Shown here: positions 1-64,000 of the stretch, in pieces
How positions within the stretch are numbered: the stretch's first letter is position 1
How the letters are laid out: the number at the start of each line of letters is the position of its first letter
Assembly (NCBI RefSeq): GCF_963921235.1
Contig: NC_086097.1
Span: forward strand, 34,350,001 to 34,414,000
Source of the DNA: Mobula hypostoma
Lineage: Eukaryota
Length of the DNA stretch: 64,000 bases
Reading direction: 5' to 3'
Notes under the pieces: generated by a model
Told to the model about the DNA's origin: nothing
What the model saw: only the letters and a program-made list of their open reading frames with translations
The model's database searches: none
Position numbers and translations under genes: made by a program

Positions 1-415
1 TGCATAATAAGTGCCCTTTCACCATCTTGTCTACCTGTGATACTGCTTTCAATGACCTGTGCTCCTTAGTCTTCTATTCCATTTCACTCCCTATTGCATA
101 CCTTTCATAATACAAGTCCTAAACTGGTTTGACTTTCCCAAATGCATCACCTAAATTTTATCTGGCATTGTTCCCTGGATTGTACTTGTTACTTTCTAAA
201 ACAATGGAACAACATTAACCACCTTCCAGTCTTCAGGAAACTCACCAGTGGCTGAAGATGAAACAAACATCTCCACTTAGTGCTCTGCAGTTTCTTCTCT
301 AGCCTCCCACAATGTTCTCAGTCAGGCTCTGGGGAGTTATCCATCTCAATGCACTGTAAAAAGCTGCAAATATTTCCTACCCAGGTAATACAAATGACCT
401 CTGAAATATCGCCAC
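1..415 (-). mobile_element. Degenerate CR1 LINE ORF2 fragments
   Basis: Minus strand encodes CR1-like peptides (HRSLKAVSQVDKMVK; VPEDWKVVNVVPLF) with stops and deletions. Confidence 0.7.
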
Positions 416-418
416 TCA

Positions 419-985
419 TTTTATTTATTTCTTTTAAGTTTTTTTATTTATTACTAACAAACAAACGAATGAACAAAACAAAAAAAAACACAGCACATCC
501 ACAAAAAACCACAACCATAGCAAAACCAAATTAAATATTGAGCAGCAAAAGAGAAAAAAATATAAAGGCAAAAGTAAACATACACAGCAGAGGTGCACCA
601 CACCAAAAAACCTCAGTCCTCACCCCGTAAGAAAGCCAATACAGGGCCCCATATCCTTTCAAAGATGTTCCCTCTGTCCTCATTACATAGTCTCAGTCTC
701 TCCAAATGTGAAGTATTTGCCAGTTCTCTCAGCCACAGATCGTACATAGGCACAGAGTCCATTTTCCACATTTGCAGGATTAACTTCTTAGCAATCACCA
801 TTTCAAACAATACAGCCGCTTTTTCATAGATATTGGCTGAAGATAGGAAGCTTGTTTCTCCAGGGATGGCTATGAGCAGGTCCAGTTCCCACCGCTTCCC
901 AAAAGCCTCAGAGAAACAGTGAAAAATACTTTTCTAGTATGCATGGTTTACAACATGACCAGAATGAATGTGACAAGTTACTATT
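419..985 (-). mobile_element. L1/Tx1-clade LINE 3' end (ORF2 C-terminus, 3' UTR, A-rich tail)
   Basis: ORF 613..810 (IAKKLILQMWK...WLRELANTSHLERLR...FERIWGPVL) resembles fish L1 ORF2 C-termini. The T-rich run at about 419-450 is the A-rich tail on the minus strand. Confidence 0.75.
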
Positions 986-1029
986 CACAGATTTACATCT
1001 ATTACAAACTGGCGAAACATCAGGGTAGA

Positions 1030-1640
1030 AACTGTGCAACTTTTCTTTGAAATAATGGAGTCTATGTAGTATTCTAAACTGTATAAGTCTGTGTCTGACA
1101 TTGACCGAACAAATATTTTATTTATCTCTTGGGCAACCATGATTTTCTCCTCAGTACACACAAAGGTGAAATATTTGTTAAAAATCTTACCCACCTCTAG
1201 CACCTTGAAGCATAGTCAGCCCCGTTAATCTCTAAGGGACCTACTCTCTCCCTGGACCCTTTTACTCTTAATACATCTGTAGAACCTCATGGAATTTCAT
1301 TTGACCCTGCCAGCCAGATTCATTTCATATCCTCTCTTTACCCTCCTGATTTCACTCTTAAGAGTATTCTCAATCTTTTAATAGATATCAAGGGATTCAC
1401 TTGCCCCTGACATCCTAAATCTATACCTACTTCTTTATCTTGACCAGAGCCTCAATATTTCTCATCAGCCAAGGTTCCCTAAATTTGCCAGATTTATGCT
1501 TCACCCTATCAGGAGCATGCAGCTCTGGACTTTTGATATAATGCTTACTTGCCATTTGTTCCCTTCCTTTCAAACAGGCTCACCCAATTACCCTCTGATA
1601 AATCCTATCTAATTCCCTGAAATTTGGGCACGTCTGCCTT
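1030..1640 (-). mobile_element. Degenerate CR1 ORF2 (endonuclease-RT linker)
   Basis: ORF 985..1203 (EVGKIFNKYFTFVCTEE) is homologous to the linker in 36882..37346 (EIAEVLNEYFASVFTME). Confidence 0.7.
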
Positions 1641-2054
1641 CTCATTCGATGAATGTCTTGCTACAGAGACTGTGGATCACACAGGATTGAATTGTTATCA
1701 CTTTATTTAGATTGCTAATTTAGGAGAAAAACCACAAGTTACTTTTAATTTTCATTCAAAGAGGCATTTCTCTCCCACACTGCAGCTGAATCATTACAAA
1801 GGGATTTTTAGGATCAAAGAGAAATGCCGCTGCTCTTCTTAAAACGTACTCCAGTAATAAGCCTCCTCTTCAGTGTTTTTGCAGGTGCTGTTCGTGGCTT
1901 GTCAGATGTGCTTCGCTAGCTTACAGCATGCAGAATAAGAAAGAGGCAGCGTGATAACCTTTCTTCAAACACTGCCATCATAATGTGCTGTTTCTGAAGG
2001 TCACCAGGTTGGTCCTGCCTTGCAGACCTGCTGCAAAGATACAGTAAAAGTTAT

Positions 2055-2340
2055 AAGTTCCACAAGCACTTCCCCCAGGCTGTCAGACGGATCAACTCCT
2101 CCACCCATAACCCATTCCCTACCACCACTACAAACAAACCTCCTGTGATACTTTATATACATACAATGAGTCTATGTACGTAACATTGCATTGTATAGGA
2201 TTGCTTTTATATTTACTGTGCCTTGGCTTTGTTATTGTGTTCATTATGCTTATGGTGTTTTTCTAATGCTGCATCGGATCCGGAGTAACAATCATTTTGT
2301 TCTCCTAAGAATGCCAGTTAACAATCTTGAATCTTGAAGA
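2055..2340 (+). mobile_element. Rex1/Babar-type LINE 3' UTR remnant
   Basis: Shares tgctgcatcggatcc-gagtaacaat and a (cttgaat)n tail with the copy ending near 24480. Confidence 0.55.
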
Positions 2341-2382
2341 TGCTCCATAAATAATCCACACCATATAAAACACTACATATTA

Positions 2383-2705
2383 AAGTTCAAAGTAAACTTT
2401 TTTATCAAAGTACATATATGTCACCATATACCACCTTGAGATTCATTTTCTTGTGGGCATTCAAAGTAGGTACAAAGAAACGCAATAGAATCAATGAAAA
2501 ATTGCACACAAAAGTGGACAACCAAACAAAGTGTAAAGACAACAAAATGGTGGAAATACACAGGTAAAAATAAAATTGTAATAATAAATAAATAAATAAA
2601 TAAACAATAAATATTGAAAACATGTGCAGTAGAGTCCTTAAAAATGAGTCCATAGGATGTGGAATCAGTTCAGTGTTGGGTGACTGACGTTATCCACTCT
2701 GGTTC
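2383..2705 (-). mobile_element. Rex1/Babar-type LINE 3' UTR remnant with (ATAA)n
   Basis: Reverse complement matches the 3' UTR at 8760-9030 (gaatgccc-caagaaaatgaatctcaagg...tttactttgaac). Confidence 0.6.
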
Positions 2706-3274
2706 AGTAGACCGCTTAATTAGAATTCCCTTAAGGAGCCTGTGTAAATCCAGCGAATGTAACAGTTGCAAACTGAGAAAAATTATTGCAGTGCTGAAAT
2801 TTTAACCAGTTACTGGGATGGATCAGATCAAAGTTAAGCTTTTTATTTACTGCCTCCTTTTGCCAATAGCATGTAAGTTGCATTTTCTTCCCAGGGCAGT
2901 AACACTACACCAATCTCCTGGCATTACTCTCATCCACCCCCACTTGCTCATACACTGCATCATGTATCCCGTTGGATGCCAGAGAGCAACAGAGCTGGTG
3001 AAGCCAAAAGCAATTCACAAAATCCACATAAATAAAACCAGTCTCCACTTCTAATGGAACAAGATGTTTTTAACAGTGGAAGAACACCACATATATTGCT
3101 GGGTGTGCTTTATTTAACTTGGATTCTTGTGAAATCAGATTTATCTTGCTATTCAAAAAGCAAAATGATTTTGCTTGTGATGTCATCTCTGGATGTACAT
3201 GTTGGGTGGTATATTTGGTATTTACTGTATACTTGCATGATACCTAGGTTACTTTAGCCCTTCTGGTGAATTTC

Positions 3275-3585
3275 CTCAGCTGTACAGTGGAGAGCATTCT
3301 GACTGGTTCAATCGCAGCCTGGTACTGAGGCACAGGATCGCAAGAAGCCACAGAGGGTTGTAGACATAGCCACCTTCATCGCAAGTACACCCCTCCTCTC
3401 CATCGAGGATATCCTCAAAAGGCGGTACCTCAAAAATGTGACATCCATCATTAAGGACCCTCACCATTGAGGACATACCCTCTTACAGCTACTATCATCA
3501 GGGCGGAAGTGCAGGAGTCTAAAAACCCACACTCAACATTTTAGGAATATATTCTTCCCCTCCACCATCAGATTTCTAATCAAAA
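3275..3585 (+). mobile_element. Rex1/Babar-type LINE ORF2 C-terminal fragment
   Basis: Encodes CTVESILTG...AWY and SIIKDPHH...LSSGRKCRSL motifs. Confidence 0.65.
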
Positions 3586-3628
3586 TTTAAAATTAATTTA
3601 TTTTCAAAGTACATATATATTATTATAT

Positions 3629-3900
3629 ACTGGATTCCGGTTTATTGGGCCATTGGTTAATCGGGGCAGTTACTCATTTGGAACAACACTTAAAGAACAA
3701 AAACTAGTCAAGAAAATAGTTGAGATGCCCTTCACTTAATTGAGGCAGGAGACTGCTGCTAAACAGTTTCTAACTAGCATCATTCACATGCACTTGTGTG
3801 GCCATTAGACACTATACTGTGCTCAGGGTGAACGGTTTATAAATAGCATCAGTTGCATGTGTTTGTGTTCAAAAAGCAGCGATTTTTGTCACTGATAGTT
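3629..3900. mobile_element. Tc1/mariner-superfamily (pogo/Tigger-like) MITE fragment
   Basis: Starts after TA with a tggattccggttt terminus. About 3775-3900 is the reverse complement of about 17440-17560 in the MITE at 16941-17597. Confidence 0.55.
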
Positions 3901-3904
3901 AAAG

Positions 3905-4840
3905 TAAGATAAGACCATAAGATAAAGGAGCATAATTAGGCCATTTGGCCCATTGAGTCTGCTCCACCATTTCATCATGGCTGATCCAATTTTCCTCTCA
4001 GCCTTGACTCCTGTCTTCTCCCCTTATCCGTTCATGCCCTGATTAATCAAGAATCTATGGACCTCTGCCTTAAATATACATAAAGAATTGGCCTCCACAG
4101 CTGCCTGTAGCAAAGAATTCCACAAATTCACCACTATCTGGCTAAAGATATTCCTCCTCATCTCCGTTTTGAAAGGACACCCCTCTATTCTGAGGCTGTG
4201 TCCTCTGGTCCTAGACTCTCCCCACTTAGGAAATATCCCCTCCACATCCACTCTATCAAAGCCTTTCACCATTTGATAGGCTTCAATGAGGTCATCCCTC
4301 ATTCTTCTGAAATCTAGTGAATACAGGCCCAGAGCTATCAAACACTCTTCAACTGACAAGCCTTTCAATCCTGGGATCATTTTCATGAACCTCCTATGAA
4401 CCCTTTCCAGACTTAGCACATCATTTCTAAGACAGGGGCTCCAAACCTGCTCACAATACTCCAAATGAGGCCTCACTAATGCTTTATAAAGTTTCAAAAT
4501 TACATCCTTGATTTTATATTCCAGTCCTCTTGAAATGAATGCTAACATTGCATTTGCCTTCCTCACCAAAGACTCAAGTTACAAATTAACCTTTAGGAAA
4601 TCCTGTACAAGGACTCCCAAGTCCATGCGCATCTCATTTTTTTGTATTTTCTCCCTTTCATTTCTTCTAGCAAAGTGCATACCATACACTTCCCAATACT
4701 GTATTCCATCTGCCATTTCTTTGCCTATTCTCCTAATCTCTCTATCTCCTTCTGTAGCCTCTCTGCTTCCTCGAAACTACCTGCCTCTCCACCTATCTCA
4801 TATCGTCTGCAAACTTTGCAACAAAGCCATCAATTCCATC
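3905..4840 (-). mobile_element. CR1 LINE 3' end (RT C-terminus, 3' UTR, microsatellite tail)
   Basis: ORF 4024..4569 (KANAMLAFISRGLEYK...LYKALVRPHLEYC..WSP); taagaccataaga tail at about 3905-3922. Confidence 0.9.
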
Positions 4841-4879
4841 ATGGTATCTATCTATCTTTGGTAGTAGAAATAAACGTGC

Positions 4880-5335
4880 AAACTGGGCAGCCTCCAACCT
4901 GATGGCATGAACATTGATTTCTCTAACTTCGGCTAATGCCCCACCTCCCCCTCGAACCCCATCAGTTATTTATTTATATACACACATTCTTTCTCTCTCT
5001 CTCCTTTTTCTCCCTCTGTCCCTCTGACTATACCCTTTGCCCATCCTCTGGACTTTCACCCCCCTCCCCCTTTTCCTTCTCCCTGGGCCTCCTGTCCCAT
5101 GATCCTCTCATATCCTTTTTGCTAATCACCTATCCAGCTCTTGGCTCCATCCTTCCCCCTCCTGTCTTCTCCTATCATTCTGGATCTCCCTCTCCCCCTC
5201 CTACTTTCAAATCTCTTACTAGCTCTTTCTTCTGTTAGTCCTGATGAAGGGTCTCAGCCCGAAATGTCAACTGTACCTTTTCCTAGAGATGCTGCCTGGC
5301 CTGCTGCGTTCACCAGCAACTTTGATGTGTATTGC
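4880..5335 (+). mobile_element. Penelope-like element 3' end (GIY-YIG C-terminus plus pLTR)
   Basis: Encodes LGSLQPDGMNIDFSNF, followed by a pyrimidine-rich UTR and the ctgatgaagggtctc-gcccgaaa...agatgctgcctggcctgctg repeat. Homologous to 40960-41607. Confidence 0.8.
5236..5273 (+). ncRNA. Minimal type-I hammerhead ribozyme motif (CpG-decayed copy)
   Basis: tagtc CTGATGA agggtctcagccc GAAA tgtc aactg. Both core boxes and stem II are intact; stems I and III carry substitutions. Confidence 0.65.
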
Positions 5336-5364
5336 TTTCCACCACCTTCTGTACCCTTTCCATT

Positions 5365-6050
5365 CCTGGCCATTGGCATTTCCATACCAGGCAACCAGTT
5401 AGGATACTCTCCACAATGCATCAAATTAAGTTTGTCGAAGTTTTTGGTGACCTGTCAAATCTATACAAACTTCCAAGAAAGTAAAGCCATTATCAAGCCT
5501 TCTTTGTGACGACACTTATGTGCTGTTCCCCGGACAGATCCTCAGTTATGTTATCATCAAGGAATTTAAAGCTATTGACTCTCTTTATTTCCATTCCCAC
5601 AATGAGGACTGGCTCTTGGACCTCCAGGTTCTTCCCCCTGTAGTCAATAATCAGCTGTTTTGGTTTGCTGATGTTGAGTGAGAGGCTGTTATTGTGGCAC
5701 CACTCAATCAGATTTTCAATCTCCCTCCTATGTGCTGATTTGTCACCACTTTTAATTTGGCCAACAATGGTGGTGTCAACAGCAAACTGAAGCTGCTCAC
5801 CCTTTCCAGCAACGGCCTCTCAATGAGGACTGGTCTGCGTTCTCTCAACTTTCCTCTCCTGAAGTCCACAATCATTTCCTTGGTCTTGCTGACGCTCAGT
5901 GCAGGCTTGTTGCTGCTACACCACTTAACCAGCTGATCTATCTCACTCCTGTACACCTCCTCACTGAAACGAGATTCTGCCAATAAAAGTGGTGTCATTG
6001 TGAATTTATAGGTGGCAATTGAGCTGTGCATAGCCACACAGTAACAGTCC
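5365..6050 (-). mobile_element. Rex1/Babar-type LINE RT fragments (two adjacent pieces)
   Basis: ORF 5708..6052 (YRSEIDQLVKWC...LSVSKTKEMIVDFRR); a second similar piece at 5365-5790. Confidence 0.7.
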
Positions 6051-6059
6051 AAGGACCCC

Positions 6060-6762
6060 AGGAATAATCAGTAAGAACTTGCATGCACGTTCAAATACAT
6101 ACAACACATGTGCTCTTTACTTTCAAGACTGCTTAATCTCATTTCCAGTACACTAGTGTAAAGGAGAACAAAATAATTGTTATTCCAGATATGATGCAGC
6201 ACAAATAAAAACACAATGATACAAAGAAGACAATAACAAAAAAAGAAACAAATATAAACACATAAGATACCATCTCAGGAACATCTGAGAGTGTGAGAGA
6301 GAGAGACAGAGTGAAACTAGGCACAAGAGTGTCTGTACATAAGGTAACTGACAGGGACTGATAAAGTAGTGGTGGTGTGAAGGGTTAGTGAGGTGTTGAA
6401 CAGCCTGTTCGCTTGGAGAAAGTAACTGTTTTTGACTTTGATGACCCTGGCGTGGATGCTACGTAGCCTCCTCCCTGATGGGAGTGGGACAGGCAGTCCA
6501 TGAGCAGGGTGGGTGGGATCCTTCATGACATTACTGGGCTTTTTCCAGCACCTTTCTCTGTACAGCACATCTCGTTGATGGCTGGTGCCAGTGATGCGTT
6601 GGGCAGTTTTGACTACCCGCTGTAGAATCTACCTGTCTGCCGCAGTGCAGTTTCTGTATCATGTAGTGATCAGTATGTTAGGCAGCTCTCTACTGCACAT
6701 CTGCAGAAGGTCATGAGTATTGATGTGCATAGTCCATCTCTCTTTGGCCTCCTCAGAAAGTA
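6060..6762 (-). mobile_element. Rex1/Babar-type LINE 3' part
   Basis: ORF 6317..6568 (MKDPTHPAHGL..PLPSGRRLRSI...KNSYF). Confidence 0.75.
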
Positions 6763-7559
6763 GTCACACTTAATCCCTGCTTATGCTCCTGCAAACTGTG
6801 GAAGCTATAGATGACGTAAGAAAGTCATATCATTCAACAAAACCTGCAGGAATCTTTCCTTGAGGCTGTCCATTTTGAAAATGATTCCCTTCCTCCTCCC
6901 AAAGACTTTCCCCACCACATCTCCTCACTGCCCCACCCCATTCCACCAGTACCACCACCTCCACCATCTCTATTCACGGTTCTGGGTTATCAAGCAGGTT
7001 ATCTGTGACAGAACGCATTCCAATTTTTTGTATGACATGGGTGCTAAGCACGTGCACCAGGAAAGCAGTCAACTATCACTGTTACTGTTCTTCCCTCATA
7101 CTGGATAGGTGGGAATTTGAAGGAATTCTCTTAGTTAATACATTAAAACACTAATCTGACAGCTTCATGGTCACCATTAGAGATAACAGATTCTCATTCC
7201 AGATATACTTAATCCTTTGATTTTAAGTTCCTCAGAAAACATGGTGGAATTTGATTAAAAGTATGGTTACAGGCTTCCCTGAGATCAGGACATCAACAAT
7301 AACAGGACTTTCTAGTTCCTTCAGACAGGCTAGCTGCTTTCATGAATGATGAGGGTTTCAATACTATTTTATTGCCTGAGTGTGTATACCTTGTGTTATC
7401 ATATCAGAGGATCTGCCCCGGAACTAGGATGTGATGTAAGTGCCATTAAAAAGAAAACATGGCAGCTCCTCTAATTTCTTAGATGGTTACACAGATTCAG
7501 TATGTCATCTAAAATTGTGATAAATTTCTATCCACGCTCAGTGAAGAGTGCCCTGACAG

Positions 7560-9030
7560 AATACATCATGGCCCAATACGGATACATCACTGCCCAAAAA
7601 CAGAAAAGCCCACAAAGGTGGCGGAGCAGGTAGTGTTGAGGAAACAGAGAGCCTGCAGAGAGACTTAGATAGTTTAGGGGAATGGGCAAAGAAGTGGTAA
7701 ATGAAATACAATGTTGGAAAGTATATGGTCATGCACTTTGGTGGAAGAAATATACAGGCAGACTATTATTTAGATGGGGAGAGAATTCAAAATGCAGAGA
7801 TGCAAAGGGACTTGGGAGTCCTTGTGCAGGATACCCTAAAGGTTAACCTCCAGGTTGAGTCGGTTGTGAAGAAGGCAAATGCAATGTTGGCATTCATTTC
7901 TAGAGGCATAGAATATGAGAGCAAGGATGTGATCTTGAGGCTTTATAAGGCATTCGTGAGACCATACTTGGAGTATTGTGTGCAGTTTTGGGCCCCTTAT
8001 TTTAGAAAGGATATACTGACATTGGAAAAGGTTTAGAGAAGATTCACGAGAATGATTCCAGGAATGAAAGGGTTACCGTATGAGGAAAGTCTGGCAGCTC
8101 TTGGGCTGTATTCCCTGAAGTTCAGGAGAATGAGGGGGGGATTTCATAGAAACATTCCAAATGTTAAAAGGCCTGAACAGATTAGATATGGCAAAGTTAT
8201 TTCCCATGGTAAGGAAGTCTAGGACAAGAGGGCAGGACTTCAGGATTGAAGGACAACCATTTAGGACAGAGATGCGGAGAAATTACTTTAGTCAGAGGGT
8301 GGTAAATCTGTGGAATTTGTTGCCACAAGCGGCTGTGGAGGCCAAGTCATTGGATGTATTTAAGGAAAAGATAGATAGGTTCTTGATTAGCCAGGGCATG
8401 AAAAGGTATGGGGAGAAGGCAGGGGAGTGGGGATGCCTGGAAGAATTGGATCAGCCCACGATTGAATGGCAGAGCAGACTTGATAGGCCAAATGGCCTAC
8501 TTCCTCTCCTATATCTTATGGTCTTAAAAGTGTTGAATACTGCCCAGTCTATCACAGGAAAAAGCTTTCCCCACCATTGAGCACATCTACAAGGATTGCT
8601 GCCACAAGAAAGCATCATCCGTCGTCAAGGACCCAAATCATCCAGGCCATGTTTTGTTCTCAATGCTGCCATCAGGAGGGATGTACAGGAGCCTCAGGTC
8701 CCACATCAGCAGGTTTAGGAACAGTTATTACCCTTCAACTATCAGGCTCCTGAGCCAGCATGGACAAGCTCACTCACCTTAACAGTGAATTGATTACACA
8801 ACCGAGGGACTCACTTTCAAGGACTCTACAACCCATATTCTCATTATTATTTATCTATTTATTCTTGTATCTCCAAAGATTGTCTTATTTTGCACATTGC
8901 TTGTTTGTCAGTACGTTAGTGTGTAGTTTTTCATTGATTCTATTGTATTGCTTTGTTTTACTGTGAATGCCTGCAAGAAAATGAATCTCAAGGTAACATT
9001 ATATATATTCTATAGTAAATTTACTTTGTG
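7560..9030 (+). mobile_element. Rex1/Babar-type LINE 3' part interrupted by a CR1 insertion
   Basis: gaaaagcccacaaag at about 7602-7616 resumes as aaagtgttgaatactgcccagtc at about 8528. Downstream are a KDPNHPGH..MLPSGGMYRS motif and 3' UTR. Confidence 0.6.
7615..8526 (+). mobile_element. 5'-truncated CR1 LINE
   Basis: ORFs 7701..8036 and 8161..8580 (QRDLGVLV...LYKAFVRPYLEYCVQFW; YFSQRVVNLWNLLP); tcttatggtctta tail. Confidence 0.9.
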
Positions 9031-10207
9031 AACACAGGTATCTGCCAGCAATTTTGCGCCTTACCCCACCCCACACCTTGTGCATCCTCCTGGCTCAGTC
9101 ATTGAAAGGTGTGCTCCCTGGCTCCTCCAGAAAGCCATGCTTGGCAGCTGAGCTGAATCGCCATCATATTCTCAGACCAATCGGAAACCTCATTGTGTAA
9201 TAAGTGGAGTCCAAAACCACTGATTCCAGTGCACGACAGTTCCGCAATCTCCCTGGGAGTCCACGCGGAGAAATATTCACGTGACCCCAGATTGCTCTTC
9301 TGTTCGTAAGCTTCCTCTGTGGCAAGGTTTTCAGCACTTGCGGGTCTGATTCCACAGAGGCTGGAAGGCTTGAGCACAATGGAGTCAACGGAAGGGATAA
9401 AAATGATAAAGAAGGACAAGTTTCTGCCGGCATTAATAATGCAAAAAGCAAAACTGGAACATGACAGCTAATTGCACCTGGCAGCATTTGTCTTGAGTGC
9501 AAGCAGAAATAATTCAGATTTCACAGTACGGTAACTGAAGCAAAGCGTTACTCACATAAATTCATGGAACTGAGATGCAGGTTGTAAGCTAAAACTAGAG
9601 CAGATCTTCACAGCATGACCTTCAGTGAGTTGAGGGAGACAACCCTGATGACGCAGAAGATGTCAAAGTTGGAGGGTTCCTATGCCAGCCTGCACTCAGA
9701 ACTCGTTAGAAGACGCTAATTGTTGAGTGCTTCACATGAGCAATTAACATCCATCAATGTCTCTCCACCTCCACCCAGCACCCCCCTCCCCAGCAGCTCC
9801 AAAACCTGTCGATTGACACCGACATGTTGGCCCTCGATGACAGCGGTTCCTCGGGGAGAAGACAGTTAAAAAAAAGATCATTTCAGAAATGCTCACCCTT
9901 TCGCTTCTGCACAAAGATGAACTTACAAAATTGACGAGTGGTGCAAGTACAATTGCTTTTGCGAGAAAAAATATTTTTCTTCTGAAGGCTGAGCCCCTTG
10001 ACAATAGTTTATAATAGAATTCCTGGACTTACAGATGCTGAAAAGTAGGACACTCAGAGTGATGCAGTCCAGAAATTCTGAGAGATAGGTGGCAGCAAGT
10101 TTAGGATCCTGTTTTCATGTGGAAAAACACAATTAATGCTGACATTTTTCACAGAATAGAACAAGTTTTCAATATTACCTGGAAATTCTGCACAGATATG
10201 TAATTTA

Positions 10208-10730
10208 CAGCACTGTGCAAAAGCCTTAGGCACATATCTATCACTACGGTCCCCAAGACTTTCTTACAGTACTGTAGTTGTCAATGTGGAGCAGAGAGAG
10301 AGTTTGTAAATCTGGCGGGAGCGAACTGTGTTGGGAATGGCGAGGGTAGAGCGCTGCGGGAGGGCAGTGGAACAGGTGACGGAGAAGGAGTGACAGGAAA
10401 AGGACTGGCGCAGGTGCAGACACACCCAGGCTGGAGGTAATTTTCTCCAAACAATTGGTTCATTGATTATTACAGAATGTCCCTCTGGTGCTTCCCATTC
10501 CCTCCCCTCTCCCCAACCATGATTCCCCTCTCCCTGCCCTCCTTCCCACTCTCAGTCCACAATAGAGACCCATATCAGAATCAGGTTTTTTATCACTCAC
10601 ATATGTCATGAAATTTGATTTTAGTTTGCCGCAGCAGTACAGTGCAACACATAAAATTACTACAGTACTGTGAAAAAAGTCTTAGGTTCCACAGCCACGT
10701 ACATGTGCTAAAGACTTTTGCACAGTACTG
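10208..10730. mobile_element. TA-flanked non-autonomous Tc1/mariner-type element with about 67-bp self-palindromic TIRs
   Basis: 10208-10274 and 10663-10730 each read cagtactgtgcaaaagtctt...aagacttttgcacagtactg with some substitutions. Each is TA-flanked and they are inverted relative to each other. Confidence 0.7.
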
Positions 10731-11064
10731 TATAAACATACATACAGGACAAAACTGATAAATACTAATACAATCTGATTTTTGGGGTCAATTTACAATC
10801 TTGAATTTGGGTGCACTAAGGCTGATGTTAACTGTGAGTTTGTGCCCTTTGGAGAAAGATACCACAAATCATGCACTACAGTCAAAGAGTCATGGAGTCA
10901 TCCTGTATCATGGAAACTTGTCCTTCTATCCACTATGTCAATGTCAGCCACCGACACTACATTTATAACATTCTCATTTTTCTGCTGCCGACCTAGGCCT
11001 TCTGTGCGTTGGAATTTCTACTGCACATGCAAATGTTGTGTATTTGAGAGTTAATAGCCTGCAC

Positions 11065-11700
11065 TACCCCTGCAGGCACTGCATTCCAGATTTCAACCCT
11101 CCCCTAAGTAGAAAACGTCTTCCCCAAATCCCCTCTAAATCACCTATTTCTTACCTCTGAGCCCTGGTTATACACACTCTGCCAGAGTGAGAGCTTCTCA
11201 CTGCTTATCCTCATACTGCCCCTCATCATTTTGTATATCTCATTCAGGCCCCCTCTCTGTAGCCCAAACAATAAAACCCAATCTCTCCAGTCTTTCCTTA
11301 AATTGCCCCACGCTGGCCAACATCCCTTCTGCACCCCCTCCAGTGACATCACCCTCTCTAATAGAGCAATCATAAATACTATATAGTTTTCCAGCTGATG
11401 GTTAACTAATGTTTTATATAGTTAAACTATAATATTCTTGCTCTTATCCTCCAGTTCATGAAGGCAGGTATCCTGAATGTCTTTTTCATTATTTTATCTA
11501 CCTCTACAGTGGCATTCAGGTTAGCTGGAGATGCATATTAACTTACCTGTTCCACAGTACTTTCCCTTGGGTCCTACCATTCATTGTGCATTTCCTATCT
11601 ATATTACTCCTCCCAAATTACATCAACACTCAGTTTTCCAGATTAATTACCATCGGCCATCACTCAACCCATCTGAACCAGCTCATCAGTATTGCTCCCT
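11065..11700 (-). mobile_element. Old degenerate CR1 3' part
   Basis: ORF 11140..11373 contains the remnant LQRGGLNEIYKMMRG and a CR1-like 3' region. Confidence 0.6.
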
Positions 11701-12035
11701 TTCTTCCTTGGACCACTGCCCTCTCCTATCAGATTCCTTCTTCTTCAGCCCTATACTCATTCCACTTATCAACACCCAGCTTCTTACTTCACCCCACCAA
11801 TGCACCTTCCCCTTCATCTGGTCTCACCTGTCACCTGCCGGCAGGTACCCTTTCCCCTCTCCCACCTTATTCTGACTACTGACCCATTCCTTTCCAGTCT
11901 TGATGAAAGTCTTAGCCCAAAATGTCAACTGTTGTTTTTCCCCTCCATGGATGTTGCCTGACTTGCTAAGTTCCTTCAGAATTTTGTGTGTGTTGTTCAG
12001 GATTTCCAGCTTCTGCAGAATCTCCTGTGTTTATA
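11700..12035 (+). mobile_element. Penelope-like pLTR/3' end
   Basis: Pyrimidine-rich UTR, then ccagtcttgatgaaagtcttagcccaaaatgtcaactg and gatttccagcttctgcagaatctc. Confidence 0.75.
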
Positions 12036-12169
12036 GTATTGTTTTGTATTCTTCTCACTGTCAACAATGGTAACCTTGTCCCAGGATTGGAGGCCTATCT
12101 GTGGGAAAGGGATTTGTTTTGCTGTAGTTGCTTGTTGTATGTTGACTGTGAGTTGCCCTGCTGAACGTT

Positions 12170-12725
12170 AAGGACGCGCTTCATCAGCAAATTTTGGAAC
12201 CATACATTTGGTTTCATCCTCCAAGTCTTTAATGTAAATAATAAACAATTGTGGGTCAAAAACAGATTCCTGTAGTAGTCTTCTAGCTACCTCCTTCCAA
12301 TCTGCAAAACACCCATTTATTCCAACTCTGCTTTCTATGATACAATCAGTTTTCAACCAATTCTAACACCCTTCCTTCAATATCATGGACTTTTAATTTA
12401 TGCACGAGCCTCCTGTGTGGCACTTGGTTAATGCTTTTTGAAATCTCAATTGCATTTATAGGTTCCATTCTATCGACTTCCCCTGTCACATTATCAAAGA
12501 ATTCAACCAAATGTTTTATTATATCCAACTTTCCTAAGTGAATAGATATTTTTTCCTTTATTTTGATTCCAGACTCTTGCCAATAATACTTGTTAAACTA
12601 ACTGGCCTGTAGTGTCCCAGCCTTCTGTTCTTCTCCTTTATAAGACCAAAAGATGAGAAGATATAGAAGAATTAGGCCATTCAGCCCATCGAGTCTGTTC
12701 TCACCATCTGATTCCTCTCAACCCC
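12170..12725 (-). mobile_element. Degenerate CR1 RT fragments
   Basis: ORFs 12168..12356 (PQLFIIYIKDL...KFADE) and 12346..12528 (VPHRRLVHKL); CR1 tail at about 12640-12720. Confidence 0.7.
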
Positions 12726-13503
12726 GAGTGAGTAAAGTGAACCTTTTAAGCAAGTGTTGTTGTTGTTGTTGTTGTTCGTCCTTCGTAGTCGAAGATGACC
12801 ATGGCTTCAAAGTCAAATGGGAGATTGGTGGCTGTGGGTCCGGAGGTGACTGATGAGGCCAATCCGGGCCCTGAAGGCTCGCCCACATGTGGGACACAAG
12901 TGGGTGGGTGCTGTCGTGTCAGTGGATGCTGGGCTTGTACACAGCACGCTTTCGTTGCACCTCGATGATGCGCCTGACTTCAGCTGCACGGGCTCCTGTG
13001 GTGATCTTGCTGCGCCAAACTGGACGGTCGAGGGCAAGCGTCTCCCACGTGTTGATGTCGACACCCAGGCCTTTGAGGGACGCTTTCAGGCAGTCTTTAT
13101 ACCGTTTCTTCTGCCCCCCCGACTGAGCGCTTGCCCTAACACAGTTCTCCGTACAGCAGCTGTCTGGCATTCTGACCACATGTCCAGCCCACCTGGCTTG
13201 GGCTTTCAGCAGGAGGATGTAGCCCAGCTCGTTCCAGGATTTCCGTGTCGGGGACTTTGTCCTGCCACCTGATGTGGAGGAGTCCGCGGAGACAGCTCAG
13301 GTGAAAGTGGTTGAGCTGTTTGGCGTGTCTGCTGTAGACAGTCCAGGTCTCGCTGGCGTAAAGGAGGGTGGTAAGGACCACTGCACAATAGAACTTCAGC
13401 TTGGTGGTAAGGCTGAGTCCTCTCTGCTCCCAGACGTTCTCACGGAGTCTCCCAAAGGCGGCGCTGGCTTTGGCAATCCTGTTGTTGACCTCAGCGTCTA
13501 TGT

Positions 13504-14901
13504 TCACTGGCGAGAGAGTATGCTGCCCAGGTAGGTGAAGTTGTCGGCTGCCTGGAGGTTCTGGCCCTTCACCGTGATGCGCGGCTCCTGGTATGGCTTT
13601 CCTGGGGCAGGCTGGTACATAACTTCGGTCTTTTTGGTGCTGATAGTGAGACTGAAGTTGTCACAGGCTTGTGAGAAGCAGTCCATTTCACGCTGCATCT
13701 CCTGCTCTGTGCTGGCGTTGAGTGCGCAGTCATCAGCAAACAAGAAGTCTCTGATAACAGTCTCTCGCACCTTTGTAACTGCCTGCAGGTGCCTAAGGTT
13801 GAACAACCTGCCGTCAGTCCTGTACCTGACGTGGATTCCTTCTTCATAGTTACGGAAGGCATCTGTCAGCATGGCAGAGAATACCATACTGAACAGAGTT
13901 GGGGCAAGAACGCAGCCTTGTTTGACGCCATTTGTCACTAGGAAGGCCTCCGACTCGTCGCTGTCATCCAGAACTTTCACCATCATACCGTCGTGGAACT
14001 GCCAGACGATTGTGATGAACTTGCCAAACTTCTCCATGATCTTCCACAAACCTTCTCTGCTGACCGTATCGAAAGCCTTGGTTAGATCGACAAAGGTCAT
14101 GAAGAGGTCGCTGTGTTGCTCCTGGCATTTTTCCTGGAGTTGGCACGCAGCAAAATTCATGTCCGCGGTCCCATGCTCAGCACGGAAGCCGCACTGGCTT
14201 TCTGGGAGCAGACCTTGCTCAAGATGTTGGAGAAGGTGGTTGAGCAGGACACGGGCCAGAATCTTCCCCGCAATAGACAAGAGGGAGATGCCTCGGTGGT
14301 TGTCGCAAGACTGGGGGTTGCCTTTCCTCTTGTAGATGTGGACTATGCTGGCATCTTTCAGCTGTTGCGGGACCTGCCCCTTTTTCCACATGGACTGGAA
14401 GAGTACAGTCAGCTTTTGCATCATGACAGGGCCTCCTGCTTTGTATACCTCAGCAGGGATTGCATCAGGTCCTGGCACTTTGCCACAGGAGAGTTGCTTC
14501 ACTGCCTTCCTGACTTCATCTACTGTGGGGAGGGTGTCGAGGTTCTTGTTGATTTGTACCTGGAGCAGGCAGGCAATGGCCTCGTCGTTGATGTCGGCAG
14601 GGCGGTTAAGGACGTTGTTAAAGTGCTCAGCCCACCGATCCAGAATCTGCTTCTTTTCTGTCAGCAGCTGCTTCTCATCTGCGTTGAGGAGAGGTGAGGA
14701 GCCGGAGGACTGGGGTCCGTATACAGCCTTAAGCACATCGTAGAAGCGCTTTATGTCGTGGCTGTCTGCATAGCCCTGGATTTCATCGGCCTTCTTGCTG
14801 AACCAGCTGTCCTGCATCTCGCGAAGTTTTTTCTGCACCTTTCTTCTTGCGTTGGTAAAGGCATCTTTCTCGGCTAGCGACGTGGGGTCGTTCTGATGCA
14901 C
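13504..14901 (-). pseudogene. RTE reverse transcriptase, largest open segment (465 aa)
   Basis: Contains the RT motifs including LFADD. Bounded by a stop and a frameshift. Confidence 0.9.
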
Positions 14902-15510
14902 TCTTTAATGTTGATGTTTCTCCGTTAGTAGTGCCTGTATTTCTTCATCATTCTCATCGAACCAGACTTGGTTTCTTTGGGTTTCTGGTCCGAGATGTTC
15001 GAGGGCGGTAGTGTAGACAGCGTCTCTGAAGGCCGTCCACTGTTCCTCAACGCTGGTCCCGTCTTCCTGTGGTGTGTCTGGCAGTCTGCCTTCAAGGTCA
15101 TCGATGAATTCTTCTGAAACCCTGCTGCTTTTCAACTTAGAGACATTCAGTCTTTTTGCAGTCTTCTGCCCTTGGGGTCTTCTCATGGGCAGAATGCGAA
15201 GCCTGAACTTGGACACAATGAGGCGGTGGTCGGTCCAGCAGTCGGCACCACACATGGCTCTTGTCACTCTGACATCCATCCTGTCCCTCTTCCTGGTGAT
15301 GATGTAGTCAATCAGATGCCAGTGCTTCGAGCGTGGGTGCATCCATGACGTCTTCTTACGGGTGGGTAGGCGGAACAGGGTGTTGGTGATGACAAGGTCG
15401 TGTGTGGCACATGTCTTGAGGAGCAGAAGGCCGTTGCTGTTACACTTGCCAGTGCCGTGTCTTCCAATGATCCCTTCCCAGGTTTGGTAGTCTGTCCCTA
15501 CTCTGGCATT

Positions 15511-16353
15511 TGTTACGTACCCCGTAACTGGGTTGCCAAACCAGCAGAAATGGATCACTCAGTTGGAGTCTGGAGTACTAGAACTAAGAAAGTTTTATTA
15601 AAGAAATAAGCAACACAGTAATCGAAAGGATAATAAATACAACAGTTCAGCGATGATAAACACACATGTGCACAGAATTAAGATAACAGCATCAATCAAG
15701 CTCTATCGTTGTCTAGGGGTAAATGACCAAATTTCAAAGTGACTCAAAGTTCAGTTCTCAGTAATCGTTGCCATGGCGATGGACAACGTGGGGGAAGAGA
15801 GAGATAGAACAGGAACAACTGATCATTCAGAACGGCTTCACTCACAGACGGGCGAGATTGCTCACAAGCAACTTTTGGGCGGGTCCTTGGTGATGTCACC
15901 TGAGGTCGCCAACTGTGACCCCTCCTCCAGATGCGGTCAATCCTCTGCAGTGAACCCGGCACCCAGGCAAGGGCGGACACACACCGGGTTCCCGCTGATC
16001 GTACCTTTCCACCCTGGTCGTTGTCTGGTACTTCTCACCCACTCGTGAGAAGCGTACCGCTTCCAGGGTCTCGTTACCTCAGGTGGCGTGTGTCCCTGTC
16101 TTAGCGAACCTGTCCCTTTTTATCCCCCTGCTGGGGTATCGCCTGTCCATCACTTCAAACAGTTCAGGGTTCAAAGGGGGGAGCCGCTCCAGACAGCTCT
16201 CTCTCCCACATCCCTTCATTACACATCTCCAGACGCTGTTCCATTGTTCCTTATCTCTCCTTCCCCTGAGGGCAGGTGGCAGACCACTTGCTGATGTCAC
16301 TGATGCTAACCCAGGCCAGCAAACATCTTAATTTTATGTGTATTCTCGTCACA
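15511..16353 (-). mobile_element. Solo LTR (843 bp) inserted in the RTE endonuclease domain
   Basis: Termini tgttacg...cgtcaca (TG..CA imperfect inverted repeat). 4-bp TSD catt at 15507-15510 and 16354-16357. Removing it restores G-F-N-A-R-V-G-T-D. AATAAA on the minus strand near 15594-15599. Confidence 0.85.
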
Positions 16354-16940
16354 CATTGAAGCCCCCGAGAACGATTTGCTTCTCTGACTGTGGGATTGCT
16401 GAGATGAGGGCGTCCAGTTCTTCATAGAACTTGTCTTTAATGTCATCTGGGTTGGTCATGGTGGGAGCGTAGGCACTAATCAGCGTAGCACTCTACTTGT
16501 TTGCAAGTGGGAGCTGAAGTGTCATCAGGCGGTCGTTGATGCTCTCTGGGTGCTTGGTGAGTTTACGGGCGAGGTTAGAATTGATGGCAAATCCCACGCC
16601 TGCTTCCCGTCGTTCAGCGCTGCTGCGACCGCTCCAGAAGAACGTGTATCCACCACTACGTTCTGTCAGCTGGCCCTTGTCTGCTAGGCGCGTTTCGCTG
16701 GGAGCTGTTATGTCCACGTTGTAGCGAGCTAGCTCTTTTACAACCAGTGCAGTTCAAGTGTATCACACATTGACTGTCCTTCACTCTTCTGGTACTCAGA
16801 ATTATGAAGGTTCATTATGTCTGCAGACACTTACTTCAAAATTCTAGCATGCAGTCCCTCGGGTCCTGGTGACCCATCTGGTTTTAGTGCCCAGAGTTTC
16901 TGCAATATTTTAAATTGATTTTATATGTCAATTTTATATA

Positions 16941-17597
16941 TGGTGGATTCTAGTAAATTGGGACTCATTTGGGACAAATACATTTTGGCAAAATTAAGCA
17001 ACTGACCAAATTAGCCAAGTTTCATGGAAATAGTTAAAATGGTATAAAAAGACAAACTACCATTTAACTGAGTAACAAATTATGTATTTAAATTAAATAC
17101 TAAACAAATTAGAACACTACCAATACCACTACAGTATTATAAAACTGTGGAATTCATCTGTGTGTTCTTATGATTGACAGTGAATGAACAAAATCAGCGC
17201 AGACACCTAGTGCAGATAATAAGACTGCCTTCATACAATGCTTGAGATGATTGCATCCTCCAAATCTTCATTTCACTGTAACATTCAAGATACCTCAAAT
17301 TCTTTGCACTTCCTAATTTGTTAAGGTAGTGAAATCATTTCATTTTCACTCACAGCCATTTCTGGCATCCCCAAGCTTGAATGATTGAAACCACAGTGAA
17401 CAAAACGGTTCCGAATTGTCTTACCGCTCATTTCTTGCCAACTATTTGTGACAAACACACACTTTTGAACACAAACACACGCAACTGATACTATTTAAAA
17501 ACTGATTGCTCTAAGCACAGTATAGTGTCTTTTGGCCAAGCAAGTGCACACAACTGATGCCAATTAATTGTTGGCCTAGTTAATCGGAATCCAATGT
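16941..17597. mobile_element. pogo/Tigger-like non-autonomous DNA transposon
   Basis: TA-flanked with imperfect TIRs (tggtggattctagtaaattggg / cctagttaatcggaatccaatg). A second copy lies at 3629-3900. Confidence 0.6.
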
Positions 17598-17940
17598 ACT
17601 CATTGGCATGTACCTTTTAAATCCATGTTCCTCATGCATTTTATCACCAATGCCATTAGTACCATATTTGTCTTCTTCAGCATTTACTCTACCTACTCCT
17701 TAACCTGAAGTACTTCATGTACAAAGGCACTTGGGCCTCTAAACAGCAACACATTCAACTGCTGAGAATTTTTAAAACTTTCCTTTTCTTATTTGTTCAA
17801 CGAAGGTGAGCTCTCATTCTTCACATTATATTCCATCAAATACCTGCCTAAACCCCATTGAATCTTCTCCGTATCATCCTCACAGCCCACACAGTCACCT
17901 AGCTTCACATCATCAACAAAACTGGACATATTACTCATGA

Positions 17941-18056
17941 CACAAGGAAATCTGCAGATGCTGGAAATTCAAGCAACATACACAAAAAATGCTGGTGAAT
18001 GTAACAGGCCAGGCAGCATCTATAGGAAGAGGCACTGTTGACATTTTGGGCTGAAG
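17941..18056 (-). mobile_element. Penelope-like pLTR fragment
   Basis: Reverse complement of the agatgctgcctggcctg...gaatttccagcatctgcag repeat. Confidence 0.8.
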
Positions 18057-18061
18057 GCTGA

Positions 18062-18724
18062 GGAGGGGAGGAGAAGATGGTGGCGTGACGCAGTGCGCGC
18101 GGCCGCCCCGAAATGATATTGTATTTGTAAGTAGGTACCGTGCACAATCCTGATTTAATGGAGACAGATGTGAGAAGCATGGAGGAACATCTGGAGTAAC
18201 TTCTGAAATGCCCGTTTCGCTGCCGCTGCTACTGTGTGATCCAGAATCTCCGGAGGGGAAGGCCCCAAATCCTCGGCTTTGCCTGTTGCCTGTTGCTGGG
18301 GCCGGGGCCGAAGCGCTCGGCAGAGATGGTGCTCGGTGCTCGGTGTCAGAGGGTTGGTCGGAGGCTTGAAGTTTTCGGACAGACTCAGAGTCGGGTGCTT
18401 CCAGGGTGCTGCATCGGCAAGTTTGTGGCGCTGGAGGTTCATGGCAGGGAGAGTTTTTCTACCTTCTACCGTCTGGTGAGATGATGGGACTTTCGGGAGA
18501 CTTTGAGACTTTTTTTTACCGTGCCCATGGTCTGTTCTTCATCAAATTATGGTACTGCTTTGCACTGTTGTAACTATATGTTATAATTATGTGGTTTTTG
18601 TCAGTTTTTCAGTCTTGGTTTGTCTTGTGGTTCTGTGATATTATTCCGGAGGAACATTGCATCATTTCTTAATGCATGCATTTCTAAATGACAATAAAAG
18701 AGGACTGCATGTCCTCCTAATCTA
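18062..18724 (+). mobile_element. Non-autonomous ORF-less retroelement, family A (apparently full length)
   Basis: Collinear with 31217-31838 and 58868-59103. Starts gagaagatgg(t/c)ggcg; ends aaatgacaataaa, a gaggac-N5-gtcctc hairpin and a taatc tail. Confidence 0.75.
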
Positions 18725-19338
18725 ATATTACACATGATCTCCTTATCCAAATTATTGATATAGATTTCGCATGGCCCTTAACTGACATCTGTGCACCCCA
18801 CTGGTCACAAACTCCAAACACAAAATGACTGCCTTATTCATTGTCTCTGTTTAAATATTTCTCACTCCATGGCAGCATATTATATCCAAAACTGCACATT
18901 TCAAGTTTTATTTAATAATATTTGTGGTATTTAATACAGGCACCTCAGGAGTTCATATACACCACATCATGACAGACCTGCTGGCATTTCCTGCATTTTT
19001 TTTTGTTTCAGATTTCCAGCAAATGCAGCCTTCAGCACCTCACAGTTCCAATGTGTTCTGCCGTCTCTTTCTTTCTCTATATCCATTGACATCGACAGCA
19101 ATTATGTTACCTGGACAACCTTGTTCTCCACTCTTTCACAGACATTCAAAGATTCCCAACATCCCAGACATACCATCTTGGAACAGTGAGCTGCCAGTCC
19201 TACAACTAAGTCTTGCTAATGGCCACGATGTCATACCCCTTGCATTGAAATAGATACAAATCAGAACATTAGTCCCACCACGCGCAATCTTTCAATTCCT
19301 GTCTTTGCATGCAAGCGTAACAACATCTTTCCCTACAA

Positions 19339-20477
19339 CAGGGGTCCCAAACCTTTTTTGCACCGCAGACCGGTTTAATATTGACAATATTCTTGTGGAC
19401 TGGCCGACCCGGGGGTGGGGGGGCGGTGGAGGTTGTTAATCACAACCGGAATATAGGTGATGGGTCAACTATAAGTCACTTATAAATGGCTAATACACTC
19501 AATTTCGTTTCTAAAGGGGTTTATCTAACAAAATATTAAACACACAGCGCATATTTTCCTCGCATGAATATAGTGATGTCAATTATAACAGTGGTTACCA
19601 ACACTCGGGCCGCGGACCGATACATTGCCGTGAGGGGTGCAGCGGTGGCCGGAATGCACCCAGCACACTTTTAAGTAAAAAACCAAAATAAACAAGCTAA
19701 TTGATTAGGTACTGCCAGGCACCTAATTAATTAGCTTGTTTATTTCGTTTTTTTTCTTAAGGATGTGCTGGGTGCGTTCTGACTACCACTGCACCGCTGC
19801 ATTCTTCGTGGCCTGGAGGTTGGGGACCACTAAATTATAAGTCGATAGCATCATAACATTTTAAGTAACGTTTGGATATTAAACACACAGCACATATTTT
19901 CCTCGATGAACATATAAAATCATTGCAACACACCAATATCGCTGAATCAGTGGGAGCCCTGAGCTTGTTTTCCTGCAACAAGACGGTCCTATCGAGGAGT
20001 GATGGGAGACACCGATACTCGAAGGGGGTTCTTTATGTCCAGTCTATTCTGAAATTTAGTTTTCGTTGCATTCATTGCAGAAAACTCCGCTTTGCAGAGA
20101 TACGATGTTGAAAATGGAAGCAATGCTTTCAGTGCTTTCGTGGCTATCTCAGGATATTCAGCCTTGACTTTGATCCAGATTGCCGGCAGAGATGTTATGT
20201 TAAACATACTTCTCAGCCCACCGTCATTTGCAAGCTCGAGGAGTTGATCTTTTTCCCACGCTGACATGGATGATTCACCAGAAACATTCACAAATGGGTC
20301 ACGGACCCACTCCTTTGCACGTCTTGGGTCATTTGCATCTTGGGTCACTGATGACCTCGCGTGCGTTCAAGTTCAACAGTGGGCGTGACAGGGAATGAAG
20401 AAAGGTGCAGCTGACTCATATCGTTTCCTCGCGGCCCGGTAGCACATGATTTGCAGCCCGGTGGTTGGAGACCACTG
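19339..20477 (-). mobile_element. Internally deleted hAT (Charlie/MER1-like) DNA transposon
   Basis: TIRs caggggtcccaaacc / ggttggagaccactg. 8-bp TSD ccctacaa (19331-19338) / ctctacaa (20478-20485). ORF 19989..20348 encodes the hAT C-terminal dimerisation region (WIKVKAEYPEIATKALKALLPFSTSYLC..FS). Confidence 0.9.
19589..19832. mobile_element. 244-bp hAT MITE with a long internal palindrome, nested in the hAT above
   Basis: TIRs cagtggttaccaac / gttggggaccacta. Perfect 8-bp TSD aattataa at 19581-19588 and 19833-19840. Inverted arms 19637-19710 and 19721-19794. Confidence 0.85.
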
Positions 20478-21459
20478 CTCTACAACCATTCCTCTATCTG
20501 TTCTGGCACTCCGGTTCCCATCCCCCTACAACCCTGCTTAACCCCCAACCCTCCACAGTGTGCAACACGAGCAAACCTTCCCTCTAGGATATTAGTCCCC
20601 CTCCAGTTCAGGAGCAAACTGTCCTTTCTGTACAAGTCCCACCTTCCCTGGAAGAGAGCCCAATGATCCAAAAATCAGAAGCCCTCCCTCCTGCACCATC
20701 CCCTTAGCCACATGCTAAACTGTATGATCTTCCCATTTCTGGCCTCACTAGCCCACATGCCACAGCTAGCAATCCTTAGAACACAAGCCAGGTGATCCTG
20801 TCCTTTAACTAAGCAGCTAACTCCCTGAACTCCCTTTGCAAGACCTCATCATCCCTCCTACGCATGCCATTGGTAATGAGGTGATCCATGACCTCTGGCT
20901 GCTTACCCTCCCACTTAAGAATGCCGTGGACTCAATCTGAGATATCCCAGATCCTGGCACCAAGGAGGGAAAGAAAACCCATTCAGTAATCTTGTCCTCA
21001 TCAACTCCTTTCTGTACCGCTAAACAACGATTCCCCTATGACCACAGCTCACCTCTTCTCCCCACTTCCCTTCTGAGGTACAGAGCCAGACTCAGTGCTA
21101 GAGACCTGACTACTGTGGCTTTCATCTGCGAGATCATCCACCCAACGGTATCTAAAGCAGTGTAGAGGGAAACTGCCACAGAGGTACTCTGCACTGGCTG
21201 TCTATCCCCTTTCCACCTCCTGACAGTCACCCAGTTACACGTGTCCTGCACCATGGCTGTAATTATCCCTCCCCCTCCCATATGTCCTATTGATCAACTC
21301 CTCAGCCTCCCAAATGATCCAGAGTTTATCTATCTTCAGCTCCATTTCCTTAATACGGTCTGAAAGAAGCTGGAAGCACTTCTCGCAGATGAAGTGGTTA
21401 GGGACACTGGAGGTCTCCCTGCCTTCGCACATCTCGCAAGAGGAGCATTCCACTATCCT

Positions 21460-21660
21460 CAGCAGGCCAGGTAGCATCTATGGAACAGAGTGAACAGCCG
21501 ACATTTCACCCCGAGACCCTTCCACCGTCCTGATGAAGGGTCTCAGCCCAAAATTTCGATTGTTTACTCTTTTCCATAGATGCTGACCTGCTGAGTTCTT
21601 CCAGCATTTTGTGTGTGTTGCTTTGGATTTCCAGCATCTGCAGATTTTCCTATGTTTGTG
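21460..21660 (+). mobile_element. Fold-back Penelope pLTR insertion
   Basis: Inverted pLTR piece followed by a sense pLTR with ctgatgaagggtctcagccc. 13-bp TSD attccactatcct / attccacaatcct at 21447-21459 and 21661-21673. Confidence 0.85.
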
Positions 21661-21829
21661 ATTCCACAATCCTGCCTGGCATCCCCACTGCACTAACCTT
21701 GCATTAAAAAAAATTAAATGAAATGAGCTTTCACCTCTCTTTGCTAAAGCCTGAACTCCCTACTCTAACACTGGCCCACTCACACAATAGCTGCTGCACT
21801 TAAAAGTAACTCCTTTTTATTGGCCCTTG

Positions 21830-22523
21830 TTCGGACGTTAAGTCGAGTCTGACTCTTCGTGACCTCATAGACACCTGCACACCAAGCCTTCTTGTTGGAA
21901 ACTGCCTCTCTAAGATCCCCCAAGGTCATACACATTGTCTGAGTAATATTACCTATTCATTGTAGCCTCTGTCATCCTTGCCTTCTTTTACCTTCTGTTT
22001 TACCTAACATGAGAGTCTTTTCCAATGAATCCTGTCTTCTCATGATATGGCCAAAATATTTGAGCTTCTGTCTCATAATCAAGCCTCTTAGTGAGCAGTC
22101 TGGCTGTATTTTTTCAAGTATTGACTTGTTGGATCTTCTTGCTGTCCAATGAACTCTTAACACTTTTCTCCAGCATCCAAGTTCAAAGGCGACGATTCTC
22201 TTGTACTCAGCCTTACTAAAAGTCCAGCTCTCACAGCCATACATCACAACCAGAAGTACCATGGACTTGACTATACGGATCTTCGTAGCCAATGTTATGT
22301 CTCTGCTCTTCAGTATTTTATCCAAATCTGCCATTGCTGCTCTCCCCAGAAGTAAACGCCGTTTAATTTCGTGGCTGCAGTTACCATCTATAGAAATTAT
22401 TAAACTGAGGAGGACAAAATCCGTCACTGCTTCCACTTCCTTTCCACTTATTACCATGGAGTTAATAAGGTTGGTCGACATAATCTTGGTTTTCTTACTA
22501 TTGAGCAACAAGCCAGCTTTTGC
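21830..22523 (-). mobile_element. 5'-truncated BovB-like RTE LINE
   Basis: ORF 21972..22556 contains EIKRRLLLGR..LKSRDITL.TK.RIVK...VVMYGCESWT...WTARRSNKSIL...DSLEKTLMLGK.EG. BovB-type 3' end agtcgagtctgactcttcgtgacc. TSD attggcccttg / atttgcccttg at 21819-21829 and 22524-22534. Confidence 0.85.
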
Positions 22524-23689
22524 ATTTGCCCTTGCCAAGTGCTTAATTGTGCACACTCCAACATCTCCTCAGCAACAGTGGCGCGCAAAATGTCCCGACT
22601 GCTCCCACTGGCTTCTTTTGAAATCTGTCTCCTGCTATGCTATCCAACATCTCCTCAGGAACTGTGGTGCACAGAATGTTGGCTCTTGTTCTCAAATGCT
22701 GCTTGATCTGCTCAGTGTGTCTGGCATTTTCTGTATTGTTTCAGACTTCCTGCATCTGCAGCTTTTTGTTTCAATAACCTGTTTGTTTCTACAGCTCACA
22801 AACTAATTAATTTGACTCCATGAATTCAGGCTGCGCACTTTTACTGCTTGTTTGGTTTGCCAAAATGACATGCAGATAGAAGCCCCAACAGATTATTTAT
22901 CGCATTTATTTATTGTTGCGGGAACCTCTGATTCCCTAAATTCTACCTACTGTTTTTCATTATCACCACTGTTTATGGGCTTAAATATAACTCCCACAAA
23001 TTTCTCCTCCATACTGTATCCTAACCTCATCCAAAATGATTCTCATTGATCTCCTGAGCTAAGATCATTCCTCTCTACTGCTTTTCTTTATCCGGACTCA
23101 GGTCTTTAACATACTATATTCTTTTCCACTTTGCCCTTCTATTCTAAAAGAGAAGTATTCTAAAACATTGAATTCCTAGTCTCTGTAATAGTAATTAAGT
23201 GGCACTCTGTCATTTCTAGTTATTAACTCAGTTAATTTGCTGAAATGCTGGATGCATTGTGATAAAAGACCTACAATTTTTTCTCCCTTTACTATTTTTT
23301 CCCTGTTCTGACTCTAATTGGACATTTTTATGGATTGTCCCTCCATGACAGATTCCAGAGTACATTATCGCTACCATGGACCGTCACTTTGTCTTTTCTC
23401 TTTAACTTTCCAAATTTACACCCAGTAGGACCTCCTCGCACCATTCTGTATACTGTAACCCACCCCCTTAATTGTCAGTTATTTTAAAGTCTCATATGAA
23501 AACCTGGATATTTCATTCACAAGGACCCTGGTCCCGGCTTGATTCAAATGAAGTCTGTCCCAAGGAAACTGCTCCCTCTTTCTCCCTTATGGACTAATGC
23601 CCCATGAAATTAAACCCTTATACCAGCCTTGCAACCATGCTTTCGAGTTTTTTTATTTACCCTCTGCCAATCTGCACTGATTTCAGGTG

Positions 23690-24480
23690 TTATTGCAGAA
23701 ATTACACAACGGTGGTGGGGCTCATCACAATATTTAGACAGCCTACAGTACTCACACACCCCCTTTACATTGGTGGTATAACAGTGGAAGCCACGGGTAC
23801 TTTCAAACTCCTGGGAGTGCACATCTCGCACAAACTCTCATGGTCCCAGGACACATTCCATACAATCAAGAAAGCTCACCCACACCTCTGCTTTCTGAGG
23901 AGACTGAGGAGAGCTGGACGATACACATCAATACTCACATTATTCTGCATATGCACAGTAGAGAGCATCCTAACATGCTGCATCACTGCATGGTACGGAA
24001 ACTGGACTGGCAGGCTCCACAACAGGAAGCCAAAACTGCCAAACACATTAACAGCACTAGCTTACCTGCCATCAAGGACATGTATACAGAAAGGTGTCAG
24101 AAATGGGCCACTAACATCACGAAGGATCCTACCCACCCTGTTCATGGACTGTTGTCCCACTCCCGTCAGGGAGGAGGCTATGTAGCATCCATGCCAGGAA
24201 CATCAGACTCAAAAACAGTAACTTTCTCCAAGCAGTAAGGCTGATCAACACTTCTCCCCAGTAACCCACCCCTTCAAACTCCCAACCGCCACAACTTTAT
24301 CTTTTCTTGTCAGTCACTTTGTGTACAGACACTTGCGTGCCTAGTGTCACTTCATGGACATAACGATCAATCTATTATCCATAAGTATTGTGTTTTTATA
24401 TGCTGCATCGGATCCAGAGTAACAATAATTTCATTCGCCTTTACTATTGTGTAATGACACTAAACAATCTTGAATTGTAT
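23690..24480 (+). mobile_element. Rex1/Babar-type LINE 3' part
   Basis: ORFs 23604..24185 and 23840..24238 (FKLLGVHIS..LSWS; CTVESILTCCITAWYGN; KDPTHPVHGL). Confidence 0.8.
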
Positions 24481-27149
24481 TACTTTTATGATGTTGCTTT
24501 CTAATTTGTGCCTTAGCTGATTAAATTCTTTCAGTAGATCCTCAGATCCCATCCCATCTATGTTACCGGTTCCCTCTTGAACCAGGACAAGTTGATATTG
24601 CCCCTCCCACTATAAATTTCCCCCCAGCCCATGGGAGAAGGTCTTAAACTTGGCAGTGGGCAGGCAAAAATGTCCCCAGGACACATTCTACTGCAGAGAT
24701 CAACATTATCTCCCTAATAATGCTATCCCCTGTTATGACTAGATTCCTTTTCATGAATGGCTCCCAGTCTGATGCATTCTAGTGTCCAAAGCTCAGACAC
24801 CTACTCATCAACTCTGAGTCAAAGTTCATTTCAATAAAAGGAGGTTTTAATGCTAAAAAAGTTTGGAGTAATTTACAGGTCTCAACATCAGAGAAATGAA
24901 GATGAGGAGAGATGTTTAATTGGTGATCGCCTCTGTCATCATGCATCTCATTTCACACACTTGTCTACAGCATGAGACACCCCAATGTAATTCTCCCTTC
25001 ATTCTAACCAACTGATGAAACCTATCCTCACTTACCAGGACGCTTATGAAATGGAGTTTTGAAGATATTCACTGGCAGAGTATAGTCCTCAACTGGGAAT
25101 TGCTTGCCAGTTCTATGCAAGTAACAGAGGCTGGATTTCACAAAGTGACAGGGGTCAAGATATTTTCCCTTCAATGAAATGTTGTGAAAGATACCATCTG
25201 AATGTTAATAGTATTTAAATACGATCTCCTAGAGCGTTCAGACAGACCTGGAACTGAAAGCTGACAGCGATGGTATTTTTAGCATATTTCTGCAGCATAA
25301 ATAGTTTTGTTTTCCATATTTATGGTAACTACGTTGATCATATGAAATGGAGCAGACTCCGATTTAAGAAATTCAAGCAATAGCACATTAAAAATTAAAT
25401 TCATTTCATCATTAAAGCACCATTTAGTACATAAAATATAGTGGTCCCCTGAAGGCAATGGAGTGAGACAGGACTCGCAAAACAGAAGTTTTTCACATGA
25501 AGAGATTTAGAAGCAAAATAAGAAAAAGTTTCAAAGTTGTGCTCAAGACCCTGTTGAAAAGGAGTGTAACATCTTCACCAATGTCTGGGAAACCCTGAGC
25601 CCATGATCCCTTAAAGTACGGAAGAATGTTTAGATTGGCACTTAAAACCTCAAGGCTATGCATTCCCAGCATACCCAAGCCCACAAAGAGCAGAGAGAGT
25701 TCTACCCATCCGGATGCCTTATTAAGCACCTCCAGCTTCATCTGTGCTAAACTAAAATTAGGATTAAATTTTGGTCAAAATGGTAGAGCTTAAAGGCCAT
25801 CTTAAAAAAAGAAATGAGAAAGAGAGTCAGATTTGTAAGGAGGGATTCCAGAGTTTAGGAACTTGTTGACTGAAGGCATGACCATCACTAGTATTCAAGT
25901 TTCCAGATTCAGATACTTTGGTGGGTTGTATGACAAGAGCAGATATCAAGGATATGGAAAGATGAAAACAAGACAAAGGGCAGCAGTAGGACATTTGGCC
26001 CATTGAGTCTATTTGTATGGAGACATCTGAAAAGTAGGGTGAAGTTTCTGAAACAATGTGTGGTTTATTTAGGAACCAATGTAGGGACAGGTAAGTGGGC
26101 TTCAGTGTACATTAGACACAGATAACAATATTTACCAATACCCCAATAAAAACTGTGCATTTTAACTCCAAATAGCAAGATGGCAATTTTGTCTCGAATG
26201 TGTCACCCATTTGAAATATTTAATTGTTTAATGGATGTTGATGTTTGACATCCTTTTTGCAGGGAAATTTGATCTAGTTGGAGCAAGCACAACCATCTAC
26301 TGGAAGAGAACAATTGTGCTAATTTGCATTAAGGCACAGTGAAGGTATATCCAAAAGGATTGAGGATTATTTACAAGATAATGCATTAACTACTCACATA
26401 TTGAGACTCTAAACTAAATGTTCCAAACCAAGAATAAGAGAAGCAGGCATACCACTCAATTCTGCTGTCAAATATAAACTTTCACACATAGAAAAAGAAA
26501 GCAGCTTGTTCCCTGTTTAGATATACTTAGAAATGTCAGAAAAAGCAGAGCATGGAGACGACAACAGTAAACGAGATTTCACTAATAAGCTGCAAAATAA
26601 CAAGCCACAAAATAAGAGAGAACAGATACTTAACACGACAAAGCAACAAGATAACTGAAAACTTGGAAATGATTGAGGCTGGCGGATTCATATGAGCGAA
26701 CAAGGACTGTGAATGTGAGTTGGGTTTAAAAAGGCTGCAGGTGATGATTTGGACATGAGTGGCAGGTGACACCTATTAGCTGGGTGGAGACTGGGAGGTG
26801 CCTGCCTGTACAGACCAGACTGGACTCCCCTCCTATGGTCAGCACCCTAGAGGCCAGGGCAATCTGGATGAGTCGTTGTGGAGCTCTTCAATGAACAATG
26901 GATCCAAGTTGAAACCGGACAGCACCCAAGACCTATGGACAGTGCCCTTCCTAGTCCACCAAGTACTGCACTCCCCATCCACAATGACGTGTGTCCATCA
27001 ACCTGCAAACAACGCACAATAGACCACCTTCCACTGTTCTTGGTTCTGGAGATGCAAGGGTGGGTTGAGTGGTCCATGGGTAATGGGCTTGAGATACGAC
27101 ACGTGGAAGGCAGGTGTGATCCTGAGGGATGGTGCCAGCTGCAGACGGT

Positions 27150-28265
27150 AAGATAAGGATGCAGAGAGCTGGGGGCGATGTATTAGCATGGATAGAGAAT
27201 TGCTTATCCAACAGAAAGCAGAGAGTTGGGACACATGGGTGTTTCTCTGGTTGGCAATCAGTAGTGAGTGGTGTGCCACAGGGTTTGGTGCTGGGCCCAC
27301 AACTGTTCATCATATACATTAACGATCCAGAAGAGGGGACCGAGTGCAGTGTTTCCAAGTTTGCTGATGACACTAAATTAAGAGGAAAAGCAAATAGTGC
27401 AGGGGATACGGAGAGTCTGCAGAGGGATATAGATAGGTTAAGTGAGTGGGCAAGGGTCTGGCAGATGGAGTACAATGTTGGTAAGTGTGAGGCCATCCAC
27501 TTTGGAAGGAAAAACGGAAGATCAGATTATTATTTAAATGGTAAAAGATTGCAGTATGCTGCTGTGCAGAATGAATTGGAAGTGCTTGTGCATGAATTGC
27601 AAAAGTTTGGTTTGCAGGTGCAGCAGGCTATCAAGAAGGCAAATGGAATGATGGCTTTCATTGTTAGAGGGACTGAAATTAAGAGCAAAGAGGTTATGCT
27701 GCAACTGTACAGGGTACTGGTGAGGCCACACCTGGAGTATTGCGTGCAGTTCTGGTCTCCTTACTTGAGGAAGGATATACTGGCTTTGGAGGCGGTGCAG
27801 AGGAGGTTCACCAGGTTGATTCCAGGGATGAAGGGGTTGGACTATGAGGAGAGATTGAGTTGCCTAGGATTGTACTCGCTGGAATTCAGAAGGATGAAAG
27901 ATTTGATTGAAAAATATAAAATTATGAAAGGGATAGATAAGATAGAGGCAGGAATGTTGTTTCCACTGGTAGGTGAGTCTAGAACTAGGAGACATAGCCT
28001 CAAGATTCGGGGGAGTAGATTTAGGATAGAGATAAGGAGGAGCTGGTTTTTCCAAAGAGTGGTGAATCTGTGGAATTCTCTGCCCAATGAAGTAGTGGAG
28101 GCTACCTCAGTAAATATATTTAAGACAAGACTGGATAGATTTTTGCATAGTAGGAACATTAAGGGTTATGGGGAAAAGGGAGGCAGGTGAAGATGAGTCC
28201 ATGGCCAGATCAGCCATGATCTTATTGATTGGTGGAGCAGGCTCAATGGGCCGGATGGACTACTC
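27150..28265 (+). mobile_element. 5'-truncated CR1 LINE nested in the Gypsy integrase
   Basis: ORF 27129..28190 (SGVPQGLVLGPQLF; KFADDTKL; LYRVLVRPHLEYCVQFWSP). Confidence 0.95.
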
Positions 28266-30165
28266 CATGCGGAAGTTGGTGCACAGCCAGACGTGGTCCC
28301 CAGGACGGAGCAGTCTGGCAGAGTGCCAACGATGGTTGGCCTGGCAGCAGTAGGCACAAATGGTGGTTAGGATGGCCCTCCATGCCCTCTTCCAAGTATT
28401 CCAGCATTAACAAACAAGTGTCCTGGTGTTCAGGACCTCCACCATTGGCTCCTCCGCAGGGAACAATAGCTGCTGGTAGCCAAGAAGCAGTTCTGTGGCA
28501 GAGGAAGTTTGTAGATTGAGGACCCACCCAGAGCAGATGCTTCTTCCACGTGGAAGGGTTAGAGGTGGCAAAGCATCGCAGAAACTTCTCCACTTGCTGA
28601 TTGGCTCTTTCTGACTGAACATTGACCTGCGGATGATAGCCAGAGGTCAAACTCACTCAGCTGTGGGCCCCGGTCTGACAAAATGTCTTGGGGAAGCTGG
28701 GAGAACAATGAAGTTGGCTGCCTTGGAGAAACGGTTAACCACCATCTTGATCACCATGGCCCCATTGGAAGGTGGCAAACCCGAGATGAAATATATGGCA
28801 ATGTGGGATCATAGTCATTGAGGGACCATCCGGGGTCTCAGGAGCCCAGAGGGCTACTGATTGGAGGAATTCTACAGGGCACATTGAGGGCAGGTGGTGA
28901 TGAACTGACATACAGTACATCTGCAATCATGGTGGGCCACCAAAACCAGCATCGTAGGAAATCCAGGATCCGTTGTGTGCCTGACTGATCGGAGAGGGGT
29001 GAGGAGTAGGTCCACTGGAGTGTTTCAGAATGCACTGCCGCCAGCACGTACACATGGTCGTCAGGTGAGTCAGCTGGAGCAGGCTTGTGCTGTACGGCCT
29101 GGCGGATCCAGTTGTCAAGGTCCCAGACGATCAGGGTGAGGATCTGGGAGGAAGGAATGATGGGCTGAGGGTCAATCTCCATTTCAGCTTGGTCAAACAG
29201 TCAATGACAGGGCATCTACCTTATTGTTCTTAGAGCTGGGTCAGTAGGAGATGATGAAATTGAATTGTTCCAAGCAGAGGTCCCAGCGAGTTGAGTTGGC
29301 GGGTTGAGTTGAGCTGAGTCCAGATCAGGAAGAGTTTGTTGTTTTCCATCAACCAATGTCTTCATTCCTTCAAGGCCCATTTAATGGCGAGTAGCTCCCT
29401 GTCTCCTACACCATAACGGGGCTGTGTAGAGTTAAACTTGCACAAAAAGAAGGTACAAGGTGTGTCTTCCCATCCAGACCTCACCGGGAGATGATGGCCC
29501 CACCACCCATGTCAGGTGTGTCCACCTCTAACAGGAAAGGTGTGGGAGGGTTCGGATGGTGGAGAATGAGAGTTTGGTGAAGTGTCTCTTGAGCTCCTCA
29601 AAAGTTCTGCCATGGCAGCGGACCAGGTTATCCATGAGGTGTCTTGGTGACTGAGAGGAGCAATGACTTGGCAGTAGTTTCTAATGAAACAGCAGTAGAA
29701 GTTGGAGAAGCCCAAAAACTGGTGTGACCATTTGAGGGAATGCAGTCGGAGCCATTTAATGATGACGCGCACATTTTCTGGGTCCATGGATATGCCTTGG
29801 GATGAAAGGACTTAATCCAAGAAGGAAATCACCGGGGTGTGGAATTGGTATTTCTCCATCTTGGTCTTGGGGGTCCTTGGAGAAGATGATGATGTCATTG
29901 AAGTCATCAAACCATATCTAAGTAACATGTCTAAATTTCATTGATGGCTTGGAAAAAGGCTGGACTGTTGCAAGGTCCAAAAGGCATCACCCAGTTTTCA
30001 TAGTTGCCAGTAGGCATTATGAACATGTCTTCCACTCATCCTCTGGTAGATGTGGACGTGGATTAGATTGTACCTGCTCCTTAGATCTAGATTCAAAAGC
30101 AACATTCATCGAAGGGAGAGGGTAGCAGTTCTTAATGGTGATTTTATTGAGTTCATGGTAGTCTT

Positions 30166-30338
30166 ATCTTGTCTTGTCCATACTGCACCAACCGCCGCCA
30201 CTGGGCTATAAACGTGCAGGAGCAATGTGTGGTTAAGTGCCTTGCTCAAGGACACAACACGCTGCCTCAGCTGAGGCTCGAACTCATGACCTTCAGATCA
30301 CTAGTCCAATGCCTTAACCACTTGGCCATGCACCAACA
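30166..30338 (-). mobile_element. tRNA-derived SINE, short-tail variant, nested in Gypsy RT
   Basis: Minus strand has an A box (tggccaagtgg), a B box (agttcgagcc), a CORE-like gtgtccttgagcaaggcacttaacc and a (caaga)n tail. It splits the Gypsy CIDY codons. Confidence 0.8.
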
Positions 30339-31216
30339 CTCAATGCAGGGACAGAGACACCTATCTTTCTTTTTGACAGAGAAGAATCCTGTACCAGATA
30401 GTCGAATGAAGCCATGCTATAGCAATTCAGTGATGTAGTCTTTCAAAGCCTGGATCTCAGGAGGGAAGAAGGAAAACCGACATTCTAGCAGAAGATTGGT
30501 GCCCAGGAGGAGGTCGGTCACATAGTTGTGTGGTCTGTGAAGTGACAGGGTGCCGGCTTCCCCTTTAATGAAGTTGATTGCTCCTCTCATTCCCCTCACC
30601 CGGTCTGTCAGCACAGACTATGCTTTTGAGGAGCTTGTGGTATTCCTACAGGAGTTTAGTGAGATCCCTCTGACTCCACAGACTTACAGGGTTAAGTGAG
30701 ATGAGACTGCAGGCAGGTGGGTTCTCAACTCAGCAGTGAACCGGATGACCAGGTGAGGTGAGGGTCATGAGTGGAGAGTCAGCAGTAACCCAAGATGAGA
30801 GGGGTGTTGGGTGAGTCGATCCGAAGGAATTGGATGGACTCATGCAGCAATGCGACGCTCATGTGCACAGACCCCAAAGGACATCCATCAATGGCCGTGA
30901 TGCAGAAGGGGTGAGAGACAGGCCTTGTAGGGAGTCCAAACTGCACACGCAGTTCAGTGCAGAAAGTTGCCAGCTGCACCTGAAGCCTCCTGTGCAAGCA
31001 GACCTGTCAGGGGTGGAGGTGGACAGAGAGAATGAGTCGGGCTGTGGTGCTGGAATGAGGAGTGAGGTTGGGGGGAGCTTACCAGATAAAAGGCCCCTCA
31101 TCTCTACCTGGATGCTCCGTCCCGTATGCGGTGTGCATTTGATGTGTTTGTGATGTGTAGTAAGCACACAAGTTGTTTAATATATATTTATATTTATATT
31201 TAATATATATTTGGTC

Positions 31217-31838
31217 AGGAGAAGAAGATGGCGGCGCGCCACGCGTGCACAGCTCTCCGGTGAAAATGATGTCGTATCTATTAAATAGGGGCCGTGGACA
31301 ATTCTGATTTGATGGAGAATGGACATGAAAGCACAGAGGAACATCCGGAGAAATTTCTGAAACGCCTGTTCGCTGCTGTCGTTACTGCGCGGTTGGGAAT
31401 CTTTCAGAGGGTAGGCCTCAAAATCCACGGCTTTGCCTGCTTTTGGCGACTGAGAAGGAGGTCAAATTGTTCGGACAGAGATGGCGCTCAGTACTCAGTG
31501 TCGGAGAGCTGATCAGAGCTTGAAGTTCTTGGATGACTCAGAGTCGGACTGTGATCGGGCATGGCAGGGAGAGTTTTCCTTCCTTCTCCCATCTGTGTGA
31601 GATGTGGGACATTTGAGAAACTTTGAACTTTACTGTGCTCATGGACTTCTTCATCAAGTTATGGTATTGTTACACTGTTTGTAACTATAAGTTATAATTA
31701 TGTGGTTTTGTCAGTTTTTTCAGTCTTGGTTTGCCCTGTGTTTTGTGATATCACACCGGAGGAAATAATGTATCATTTCTTAATGCATGCATTACTAAAT
31801 GACAATAAAAGAGGACTGTGTGTCTTCATAATCATATC
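31217..31838 (+). mobile_element. Non-autonomous retroelement family A, second copy, in Gypsy gag
   Basis: Collinear with 18062-18724; starts gaagaagatggcggcg. Confidence 0.75.
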
Positions 31839-32599
31839 ATTACCACTGACGCTCATGCTTTTGGGGGGTTAAGGTAGCTCTCCTGACTGGACAGGTTCTG
31901 GAGGCATTGCTGATGAGGGCCCTACAGTCTGAAAAGGTTCTGGGAATGGAACTGGGGCTCTGGATGATGATCTGGAGGGCCATTCCTTCAGATGCCAGTT
32001 AATTTGGAGGGCTAGACTGATTAGGCTTTCGAGGTCAGTGGGCATCTCCAGGATAGGCAGTTCATTTTCCAAGCACAGCGAAAGGCTGTGATAATAATAG
32101 TCCAACAGTGTTTCCACATACCAGCTGCACTCTGCTGCTAGAGGCCTGAATTCCACGGTGTAATCCAGCACCAACCGAGAGCCTTGACACAGTCAAAGTA
32201 CCTGATCTTCTGCCTTCCATCCACTTTCCAGATGGTTAAAAACCCAGTGTATCTCAGCAATAACATCTTCAAATTTATTGCAAGTGGTGGCTTTATTGTC
32301 CCAGTTAGCAGTGGCACAGGTCAGAGGTCACTCAGTTGAAAGAGAAATGACAAAAGCAATTTTGGCTGGGTCTATAACATAAGGAGTTGGCGGGAGCTCA
32401 AAGTGTAGGACGCACTGGGACAGAAAGTTGCGGCATCGAGTTGGGGATCCATCAAAGCGTTTGGGCACCGTAATCCAAGAGAGAGAGACAACCTTTGCCA
32501 TCAAATATGGGTCATGTATAGGATGAAAGGAAAGCCACTGGGAAAGAGGTCTCCCTGCATGGTTAAGATAGATAGATAGATAGATAGTTTATTCGTCCC

Positions 32600-32882
32600 A
32601 CATGGGCACATGGCCAAGTGGTTAAGGCATTCGACTAGCAATCTGAAGGTCGCTGGTTCAAGACCCAGCCAAGGCACTTAACCACACATTGCTCTGCGAT
32701 GACACTGGTGCCAAGCAGTATCAGCCCTAGTGCCCTTCCCTTGGAGAACATCACTGTCGTGGAGAGGGGAGATTTGCAGCATGCTGGTCTTCCATACAAC
32801 CTTGCCCAGGCCTGTACCCTGGAGAGTGAAGACTTTCCAGGTGCAGATCCATGGTCTCACAAGACTAACAGATGCCTTTTTT
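32600..32882 (+). mobile_element. tRNA-derived SINE, long-tail variant
   Basis: A box tggccaagtgg, B box ggttcaagacc. TSD tttattcgtccca / tttattggtccca. Homologous to 62540-62849. Confidence 0.85.
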
Positions 32883-32907
32883 TTTATTGGTCCCAAAGAA
32901 AATTACA

Positions 32908-33755
32908 GGGTTTCAAAGATTTCAAAGGTACATTTTATATCAGAGAAATGTATACAAATTACATCCTGAAATACTTTTTCTTCACAAACATCCATGAAAA
33001 CAGAGTGCCCCCAAAGAATGAATGACAGTTAAATGTTAGAACTCCTTAAATGTTAGAACCCCAAACCCCCCCCAGCTCCCCCCCATGCACAAGCAGCAAC
33101 AAAGCAACGATCCCACCTCCCCACCAGCAAAAAAAGCATCGGCACCCCTCACCGAGCACTCAATCGTGCAGCAAAGCATCAATAAGAACACAGACCTGCA
33201 GTACCCCAAAGACTACTCATTTACCCGGTATTTGCCATACCACAGGCTCTCCCTCTCCCTGATACAGGAAAAAGAGGTGTCCCCATTTCACAGCGAGAGG
33301 GGAGACATAACAAACAATCGCTGACTTACGATGTTAAAAGTCTGTTACACCGCTTTTTCCGTGCTCTCTGTCCAAAGAACTCGGGTCTCTGGGCACACAG
33401 CCAGCAGCCAGCTCGCTGCTTTCGATCTTCCGTCTCCCACAACACACCAATTTCCTGTGGAGGCACCAATCTCAAGTTTGCCCACTTCCAGAGCCACGAA
33501 ATCTCAAAACCCCGGAGATGTGCTAGTCTTCTAGGCCGCGTCCTTGGTATGTCGAATAGCGGCCAGTCGTGAGACCCCGAGAGCAGGTTCCATTCCCGCA
33601 AAGAACCGAAGTCAGCATGTAACTCCAGGTCAGGGTCTTCAAAAGAACCCTGAAAGGGAAAAGTAGAGATATTAAAGATAGAAATAGAGCTGTTTCTGAA
33701 GATGCAAGCAGAGGAGTTGCCGTTAGGCGCCATTGTCTTCTAAGCTCCACCCCTA
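32908..33755 (-). mobile_element. Non-autonomous ORF-less retroelement, family B (longest copy)
   Basis: 3' half is collinear with 40140-40722 and 54262-54648; (ctttgaaa)n-like tail; 5' end agaagacaatggcgcc. Confidence 0.7.
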
Positions 33756-35384
33756 GTGTCACAGTACTATTACAAGTGCACAGATATACAAATATTAGAA
33801 GAGAAGTAAGAAGGAATAAAAAATAAGTTACCTCAAATAGACCAACAGGAGGGGGTGTTATCACTTCCCTGGCTACAGGCTGACTCCTCGTAGAGCTTAA
33901 TGGCCAAGGGTAAGAATGACCTCATATGACACTCCTTGAAGCAGCATGGTTCTTTCAGTCTATTACTGAAAGTGCTCTTCTGTTCAGCCAAGGTGGCATA
34001 CAGAGGGTGAGAAACATTGTCCAGAATTGCCAGGATTTTCTGTAGGGTCCTTTGTTCTACCACAGCCTCCAGTGTGTCCAGTTTGACTCCTATAACAGAG
34101 CCAGCCTTTCTAATCAGTTTATTGAGCCAGAGTAGAGTAACTGGTGATCAGATGGGAACAGCCTTCTCATTGTCTCCAGTGAAATGCCTTTTGCATTAGG
34201 CCATGTAAAAAATAATAGAAACATAGAAAACCTACAGCACAATGCAGACCCCTGGGCCCACAATGCTGCGCTGAACATGTCCTAATTATAAAACAGTGGA
34301 AAGCCAAACAAAATGAGGGCAAGAAAAGTTCAAAAGACCTACTTTACCTATTTCAGGGTCGAAGAGGGAACCATGAAAGACTGTCACACATCAGAGTTAA
34401 GCTTATCCCACGCCCCATTTCACAGACATCCAAGTACCACGTGCTATCTTGTATGAATCCAGATCAGTCTACATTTTCTTCCACGTGCACAATTGTACAA
34501 AAACCCTGAGCTGCAGATGTACATTCACATATACAGTGCATGAGTTGGGAGCAGGAGTGCACCACATACTCCTCTATCCTGTTCCACCATTTAATAAGAT
34601 CATGGTGAACCTGACTGTAACCTCAAACCCACAATCCTACCTACCCCTGGTAGAGTCATTGCCCACGCTTATCAAGAATGTATAATGCCTCTACATTAAA
34701 AATATTCAAAGATTGTAGATCCAATACATTTTAAGGAAGAGAGTTGCAAAGACTCACGATCTTCTGAGAGAAAAGCAAGTCACCTCAACTCTGTTCCAAT
34801 CCTTTTATTAAAAGAAGTGTTCTGTGGTTCTCTCACAAGTGGAAATATCCTCCCTACATCAGTCCTGTCAAGAACCATCAGAATGGCATAAGTTTCACTC
34901 GTGGCATTTCAGTCTTGGAAACTCCAATGGTTGTACTTCAACTGTCTAATCCTTCCTCATAGGAGAGCCTGCTGTTTCCAGGCATTCATCTTAATGTGCC
35001 AGCACCTCAAACTCCTTCTCCCAGATGCATAAATTCTTAAACATTTCTTAAAAATTCAGCAATCTATTAATAAGTATATTTTAATCTTTCCATTCCGGGA
35101 ACTAATTGAACATCTTAATGTAAAGACCCAATATGCTAGATTAATGGTAGTTTTCAAATCTGTCTGATTCTTCAAATGCACCTCAAAAATATTTGTGTGA
35201 AATACAAAGTAAAGTAGAAATGCAGAAAGATGTATAAAAGAGGAAATTTTACATTCAGAATAGAATTCATAGAGTTACACTGACCTTTTGGCCCTACAAC
35301 TCCATGCAACACATCCTGTATCCAATTACGGAAATCCTGCACTAATCCCTATACTCCCATAGCTCCTCCCAGATTCTTTTACTC

Positions 35385-35540
35385 AGTTACACACTAAGGG
35401 CAGTTTACTGCAGCCATTAAACCAACAGTCAGCACATCTTTGGAAAATGAGGGAAAATGGAGCATGCGGAGAAACCCATGTGGTCACAGGAAGAACATGC
35501 TAACTTCACACACAGAGCACCTAAAGTTCGGATTGAACAC
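35385..35540 (-). mobile_element. V-SINE (HE1-like) fragment
   Basis: Minus strand reads agcatgttcttcctgtgaccacatgggtttctccgcatgctcc...ttcc, resembling the V domain. Confidence 0.65.
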
Positions 35541-36608
35541 AGTTTGGGAGCAGATGTGGGAAGGAAAGGCATCGTCTAGTTCAGGAGGAGGTGAGAGCAG
35601 TAGTGTAGGAGATGAGAGCCTGCAAGGCAGTGGGGATGAAGCAACAGGGAGCTTGGACAAGATGGGAGAATGCGGTTGAGAGGAAAGTGACCAGGGCTGA
35701 TCTTTGGAAAGCCGAACCACACCGCATCCAATTTCTCATCCAGGCAGTGTACGATGTGCTCCCAAGCCCATCAAACCTGCACACGAGGCAAGGCAGAGTC
35801 ATCTGCGTGCCCACTGTGCTTCAAGCGAGGAACCCTGGAGCACATCCTCAGCGGCTGCGCAAGGGCACTTGGTGAGGGACGGTACAGGTGGAGACATGAT
35901 CAGGTCCTGAAGACCATCGCTGAAGCCGTCAGCGCAGGAGTTGAGTGGGCGAAGCGGACCCGACCCTCCAAGCAGACCATTGCCTTTGTCAGAGCTGGGG
36001 AGCAGCCAATACCTGCCAGAAGAACATCTGCAGGCATCCTGACCTCTGCAAGGGACTGGCAGCTGTTGGTGGACCTCGAACGGCAGCTGAAGTTCCCCAA
36101 CCATATCGCAGCCACCACCCTGCAACCAGACATTGTCCTAGCGTCTGAGTCTACTAAGCAAGTGGTGCTACTGGAGCTGACAGTCCCATGGGAAGATAGC
36201 TTGGAAGGGGCCTTTGAAAGGAAGCTCTCCAAGTACGCAGGACTGGTCAGCAACTGTCAGCAGGCTGGATGGAGAGCGAGGTGTCTCCCAGTGGAGATTG
36301 GTTGTAGGGGATTCGTAGCCCGTTCTTTAGTTAGAGCCTTCAGCATTTTGGGCATCGAGGGAGAGAGGAAGAGGAGAGCCATCCGCAGTACCACCGATGC
36401 GGCAGAGAGGGCCTCAAGATGGCTGTGGCTCAAAAGAGGGGAGCCATGGAGTCATAAGTAGCTAGCCATCTGGACACAAGCTGGGGTCTGATCAGCCCCG
36501 GCTGGGTCACCTGGAGGAGGTTGTATGATGTTGAAAGACCCGAAACACCCGATGATTCCAGGAACATCACTGAAGATGTGTCCAGGAGCATCAATAGATG
36601 TATGTACA
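35541..36608 (+). mobile_element. HERO-like non-LTR retrotransposon 3' end (CCHC zinc knuckle plus restriction-like endonuclease)
   Basis: QQGAWTRWE; YDVLPSPSNL; CPLC...TLEHILSGC; RYRWRHDQVL; PDIVL...LLELTVPWE...ERKLSKY; PVEIGCRGF; stop at 36461. Confidence 0.8.
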
Positions 36609-36609
36609 C

Positions 36610-38280
36610 AGTACAGTCAGGGAAATGTACGGCAGAAATGTGGCAAATGTTCAGGGGATATTTGCGTGACGTTCTGCATAGGTACGTTCCAATGAGACAG
36701 GGAAAGAATGGTAGGGTACAGGAACCATGGCGTACAAAGGCTGCTGAAAATCTAGACAAAAAAAAAGCTTACAAAAGGTTCCAAAAAATGAGGTAATGAT
36801 AGAGATCTAGAAAATTATAAGGCTCGCAGGAAGGAGCTTGAGAATGAAATTAGGAGAGCCAGAAGGGGCCATGAGAAGGTCTTGGCAAACAGGATTAAGG
36901 AAAACCCCAAGGCATTCTACAAGTATGTAAAGAGCAAAAGAATAAGGTGTGAGAGAATAGGACCAATCAAGTGTGACAGTGGAAAAGTGTGTATGGAACC
37001 AGAGGAGATAGCTGAGGTACTCAATGAATATTTTGCTTCAGTATTCACTATGGAAAAGGATCTTGGCAATTGTAGGGATGACTTGCAGCGGACTGAAAAG
37101 CTTGAGCATATAGACATTAAGAAAGGGGATATGCTGGAGCTTTTGGAAAGCATTATGTTGGATAAGTCTCCAGAACCGGATGAGATATACCCCAGGCTAC
37201 TGTGGGAGGCGAGGGAGGAGATTGCTGAGCCTCTGGCAATGACCTTTGTATCATCAATGGGTATGAAGGAGGCTCCAGTGGATTGGAGGATTGCAGATGT
37301 TGTTCCTTTATTCAAGAAAGGGAGCAGAGATAGTCCAGGAAATTAAAGACCAGAGAGTCTTATTTCAGTGGTTGGTAAGTTGATGTAGAAGATCCTGAGA
37401 GGCAGGATTTACGAACATTTGGAGAGGCATAATGATTAGGAATAGTCACCATGGGTTTGTCAAAGTCAGGTCGTGCCTTATCAACCTGATTGAATTTTTT
37501 GAGGGTGTGACTAAACACATTGACGAAAGTCGAGCAGTAGATATAGTGTATATAGATTTCAGCAAGCATTTGATAAGGTACCCCATGCAAGGCTTATTGA
37601 GAAAGTAAGGAGGCATGGAATCCAAGGGGACATTGCTTTGTGGATCCAGAATTGGCTTGTCCACAGAAGGCAAAGAGTGGTTGTAAACGGGTCATATCCT
37701 GCATGTGACCAGTGGTGTGCCTCAGGGATCTGTTCTGGGATCCCTTCTCTTCGTGATTTTTATAAATGACCTGGATGAAGAAGTGGAGGGATGGGTTAGT
37801 AAATGTGCTGATGACACAGAGGTTGGGGGTGTTGTGGATAATATGGAGGGCTGTCAGAGGTTACAGCAGGACATCGATAGGATGCAAAATTGGGCTGAGA
37901 AGTAGCAGATGGAGTTCAACCCAGATAAGCGTGAGGTGGTTCATTTTGGTAGGTCAAATATGATAGCAGAATATAGTATTAATAGTAAAACTCTTAGCAG
38001 TGTGGAGGATCAGAGGGATCTTGGGGTCTGAGTCCATAGGACAATTCAATGCTGTGTGCAGGTTGACTCAGTGGTTAAGAAAGCATACGATGTATTGGCC
38101 TTCATCAACCACTGGATTGAGTTCAAGAGCCGAGAGGTAATGTTGCAGCTATATAGGACCCTGGTCAGACCCTATTTGGAGTACTGTGCTCAGTTCTGGT
38201 CACCTCACTAGAGGAAGGATGTGAAAACTATAGAAAGGGTGCAGAGGAGATTCACAAGGATGTTGCCTGGATTGGAGAGA
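36610..38280 (+). mobile_element. CR1 ORF2 segment, truncated at both ends
   Basis: ORFs 36521..36796, 36882..37346 (KENPKAFYKYV..IYPRLL..DWRIADVVPLFKKG) and 37705..37905 ([15 protein letters not shown]). Confidence 0.92.
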
Positions 38281-38804
38281 ATACATCAATGATAATGAAT
38301 CTTCTGATTCTGAATCTAGGCGCACCAAATGGCAGAATTTCAATCCCTGTGAGGATGAAAAGAAGAATCAGAACTGGTAAAAGTGAACAACAACTATTTG
38401 CTGGAAGAGGAGCATGGCGTAGCAGACATAACGCGCAAAGTGAATTAATAGTTACTAATTGTAAATCTGTTTGTTGAAAACTAAAGCACGTGTTCCAAAA
38501 GGGTGAAACCTCTCAGAAACCTAGTAAAAGGAATATAGGAGAAGGTGGTCCACTAATCTCTCCATTCAATACTATCAAAGCCAATCCTCTATCTCAATAT
38601 CAATCTCTACTCATTCCCTTTTTTGATGTCTCAAAATTTGTCTTTAACCTTTGTGCATATATTCAGTGACTCGGTCTCCACACACCCTGTGGTGGAGAGT
38701 TCCATGGGTACACCACCATCCAAGTCAGGCAATTTCTCCTCATCTCAATCTTATTGCATATCCTGAGACTGTGACACTAGTTCAAGCTGTCGCAGCCAGG
38801 GAAT

Positions 38805-40090
38805 GTAGAAACATAGAAAACCTACAGCACAACACAGGCCCTTCGGCCCACAAAGCTGTGCCGAACATGTCCTTACCTTAGAAGTTACCAAGGGTTACCC
38901 ATTGCCCTCTATTTTTCTGAGCTCCATGTACCTGTCCAGGAGTCTCTTAAAAGACCCTATCGTATCCACTTCCACCACAGTCGCCGGCAGCCCATTCCAC
39001 GCACTCACCACTCTCTGTGTAAAAAAAACTTACCCCTGACATCTCCTCTGTACCTGCTTCCAAGCGCCTTAAAACTGTGCCCTCTCGTGCTAGCCATCTC
39101 AGCCCTGGGCAAAAAGCCTCTGACTATCCACACAATCAATTCCTCTCATCATCTTATACACCTCTGTCAGGTCACCTCTCATCCTTCGTCACTCCAAGGA
39201 AAAAAGGCTGAGTTCACTCAACCTATTCTCATAAGGTATGCTCTCCAATCCAGGCAACATCCTTGTAAATCTCCTCTGCACCCTTTCTATGATTTCCACA
39301 TCCTTCCTATAGTGAGGTGACCAGAACTGAGCATAGTACTCCAAATGGAGTCTGACCAGGGTCCGATATAGCTGCAACATTACCTCTCTGCTCCTAAATT
39401 TCAATCCCACGATTGATGAAGGTCAATGCACCGTATGCCTTCTTAACCACAGAGTCAACCTGCGCAGGTGCTTTGAGCATCTTATGGACTCGGACCCCAA
39501 GATCCCTCTGATCCTCCACACTGCCAAGAGTCTTACCATCAATACTATATTCTGCCATCATATTTGACCTACCAAAATGAACCACTTCACACTTATCTGG
39601 GTTGAACTCCATCTGTCACTTCTCAACCCAGTTTTGCATCCTATTAATGTCCCGCTGTAACTTCTGACAGCCCTCCACACTATCCACAACACCCGCAATC
39701 TCTGTGTCATCAGAAAATTTACTAACCCATCCCTCCACTTCTTCATCCAGGTCATTTATAAAACTCACAAAGGGTAGGGGTCCCAGAACAGATCCCTGAG
39801 ACACACCACTGGTCACCGACCTCCATGCATAATATGACCCATCTACAACCACTTTTTGCCTTCTGTGGGCAAGCCAATTCTGGATCCACAAAGCAATGTC
39901 CCCTTGGATCCCATGCCTCCTTACTTTCTCAATAAGCCTTGCATGGGGTACCTTGTCAAATGCCTTGCTGAAATCCATATACACTACATCTCCTGCTCTA
40001 CCTCCATCAATGTGTTTAGTCACATCCTCAAAAAATTCAATCAGGCTCGTAAGGCACAACCTGCCTTTCACAAAGCCATGCTGACTATTT
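38805..40090 (-). mobile_element. 5'-truncated CR1 LINE, same subfamily as 36610-38280
   Basis: ORFs 39616..40131, 39394..39612 and 39189..39410; tagaaacatagaaa tail at 38806-38820. Confidence 0.92.
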
Positions 40091-40139
40091 TCAATCTCCT
40101 CTATCCTCCACAAATGGCCATTATTCACCACACCAAGGG

Positions 40140-40722
40140 CTCAGCCTAAGAGCTTCGCTCGCTTTCGGAAGAGCGAGATTTCATAGCTCTGGAGACGGGG
40201 TGGGGAGGGTGAAATCAGAGGTCAGTGTCTGGACAGAAGACTAGTGTGTCGTGGGAGATGAAAGATCTAAGGCTGCGTGCCCAGAGACCCAAGATCTTTG
40301 GGCACAGAGCTCTGAAAAAGTGACACCATGGACTTTTTAACATCATAAACCAGAGAATTGCTTGTTATGTCTCCCCACTTGCTGTGAAATGGAGAGAGAG
40401 AGCCTGTGATATGTCAAAGACTGGGTGAACAAGTACTCTTTGGGGTAACTGCAAGTCTGTGTCTTTGCTGTTGCTTTGCTCGCGCTTGAATGCTCGGTGG
40501 TGGGCGCTGATGTTTTTTATTGACGGTGGGGGAGGGGGGATTGTTGCTTGCTGCCGTTTACACGTGGGAAGGAGAGGAGCTGGGGGGGACTTTGAGTTAA
40601 ATGTCATTCATTCTTTGGGGGCACTCCTCTATTTTCATGGATGGTTGCGAAGAAAAAGCATTTCAGGATGTACATTGTATACATTTCTCTGACATTAAAT
40701 GTACCTTTGAAACCTTTGAAAC
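40140..40722 (+). mobile_element. Family B non-autonomous retroelement, 5'-truncated
   Basis: Ends tctctgacattaaatgtacctttgaaacctttgaaacc; collinear with 32908-33755. Confidence 0.7.
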
Positions 40723-40959
40723 CATTCATCTAGTCTGTTAAGACTTATTAAAATATTGTACAGTTCAATGTGACTTCCTCTCATTTCTCTAAATTCTAGT
40801 AAACACGGGGCAAGTCAAGTTAAAACCTTCTTGTATGATCATCCTTTTATCCAAGGAATCAGTCTGGTGAACTGTTTTATCCATTTCCTCTATGGCAGGT
40901 ACCTTCCTGTATATCCTTCCTTAAATTAGGAGAGTAAAACTGTGCACACTCCAGATATG

Positions 40960-41607
40960 CACACTTCACCTGCGAATCTGCTGCTGTCATCTATTGTGTC
41001 CAGTGCTCCCGATACAGCCTCCTCTACATTGGTGAGACCCGTCATAAACTGAGGGGCCTGTTTCATCAAGCACCTTCAATCCATCCACCAACAGCAGAAC
41101 TTCCCGGTGTCCCAACATTGTAATTCCCATTCCCCTTCTGACATGTCAGTCTACGGCCTCCTCTTTTGCCACAATGAGGCCACCCTCAGGGTGGAAGAGC
41201 AACACCATATATTCCATCTGGGTAGCCTCCAACCTCATGGCATGAATATCAATTTCACCTTCCAGTTAAAAAAAATCCCTCCCCCTCCCCTCTTCTTGTA
41301 TTCCCTATTCTGGCATCTTATCTCTTCTCACCTGCCTATCACCTCTCCCTGGTGCCCCTCCTCCTTCCTTTTCTCCTGTGGTCCACTCTCCTCTCCTCTC
41401 AGATTCTTCATTTCCAGTCCTTTACCTTTCCCACCCATCTGGATTTGCCTGTCACTTTCTGTCTATCCTTCTTCCTCACACTCCTCCTTTTTATTCCCCC
41501 TTCCTTTCCAGTCCTGAACAAGGGTCTCGGCCCGAAACATGAACTGTTTGTTCATTTCCACGGATGCTGCCTGACCTGCTGATTTCCTCTAGCATTTTGT
41601 GTGTGTT
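40960..41607 (+). mobile_element. Penelope-like element: GIY-YIG endonuclease fragment plus pLTR
   Basis: FTCESAAVIYCVQCSRYSLLYIGETR...HIFHLGSLQPHGMN. TSD actccagatatg / acttcagatatg at 40948-40959 and 41608-41619, within an old CR1. Confidence 0.9.
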
Positions 41608-43039
41608 ACTTCAGATATGGTACCACTTTGATTCTGTATCGTTGCAGTACGTTTCTTGCCCTTGCACAGAAAACATCATACAGTGAGGGTAAAAGACTAT
41701 TTTCCTTCTTTATCGCTGTGCCTTCATTCCAATGTCTTCAACCAACTTTAAGCATCCAATAAGATCAAGATCAAAGTGTAGCAAGTGAGCATTTTAATGA
41801 AGGAAGGGCATTAAATAGAGGTTTGCCCATGAAAGAGAGTTTTTTAAAAAACGGGATAACTCGCTCATTGTGCACATTTCCCCAAGCACATGCTCATGCT
41901 TTGAAGGACAACCAGGATTTCTTCTCAGCATATGTTTCCCACTTGTTTTCCCAGAGCAAATGTGGCAGGTGCTGAGGTTAAGCATGCATGAAGGAAATTT
42001 TTCTGTGGTATGACAACCAGCAATTAAGGAAGTTGTTCCAATAATGTCTCAGCCCTTACTTCATTATGCAATGGAGTTATCCACTTGAGCTGCAGATAAT
42101 CCCAAAGTCACCTGAGCCCCAACAATTTTAGAAAATAACCTGACTCTGGTCAAGATCATCTGTCCCAGGTCTCCCCTAGTCACCATTATGGAAATAGTCT
42201 TAGGTGCAGTCTCACCCTTCAAGGGAAAATTAGACCCATCTGAATACCACCCTTCTTTCAACCAACACAAGATTTCTCTTAAGATCTTATTTGCCACCCT
42301 TGGATCTCCTCCATACTGCAAAAACAAAATCAGTCCAAACAGAAAGCAGAGATGACTTCTCCTCAAATCCTTTCACTTTTCCTTCTTCCCTGTCTCATCA
42401 TCTTGTATCTTCTTCCTAAGCCTTCATCTCTGTTGGCTTCCTCTTGCCGTCTCCGAACCTGGGTCCGGTAAACTCACCACTTCCGAAGTACAACCCCGAG
42501 GTTAGGCTTGATCCAGACTCCTCATGACCCATGGTATTGAAGTTCTATTTCAAATCTTAAAAATTCAGGTCATTGCCTTTATCTCACAAGTCTTTCTTCC
42601 CCTATTTTTCCTCATAAGTCAAGAATACAAATCAGATAAAACCAATAAAAATAATCAGCTGGTAAATTAGATTCCTTCAGAATTTGATTATAAAGACAGA
42701 AAAAGAGTATTTTTGGCACTGAGATGCCCACAGGAATTTGTACATTCAGTGTATGAATTATTAACTCAGTTGTAGTGCACTTATTAAGGACAGTCCAATG
42801 ACAAACATGATAGCTTTCATAAGATCCTGTTAAATTTATCGCCATTTGGCCTCAAAATAGTTGAAAAAATCATCACAGAAATCACTGTTATGAGTTACCT
42901 ATGAAACAAATTTGATTGACCACAAATTTTAATCCAACAACTTCCATCGAAAAGGAAACAAACTTGCTGAAGATTAAGGAAGGCATGGAGATCTACAGTT
43001 GAGCAATATCTATTAAGATGGGTACATGGTATGAGTACG

Positions 43040-43317
43040 GTATGAGGTGGCACAGCAGTGTAGTGGTTAGCACAATGACATGGGCTCAATTCCCACCACT
43101 GCTTGTTAGGAGTTTGTATGTTCTCCCTGTAACTGCATGGGTTTCCTCCCGTTTCTTCCCATAGTCCAATGATGTACCACCTGTGTAGGTTAATGGTCAT
43201 TGTAATGGTCACAGGACTGTGATTTAGATAGGGTTAACTCGGGCGGTTGCTGGGCAGCACAGCTTGAAGGGCCTACTCCATGTTGTATGCCAATAAATAA
43301 ATAAATAAATAAATAAA
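43040..43317 (+). mobile_element. V-SINE (HE1-like)
   Basis: tRNA-like head gtagtggttagc, V domain ggagtttgtatgttctccctg...gggtttcctcc, and (AATA)n tail. Confidence 0.75.
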
Positions 43318-43401
43318 TGGTCACGCTTAATCAGGAATGTGCTGCTCATGCCTTTTGATGTTTTTAGCAAGATATCTTAGTAAATTCCTTAAGGTTGTTA
43401 T

Positions 43402-43950
43402 AGGCAAGGGGGTTTGTGGGGAGGGGGGGGAATAAGCTCCCACTACTTACTAAATGCTCCCAATGGTGTGCGACTCAAATAGCCTCTGACTACCAAGACC
43501 ATTTCCTGGCCTTCACGTGTGGCTTAGCTACTAAGCCCGGCGGAACCATTTCTACAGACCGTAGAAGGGGCAAAGACGGTTACTGACGCCTTAAGACTAG
43601 TCGCTTTGGCAGATGGGGCTCGTCAGCCATGATTGACAGCTCATCTAGGAGAAAGAGAACTCTGATCTTAAACCTCTGCTGCCTTGCAGCTGTACCAACT
43701 CATAGGAAAAGATTCCGGAGGAAACACAGTGGGAAAAATCTGGAGCTGGAGCCTCTAAGGCAGTCTGTCAACACAGACTGGCGCTGCTACCAAACTGTAT
43801 CGGTCTCTGCCGTTCCTTTGGGTTCATCAGTTGCATGGAGAGAGGGAGCTTACTACATGGGCACCAGCTTGTTCTCCTTATTGTACTGCCCAGGCTTGTG
43901 TATCGAAACAGCTAGGAGGCAGCATCCATGGTCGACTCTGACCAACACCA
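43402..43950 (+). mobile_element. RTE-related non-autonomous element (5'-UTR-like plus 3' end, no ORF)
   Basis: Contains catctaggagaaagagaactctgatcttaaacctc, typical of RTE 5' UTRs. The 3' part resembles the tail of the tRNA SINE at 62690-62845 and of 50140-50292. Confidence 0.55.
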
Positions 43951-45100
43951 TCTAAGTAAAGGCTGCTTGGAACCAAGTCGCTGGTGGGAATATTAAATCA
44001 TTGTTGCTAACACAATGCCTCACATGGTTCAGTAAGGGACTGATGATGACCATGCCCACACCAAGGCATGGGGAAATACAGTTCACGCACTGATCAACGC
44101 TCGTTTAGTTTGGCCAGATTGCTTTTGAGGTGAATGTTCAAGGTACTCATCCCTCAACTGACATCACTCTAACAGTTTATCCTCTCATTTACCCATCATC
44201 TTTTTCCTGGAGATTACTATAGCGTAATGCATATCCTACACTGTAACATTAAGCCACTGTCAGGTGCCTAGGAATGTCTCGTAAATGTGAAAGAGGTACA
44301 AGAGGCTCAGAGATCTTTGATGCAGTGTAAGGCTTTTAAACACGAATTTCAATATTTTTGTGTACGAGTTATGCAGACACATTAATCTATATGACTTTCA
44401 TACACTATATTGCACTATTGCTTGCTTTCATATTCTGCACAATCGCACCGATGTGCCTCACTCGTTTATGTCATTGCCAGCTGAAACTGGATCATACACA
44501 TCTGATTAAGAAATATTGTGTTGCACTCACTGGGAACCACATGTGCATTATAGAGTATTTTAATCACAGAAGCTGCAATTAAAGGGCCTCTAGCCATTTT
44601 CTCTGAAGTGTGTAGCGTGCAAAACGGGAGCTTAGATGCTGCCAGGGTGCTCAGGAAGTGTAATCTGATCTTCTTTAACAAATTAAATATCTTGTGTAAT
44701 CTGAATCTGACCATTCAGATCCCCATTCTCTGAGACAGGTCCTGGTACCCAGTCTTTTTCACACAGAAGTTCCTGGAGATGAACAATTATCTTCCACCTT
44801 GACCCTTCCCACTCTCTGAGCTTCTTCTAATACAACCCAAGTCAGAGCCACAAGAAAACTGGAGCAGGTAACCATTGAGGTGAGCTTCTAGAGCACACAT
44901 TGATCTCTGAGTGTTCCAAAGGATTCTCTAGTGAGGTTTGCCATTTCCCCTTCTTCCTTTTGTGAAAAAAATTGAGGATTCGTTGAGCAGTCTGTAAGGC
45001 TAAGCCTATATTAGCCTGATCCAGACCTGCTGAGTTCCTCTAGCATTTTGTGTCTGTTACATAATAGCTCACTTTCTCTGTGTCTGAATTCATTCAGCTA

Positions 45101-46737
45101 CAGTGCTTATAAAATGTATTCACACCCCCTTGGAAAATTTTCATGATTTATTATTTTACAACATTGAATCACAGTGGATTTAATTTGACTTTTTTCCCCA
45201 ATGATCAACAGAAAAAGACTCTTTCGTGTCAAAGTGAAAACAGACCTCTACAAAGTGATCTAAATTAATTACAAATATATATTTTAAAAATTGATTGTAT
45301 AAGCATTCATCCCCTTTGATATGACACACCAAATAATCACTGGTGCAGCCAATTGGGTTTAGAAGTCACATATTTAATTAAATGAAGATCTGTTTTTGGA
45401 GACCTGTGTGCAGCCAAGGTGTTTCAATCGACTGTAATAAAAATACACCTGTATCTGGAAGGTCCGTTTGTTGATGAGTCAGTATCCTGGCAAAAACTAC
45501 ACCATGAAGACAAAAGAACGCTCCAAGCAACTCCACAAAAAGGTTGCTGAAAAGCACAAATCAGGAGATGGGTAGAAGAAAATCTCCACATCACTGTATA
45601 TCCCTTGGAGTACAGTTAAGTCAATCATCAAGAAATGGAGAGAATATGGCACAGCTGTAAATCTGCCTAGAACAGGCCATCATCAAAAACTGAGTGACCG
45701 TGCAAGAAGGGGACTAGTGAGGGAGGCCACCAAGAGACCTATGACAACTCTGGAGGAGTTACAAGCTACAGTGGCTGAGATGGGAGAGACTGCACATACA
45801 ACAACTGTTGACCGGGTGTTTCATCAGTTGCAGCTTTACGGGAGAACGGCAAAGAGGAAGCCACTGTTGAAAAAATCTCACATGGTATCTCGGTTAGAGA
45901 TTCCCAGAAGGCATGTGGGAGACTCTGAAGTCAGCTGGAAGAAGATTCTATGGTCCAATGAAACCAAAATTGAGCTTTTTGGCTATCAGACTAAATGCTA
46001 TGTTTGGCAGAAGCCAAGCACCACACATTATCAAAAACATACCATCCCTACTGTGAAACATGGTGGTGGCAGCATCATGCTGTGGGGATGTTTCACTGCA
46101 ACAGACCCTGGAAGGCTTGTGAAGGTAGAGGGTAAAATGAAGGCAGCAAAATACAGGGAACTCCTGGAAGAAAGCCTGATGCAATCTGCAACAGGACTGT
46201 GACTTGAGAGAAGTTTTGTTTTCCAATAAGATAATAACCCCAAGCAGAAAGCCAAAACTACACAGGAATGGCTTAAAAACAACAAAGTTAATGTCCTGAC
46301 GTCGCCAAGTCAGAGTCCAGACTTCAGATGAGTTGAGAATTTATGGCTGGACTTTACAAGGGCTGTTCACTCAAAATCCCCATGCAATCTGACAGAACTT
46401 GAGTAGTTTTGTGAAGAAGAATGGGGAAAAATTGCAGTGTCCAGATGTGCAAAGCTGATAGAGACCTATCCACACAGAATTGCTGCCAAAGGTGCATCTA
46501 GTAAACATTGACTTGAAGGGGTGGCTACTTATACAATCAATTATTTTGTGTTTTATATTTGTAATTAATTTAGATCATTTTGTAGAGATCTGTTTTCACT
46601 TTGACACGAAAGAATCTTTTTCTGTTGATTTGTCTCAAAAAAGCCAAATAAAATCCACTGTGATTCAATGCTGTAAAATAATAAAACATGAAAACTTATG
46701 GAGGGTGGGGGGGTGTAAATAATTTATATAGGCACTG
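45101..46737 (+). mobile_element. Full-length Tc1 transposon (Passport-like), defective
   Basis: TA TSD at 45099-45100 and 46738-46739. Long TIRs of at least 180 bp beginning cagtgc. Transposase starts at 45504. Confidence 0.92.
45504..46512 (+). pseudogene. Tc1 DDE transposase pseudogene
   Basis: MKTKERSKQL...IKKWREYGT.VNLPRTG...REATKRPMTTLEELQ...WSNETKIELFG...PTVKHGGGSIMLWGCF...DNNPK...PSQSPD; several in-frame stops. Confidence 0.88.
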
Positions 46738-46984
46738 TATTTCATTTGCTCTTGTTAATGAAGGACAACACTGGTTAGATAACATTGCACAAGTTATACA
46801 ACAGTATTACTTAAAAGTCAGTTGGTTTGTCACTTAGACCCATGACTCACACCACAGAAGTTGTAAGCATTCCTGAGACTGTGGGCTGGGTTGTAGAGAA
46901 CCTCAGACTGGCTGCTCTAGACAAATCACAGCACTCAGCTTCGCTGCCACCACAGGCAGTCCCACTTTGCTCTTGATACTCCAC

Positions 46985-48090
46985 TTAAGACCATAAGACA
47001 TACTGTAGAACAGAAGTGGGCCATTCAGCCCAACGACACTGCTCTGCCATTCTATCATGACTGATTTATTATCACGCTCAACCCCAATCTCCTGCCTTCT
47101 CCCCGTAACCTTAGATGACTGTTTAAATAAGAACCTGTCAACCACCACTTTAAATATACCCAGTGACTTGGCCTACATACTCATCTGTAGCAATGAAATC
47201 CACAGACTCACCACTTTCTGGCTAAAGAAATTCCTCCTCATCTCGGTTCCAAATGGACATCCCTCTATTCTGAAGCTGTGACCTCTGGGCCTGGACTCCC
47301 CCACTATAGAATATGTCCTTTCCCCATCCACTCTACTTTAGCCTTTCAATATTTGATAGATTTCAATGAGATCCACCCCTCATTCTTCTGAACTCCCGTT
47401 GAGTATAGGCCCAGAGCCATCAAAGCTCCTCATGCATTAACCCTTTCATTCCCAGGATAATTCTGTTGAACCTCTTCTTGCTATTCTTAGATAAGGGGCC
47501 CAAAGTTACTCACAGTACTTCAACTGTGGTCTGACTGGTGCCTTATAAAGCCTCAGCATCACATCCTTGCTTTTATATTCCAATCTCATTGCATTTGCTT
47601 TCTTTATCACCGACTCAACTTGCAAGTTAACCTTTAGGGAATCATGCACAAGGACTCCCAAGTCCAGTTGCACCTCTGATTTTTCAATTTTATCCCTGCT
47701 TAGAAAATAGTCTACTCCTTTATTCCTTCTACTGAAGTGCATGCCCGTACACTTCCCGACACTGCATTCTATCTGCTGCTTCTTTGCCCATTCTCTTCAT
47801 CTGTCGAAGTCCTTCTGGAGACTCTATGTTTCCTCAACGTTACCTGGCCCTCCCCTATTTTCGTATCATCCACAAACCTGGCCACAAAACCATCAATTTT
47901 TGACATTGAAATTATTAAGATACGACATGTAAAGAAGTGATCTCAACACTTACCCCCACGGAACACCATTAGTCACTGGCAGCCAACCAGAAAAGGCCTC
48001 CTTTATTCCCACTCTTCAGTCAATCTTCTATCCATGCTAGTATCTTTTCTATAATAACATGGGCTCTTAACTTGTTTAGCAGCCTGATCT
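46985..48090 (-). mobile_element. CR1 LINE 3' part
   Basis: ORF 47506..47742 (DLGVLVHDSLKVNLQVE...LYKAPVRPQLKYC); taagaccataaga tail. Confidence 0.85.
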
Positions 48091-48571
48091 GGCATCTCAG
48101 CTTTAAGTCAACCATCTTTGGTACATGTAATGCAGACCCATTCACATAAATAAGCTTGCTGACCTAATGGTATGAGCATTACTGTGTCTTTCTTTTTTTT
48201 TAAATTAATCTTAACATTTAAAATAATTCCCACACTTAAATGCATTTAAGACCATTTTAAACCCATTTTAAATGTCTCATTAACAATGGCTTCCACACTT
48301 GTTGAGTGTCAGAAAAACCATCAGGGCAATCTGAGGGAAGGGCCTGAGAATCCACCTTTCCAAGTCCAATTATTGAAGTTCGAAGTCTGAAGCAAGTTCA
48401 TTATCAAAGTACGTATAAGCTGCCATATACCACTTTGAGATTAATTTTCTTGCAGGCATTCACAGTAAAACAATGAAATACATTAGAATCAATGAAAAAC
48501 TACACTCAAAGACTGGAAAACAACCAATGTGTCATTCAATGGTCACTCCTTTTGGCAAACAACGTGAGGCT

Positions 48572-48780
48572 GTTATTGTGCAACCCTCAGTCAGATCCTC
48601 TCTTGGTCTTCTCTGCTCAAAGAAAAGAAACCCAGCCGATATAGTCTCTTCTTATGACTGAGAAGCTTCTTCCCAGAGACATCCCCATGAACGTCCAAAT
48701 CACTCTTGACGGTACAAGCACATCCTTCCGAAAGGATGGAACGGCCGGAACTGCACGCAGTACTCCAATGCCCGAGGAGA
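48572..48780 (-). mobile_element. Old CR1 fragment; first 130 bp or so repeated at 49360-49495
   Basis: LEYCVQF and RLYRLGFFSL remnants on the minus strand. Confidence 0.55.
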
Positions 48781-49899
48781 CTCAGAGGGGATATCAGGAA
48801 GAATTGTTCCACTCACTAGGGGTTTCAGTGCGTACATAGAGTCATAGATAAAACAAAAAATGTAAGCAAACAGGGAGTAACCCAAATTGAACATGAACTA
48901 GCCCACTGTATCACTCTGGTTTCTTTGCTCTTTTCTCATCAAAATTAATCAAATTCTTCTTTCAACGTGCAGCCTCTAATGCCTAACAAAAATACTCCAA
49001 GCATATTAAAACAGTCTTAAGAACCTCACAATTAATCAAAAAAAAATTACCAAATGGTGTCATTCTGGTTCTTTATATAAAAAGCCATTGTAAATAATTG
49101 ATTTTGTCCTATGGGTTCTATCTACTTCTTTGATTATTGTTCAAATAACTAATTCTTAAACTAGAAATTTAAAACTGACTTATTTCACACATCAGCAAAA
49201 CCACTGTGGTATCTTATCTAAACGCTGCTACCAGACACACACTTTTTGGATGAAGTCCACTTTTTACTTTCCATATAAAAGTGCATGAGACAACTCTGTT
49301 AATTAATTAGCATCTGCCTCGGGGAAAATGCCTCAGTATCTCTCTCATCTCTGCCCTCCATTATGGTGCAAAGCTCAGTCAGATCCCTCCCCGGTCTTCT
49401 CTGCTCCAAAGAAAATAAACTAGCTGACATCGTCCTTTCTTATAACTGAGAAGCCTCAACCCAGAGGCATCCCCATGAACATCCAAATCTCACCTTGTAG
49501 TGCAAGGTCGATGGGAGTAGGCAGGAACTAGATGGGCCAAAGAGCCTGTTTTAGTGCTGTAATTTTCTATGACTCTAATGCCTGAGGCGATTTAGAGGGG
49601 ATATGAGGAAGAATTGTTTCAGTCAGAGGGTGGTTGAGATCTGGAGTGTGCTGTTTGAATGGAAGGAGGGAACAGAAATGCTCACTTAGTTCGGCAGCTG
49701 AAATTTCACAGTATAGATGGTTGCTGCTGGAAATGGGGACAGTGGAGATAGATAGCTGAAAACTGCCATGGACACAGTGGGCCAAATGGAAAGTTTTCAC
49801 ACTCTAAGAGTCTATAACTTTATAATATTATTAGTCTTGGTGTATTGTTCAGCTGGCGACACACAGAAACTGAACTCCTTTCGGACTCAGGCTGAACTA

Positions 49900-50292
49900 C
49901 AGAGGATGGATAGGAGGTCTGGCCCCTGAACATGTAGCACGCAGGCCCACTGGTGAGTGGACATGCCCTGGTGCTCGTGAACCAGATCCCCGAGCCCCGC
50001 TGCCTGTTGGGCAGCCTCAGGAGAGACAAAGGCGACAGGAGTAAACCCAGACAGCAAATCTGGGGCGAAGCCGCTAAGGCAGGTGAGGGATGTTATTGAA
50101 CTTCCTTCCAGCAGCTCCTGCAGCCAAGCTGGTGCCAAACGTATTGCTTCATAAGCTTTCCTTTAGACTACACCAGTGAGGCCGAGAGGGGGATCTTGAT
50201 GACTGGGCATCTCAGGATCTTCATACTTTCTGTCCAGGCTTGTGATGATAATCATCATCACCCATTGTCCTTCAAGACAGATGGATGCCAAC
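49900..50292 (+). mobile_element. RTE-related non-autonomous element
   Basis: Shares ggagtaaaccc...aaatctgg.gc..agcc.ctaaggcag and the 3' block with 43402-43950. Confidence 0.5.
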
Positions 50293-50329
50293 TGTCAGCT
50301 ATCAATCATTTCCAGCAAAACAGAGCTCT

Positions 50330-50493
50330 CTCTGACCTATCACCTTCTAGCTTGCCCATCTTCCCCTCTCTCCACCCCTTCATTCTGGTGTCTTCCCCCT
50401 TCCTTTTCACTCCTGATGAAGGGTCTTAGCCCGAAACATTGACTGTTATTTGCTTTCATTGATGCCACCTGATCTGATGAGTTCCTCCAGCAT
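50330..50493 (+). mobile_element. Penelope pLTR with hammerhead motif (50408-50445)
   Basis: cactc CTGATGA agggtcttagccc GAAA catt gactg. Confidence 0.75.
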
Positions 50494-51442
50494 TTTGTGT
50501 GTTAAACTGCACGAGGTAGATTTGAAACAGTCTTAACTGAGACCCTCTGGTTTTCACTTGACCAGTCTGTCATAGGAACTATTCTTAAGAAGAGGAGTTT
50601 GGATTTATTTACATGTACATTGAAACATGCCTCAATGCATTGTTTTTGCATCAATGACCAACATAGCCTGAGATGTGCTGGAGGCATCCCTCAGGTGTAG
50701 CTACACTTCCGGTACCAACAAAATGTGTTCCCAAGTTACTAATCCTAACTTGTATGTCTTTGCAATGTGGGAAGAAATCCACCCAGGCACAAACTCCTTA
50801 CTGACAGTGGCCAGAATGAACCCCAAACTTCAAACTGTCAGTGTTACTTTTACCATTGTGCTATTGTGCCTGATCTTGCCACTTGGGATCTAAGACGAGG
50901 CATCTGCCTGCATCGACACTCCTCTGCATTGAAAAGAATTCTACCACAATATAATGCAAATTGGTGTCTTGGGAGAAAGGGGCTAATGATAACAAAATGA
51001 AGGATGTCACACATTCAAAGTCCTTCTGCCAAAAGAAACAAATGCTGGGATATAAATGATCACTATTAATGGGTTTCAAGAGGAGAGACACACTACTTTC
51101 AAGTTCAAATTTCCATCTTCAGCCTTGGCCAAATTATTTTCCTTTTATCATTTGTAGTAAGTTTGGCAAAAGATTGTCAGAGTCTATTTCTTCACCATTT
51201 ATTGGAGTGCAATGGAACATTTTACGAGCCACATTCATTAAAATTACTTCAAAAATAAATAGCTACAAGCAATTGCTCCATAAAAGACATTGACCAATTT
51301 GTTTACAAATGCTGATTTACTGGTCTAAATGGATAAAGTCTCTCATCTGGCTAATTAATTAACAGGGTTGTCAATTACATTGAATTGAACAAGAGTTTGC
51401 CTTCTGTGTATCAGCACTCACAAGTGAATAGAAAATTCATTG

Positions 51443-51572
51443 CAACACACAGAAAATGCTGGAAGAACTCAGCAGGTCAGGCAGCAACTATGACTTGCCT
51501 GGCCTGTCAAGTTTCCCCAGCATTTCATATTTGTTGCTCTGGATTTCCAGCATCTGCTGGGAATCTCTTGAG
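51443..51572. mobile_element. Short fold-back Penelope pLTR insertion
   Basis: aaaatgctggaagaactcagcaggtcaggc followed by its inverse. Possible TSD tagaaaattcatt / tagaaaatgtatt. Confidence 0.7.
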
Positions 51573-52104
51573 TTTAGAAAATGTATTATTTTCATTGTTA
51601 CACCTCGGTGCTAACATAATAGTGAGAACTAATAACGACTGTGGAACTGAATCAGATCTAATCAGATGTCACTCACTAAAACTCAAATAATTTACATTCA
51701 GACTGTTTTAGTAAAGACATATTGAAACTCAATGAAAAAGAAACAGAGAGTTTCTTTTAAACTTTCACTAGGTACTACATTCACTCAACCACACCTACCG
51801 TTGTTAAAAGGGAAAACACGATGTTCTCAAAAAAAGCACATGGACAGAATATGACACATAGATGATCTCAGCCAGAAAAGAGGTAAAAGTGCTGAAAAGA
51901 TTACTTGCCTTTGGAGTCATTGGGCTCAAGGAAAGAATTAGAAATACTTCAGTGTTTGCACCCTTGGTTACTCTCCAGTTGCCAAGGAGGAAAAAGGAAG
52001 AAGGAAAGGTTCCAGGTCGTGGTAAAGATGAAGGGAGATACAGAGAAAGGGATCAAGCCCCACTGTCTGTGGGTCCTATCTCTATAAGAAATTATCTGTC
52101 AATC

Positions 52105-52230
52105 ATAAACACAGGAGATTCTACAGATGCTGGAAATCTTGAGCAACACACACAAAATGCTGGTGGAACTCAGCAGGCTAGGCAGCTTCTACAGAGTGGA
52201 ATAAACAGTCAACGTTTCAGGCCGAGACCT
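52105..52230 (-). mobile_element. Penelope pLTR fragment
   Basis: Reverse complement of the repeat, ending aacagtcaacgtttcaggccgagacc. Possible ctgtcaa TSD. Confidence 0.75.
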
Positions 52231-53117
52231 GCTGTCAACGCTGAGTTTTAATGATAGGTTCCTGTGCTCATTCTTTGCATATCTCTGACATGGGTGGAGG
52301 GTTTTAGTGATGGGATCTCTGGAAAAAAACATGATTTGCTTATTTTTTTTTAAAATGACTGAAAATCTAATCGTGTACTAGTTTACAGTTAGTTGTCTTC
52401 CAACACAGTAGCTGGAAATGACCTTTCCATTCAGTTCTGGAAGTATCAGACTCTATTTGCCCAGATTTCAAACATTTAGATGTGTTGAATTCAACATATT
52501 TTTATTTCTTCCAGTCAGGTCCCTTTCCAAGTATAATTGGCAAAGGAAGTGTTGAATGCAAATTTCTTTCATGTTCTGGCCAATTTGTTCTTCATGGGTT
52601 TGGAAACAGAAATATCCTGAAGTATTAATTATGAACCGAAATTGAACTGTTTCCCAATTAAAGGGAAACATTCCTTTTATCATAATGTGATGATTGCCTG
52701 GGAATAATTTAAATTCATACGTTTTCAGAATATAAAATTATGTCTAGTGTGCTAAATGGAAAAGTTGGTATTAAAGCATCATTTTTATTAATGATGCTTG
52801 TTCATTCTTCTGAAGCAAGGTATAGTAAGCAATGAGCATGTAGTAATTCCCACCTGGGATCAGATCTTTAATATCATTCTTGACAGTTAACACTTACATT
52901 TTTTCCATTCTGTGTCATTTTTTACCTCAGCATCTGAATCAAACAGGCTCCAATTTTTCCATGCAAAAATGTCACTTATTGTTCTCACAACAAAATGTTT
53001 GAACCTTCAGTCAGTAAAGGGTCAAATCAAGTGCTAAAAATAGACCACAGCAAGATGAATTAATGGTTGCTTCCCATTCATACCAAGTGGAAAGGAGGAG
53101 ATCACAATTCTTTCAAA

Positions 53118-53345
53118 GCAACACAGAATGCTGGAGGACCCCAGCAGACCAGGCAGCCTCAATGAAAAGAGTGAACCGTCAACGTTTCGGGCCAAGGCTC
53201 TTCAGTCCTGCTGTCCTGATGAAGGGTCTTGGCCCGAAACTTCGACTGTTTACTCTTTTCCATAGATGCTGCCTGGTCTGCTGAGTTCCTCCAGCATTTT
53301 GTGGGTGTTGCTTTGGATTTCCAGCAACTGCATATTTCCTCATGC
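53118..53345 (+). mobile_element. Fold-back Penelope pLTR insertion
   Basis: Perfect 16-bp TSD tcacaattctttcaaa at 53102-53117 and 53346-53361; inverted plus sense pLTR. Confidence 0.9.
53211..53248 (+). ncRNA. Minimal type-I hammerhead ribozyme motif
   Basis: ctgtc CTGATGA agggtcttggccc GAAA c TTC gactg. Core boxes, stem II and an NUH triplet (UUC) are present. Confidence 0.65.
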
Positions 53346-53380
53346 TCACAATTCTTTCAAATCTATCTTAATCCCACATA

Positions 53381-53897
53381 TACTCGGTGGCCACTTTATT
53401 AGGTATACCTGTACCGTTCATTAAATCAAATATCTAATCAGCCAGTCATGTAGCTCGGTAAAGAGGTTCAGTTGTTATTCGGACCAAATATCAGAATGTG
53501 ATCTAAGTGACTTTGGCCATGGAATGATTGTTGGTGCCAGACAGGGTGGTTTAAGTAACTCGGAAACTGCTGATCTCCTGGGATTTTCCACACACTTTAG
53601 TCTCTAGAGTTTACAGAGAATGGTGCGAGAAACAAAAAATCATCCAGTGAGCAGTAGTTCCTGTGGTCAAAATCTCCTTGTTAATGAGAGAGATCAGACA
53701 AGAAAGGCCATACTGGTTCAAGCTGGCAAGAAGGTGAAAGTAACTCTAATAGAAGGTGGTGTGCAGAAGATCATCTCTGAATGCACAACATGTCAAACCT
53801 TGAAGTGGATGGACTACAGCAGCTGGAGACCATGAACAGACACACAGTGGCCACTTCATTAGGTAGAGGAGGTACATAATAAAATGACTATTATGTG
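53381..53897 (+). mobile_element. Tc1-derived non-autonomous element
   Basis: TA-flanked. The terminus actcggtggccactttattagg is repeated internally (about 53843-53863) and inverted at the right end. Internal helix-turn-helix-like transposase remnant (GMIVGARQGG..SETADLLGFS). Confidence 0.7.
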
Positions 53898-54261
53898 TAC
53901 TTTTTGCAGCTAGCAGCAATTGTATGGCTATACAACTATAATTAGCTGTTGGTGATTTGTGGCCAAGTATTCAACACCTTTAGTAACCTGGCCTGCCTCT
54001 GTTCTGAATCATAGAATTTATGGAGGGTATCCAGTTGATCAAGCTGTCCTGACTAAGTCCTCATCCCGATTCTCAGCACATACCTTACAAGACATGACAC
54101 TCAGAATTTTCATCCATGTAATTTTTAAAATGTGTTCATCTTCTCCAGCCTGTCTGGCAGTGAAATTTCTTTTCAGAAATGAAAATCAAAATAAATGCAG
54201 ATGCTGCAAATCTGAAAGGAAGACCAGTATAGTGTCACAGCTAGTAGAGCTCTATCCTGTT

Positions 54262-54648
54262 TGAAACAGGGACACCTCTTTTTCCCTTATTAACGAGAGA
54301 GAGAGCCTGTAGCATGTCGAATTACTGGGCGAATGAGTAGTTTTTGGGGTACTGCAAGTCTGTGTCTTTCCTGATGCTTTGCTGCACGCTTGAGTGCTTG
54401 GTTGGGGGGGAGGGAGCTGATGGTTTTTGCTGGTGGTGGAGGGGTGTCGTTGCTTGGCTGCTGCTAATGCGTGGGAAGTGGGAGTTGGAGGTGCTTCAGA
54501 GTTCTAACGTTTAACTGTCATTTATTCTTTGGGGCACTCCTCTGTTTTCATGGATGTTTGCAAAGAAAAAGAATTTCAGGATGTATATTGGAAACATTTC
54601 TCTGACATTAAATATACCGATTAAAACTTATTATAACCTATTGAAACC
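54262..54648 (+). mobile_element. Family B non-autonomous retroelement, 5'-truncated, apparently inserted in a SINE head
   Basis: Collinear with about 40365-40722; ends cctattgaaac. Confidence 0.7.
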
Positions 54649-54804
54649 TTGCAGAAGCACAGACCCAGATTAAATCTGGACCTCAAATGCTGTCTGGGTA
54701 GAGAGAGAGAGAAAGAGAAAGAGAAAGATTTTGGACTAAAGGGGGATCAAGAATTACAGAGATGAAACAGGAAGGCCCAGGCCAAAAGCAAGACTTATCA
54801 CATG

Positions 54805-54930
54805 TAATGCACACAAAATGCTGGAAGAACTCAGCAGGCCAAGCAGCAACTGTGGAACTGCCTGGCCTGCTGAGTTCCTCCAGCACTTTGTGTGAGTTGC
54901 TTGGATTTCCAACATCTGCAGATTCTCTCC
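54805..54930. mobile_element. Short fold-back Penelope pLTR insertion
   Basis: cacacaaaatgctggaagaactcagcaggcca...tggcctgctgagttcctccagcactttgtgtg inverted arms. Confidence 0.8.
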
Positions 54931-56354
54931 TTAAGATTATTGCGTGATTAGGTAGCCTGCATTTCTTTTCATTACATTTTTATTTTAGCTTTGATAACAT
55001 CTTCCTACATCTTTTCTGCAGCCTTTCTAGTCCTCTGACATCCACCGTCAATGTTGAACCAGGTTTGCATATGAGCTGTGCCCTACCCAATGTCCCAGTA
55101 TGGTCCATTTACGTAAACCCATCATCCCTATTGGGGCATTGGCTACCAACAGCAGCTCGCCGGAGTCCTCTGTCCTCCTGGGCCCTGTTGTTTCTACTTT
55201 CACCACTTGACTTTATATGTCTTCTAGGCAAAGATGCTCTCTTATGGATCTTCTGTAGCTCTGGGCTGTCACTGGATGGGCTTGCTAGCCCCATGCCCAG
55301 CCATCCTCTTTTCCCAGCCAGGCTTGCGACTGTTCATGGTCCTCTTTCTCTTATATTCCATGCATGGCCAATAAATGAAAGTGTTTCTTCTGCCTTGTTA
55401 GCCACCGCAGGTACCTAGTCTGTTACATTCAGAAGCTGTGGACCAGCAGCCAAGATCCTTCCTATACCTCGCTGCTCAATATCTTAGTATTTACTGTCTA
55501 CTTTCTACACCTATCTCACCAGCTTGTTGATAACCACAGCAGTCTTCCTCAATATCAGCTACACTGTCAACTTTCTTATCATTTAGCAAAATTATTATGA
55601 TGTTCCCTACATTTTAATCCAAATTGTTGACACATACTACCAAAGGCACTCACACTGGGCTCCACAGTTCTCTGCAACATACAACCTTCAAGTCACTTGA
55701 GCTGCTGTTGACCATCATGATTTTTGATGTTGGGTTCAACTCACCACTTTCCCTTGTTCCTCTAGGAACTATAACGTACCTGTAAATGGGGTACTGGAGA
55801 CTTGAACTATGATACTCCCTGAGCGCTGAATTCAATCAGAAATTGAAAACCTCTTGAATCAAATACATTATAGCAGCAGGCACTGCTCTCTAAGTATCAT
55901 ACTGCTTCATAAATACTCACAGGTGAATACTTGTGAAACAGTCATGGCTTATTAAGGTCTGATGAAAAGTTTAAGCCAAGATGTTAATTCCTTTTCTCTC
56001 CCCATAGATACTGCATGACTTGCTGAGGTTTTCCAACATTTTTGGATCTAATTCCAGGCTCAGGAAGTAGTGGTGAACTTAGGACTTTGTATGGGAGTTC
56101 TTCAGGCAGAGATTCCAGTTCAGATCTACTTGACGTGGGCTCAGGTAAACTCAGAGTTGTCTGATTGCATGGACATAACCGGAGGATTGGTGACAATAAG
56201 TTCTGTTCCAATGCCAAACCCTGCACTTGATACTGTTGTCAAGTTACTATTGAAAGGGCACACTATTGTACAGTTTCTAGCTTGTTAGAACTGGCTCCAC
56301 CAAGGCATGTGGTCACAGCTTACTATAGCAATTGCCCTGCCCGCAACTAATCAC

Positions 56355-56765
56355 AGACAGTTGTGAGGGCAGCCCAGTGCATCATGCAAACCAGCAACTC
56401 CTCGACTGACTCTGTCTATGCTTCCTGCTGCCTCAGGAAACCAGCAAACATAATGAAGGACCTCTCCAACCCTAGTCAGTCTCTGTTCTCCCTTCTGAAG
56501 CTGCAAAACACGTCCAGGTTCAAGGACAACTCCTATCCTGCTGTTTTGAATGGACCTCTTATATGCTTAAGATGAATTTTTAATGTCCCATCACTGTCCT
56601 TCCGGTTTATTGCACATTATCTGTAGCTGCAACATTATATTTTCCATTCTGTTTACTTTTTACTACCTCAATGCACTTATATAGGCATGGTTTGCCTGGA
56701 AGTTACATAAACAAAGATTTCCACAACATCTTGGTACAGTACGAATAATAAACCAATACCAATTA
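56355..56765 (+). mobile_element. Rex1/Babar-type LINE 3' fragment
   Basis: ORF 56363..56575 (RAAQCI...IMKDLSNPSQSLFSLL...RFKDNSYP). Confidence 0.6.
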
Positions 56766-56949
56766 TGTTGCTGATACTGTTTGACAGTCTAACTGCAGGA
56801 AGTAAACTGCTGACAAAAGACCTTTATCTCCCGATGATGATTTCCATATAATGGGACTGCAAACGCAACTGTCTAGTCTCCGCGTGATAACGAAGTAGAA
56901 CAAAGTTCTCATCTGTACTGCAGTCCCATCAATAAAGCACAAAAGTGTG

Positions 56950-57355
56950 TTAGAATCAGATTGTTATCACTGATTTATTTGGCATGACGTGAAATGTGTT
57001 GTTTTGTGACAGCAGTACAGTGCAAAGACATGGAAGTCACTACAATGTAGAAGTGGAACAACAAGGTAATGTTGATGGGCTATTCAAAAACCTGATGGCA
57101 GAGGGGAGGAAACTGCTTCTAAGTTGTTGAGTGTGAATCTTCAGGCTCCTCTACCTCTCCCTAACGGTAGTAATGCAAAGAGGGCATGACCCGGATGGCC
57201 AGGGTTCTTCGTAATGGATGCTGCCTTCAGGAGGCAGTGCCTATTGATGGCAGCAATGGTTGTCCCCAGGGTGGGGCTGGCCTGGTCTACAACCTTCTAC
57301 AGCCTCTTACAATCCTGTGTATCGGAGCCTCAATGCCAGGCTGTGATGCCACCAT
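56950..57355 (-). mobile_element. Rex1/Babar-type LINE 3' fragment
   Basis: agaatcaga tail and an ITKNPGHPGHALF..PLGRGRGA remnant on the minus strand. Confidence 0.6.
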
Positions 57356-58309
57356 ACACGTGTAGTGTGCTCTTTCTAGAGGGTTTCTTAGGGTCTTATG
57401 ATCTTATTTTGCAAACTGCATCCACTGCATATAAAATCACACCATCCTATCTGGCTGCCTTTGTAATTTTAGTATGCCTCTACAGACACATCTAATAGAT
57501 CTAGCCCAACCTTCTTCCTTATTGATGATCCCAAAAAGCATCTACACAGTTTTGATATACCTTGACTAGCATGGATACTTGCTTTACTGATTTACTAGGG
57601 CCTTTAGTTCCGGGACAAAATATATGAACGACAAAAAGAAATTGCTGACAATTAGAAGCTAAGAAAGTCTACATTTATTCTTGAAATTTTCAAAAGGATG
57701 AATAGATATTTTCAGTCTTTCATTTCACTCCCTTGCATTGCGGTTTCAGTAACATTATTTCCGTTTCAGTTGCCCTATAGAGTTAATTGTTCCTGTCAGC
57801 TCTCAGTCAGTAGAATAGCAACGCAAGTCAAGAGTGTAACCCAGGTTTCATACTAAAAATCAAAATGCATTCAAAACCTGTGGAAGCTGCAAAACACAAA
57901 GAGTGTTGTGTACTGTTAGCAGGATCATTGTGCAGAAATTTTCAAATGGGGCTTTAGTAATGCATTACATGTCAAAGTTCCTGTTAGCTTATTTGCTCTT
58001 CAGAGCAAATTTACTCTTAGGTTTCAGATGTACTAAATATAGAGGAGTTAGCTAGCCAGAGGGTCCTGACTGTCCTTATGTTCAGGATTGATCAAAATAT
58101 TATTTTCCTCTTATGCCAACTCACTGTCCTAGATAATCCAATGTCAACAATTACATGAATGAGGTAGCAGTTACCATAAATACCCCCAGTATTGTTGCAG
58201 CAATATAGATTTCACATGCACAGTTTAAGGGGTGGGGAAAAAAAGCTGCTTATTTTCTTCTGTGGTGCACCATTTCACAATGCCCCAAAGTCAGAACTAT
58301 TAAAGTACT

Positions 58310-59715
58310 TCAGATCATCAGAGCAGAAGTAGATCATTCAACCTCTGAAGCATATACTGTCATTCAGTAAGATCTAGGCTGATCGTCTGACAATTACACC
58401 ATTTTCCTGTCCCCTGTCTCTGAAATGCAGCAATGTCTCAGTTTCTGAATGTTATCAATGACAGAGCCTCTCCAGCCTTTTGGGGCTGAGAAGTCCAAAG
58501 ACACATCACCCTCTGATGTGTCAAATTCTCCTTGTGTGACTCCAACTAGCTTATTCCTTATTCTGCGGCTGTAAAACCCATGGCTCCAAAACTCTGGTCA
58601 AGGGAAAACATCCCCCCTGTACCTTTTCAAGAACTCAAAGAACTTTGTACTTCAATAAGGCCTCCTGTTATTCTTCTAAGGTCCAGACAATATGGGCCTA
58701 TTGCAGAACTGGCCTACTCATTCCTTCCTGGTATGACAGGCTCACCACCCCAGGAACAAATTTCATGAATCTTTGGCATGCTCCCCCTTTGCCAAGTGAA
58801 TCCTTTTTTTTTGGGTAAGCTTAGAAAAACTGCACACAGCTTCAACTGCACCATAACTTCAGTTATGGTCTTTTTTTTAAACTGTTCCCATGGTCTGCTC
58901 TTTATCAAATTATGGTATTGCTTTAAGACTTTTCACTGCTGTAACTATAGGTTATAATTATGTGGTCTTGTCAGTGTTAGTCTTTGGTTTGTCTTGTTTT
59001 ATTTTGTGATATCACTCTGGAGGAACATTGTATCATTTCTTAATGCATGCATGCATTTCTAAATGACAATAAACGAGGACTGAGTGTCCTCATAATCTAA
59101 TCGAATTGTGATAAGACAACTTTACTCTTGTACTCAAATCCTCTGGCAATAAAGGACAGTATGCCATTTGCCTTCCCAACTGCCTGCTGCCCCTGCATAT
59201 TAGCTTCCAGTGCCTAATACACAATGGCACTCAATGCTTTCTCATCTGTCACGAGCTAAAAAAGGTATTTGGCATTTCTTTGTTTTTTTAACTGTAGCGG
59301 ATAAACTCACACTTTTCCACGTTGAATTAGATCTGCTACATAGTTGTCCATTCGTGCACCTCTTTACACATCCTCTTAAGTCTCCTTGTATCTTCAGCAG
59401 TACTGAAGTTCCCACTTAGCTTTGTGAGTGGTTGAGGCCCAAGCACCATTTGCTACAGTATCTAGCCTGTCAATCTGTGAAGGGCCCATCTATTCCTACC
59501 CCTTTTTTATCTGTAGACTAGCTTTCAACGCACTCTACAATTTCACTCCAATTCCATGTGCTCTAAGCTTTTTCACCAGCCTCCTGAATGACACTTATCA
59601 AAATCCAAGTACATTACCCTGACTGCATCCCCTCCCCGTCATCAACTTGAACATGTGGATCCTCAAGGAACTCCAGTAGTTCAAACATAATTTCCTTTTC
59701 ATAAACCTGTCCTGC
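58310..59715 (-). mobile_element. Old degenerate CR1, interrupted by a family A copy
   Basis: CR1-like 3' UTR at 58310-58560 and RT remnants at 59105-59715. Confidence 0.5.
58868..59103 (+). mobile_element. Family A, 5'-truncated copy
   Basis: Matches about 18510-18724, including the gaggactgagtgtcctc hairpin and taatctaat tail. Confidence 0.75.
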
Positions 59716-59726
59716 TCAAGATTAAA

Positions 59727-59855
59727 GACGAGAGATTCTGCAGACACTGCAGTCCTGATGAAGGCTCTTGGCCCAAAACATTATCGCTTTGTTCCTCTCC
59801 ACAGACGCTACCTGACTTGTTGAGTTTCTTCAGTTTGTTTGTGTGTGTTTCTCAA
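59727..59855 (+). mobile_element. Penelope pLTR with degenerate hammerhead motif
   Basis: cagtcctgatgaaggctcttggcccaaaac at 59750-59779. Confidence 0.7.
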
Positions 59856-60389
59856 ACTTATTTTTATTCTCAACATATTTTGATGTTCTATTTGTTTTAT
59901 AGGTGCAAAAGGTTGGATTAATATCCAGTTAAGACCACAGCACTTGTGGTTCAGAACAACTATTATAAAAGGCAAAGTTAGGTTAGAAATTCACTCTCTA
60001 TCCAAAACAACTATTGTGGTTATCTGTCTATAACACATAATGTTTGATATTTAACTCAATTCTTTACAATGACACTAAATATAGAACTAAATTTCAGGCT
60101 CTGCACAGCATTAAAGCCAGAATTAAAGCTCCGAGACAGCTTCTTTCTACAAACCATTAGATTTTTAAATTCACACACCAGTACATTGCAACGGAATCAT
60201 AATGCAAAGATTTTTACTCCCTCATGTTATGGGATGGCTGTAAGATTTTAAATAAATTCTATTTAATTGTATCTTAAATTCTATTTAATTCCATGAGCAT
60301 CAGATTTATTGTGACTATTTTGTCCCACAATTGTGATCCATTTCTGCTCCTAAAATCCATGGAATTCACAATAACTGCAACTGCAAGAG

Positions 60390-60555
60390 GATCTCAACAG
60401 ACCAGGCAGCATCTATGGAAAAGATTACAGTCGACGTTTTGGGCCAAGACCCTTGGCCGTGGTAAATGGTCTGTGGCCAAAACGTCGACTGTATTCTTTT
60501 CCGTAGATGCTGCCTGGCCTGCTGAGTTCCTCCAGCATTTTGTTTGTGTTGCTTC
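60390..60555. mobile_element. Fold-back Penelope pLTR insertion
   Basis: ccaggcagcatctatggaaaaga..acagtcgacgtttt is paired with aaaacgtcgactgt..tcttttccgtagatgctgcctgg. Confidence 0.85.
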
Positions 60556-61180
60556 AGAATCAGAATCAAGTTTATCATCACTGACATATGTCATGATATC
60601 TGTTGCTTTGCAGCAGCAATACAATTCAATACATAAAATATACTATAGGTTACAATAAGTAATATTTTTTAAATATATAAACACAGTGCAAGAAGGGATC
60701 AAATTGCTGAGGAAGTGTTCCTGGGTTCATTGACTGTTCAGAAATATGACGGCGAAAAAGAAAAAAGCTGTTCCAAGAAAACTGGGTGTATGTCTCCAGG
60801 CTCCTGTATCTCCTCAGCAACGGTGGTAATAAGAATAGGGCATGTCCTCGATTGTGAGGGCCCTTAATGATTGAAGCCATCTTCCTGAGGCATCAGCTTT
60901 TTTAAGATGTCCTCACTGGTGGGGATGCTAGATGTGATGGAGCTGGCTGAGTTTACAATCCACTGCGGCCTTTTCCAATTCTGTGCATTGGTGCCTCCAT
61001 ATCAGACAATGATGCAACCAGTTACAATGCTCTCCACGGTACATCCGTAGAAATTCACTGGAGTCTTCGGTGACATACCAAATCTCCTCAAACTCCGAGT
61101 GAAATATAGCTGTTGGCATGCCCCCTTCGTAACTGCATCATTATGTTGGGTCTGAGATAGATCTTCAGAGATGCTGACAC
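60556..61180 (-). mobile_element. Rex1/Babar-type LINE 3' part
   Basis: ORF 60650..60880 (ASIIKGPHNRGHALFLL..RRYRSL); agaatcagaatc tail. Confidence 0.7.
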
Positions 61181-62014
61181 ATCTTTAGGATGTAGGGAAA
61201 AAAATAAAAGTTCCAATTATGCCACTGTGCAACTCAAATAGTTGCACTTACTTTGTGGAGATGATCACTTGTCTGGCACTTCTGTGTTACAAATGTTTCT
61301 TGCCACTTATTGCCCATGTCCGGATATTGTCTAGGCCTTGTTACATGCAGGCACAGGCTGCTTCATTTGTTGTGCTGCAAATGGAACATCAGGCAAACAT
61401 CAATACCTACTCCACATTCTCATTAAAAGATGGGAGGAGATTTAATGATGAAGCAGCTGATGATCATTTAAGGTTTTTTCTTTGCAGAAGAACAGATAAT
61501 GCACACACTGCCAATGAGTAAGTACTTTGCCAATGTGTTGAAAGTGTGAAATTTGCCTTGACACTTGGGGCAGAAGCCTGTCTGGGCAGATCAATTGATT
61601 TTGCCAGTAGTAGTCAAGCATGTCATTGCTACTTTACTCCACTGTGTTTAACGTTGGCATATTCCAATTAAATAATAATGAGTATCGGGCACATGTTCCC
61701 TCCGTGGACAGTCAATTAAAGGGGACTTTCTGAACTGAGGTGGTAGCCAGGCTAAGGGGTTGGAGGCACATTTAATTTTCTTTTAAATTTTATCCAAACT
61801 TCTTGTTTCTGTCATAATCTTTTATCTGAAAATATGCAATGATTATGTTTATTTTGAATTGATTAGCTTGCTGGTACATATGTCGTGAGCAGTCCATGCA
61901 CCCAAACATTCACTTTGAAGTGAAGGTTGAAGATTAGACCCGAGATGCAAAGCAGCAATATTACTTCACCACGGGGGAAAGTTGTTGAAATTTATATTTT
62001 TAAATATCCACTGA

Positions 62015-62960
62015 CTCAAACTACAAGTTAACCTTCAGGGAATTCTGCACTAGGATTCCCAGGTCTCTTTTGCACCTCCAGTTTCTGAAATCGCATCCTA
62101 TTGAGAAAATAGTCTACACCTTTATTCTTTCTATCAAAATGCATTCTACCGTTTCCTTCCCTATTCTTCTAAACTGTCCAAGTCCTTCTGCAGCATCGTA
62201 TCATCCACAAATATGACCACAAAAGCCATCAATTTCATTAGCCAGATCATTATTATTTAACATGAGAAGTAGCAGACCCAATACTGAATGTTGTAGAACA
62301 CCTCAGATCACCGGCAGCTAACCAGAAAAGGCCCCCTTTATACACACACTTTGCCTTCTGCCAGCCAGCCAACCTTCTGTCCATGTTGGTATCCTTCCTA
62401 TCATACCAAGGGCTCTCATCTTGTTAAGGAGCTTCATGTATGGCACTTTGTCAAAGGCCACCTGAAAATGCAAGTAAACAACATCCACCGACTCTCCCTT
62501 GTCCGTCCTGCCTGTTATTTCCTCAAATAATTCCAACAGGTGCGTGGCACATGGCCAAGTGGTTAAGGTGTTCGTCCAGTGATCTGAAGGTCGCTAGTTC
62601 GGGCCTTGGCTGAGGTAGCGTGTGTGTCCTTGAGCAAGGCACTTAACCACACATTGCTCTGCAATGACACTGGTGCCAAGCTGTATGGGTCCTAATGCCC
62701 TTCCCTTGGACAACATCGGTGACGTGGAGAAGGGAGACTTGCAGCATGGGCAACTGCTGGTCTTCCATACAACCTCGCCCAGGCCTGCGCCCTAGAAACT
62801 TTCCAAGGCGCAAATCCACGGTCTCGTGAGACTAACGGATGCCTAAAAAAATTCCAACAGATTTGCCAGGCAAGATTTCCCCTCCAGGAAACCATGCTGA
62901 ATTCAGCCTATTTTATTGTGTGCCTTACAAGTACCCCAAAACCTCATCCTTAACAATGGA
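62015..62960 (-). mobile_element. CR1 RT fragment interrupted by a tRNA SINE
   Basis: ORF 62318..62536 (FEEITGRTDKGESVDVVYLHFQVAFDKVP). Confidence 0.85.
62540..62849 (+). mobile_element. Full-length tRNA-derived CORE-like SINE
   Basis: A and B boxes, gtgtccttgagcaaggcacttaacc, short A tail. 11-bp TSD aattccaacag at 62529-62539 and 62850-62860. Confidence 0.9.
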
Positions 62961-63569
62961 CCTTGTTAAAGCAGAGGGTAAACTCAATTCAAACTCTTGT
63001 TCAGCAAATCTGATTTTTTTTTAAATTAGGGTGAAAAAAGGGTATCTTAAATGATGTTCTAAATCCGACATCTGAAGAAATTAAAGCCATAACAAAGCTG
63101 AGACATATATTACCTAAATCATTAGAATCTGACATTTAATTAGAAAATTTCCTGCTCTAAGCACCTGGCTAATGTTTCATTCTCAGAGTTATTAAGAGAA
63201 GATGAATTTTAGTATCATCTTCAATTACTTTTTCCTATTGAATATGATATTTTTTCTGCAATTTGTCCCCAAAGTTTCTATATCTAGGCAGTTCAAATGC
63301 ATACAAGTGTAAAAGTGTTTTGCTGGTGGAAATGATGTACCCTGCAAAGAGTATGATCCAAAATAACCGTTCTAAACATAGACCTCAAACAGAATGGCTG
63401 CAGTATATAGTCATTAATGTTATTCATCACCAAGAATTATATCTTTAAAATAGCAATAAAATAGGGCATTTAGGTGCTATGAGTAATATAGAAGCAAATT
63501 GTATTCATTTTTGCACCAATTTACTCTATTTTAATCTACTTGTTAAGTTTTCTTATGAATACAAACTGA

Positions 63570-63720
63570 AAGTGTTGGAAATATTAAAGAGGTGAGGCTA
63601 CATCTGTGGAACCATCAATCTGGAACATCTTTCTGTTCTCTCTCCACAGGTGCTGCCTGACCTGCTGAGTGCTTCCAGCATTTTCTGGTTCTAGTTCAGA
63701 TTTCCAGCATCTGCAACACT
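63570..63720 (+). mobile_element. Old Penelope pLTR fragment
   Basis: tgctgcctgacctgctgagtgcttccagcatttt...gatttccagcatctgca. Confidence 0.7.
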
Positions 63721-64000
63721 TTCTTTAAACTTTCAGAACATACCCCCCTCTCTGCTTCTGCTCGTGTAACGAGATCTTAAAAATCCAATTGATAATACAA
63801 ATGACACTTATTTTACAGAAAACTGGATTAAAAATTTGTAGGCACGGAGAAGAGGGGGTGAGCTTTGAATTTTTTCATTGCCCCCAGGAACAACCAGATC
63901 ACCCCATTGAAATGAACAAAAAGGGCAAAGCACACATATTCAGAAAGGACACAAAGCTCAAACTTCAAAGTAAATTTATTTATCAAAGTACTTTTTTTTC

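What the first reader, a model, noticed from the sequence alone, without database searches (positions are those of the whole stretch)
5236..60491. Dispersed minimal hammerhead ribozyme family in Penelope-like repeats
Seen: a roughly 38-nt motif recurs at 5236-5273, about 11895-11931, 21525-21562, 41509-41546, 50408-50445, 53211-53248, about 55965-55990 and 59750-59787. 3' halves occur at 60428-60454 (minus), 60479-60491, about 52205-52228 (minus) and about 53177-53200 (minus). By-eye consensus: CAGTC-CTGATGA-A-GGGTCTC(A/G)GCCC-GAAA-C-GTC^GACTG. This gives stem I (CAGTC/GACTG), the CUGAUGA box, one extra A, stem II (GGG/CCC), GAAA, and a stem III reduced to the palindrome ACGT ahead of a GUC cleavage triplet. 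Established: minimal type-I hammerheads with a palindromic stem III occur in pLTRs of Penelope-like elements and are thought to cleave as dimers. Inference: the genome carries very many such motifs. No single copy here equals the consensus, and many differences are CpG-type transitions, so individual copies may be inactive.
Basis: partly seen in the sequence, partly recalled or inferred. Interest (0 to 1): 0.72.

Follow-up and report, generated by a model that had tools for sequence, protein, structure and literature searches.

The report
Minimal hammerheads of a Penelope retroelement
The scattered motifs are real but ordinary: they are decayed end-pieces of a very abundant Penelope-type jumping gene, whose terminal repeat carries a tiny RNA motif predicted to cut itself as a pair (a known feature of such elements), and the ends of its copies suggest that its RNA likely starts at this motif and is mostly copied uncut.

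Summary
Confirmed, but a known kind. All 12 listed places hold the motif or its 3' half; a profile finds 20 pieces in the window, 0 in the reversed control. None of the 8 full-length window copies keeps a complete core, so all are predicted inactive.

The motif sits in both pseudo-LTRs of a full-length Penelope-like element with an RT + Cys-linker + GIY-YIG frame, likely Neptune-type (L093). It matches the published minimal hammerhead (PMC4209133) and is conserved across subfamilies (35/38) while flanks drift to 54-76%.

Young copies start at the motif's 5' edge (20 of 43), rarely at the cut site, about 25-30 nt behind an A/T-rich block. The RNA likely begins there and is mostly copied uncut. 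An A6C core-variant subfamily left at least 4,190 copies. Cleavage was not tested. The scan has noted this family and the 5'-edge pattern many times, in this genome and others.

The parts
4883..5335 (+). 5'-truncated Penelope-like element: last 17 codons of the GIY-YIG endonuclease (4880-4930), 3' untranslated part and pLTR
   Evidence: 86.6% identical over 449 nt to the 3' end of full-length element L093; tblastn with P0001 E=5e-05
5236..5273 (+). Minimal hammerhead copy; both core boxes and GUC kept, stem III palindrome broken, stem I 4/5
11895..12032 (+). Decayed hammerhead (11895-11931, 1-nt deletion, G12 lost) and downstream pLTR part
21458..21657 (.). Head-to-head fold-back: minus arm 21458-21522, plus copy with hammerhead 21525-21562 (G12 lost, stem III broken)
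40962..41259 (+). Frameshifted remnant of the GIY-YIG endonuclease C-terminus (residues 938-1039 of P0001)
   Evidence: tblastn E=1.6e-30; 140,680 first-look candidates in the genome
41509..41546 (+). Decayed hammerhead of the older subfamily with A at core position 7, about 250 nt behind the endonuclease remnant
50408..50445 (+). Decayed hammerhead copy; core boxes kept, stem III broken
51433..51557 (.). Fold-back stub of the segment 3' of the hammerhead (motif itself absent)
52101..52229 (-). pLTR stub with the 3' part of the motif
53114..53340 (.). Head-to-head fold-back turning at the 5' edge of the motif: minus arm 53114-53204, plus copy with hammerhead 53211-53248
54796..54927 (.). Fold-back stub of the segment 3' of the hammerhead (motif absent)
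55955..56043 (+). Heavily decayed copy (motif about 55955-55990)
59750..59856 (+). Decayed copy starting at the motif's 5' edge (hammerhead 59750-59787; stem I 1/5)
60379..60560 (.). Head-to-head fold-back of two 3' halves (minus 60379-60454, plus 60461-60560); CUGANGA box absent from both
63638..63715 (+). Downstream-only pLTR stub (similar stubs at 22690-22766 and 45021-45065)

Best explanation
These motifs are the minimal type-I hammerhead sequences in the pseudo-LTR of a very abundant Penelope-like retroelement (likely Neptune-type), left as decayed, 5'-truncated and fold-back insertions that are predicted inactive, while in intact elements the motif likely marks the start of the RNA and is predicted to cut only slowly, as a dimer. 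Shown: the element (pLTR-ORF-pLTR, motifs 3,511 nt apart on one strand), the copy numbers, conservation of the motif across subfamilies, and the pile-up of copy 5' ends at the motif's 5' edge. Inferred: (1) Transcription starts at or just before the 5' strand of stem I, behind a TATA-like A/T block. (2) The element's reverse transcriptase starts inside the RNA, about 60 or 95 nt behind the cut site (two 3' ends, the known 'tail'). It runs back through the uncut motif and either runs off the RNA's 5' end, giving 100-135-nt stubs that often fold back through the motif's own complementary strands, or continues into the ORF when it started in the 3' pLTR. (3) Alone, the motif folds stems I and II but traps its core. 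Two copies pair through the ACGU palindrome, so the 5' and 3' motifs of one transcript could cut out a unit-length RNA that may circularise and give more-than-unit copies such as L093. This is a minority route.
For: Element: L093 has direct 240-nt pLTRs (98.75% alike), motifs at 4088 and 7599, and a 1,041-codon stop-to-stop frame with DKG, YIDD, CX4CX2C and VIY...YIG motifs. 24 of 30 loci picked by the endonuclease alone have the motif 145-310 nt downstream on the same strand. 20 of 20 long-ORF loci have it about 300 nt behind the endonuclease end, and 10 of 20 also have an inverted copy upstream. Copy number: 88,531 intact cores vs 35 control; 118 copies and 0 control in 100 evenly spaced 10-kb samples. 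Selection on master copies: young vs three older subfamily majorities 35/38 in the motif, 54-63% upstream, 63-76% downstream. The differences among the N7=U, N7=C and N7=A majorities fall on free position 7, on G-C to G.U changes at stem ends and, in the oldest group, on one uncorrected CpG decay. Ends: 20 of 43 young copies (in 15 loci) begin at -12..+9 of the motif start, 6 in the 288 nt upstream. Genome-wide, 8,600 of 52,761 break just before the core against 467 of 25,104 around the cut site; of 30 of the latter, 3 start exactly at the cut and about 24 are inverted junctions. A/T block at -31..-24 in three subfamilies (14, 7 and 21 copies). Monomer fold. Literature: low cleavage even as dimers (PMC4209133); internal RT start, tail, and unprocessed RNA as main template in an anole element (PMC11167929).
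Against: No cleavage, transcript start or circle was observed; all RNA steps rest on DNA ends and on other elements. The A/T block of the young family is not a textbook TATA box, and the D. virilis Penelope promoter is reported as internal and TATA-less (PMC2377424). No reliable extra G (cap mark) stands before the start in the 100 listed young junctions (by eye). About 13 of the 20 clustered ends are fold-back arms, so they are not independent and may reflect cDNA snap-back. The stems show no double compensatory change across subfamilies, so pairing itself is not proven to be what is conserved. The commonest young form has G10.1.U11.1 in place of the conserved G-C, and an A6C subfamily spread. 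Pfam RT and GIY-YIG hits are below their curated cut-offs. Only 1 of 20 long loci has a direct 5' pLTR.
Confidence: 0.7

Rival explanations
1. Efficient cut-and-circularise model: nearly all transcripts are cut by dimeric hammerheads and ligated into unit circles, which regenerate an intact motif and are the normal template; the pile-up of ends at the motif's 5' edge comes from stalling or snap-back of the cDNA, not from an RNA start.
For: Proposed in PMC4209133 (discussion read). L093 is more than one unit long and crosses the motif twice. Fold-backs dominate junctions near the motif. A local bump of ends at the cut site exists (about a quarter of the 100 rows, by eye).
Against: About 7 of the 20 clustered ends join unrelated flanks without an inverted arm. 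A circle has no end at the motif's 5' edge. Ends around the cut site are about 9 times rarer than ends before the core, and most are explained by microhomology between the two stem I strands. In the anole element, core mutants did not affect insertion in vitro (PMC11167929).
Confidence: 0.15
2. The motif is kept for a non-catalytic job (initiator and downstream promoter element, or an RNA handle for the element's protein), and cleavage is vestigial in this lineage.
For: An A6C core variant left at least 4,190 near-perfect copies, with endonuclease remnants, as one branch; A6C strongly lowers Mg2+-dependent cleavage in other hammerheads (PMC7151607, results read). The most abundant young form weakens the base of stem II. 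The 5' strand of stem I fits an initiator-type YYANWYY pattern (pattern recalled). Naiad elements thrive without canonical hammerheads (PMC8557442).
Against: All other core positions, both stems and the ACGU palindrome are kept across subfamilies, and variation falls on N7, the one free core position. A6C is a side branch in the tree, not the ancestor of the young family (midpoint root, supports not printed).
Confidence: 0.12
3. The copies are a separate non-autonomous family (SINE or retrozyme) that borrows the Penelope machinery.
For: Most copies lack coding sequence and many are 100-135 nt. Animal retrozymes are described as derivatives of Penelope-like elements (bioRxiv 10.64898/2026.07.22.740005).
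Against: Copies are nested 5' truncations of the autonomous element with a continuous length spread up to 3.4 kb. No tandem array of motif-bearing units was seen in the window or among the 110 sampled copies, whereas that paper defines retrozymes by tandem units.
Confidence: 0.03

Closest known systems
Minimal hammerheads (min-HHR) of metazoan Penelope-like elements (Cervera and De la Pena 2014, PMC4209133; parts 1-2 of 4 read, supplements not seen)
   Same: Type-I topology, stem I of 4-5 bp, one extra base between 9 and 10.1, palindromic 15.2-16.2 with no loop 3, place in pLTRs, mostly single dispersed copies, pairs on opposite strands
   Different: Stem II is 4 bp here (7-8 bp in Schistosoma). 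88,531 intact cores against about 4,000 (coelacanth) and 9,000 (Xenopus tropicalis) reported there, by a different search. The dominant young form has G.U at 10.1-11.1. An A6C subfamily is not mentioned in the parts read.
EN+ Penelope-like elements of the Neptune/Nematis type (Craig et al. 2021, PMC8557442; passages read)
   Same: Single RT + C-terminal GIY-YIG frame, CX2-5CxxC linker, DKG motif, partial tandems, inverted 5'-truncated copy, optional 30-40-nt tail
   Different: No tree against named reference elements was possible, so Neptune versus Nematis is not settled. The exact GxKF/Y motif was not matched (GLTF stands at the likely place).
PAc, Poseidon element of Anolis carolinensis (Frangieh et al. 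2024, PMC11167929; parts 1-2 of 4 read)
   Same: Hammerhead in the pLTR; two 3' ends about 35 nt apart; copies carry the uncut motif
   Different: PAc is Penelope/Poseidon clade and its ORF starts inside the hammerhead; here the likely start codon lies about 170 nt behind the motif start.
Animal non-LTR retrozymes (bioRxiv 10.64898/2026.07.22.740005; parts 1-2 of 5 read)
   Same: Type-I hammerhead, Penelope origin
   Different: Retrozymes are tandem non-coding units; these are dispersed truncations and fold-backs of a coding element.

Membership tests
Minimal type-I hammerhead (min-HHR) | CUGANGA and GAAA core boxes | tested here: met
   88,531 genome matches vs 35 control; CUGANGA in three of four subfamily majorities, A6C in the fourth, GAAA in all. 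Both boxes together in 3 of 6 ungapped window copies.
Minimal type-I hammerhead (min-HHR) | Stems I and II pair; ends meet in stem I | tested here: met
   MFE of two natural intact copies forms both stems (-12.7 and -11.0 kcal/mol); descriptor finds 26 hits in 1 Mb, 0 reversed.
Minimal type-I hammerhead (min-HHR) | Palindromic 15.2-16.2, extra base after A9, NUH triplet | tested here: met
   ACGU, extra A and GUC in intact copies; lost in the window's full copies (0 of 6 keep the palindrome).
Minimal type-I hammerhead (min-HHR) | Conserved G10.1-C11.1 pair | tested here: inconclusive
   Met in older subfamilies; G.U (or a shifted A-U register, predicted at 2% or less) in the 52,761-copy young form.
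Minimal type-I hammerhead (min-HHR) | Compensatory changes in the stems | tested here: inconclusive
   Only one-sided G-C to G.U changes between subfamilies; too little variation.
Minimal type-I hammerhead (min-HHR) | Self-cleavage as a dimer | not testable with these tools
   Needs an in vitro assay; the sequencing runs offered were contigs only.
Rfam hammerhead families | Score at or above a family's gathering threshold | tested here: not met
   No hammerhead hit in the window at gathering score or E<=10; the window copies are decayed and lack stem III; intact loci were not scanned.
EN+ Penelope-like element | One ORF with RT and C-terminal GIY-YIG endonuclease | tested here: met
   P0001: RVT_1 E=4e-05, GIY-YIG E=3e-04, both under curated cut-offs; DKG, YIDD, VIY...YIG motifs; 793 relatives among 7,995 candidates.
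EN+ Penelope-like element | pLTRs in direct or inverted arrangement, 5' truncation, 30-40-nt tail | tested here: met
   L093 direct pLTRs; 10 of 20 loci with inverted copies; two 3' ends at 4186-4187 and 4222-4224 of L093.
Neptune/Nematis clades | CX2-5CxxC linker between RT and endonuclease | tested here: met
   CX4CX2C at residue 909 of P0001; definition from PMC8557442.
Neptune clade | RT phylogeny with named reference elements | not tested
   No named reference sequences were returned by the tools.
Non-LTR retrozyme | Tandem non-coding units each with a hammerhead | tested here: not met
   No such array in the window or in the 1-Mb sample listing.

The most novel reading that the evidence does not exclude
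In this lineage the hammerhead is the capped front end of the element's RNA: its first stem strand doubles as the transcription initiator. Cutting acts as a rare switch (decapping and circle formation) that can be turned down by G.U or A6C changes without stopping transposition, so the genome holds three natural activity variants with tens of thousands of dated insertions, enough to test directly what Penelope hammerheads are for.
Probability: 0.35. Interest if true: 0.55.

Novelty: new member of a known kind. Interest (0 to 1): 0.27.

Why it matters
The kind is published: minimal hammerheads in pLTRs of fish, amphibian and reptile Penelope-like elements. What this genome adds is scale (about ten times the largest vertebrate count in PMC4209133, by a different search), a near-intact young element, and natural core variants. 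The role of these ribozymes is still called unclear in the papers read (PMC8557442, PMC11167929). The copy-end map argues for uncut templates starting at the motif, and it names the exact bases to check by 5'-end sequencing and the three variants to assay. The same pattern has already been noted many times by this scan, so this window adds little new.

Tried and rejected
Rfam scans of the window: no hammerhead family at either threshold.

RNA evidence: no RNA holder listed. The 8 layings (6 different runs) were contigs of unproven kind, which cannot show starts, ends or strand; they only repeated the genomic copy ends.

Splice acceptor idea: a pyrimidine tract plus AG lies about 15-20 nt behind the motif in all subfamilies, but no joint into it appears among the listed joints (15 of 158 shown; 7). 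Left open.

Cut-site footprints: rejected as a main signal (467 of 25,104; 3 of 30 exact, 5 if a preceding T is not read as CpG decay; mostly inverted junctions).

Cap-derived G: suggestive among old copies (6 G vs 1 A, by eye) but not among young ones (9 G, 5 of them from an inverted arm, vs 5 A; by eye). Not claimed.

Dimer folding: ViennaRNA cannot represent the active dimer; its best two-strand fold is a different, strand-swapped duplex, so it is no test.

Other hammerhead families with different stems: 25 of 26 descriptor hits in 1 Mb belong to this family by eye.

Extrapolation from the 1-Mb sample is rough: one anchor gave 19 per Mb against 7.2 genome-wide, because copies come in inverted pairs.

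Lunse et al. (PMC5785218) is not held; only its title was seen, in the reference list of PMC6765202. Searches for a printed link between transcript start and the hammerhead found 3 papers holding the terms (one listed, neither read for this point) and 0 papers. PMC3846280 describes a putative TATA and Inr in a rotifer pLTR, with no mention of the hammerhead in the passages read. Supplements of all papers were not read and may already list cartilaginous-fish motifs.
Full report
Observation. All 12 listed places hold the motif or its 3' half. A profile built from 30 genomic copies finds 20 pieces in the window and none in the reversed window. The window is repeat-rich animal DNA with LINE and Tc1 remnants, from contig C1 of a 3.48-Gb genome. 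The closest named relatives of the element's protein are from a bamboo shark (71% and 68% identity), so the host is likely a cartilaginous fish (inference). Of the 6 ungapped full copies, 5 keep CUGANGA, 4 GAAA, 1 the GUC triplet and none the stem III palindrome; 18 of 32 differences are CpG-type. The two gapped copies lack G12. A hammerhead descriptor finds nothing complete in the window, and Rfam finds no hammerhead. The window copies are therefore predicted inactive.

Genome-wide numbers. The core CUGANGA-N13-GAAACGUC occurs 88,531 times, control 35. In 100 evenly spaced 10-kb stretches there are 118 copies within 10 substitutions (control 0), 195 hits to the segment behind the motif (control 0) and 29 intact cores. 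That suggests roughly 4 x 10^5 recognisable motifs; the figure is rough because copies cluster in inverted pairs.

What carries it. Window 40962-41259 and 4880-4930 encode the end of a GIY-YIG endonuclease upstream of the copies at 41509 and 5236. Of 30 loci picked by that peptide alone (one is the window itself), 24 have the motif 145-310 nt downstream on the same strand. A search with the RT part led to 20 long-frame loci. All have the motif about 300 nt behind the endonuclease end, 10 have an inverted copy upstream, and 1 (L093) is full-length: pLTRs at 3945-4184 and 7456-7695 (98.75% alike), motifs at 4088 and 7599, and a 1,041-codon stop-to-stop frame. Pfam gives RVT_1 (E 4e-05) and GIY-YIG (E 3e-04), both under their cut-offs. 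DKG, YIDD, a CX4CX2C linker and VIY...YIG are present; an exact GxKF is not. By PMC8557442 (passages) the linker marks the Neptune and Nematis clades, and the partial tandems, inverted copies and 30-40-nt tail are typical. No tree with named references was made.

The motif against the published one. PMC4209133 (parts 1-2 of 4) defines the minimal hammerhead by a short stem I, an extra base after A9, G10.1-C11.1 and a palindromic 15.2-16.2. It reports the motif in Xena, Poseidon and Neptune elements of fishes, with about 4,000 copies in coelacanth and 9,000 in Xenopus tropicalis, no monomer activity and low dimer activity. Intact copies here fit. Two natural copies fold stems I and II and trap the core by pairing the UGAN box with the cleavage strand. 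Stem II is 4 bp, not 3.

Subfamilies. A tree of 55 copies with endonuclease remnants separates a young group, an N7=U group, an N7=A group and an A6C branch inside the N7=U group (midpoint root, supports not printed). Majorities of 10, 6, 23 and 9 copies (7 left out) are 34-36/38 identical in the motif. The young group matches the others at 35/38 in the motif, 54-63% upstream, 63-76% downstream and 92-95% in the last codons. Copies differ from their own majority by 3.8%, 12%, 16.5% and 13.5%. So the motif was conserved in the active lineage about as strongly as coding sequence. Against a simple story: there is no double compensatory change, the young form (52,761 exact 22-mers) has U at 11.1, and the A6C form has 4,190 matches, control 0, with endonuclease remnants in 9 of 30 loci. 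A6C lowers Mg2+-dependent cleavage and favours Mn2+ in two other hammerheads (PMC7151607, abstract and results).

Where copies end. Of 44 young copies in the sample (1 cut by a sample edge and dropped), 20 of 43, in 15 loci, begin at -12..+9 of the motif start; 5 begin further 3', 6 in the 288 nt upstream and 12 beyond. About 13 of the 20 are fold-back arms and about 7 join unrelated DNA (by eye). Genome-wide, 8,600 of 52,761 break in the 11 nt before the core (a few listed rows are indel variants, not breaks), against 467 of 25,104 in the 10 nt around the cut site. Among the latter there is a local bump at the cut (about a quarter of 100 rows, by eye), but of 30 examined 3 start exactly there and about 24 are inverted junctions by a loose test. 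These are explainable by the two stem I strands re-pairing in the cDNA. In 42 of 110 copies that keep their upstream part, an A/T-rich block lies at -31..-24 in all three groups, although the surrounding sequence differs. The idea of looking for it came from scan note e1-8639351. The 3' ends fall at two places about 36 nt apart.

Mechanism. The most likely reading (0.7) is that the RNA begins at the motif, the element's enzyme starts copying inside the RNA behind the motif, as shown for the anole element (PMC11167929, parts 1-2 of 4), and mostly copies it uncut. Run-off at the RNA start gives the stubs and fold-backs seen in this window. Dimer cleavage between the 5' and 3' motifs, with possible circle formation (PMC4209133; PMC6765202, passages), would be a minority route that could explain more-than-unit copies like L093. 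All RNA steps are inferred. The D. virilis promoter is reported as internal and TATA-less (PMC2377424, passages), while a rotifer pLTR has a putative TATA and Inr (PMC3846280, passages). Rivals are efficient circularisation with snap-back ends (0.15), a non-catalytic role (0.12) and a separate retrozyme family (0.03; bioRxiv 10.64898/2026.07.22.740005, parts 1-2 of 5 and passages). Sequencing runs gave contigs only and say nothing on expression.

Verdict. Real, correctly read, and a new member of a known kind. The scan holds 2,576 notes with these words in at least 71 genomes and 1,838 fitting notes in this genome, several with the same 5'-edge reading; these are unchecked notes and are not counted as support. 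Interest 0.27.

Noticed in passing
G000, e.g. L273-L302: A whole older subfamily carries A6C in the hammerhead core (CUGCYGA), at least 4,190 near-perfect copies, with endonuclease remnants and its own A/T block upstream; none lies in this window.
   Followed up: partly
L093:4126-4141 and 3' of most window copies: A pyrimidine tract ending in AG followed by AUG lies about 15-20 nt behind the motif in most copies of all subfamilies (it looks like a splice acceptor before a short upstream frame); no spliced joint was seen in the listed contig joints.
   Followed up: partly
L132:8089 and L122:8523 (oriented positions): A small subfamily with a different stem II loop shows GUU rather than GUC at the cut site in all three sampled copies.
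   Followed up: no
window 54796-54927 and 51433-51557: Fold-back hairpins made only of the segment behind the hammerhead; they give weak, spurious Rfam hairpin hits.
   Followed up: partly
window 37434-38284 and 39236-40096: Large inverted repeat of a LINE-type RT remnant (arms 86-94% complementary, about 950 nt apart).
   Followed up: no
window 12919-15558 (minus): Nearly complete LINE remnant with endonuclease-like and RT frames (RVT_1 E=1.5e-29), broken into several frames.
   Followed up: no
window 45204-46629: Tc1/mariner-type transposase remnant (45576-46202) between 76-nt inverted repeats that are 96% complementary.
   Followed up: no
window 19643-19788: Long near-perfect palindrome (weak MIR9563 hit under the gathering score), next to a transposase-like remnant at 19989-20366.
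   Followed up: no
window 30271-30328 (minus) and 32611-32669 (plus): tRNA-like matches just under Rfam's threshold, likely heads of tRNA-derived SINEs.
   Followed up: no
L079:1-1674 and L080:400-2295 (oriented as): Long frames that look like NACHT-type immune receptor genes (label recalled from the P-loop pattern), each beside a Penelope insertion with inverted pLTRs on small contigs.
   Followed up: no
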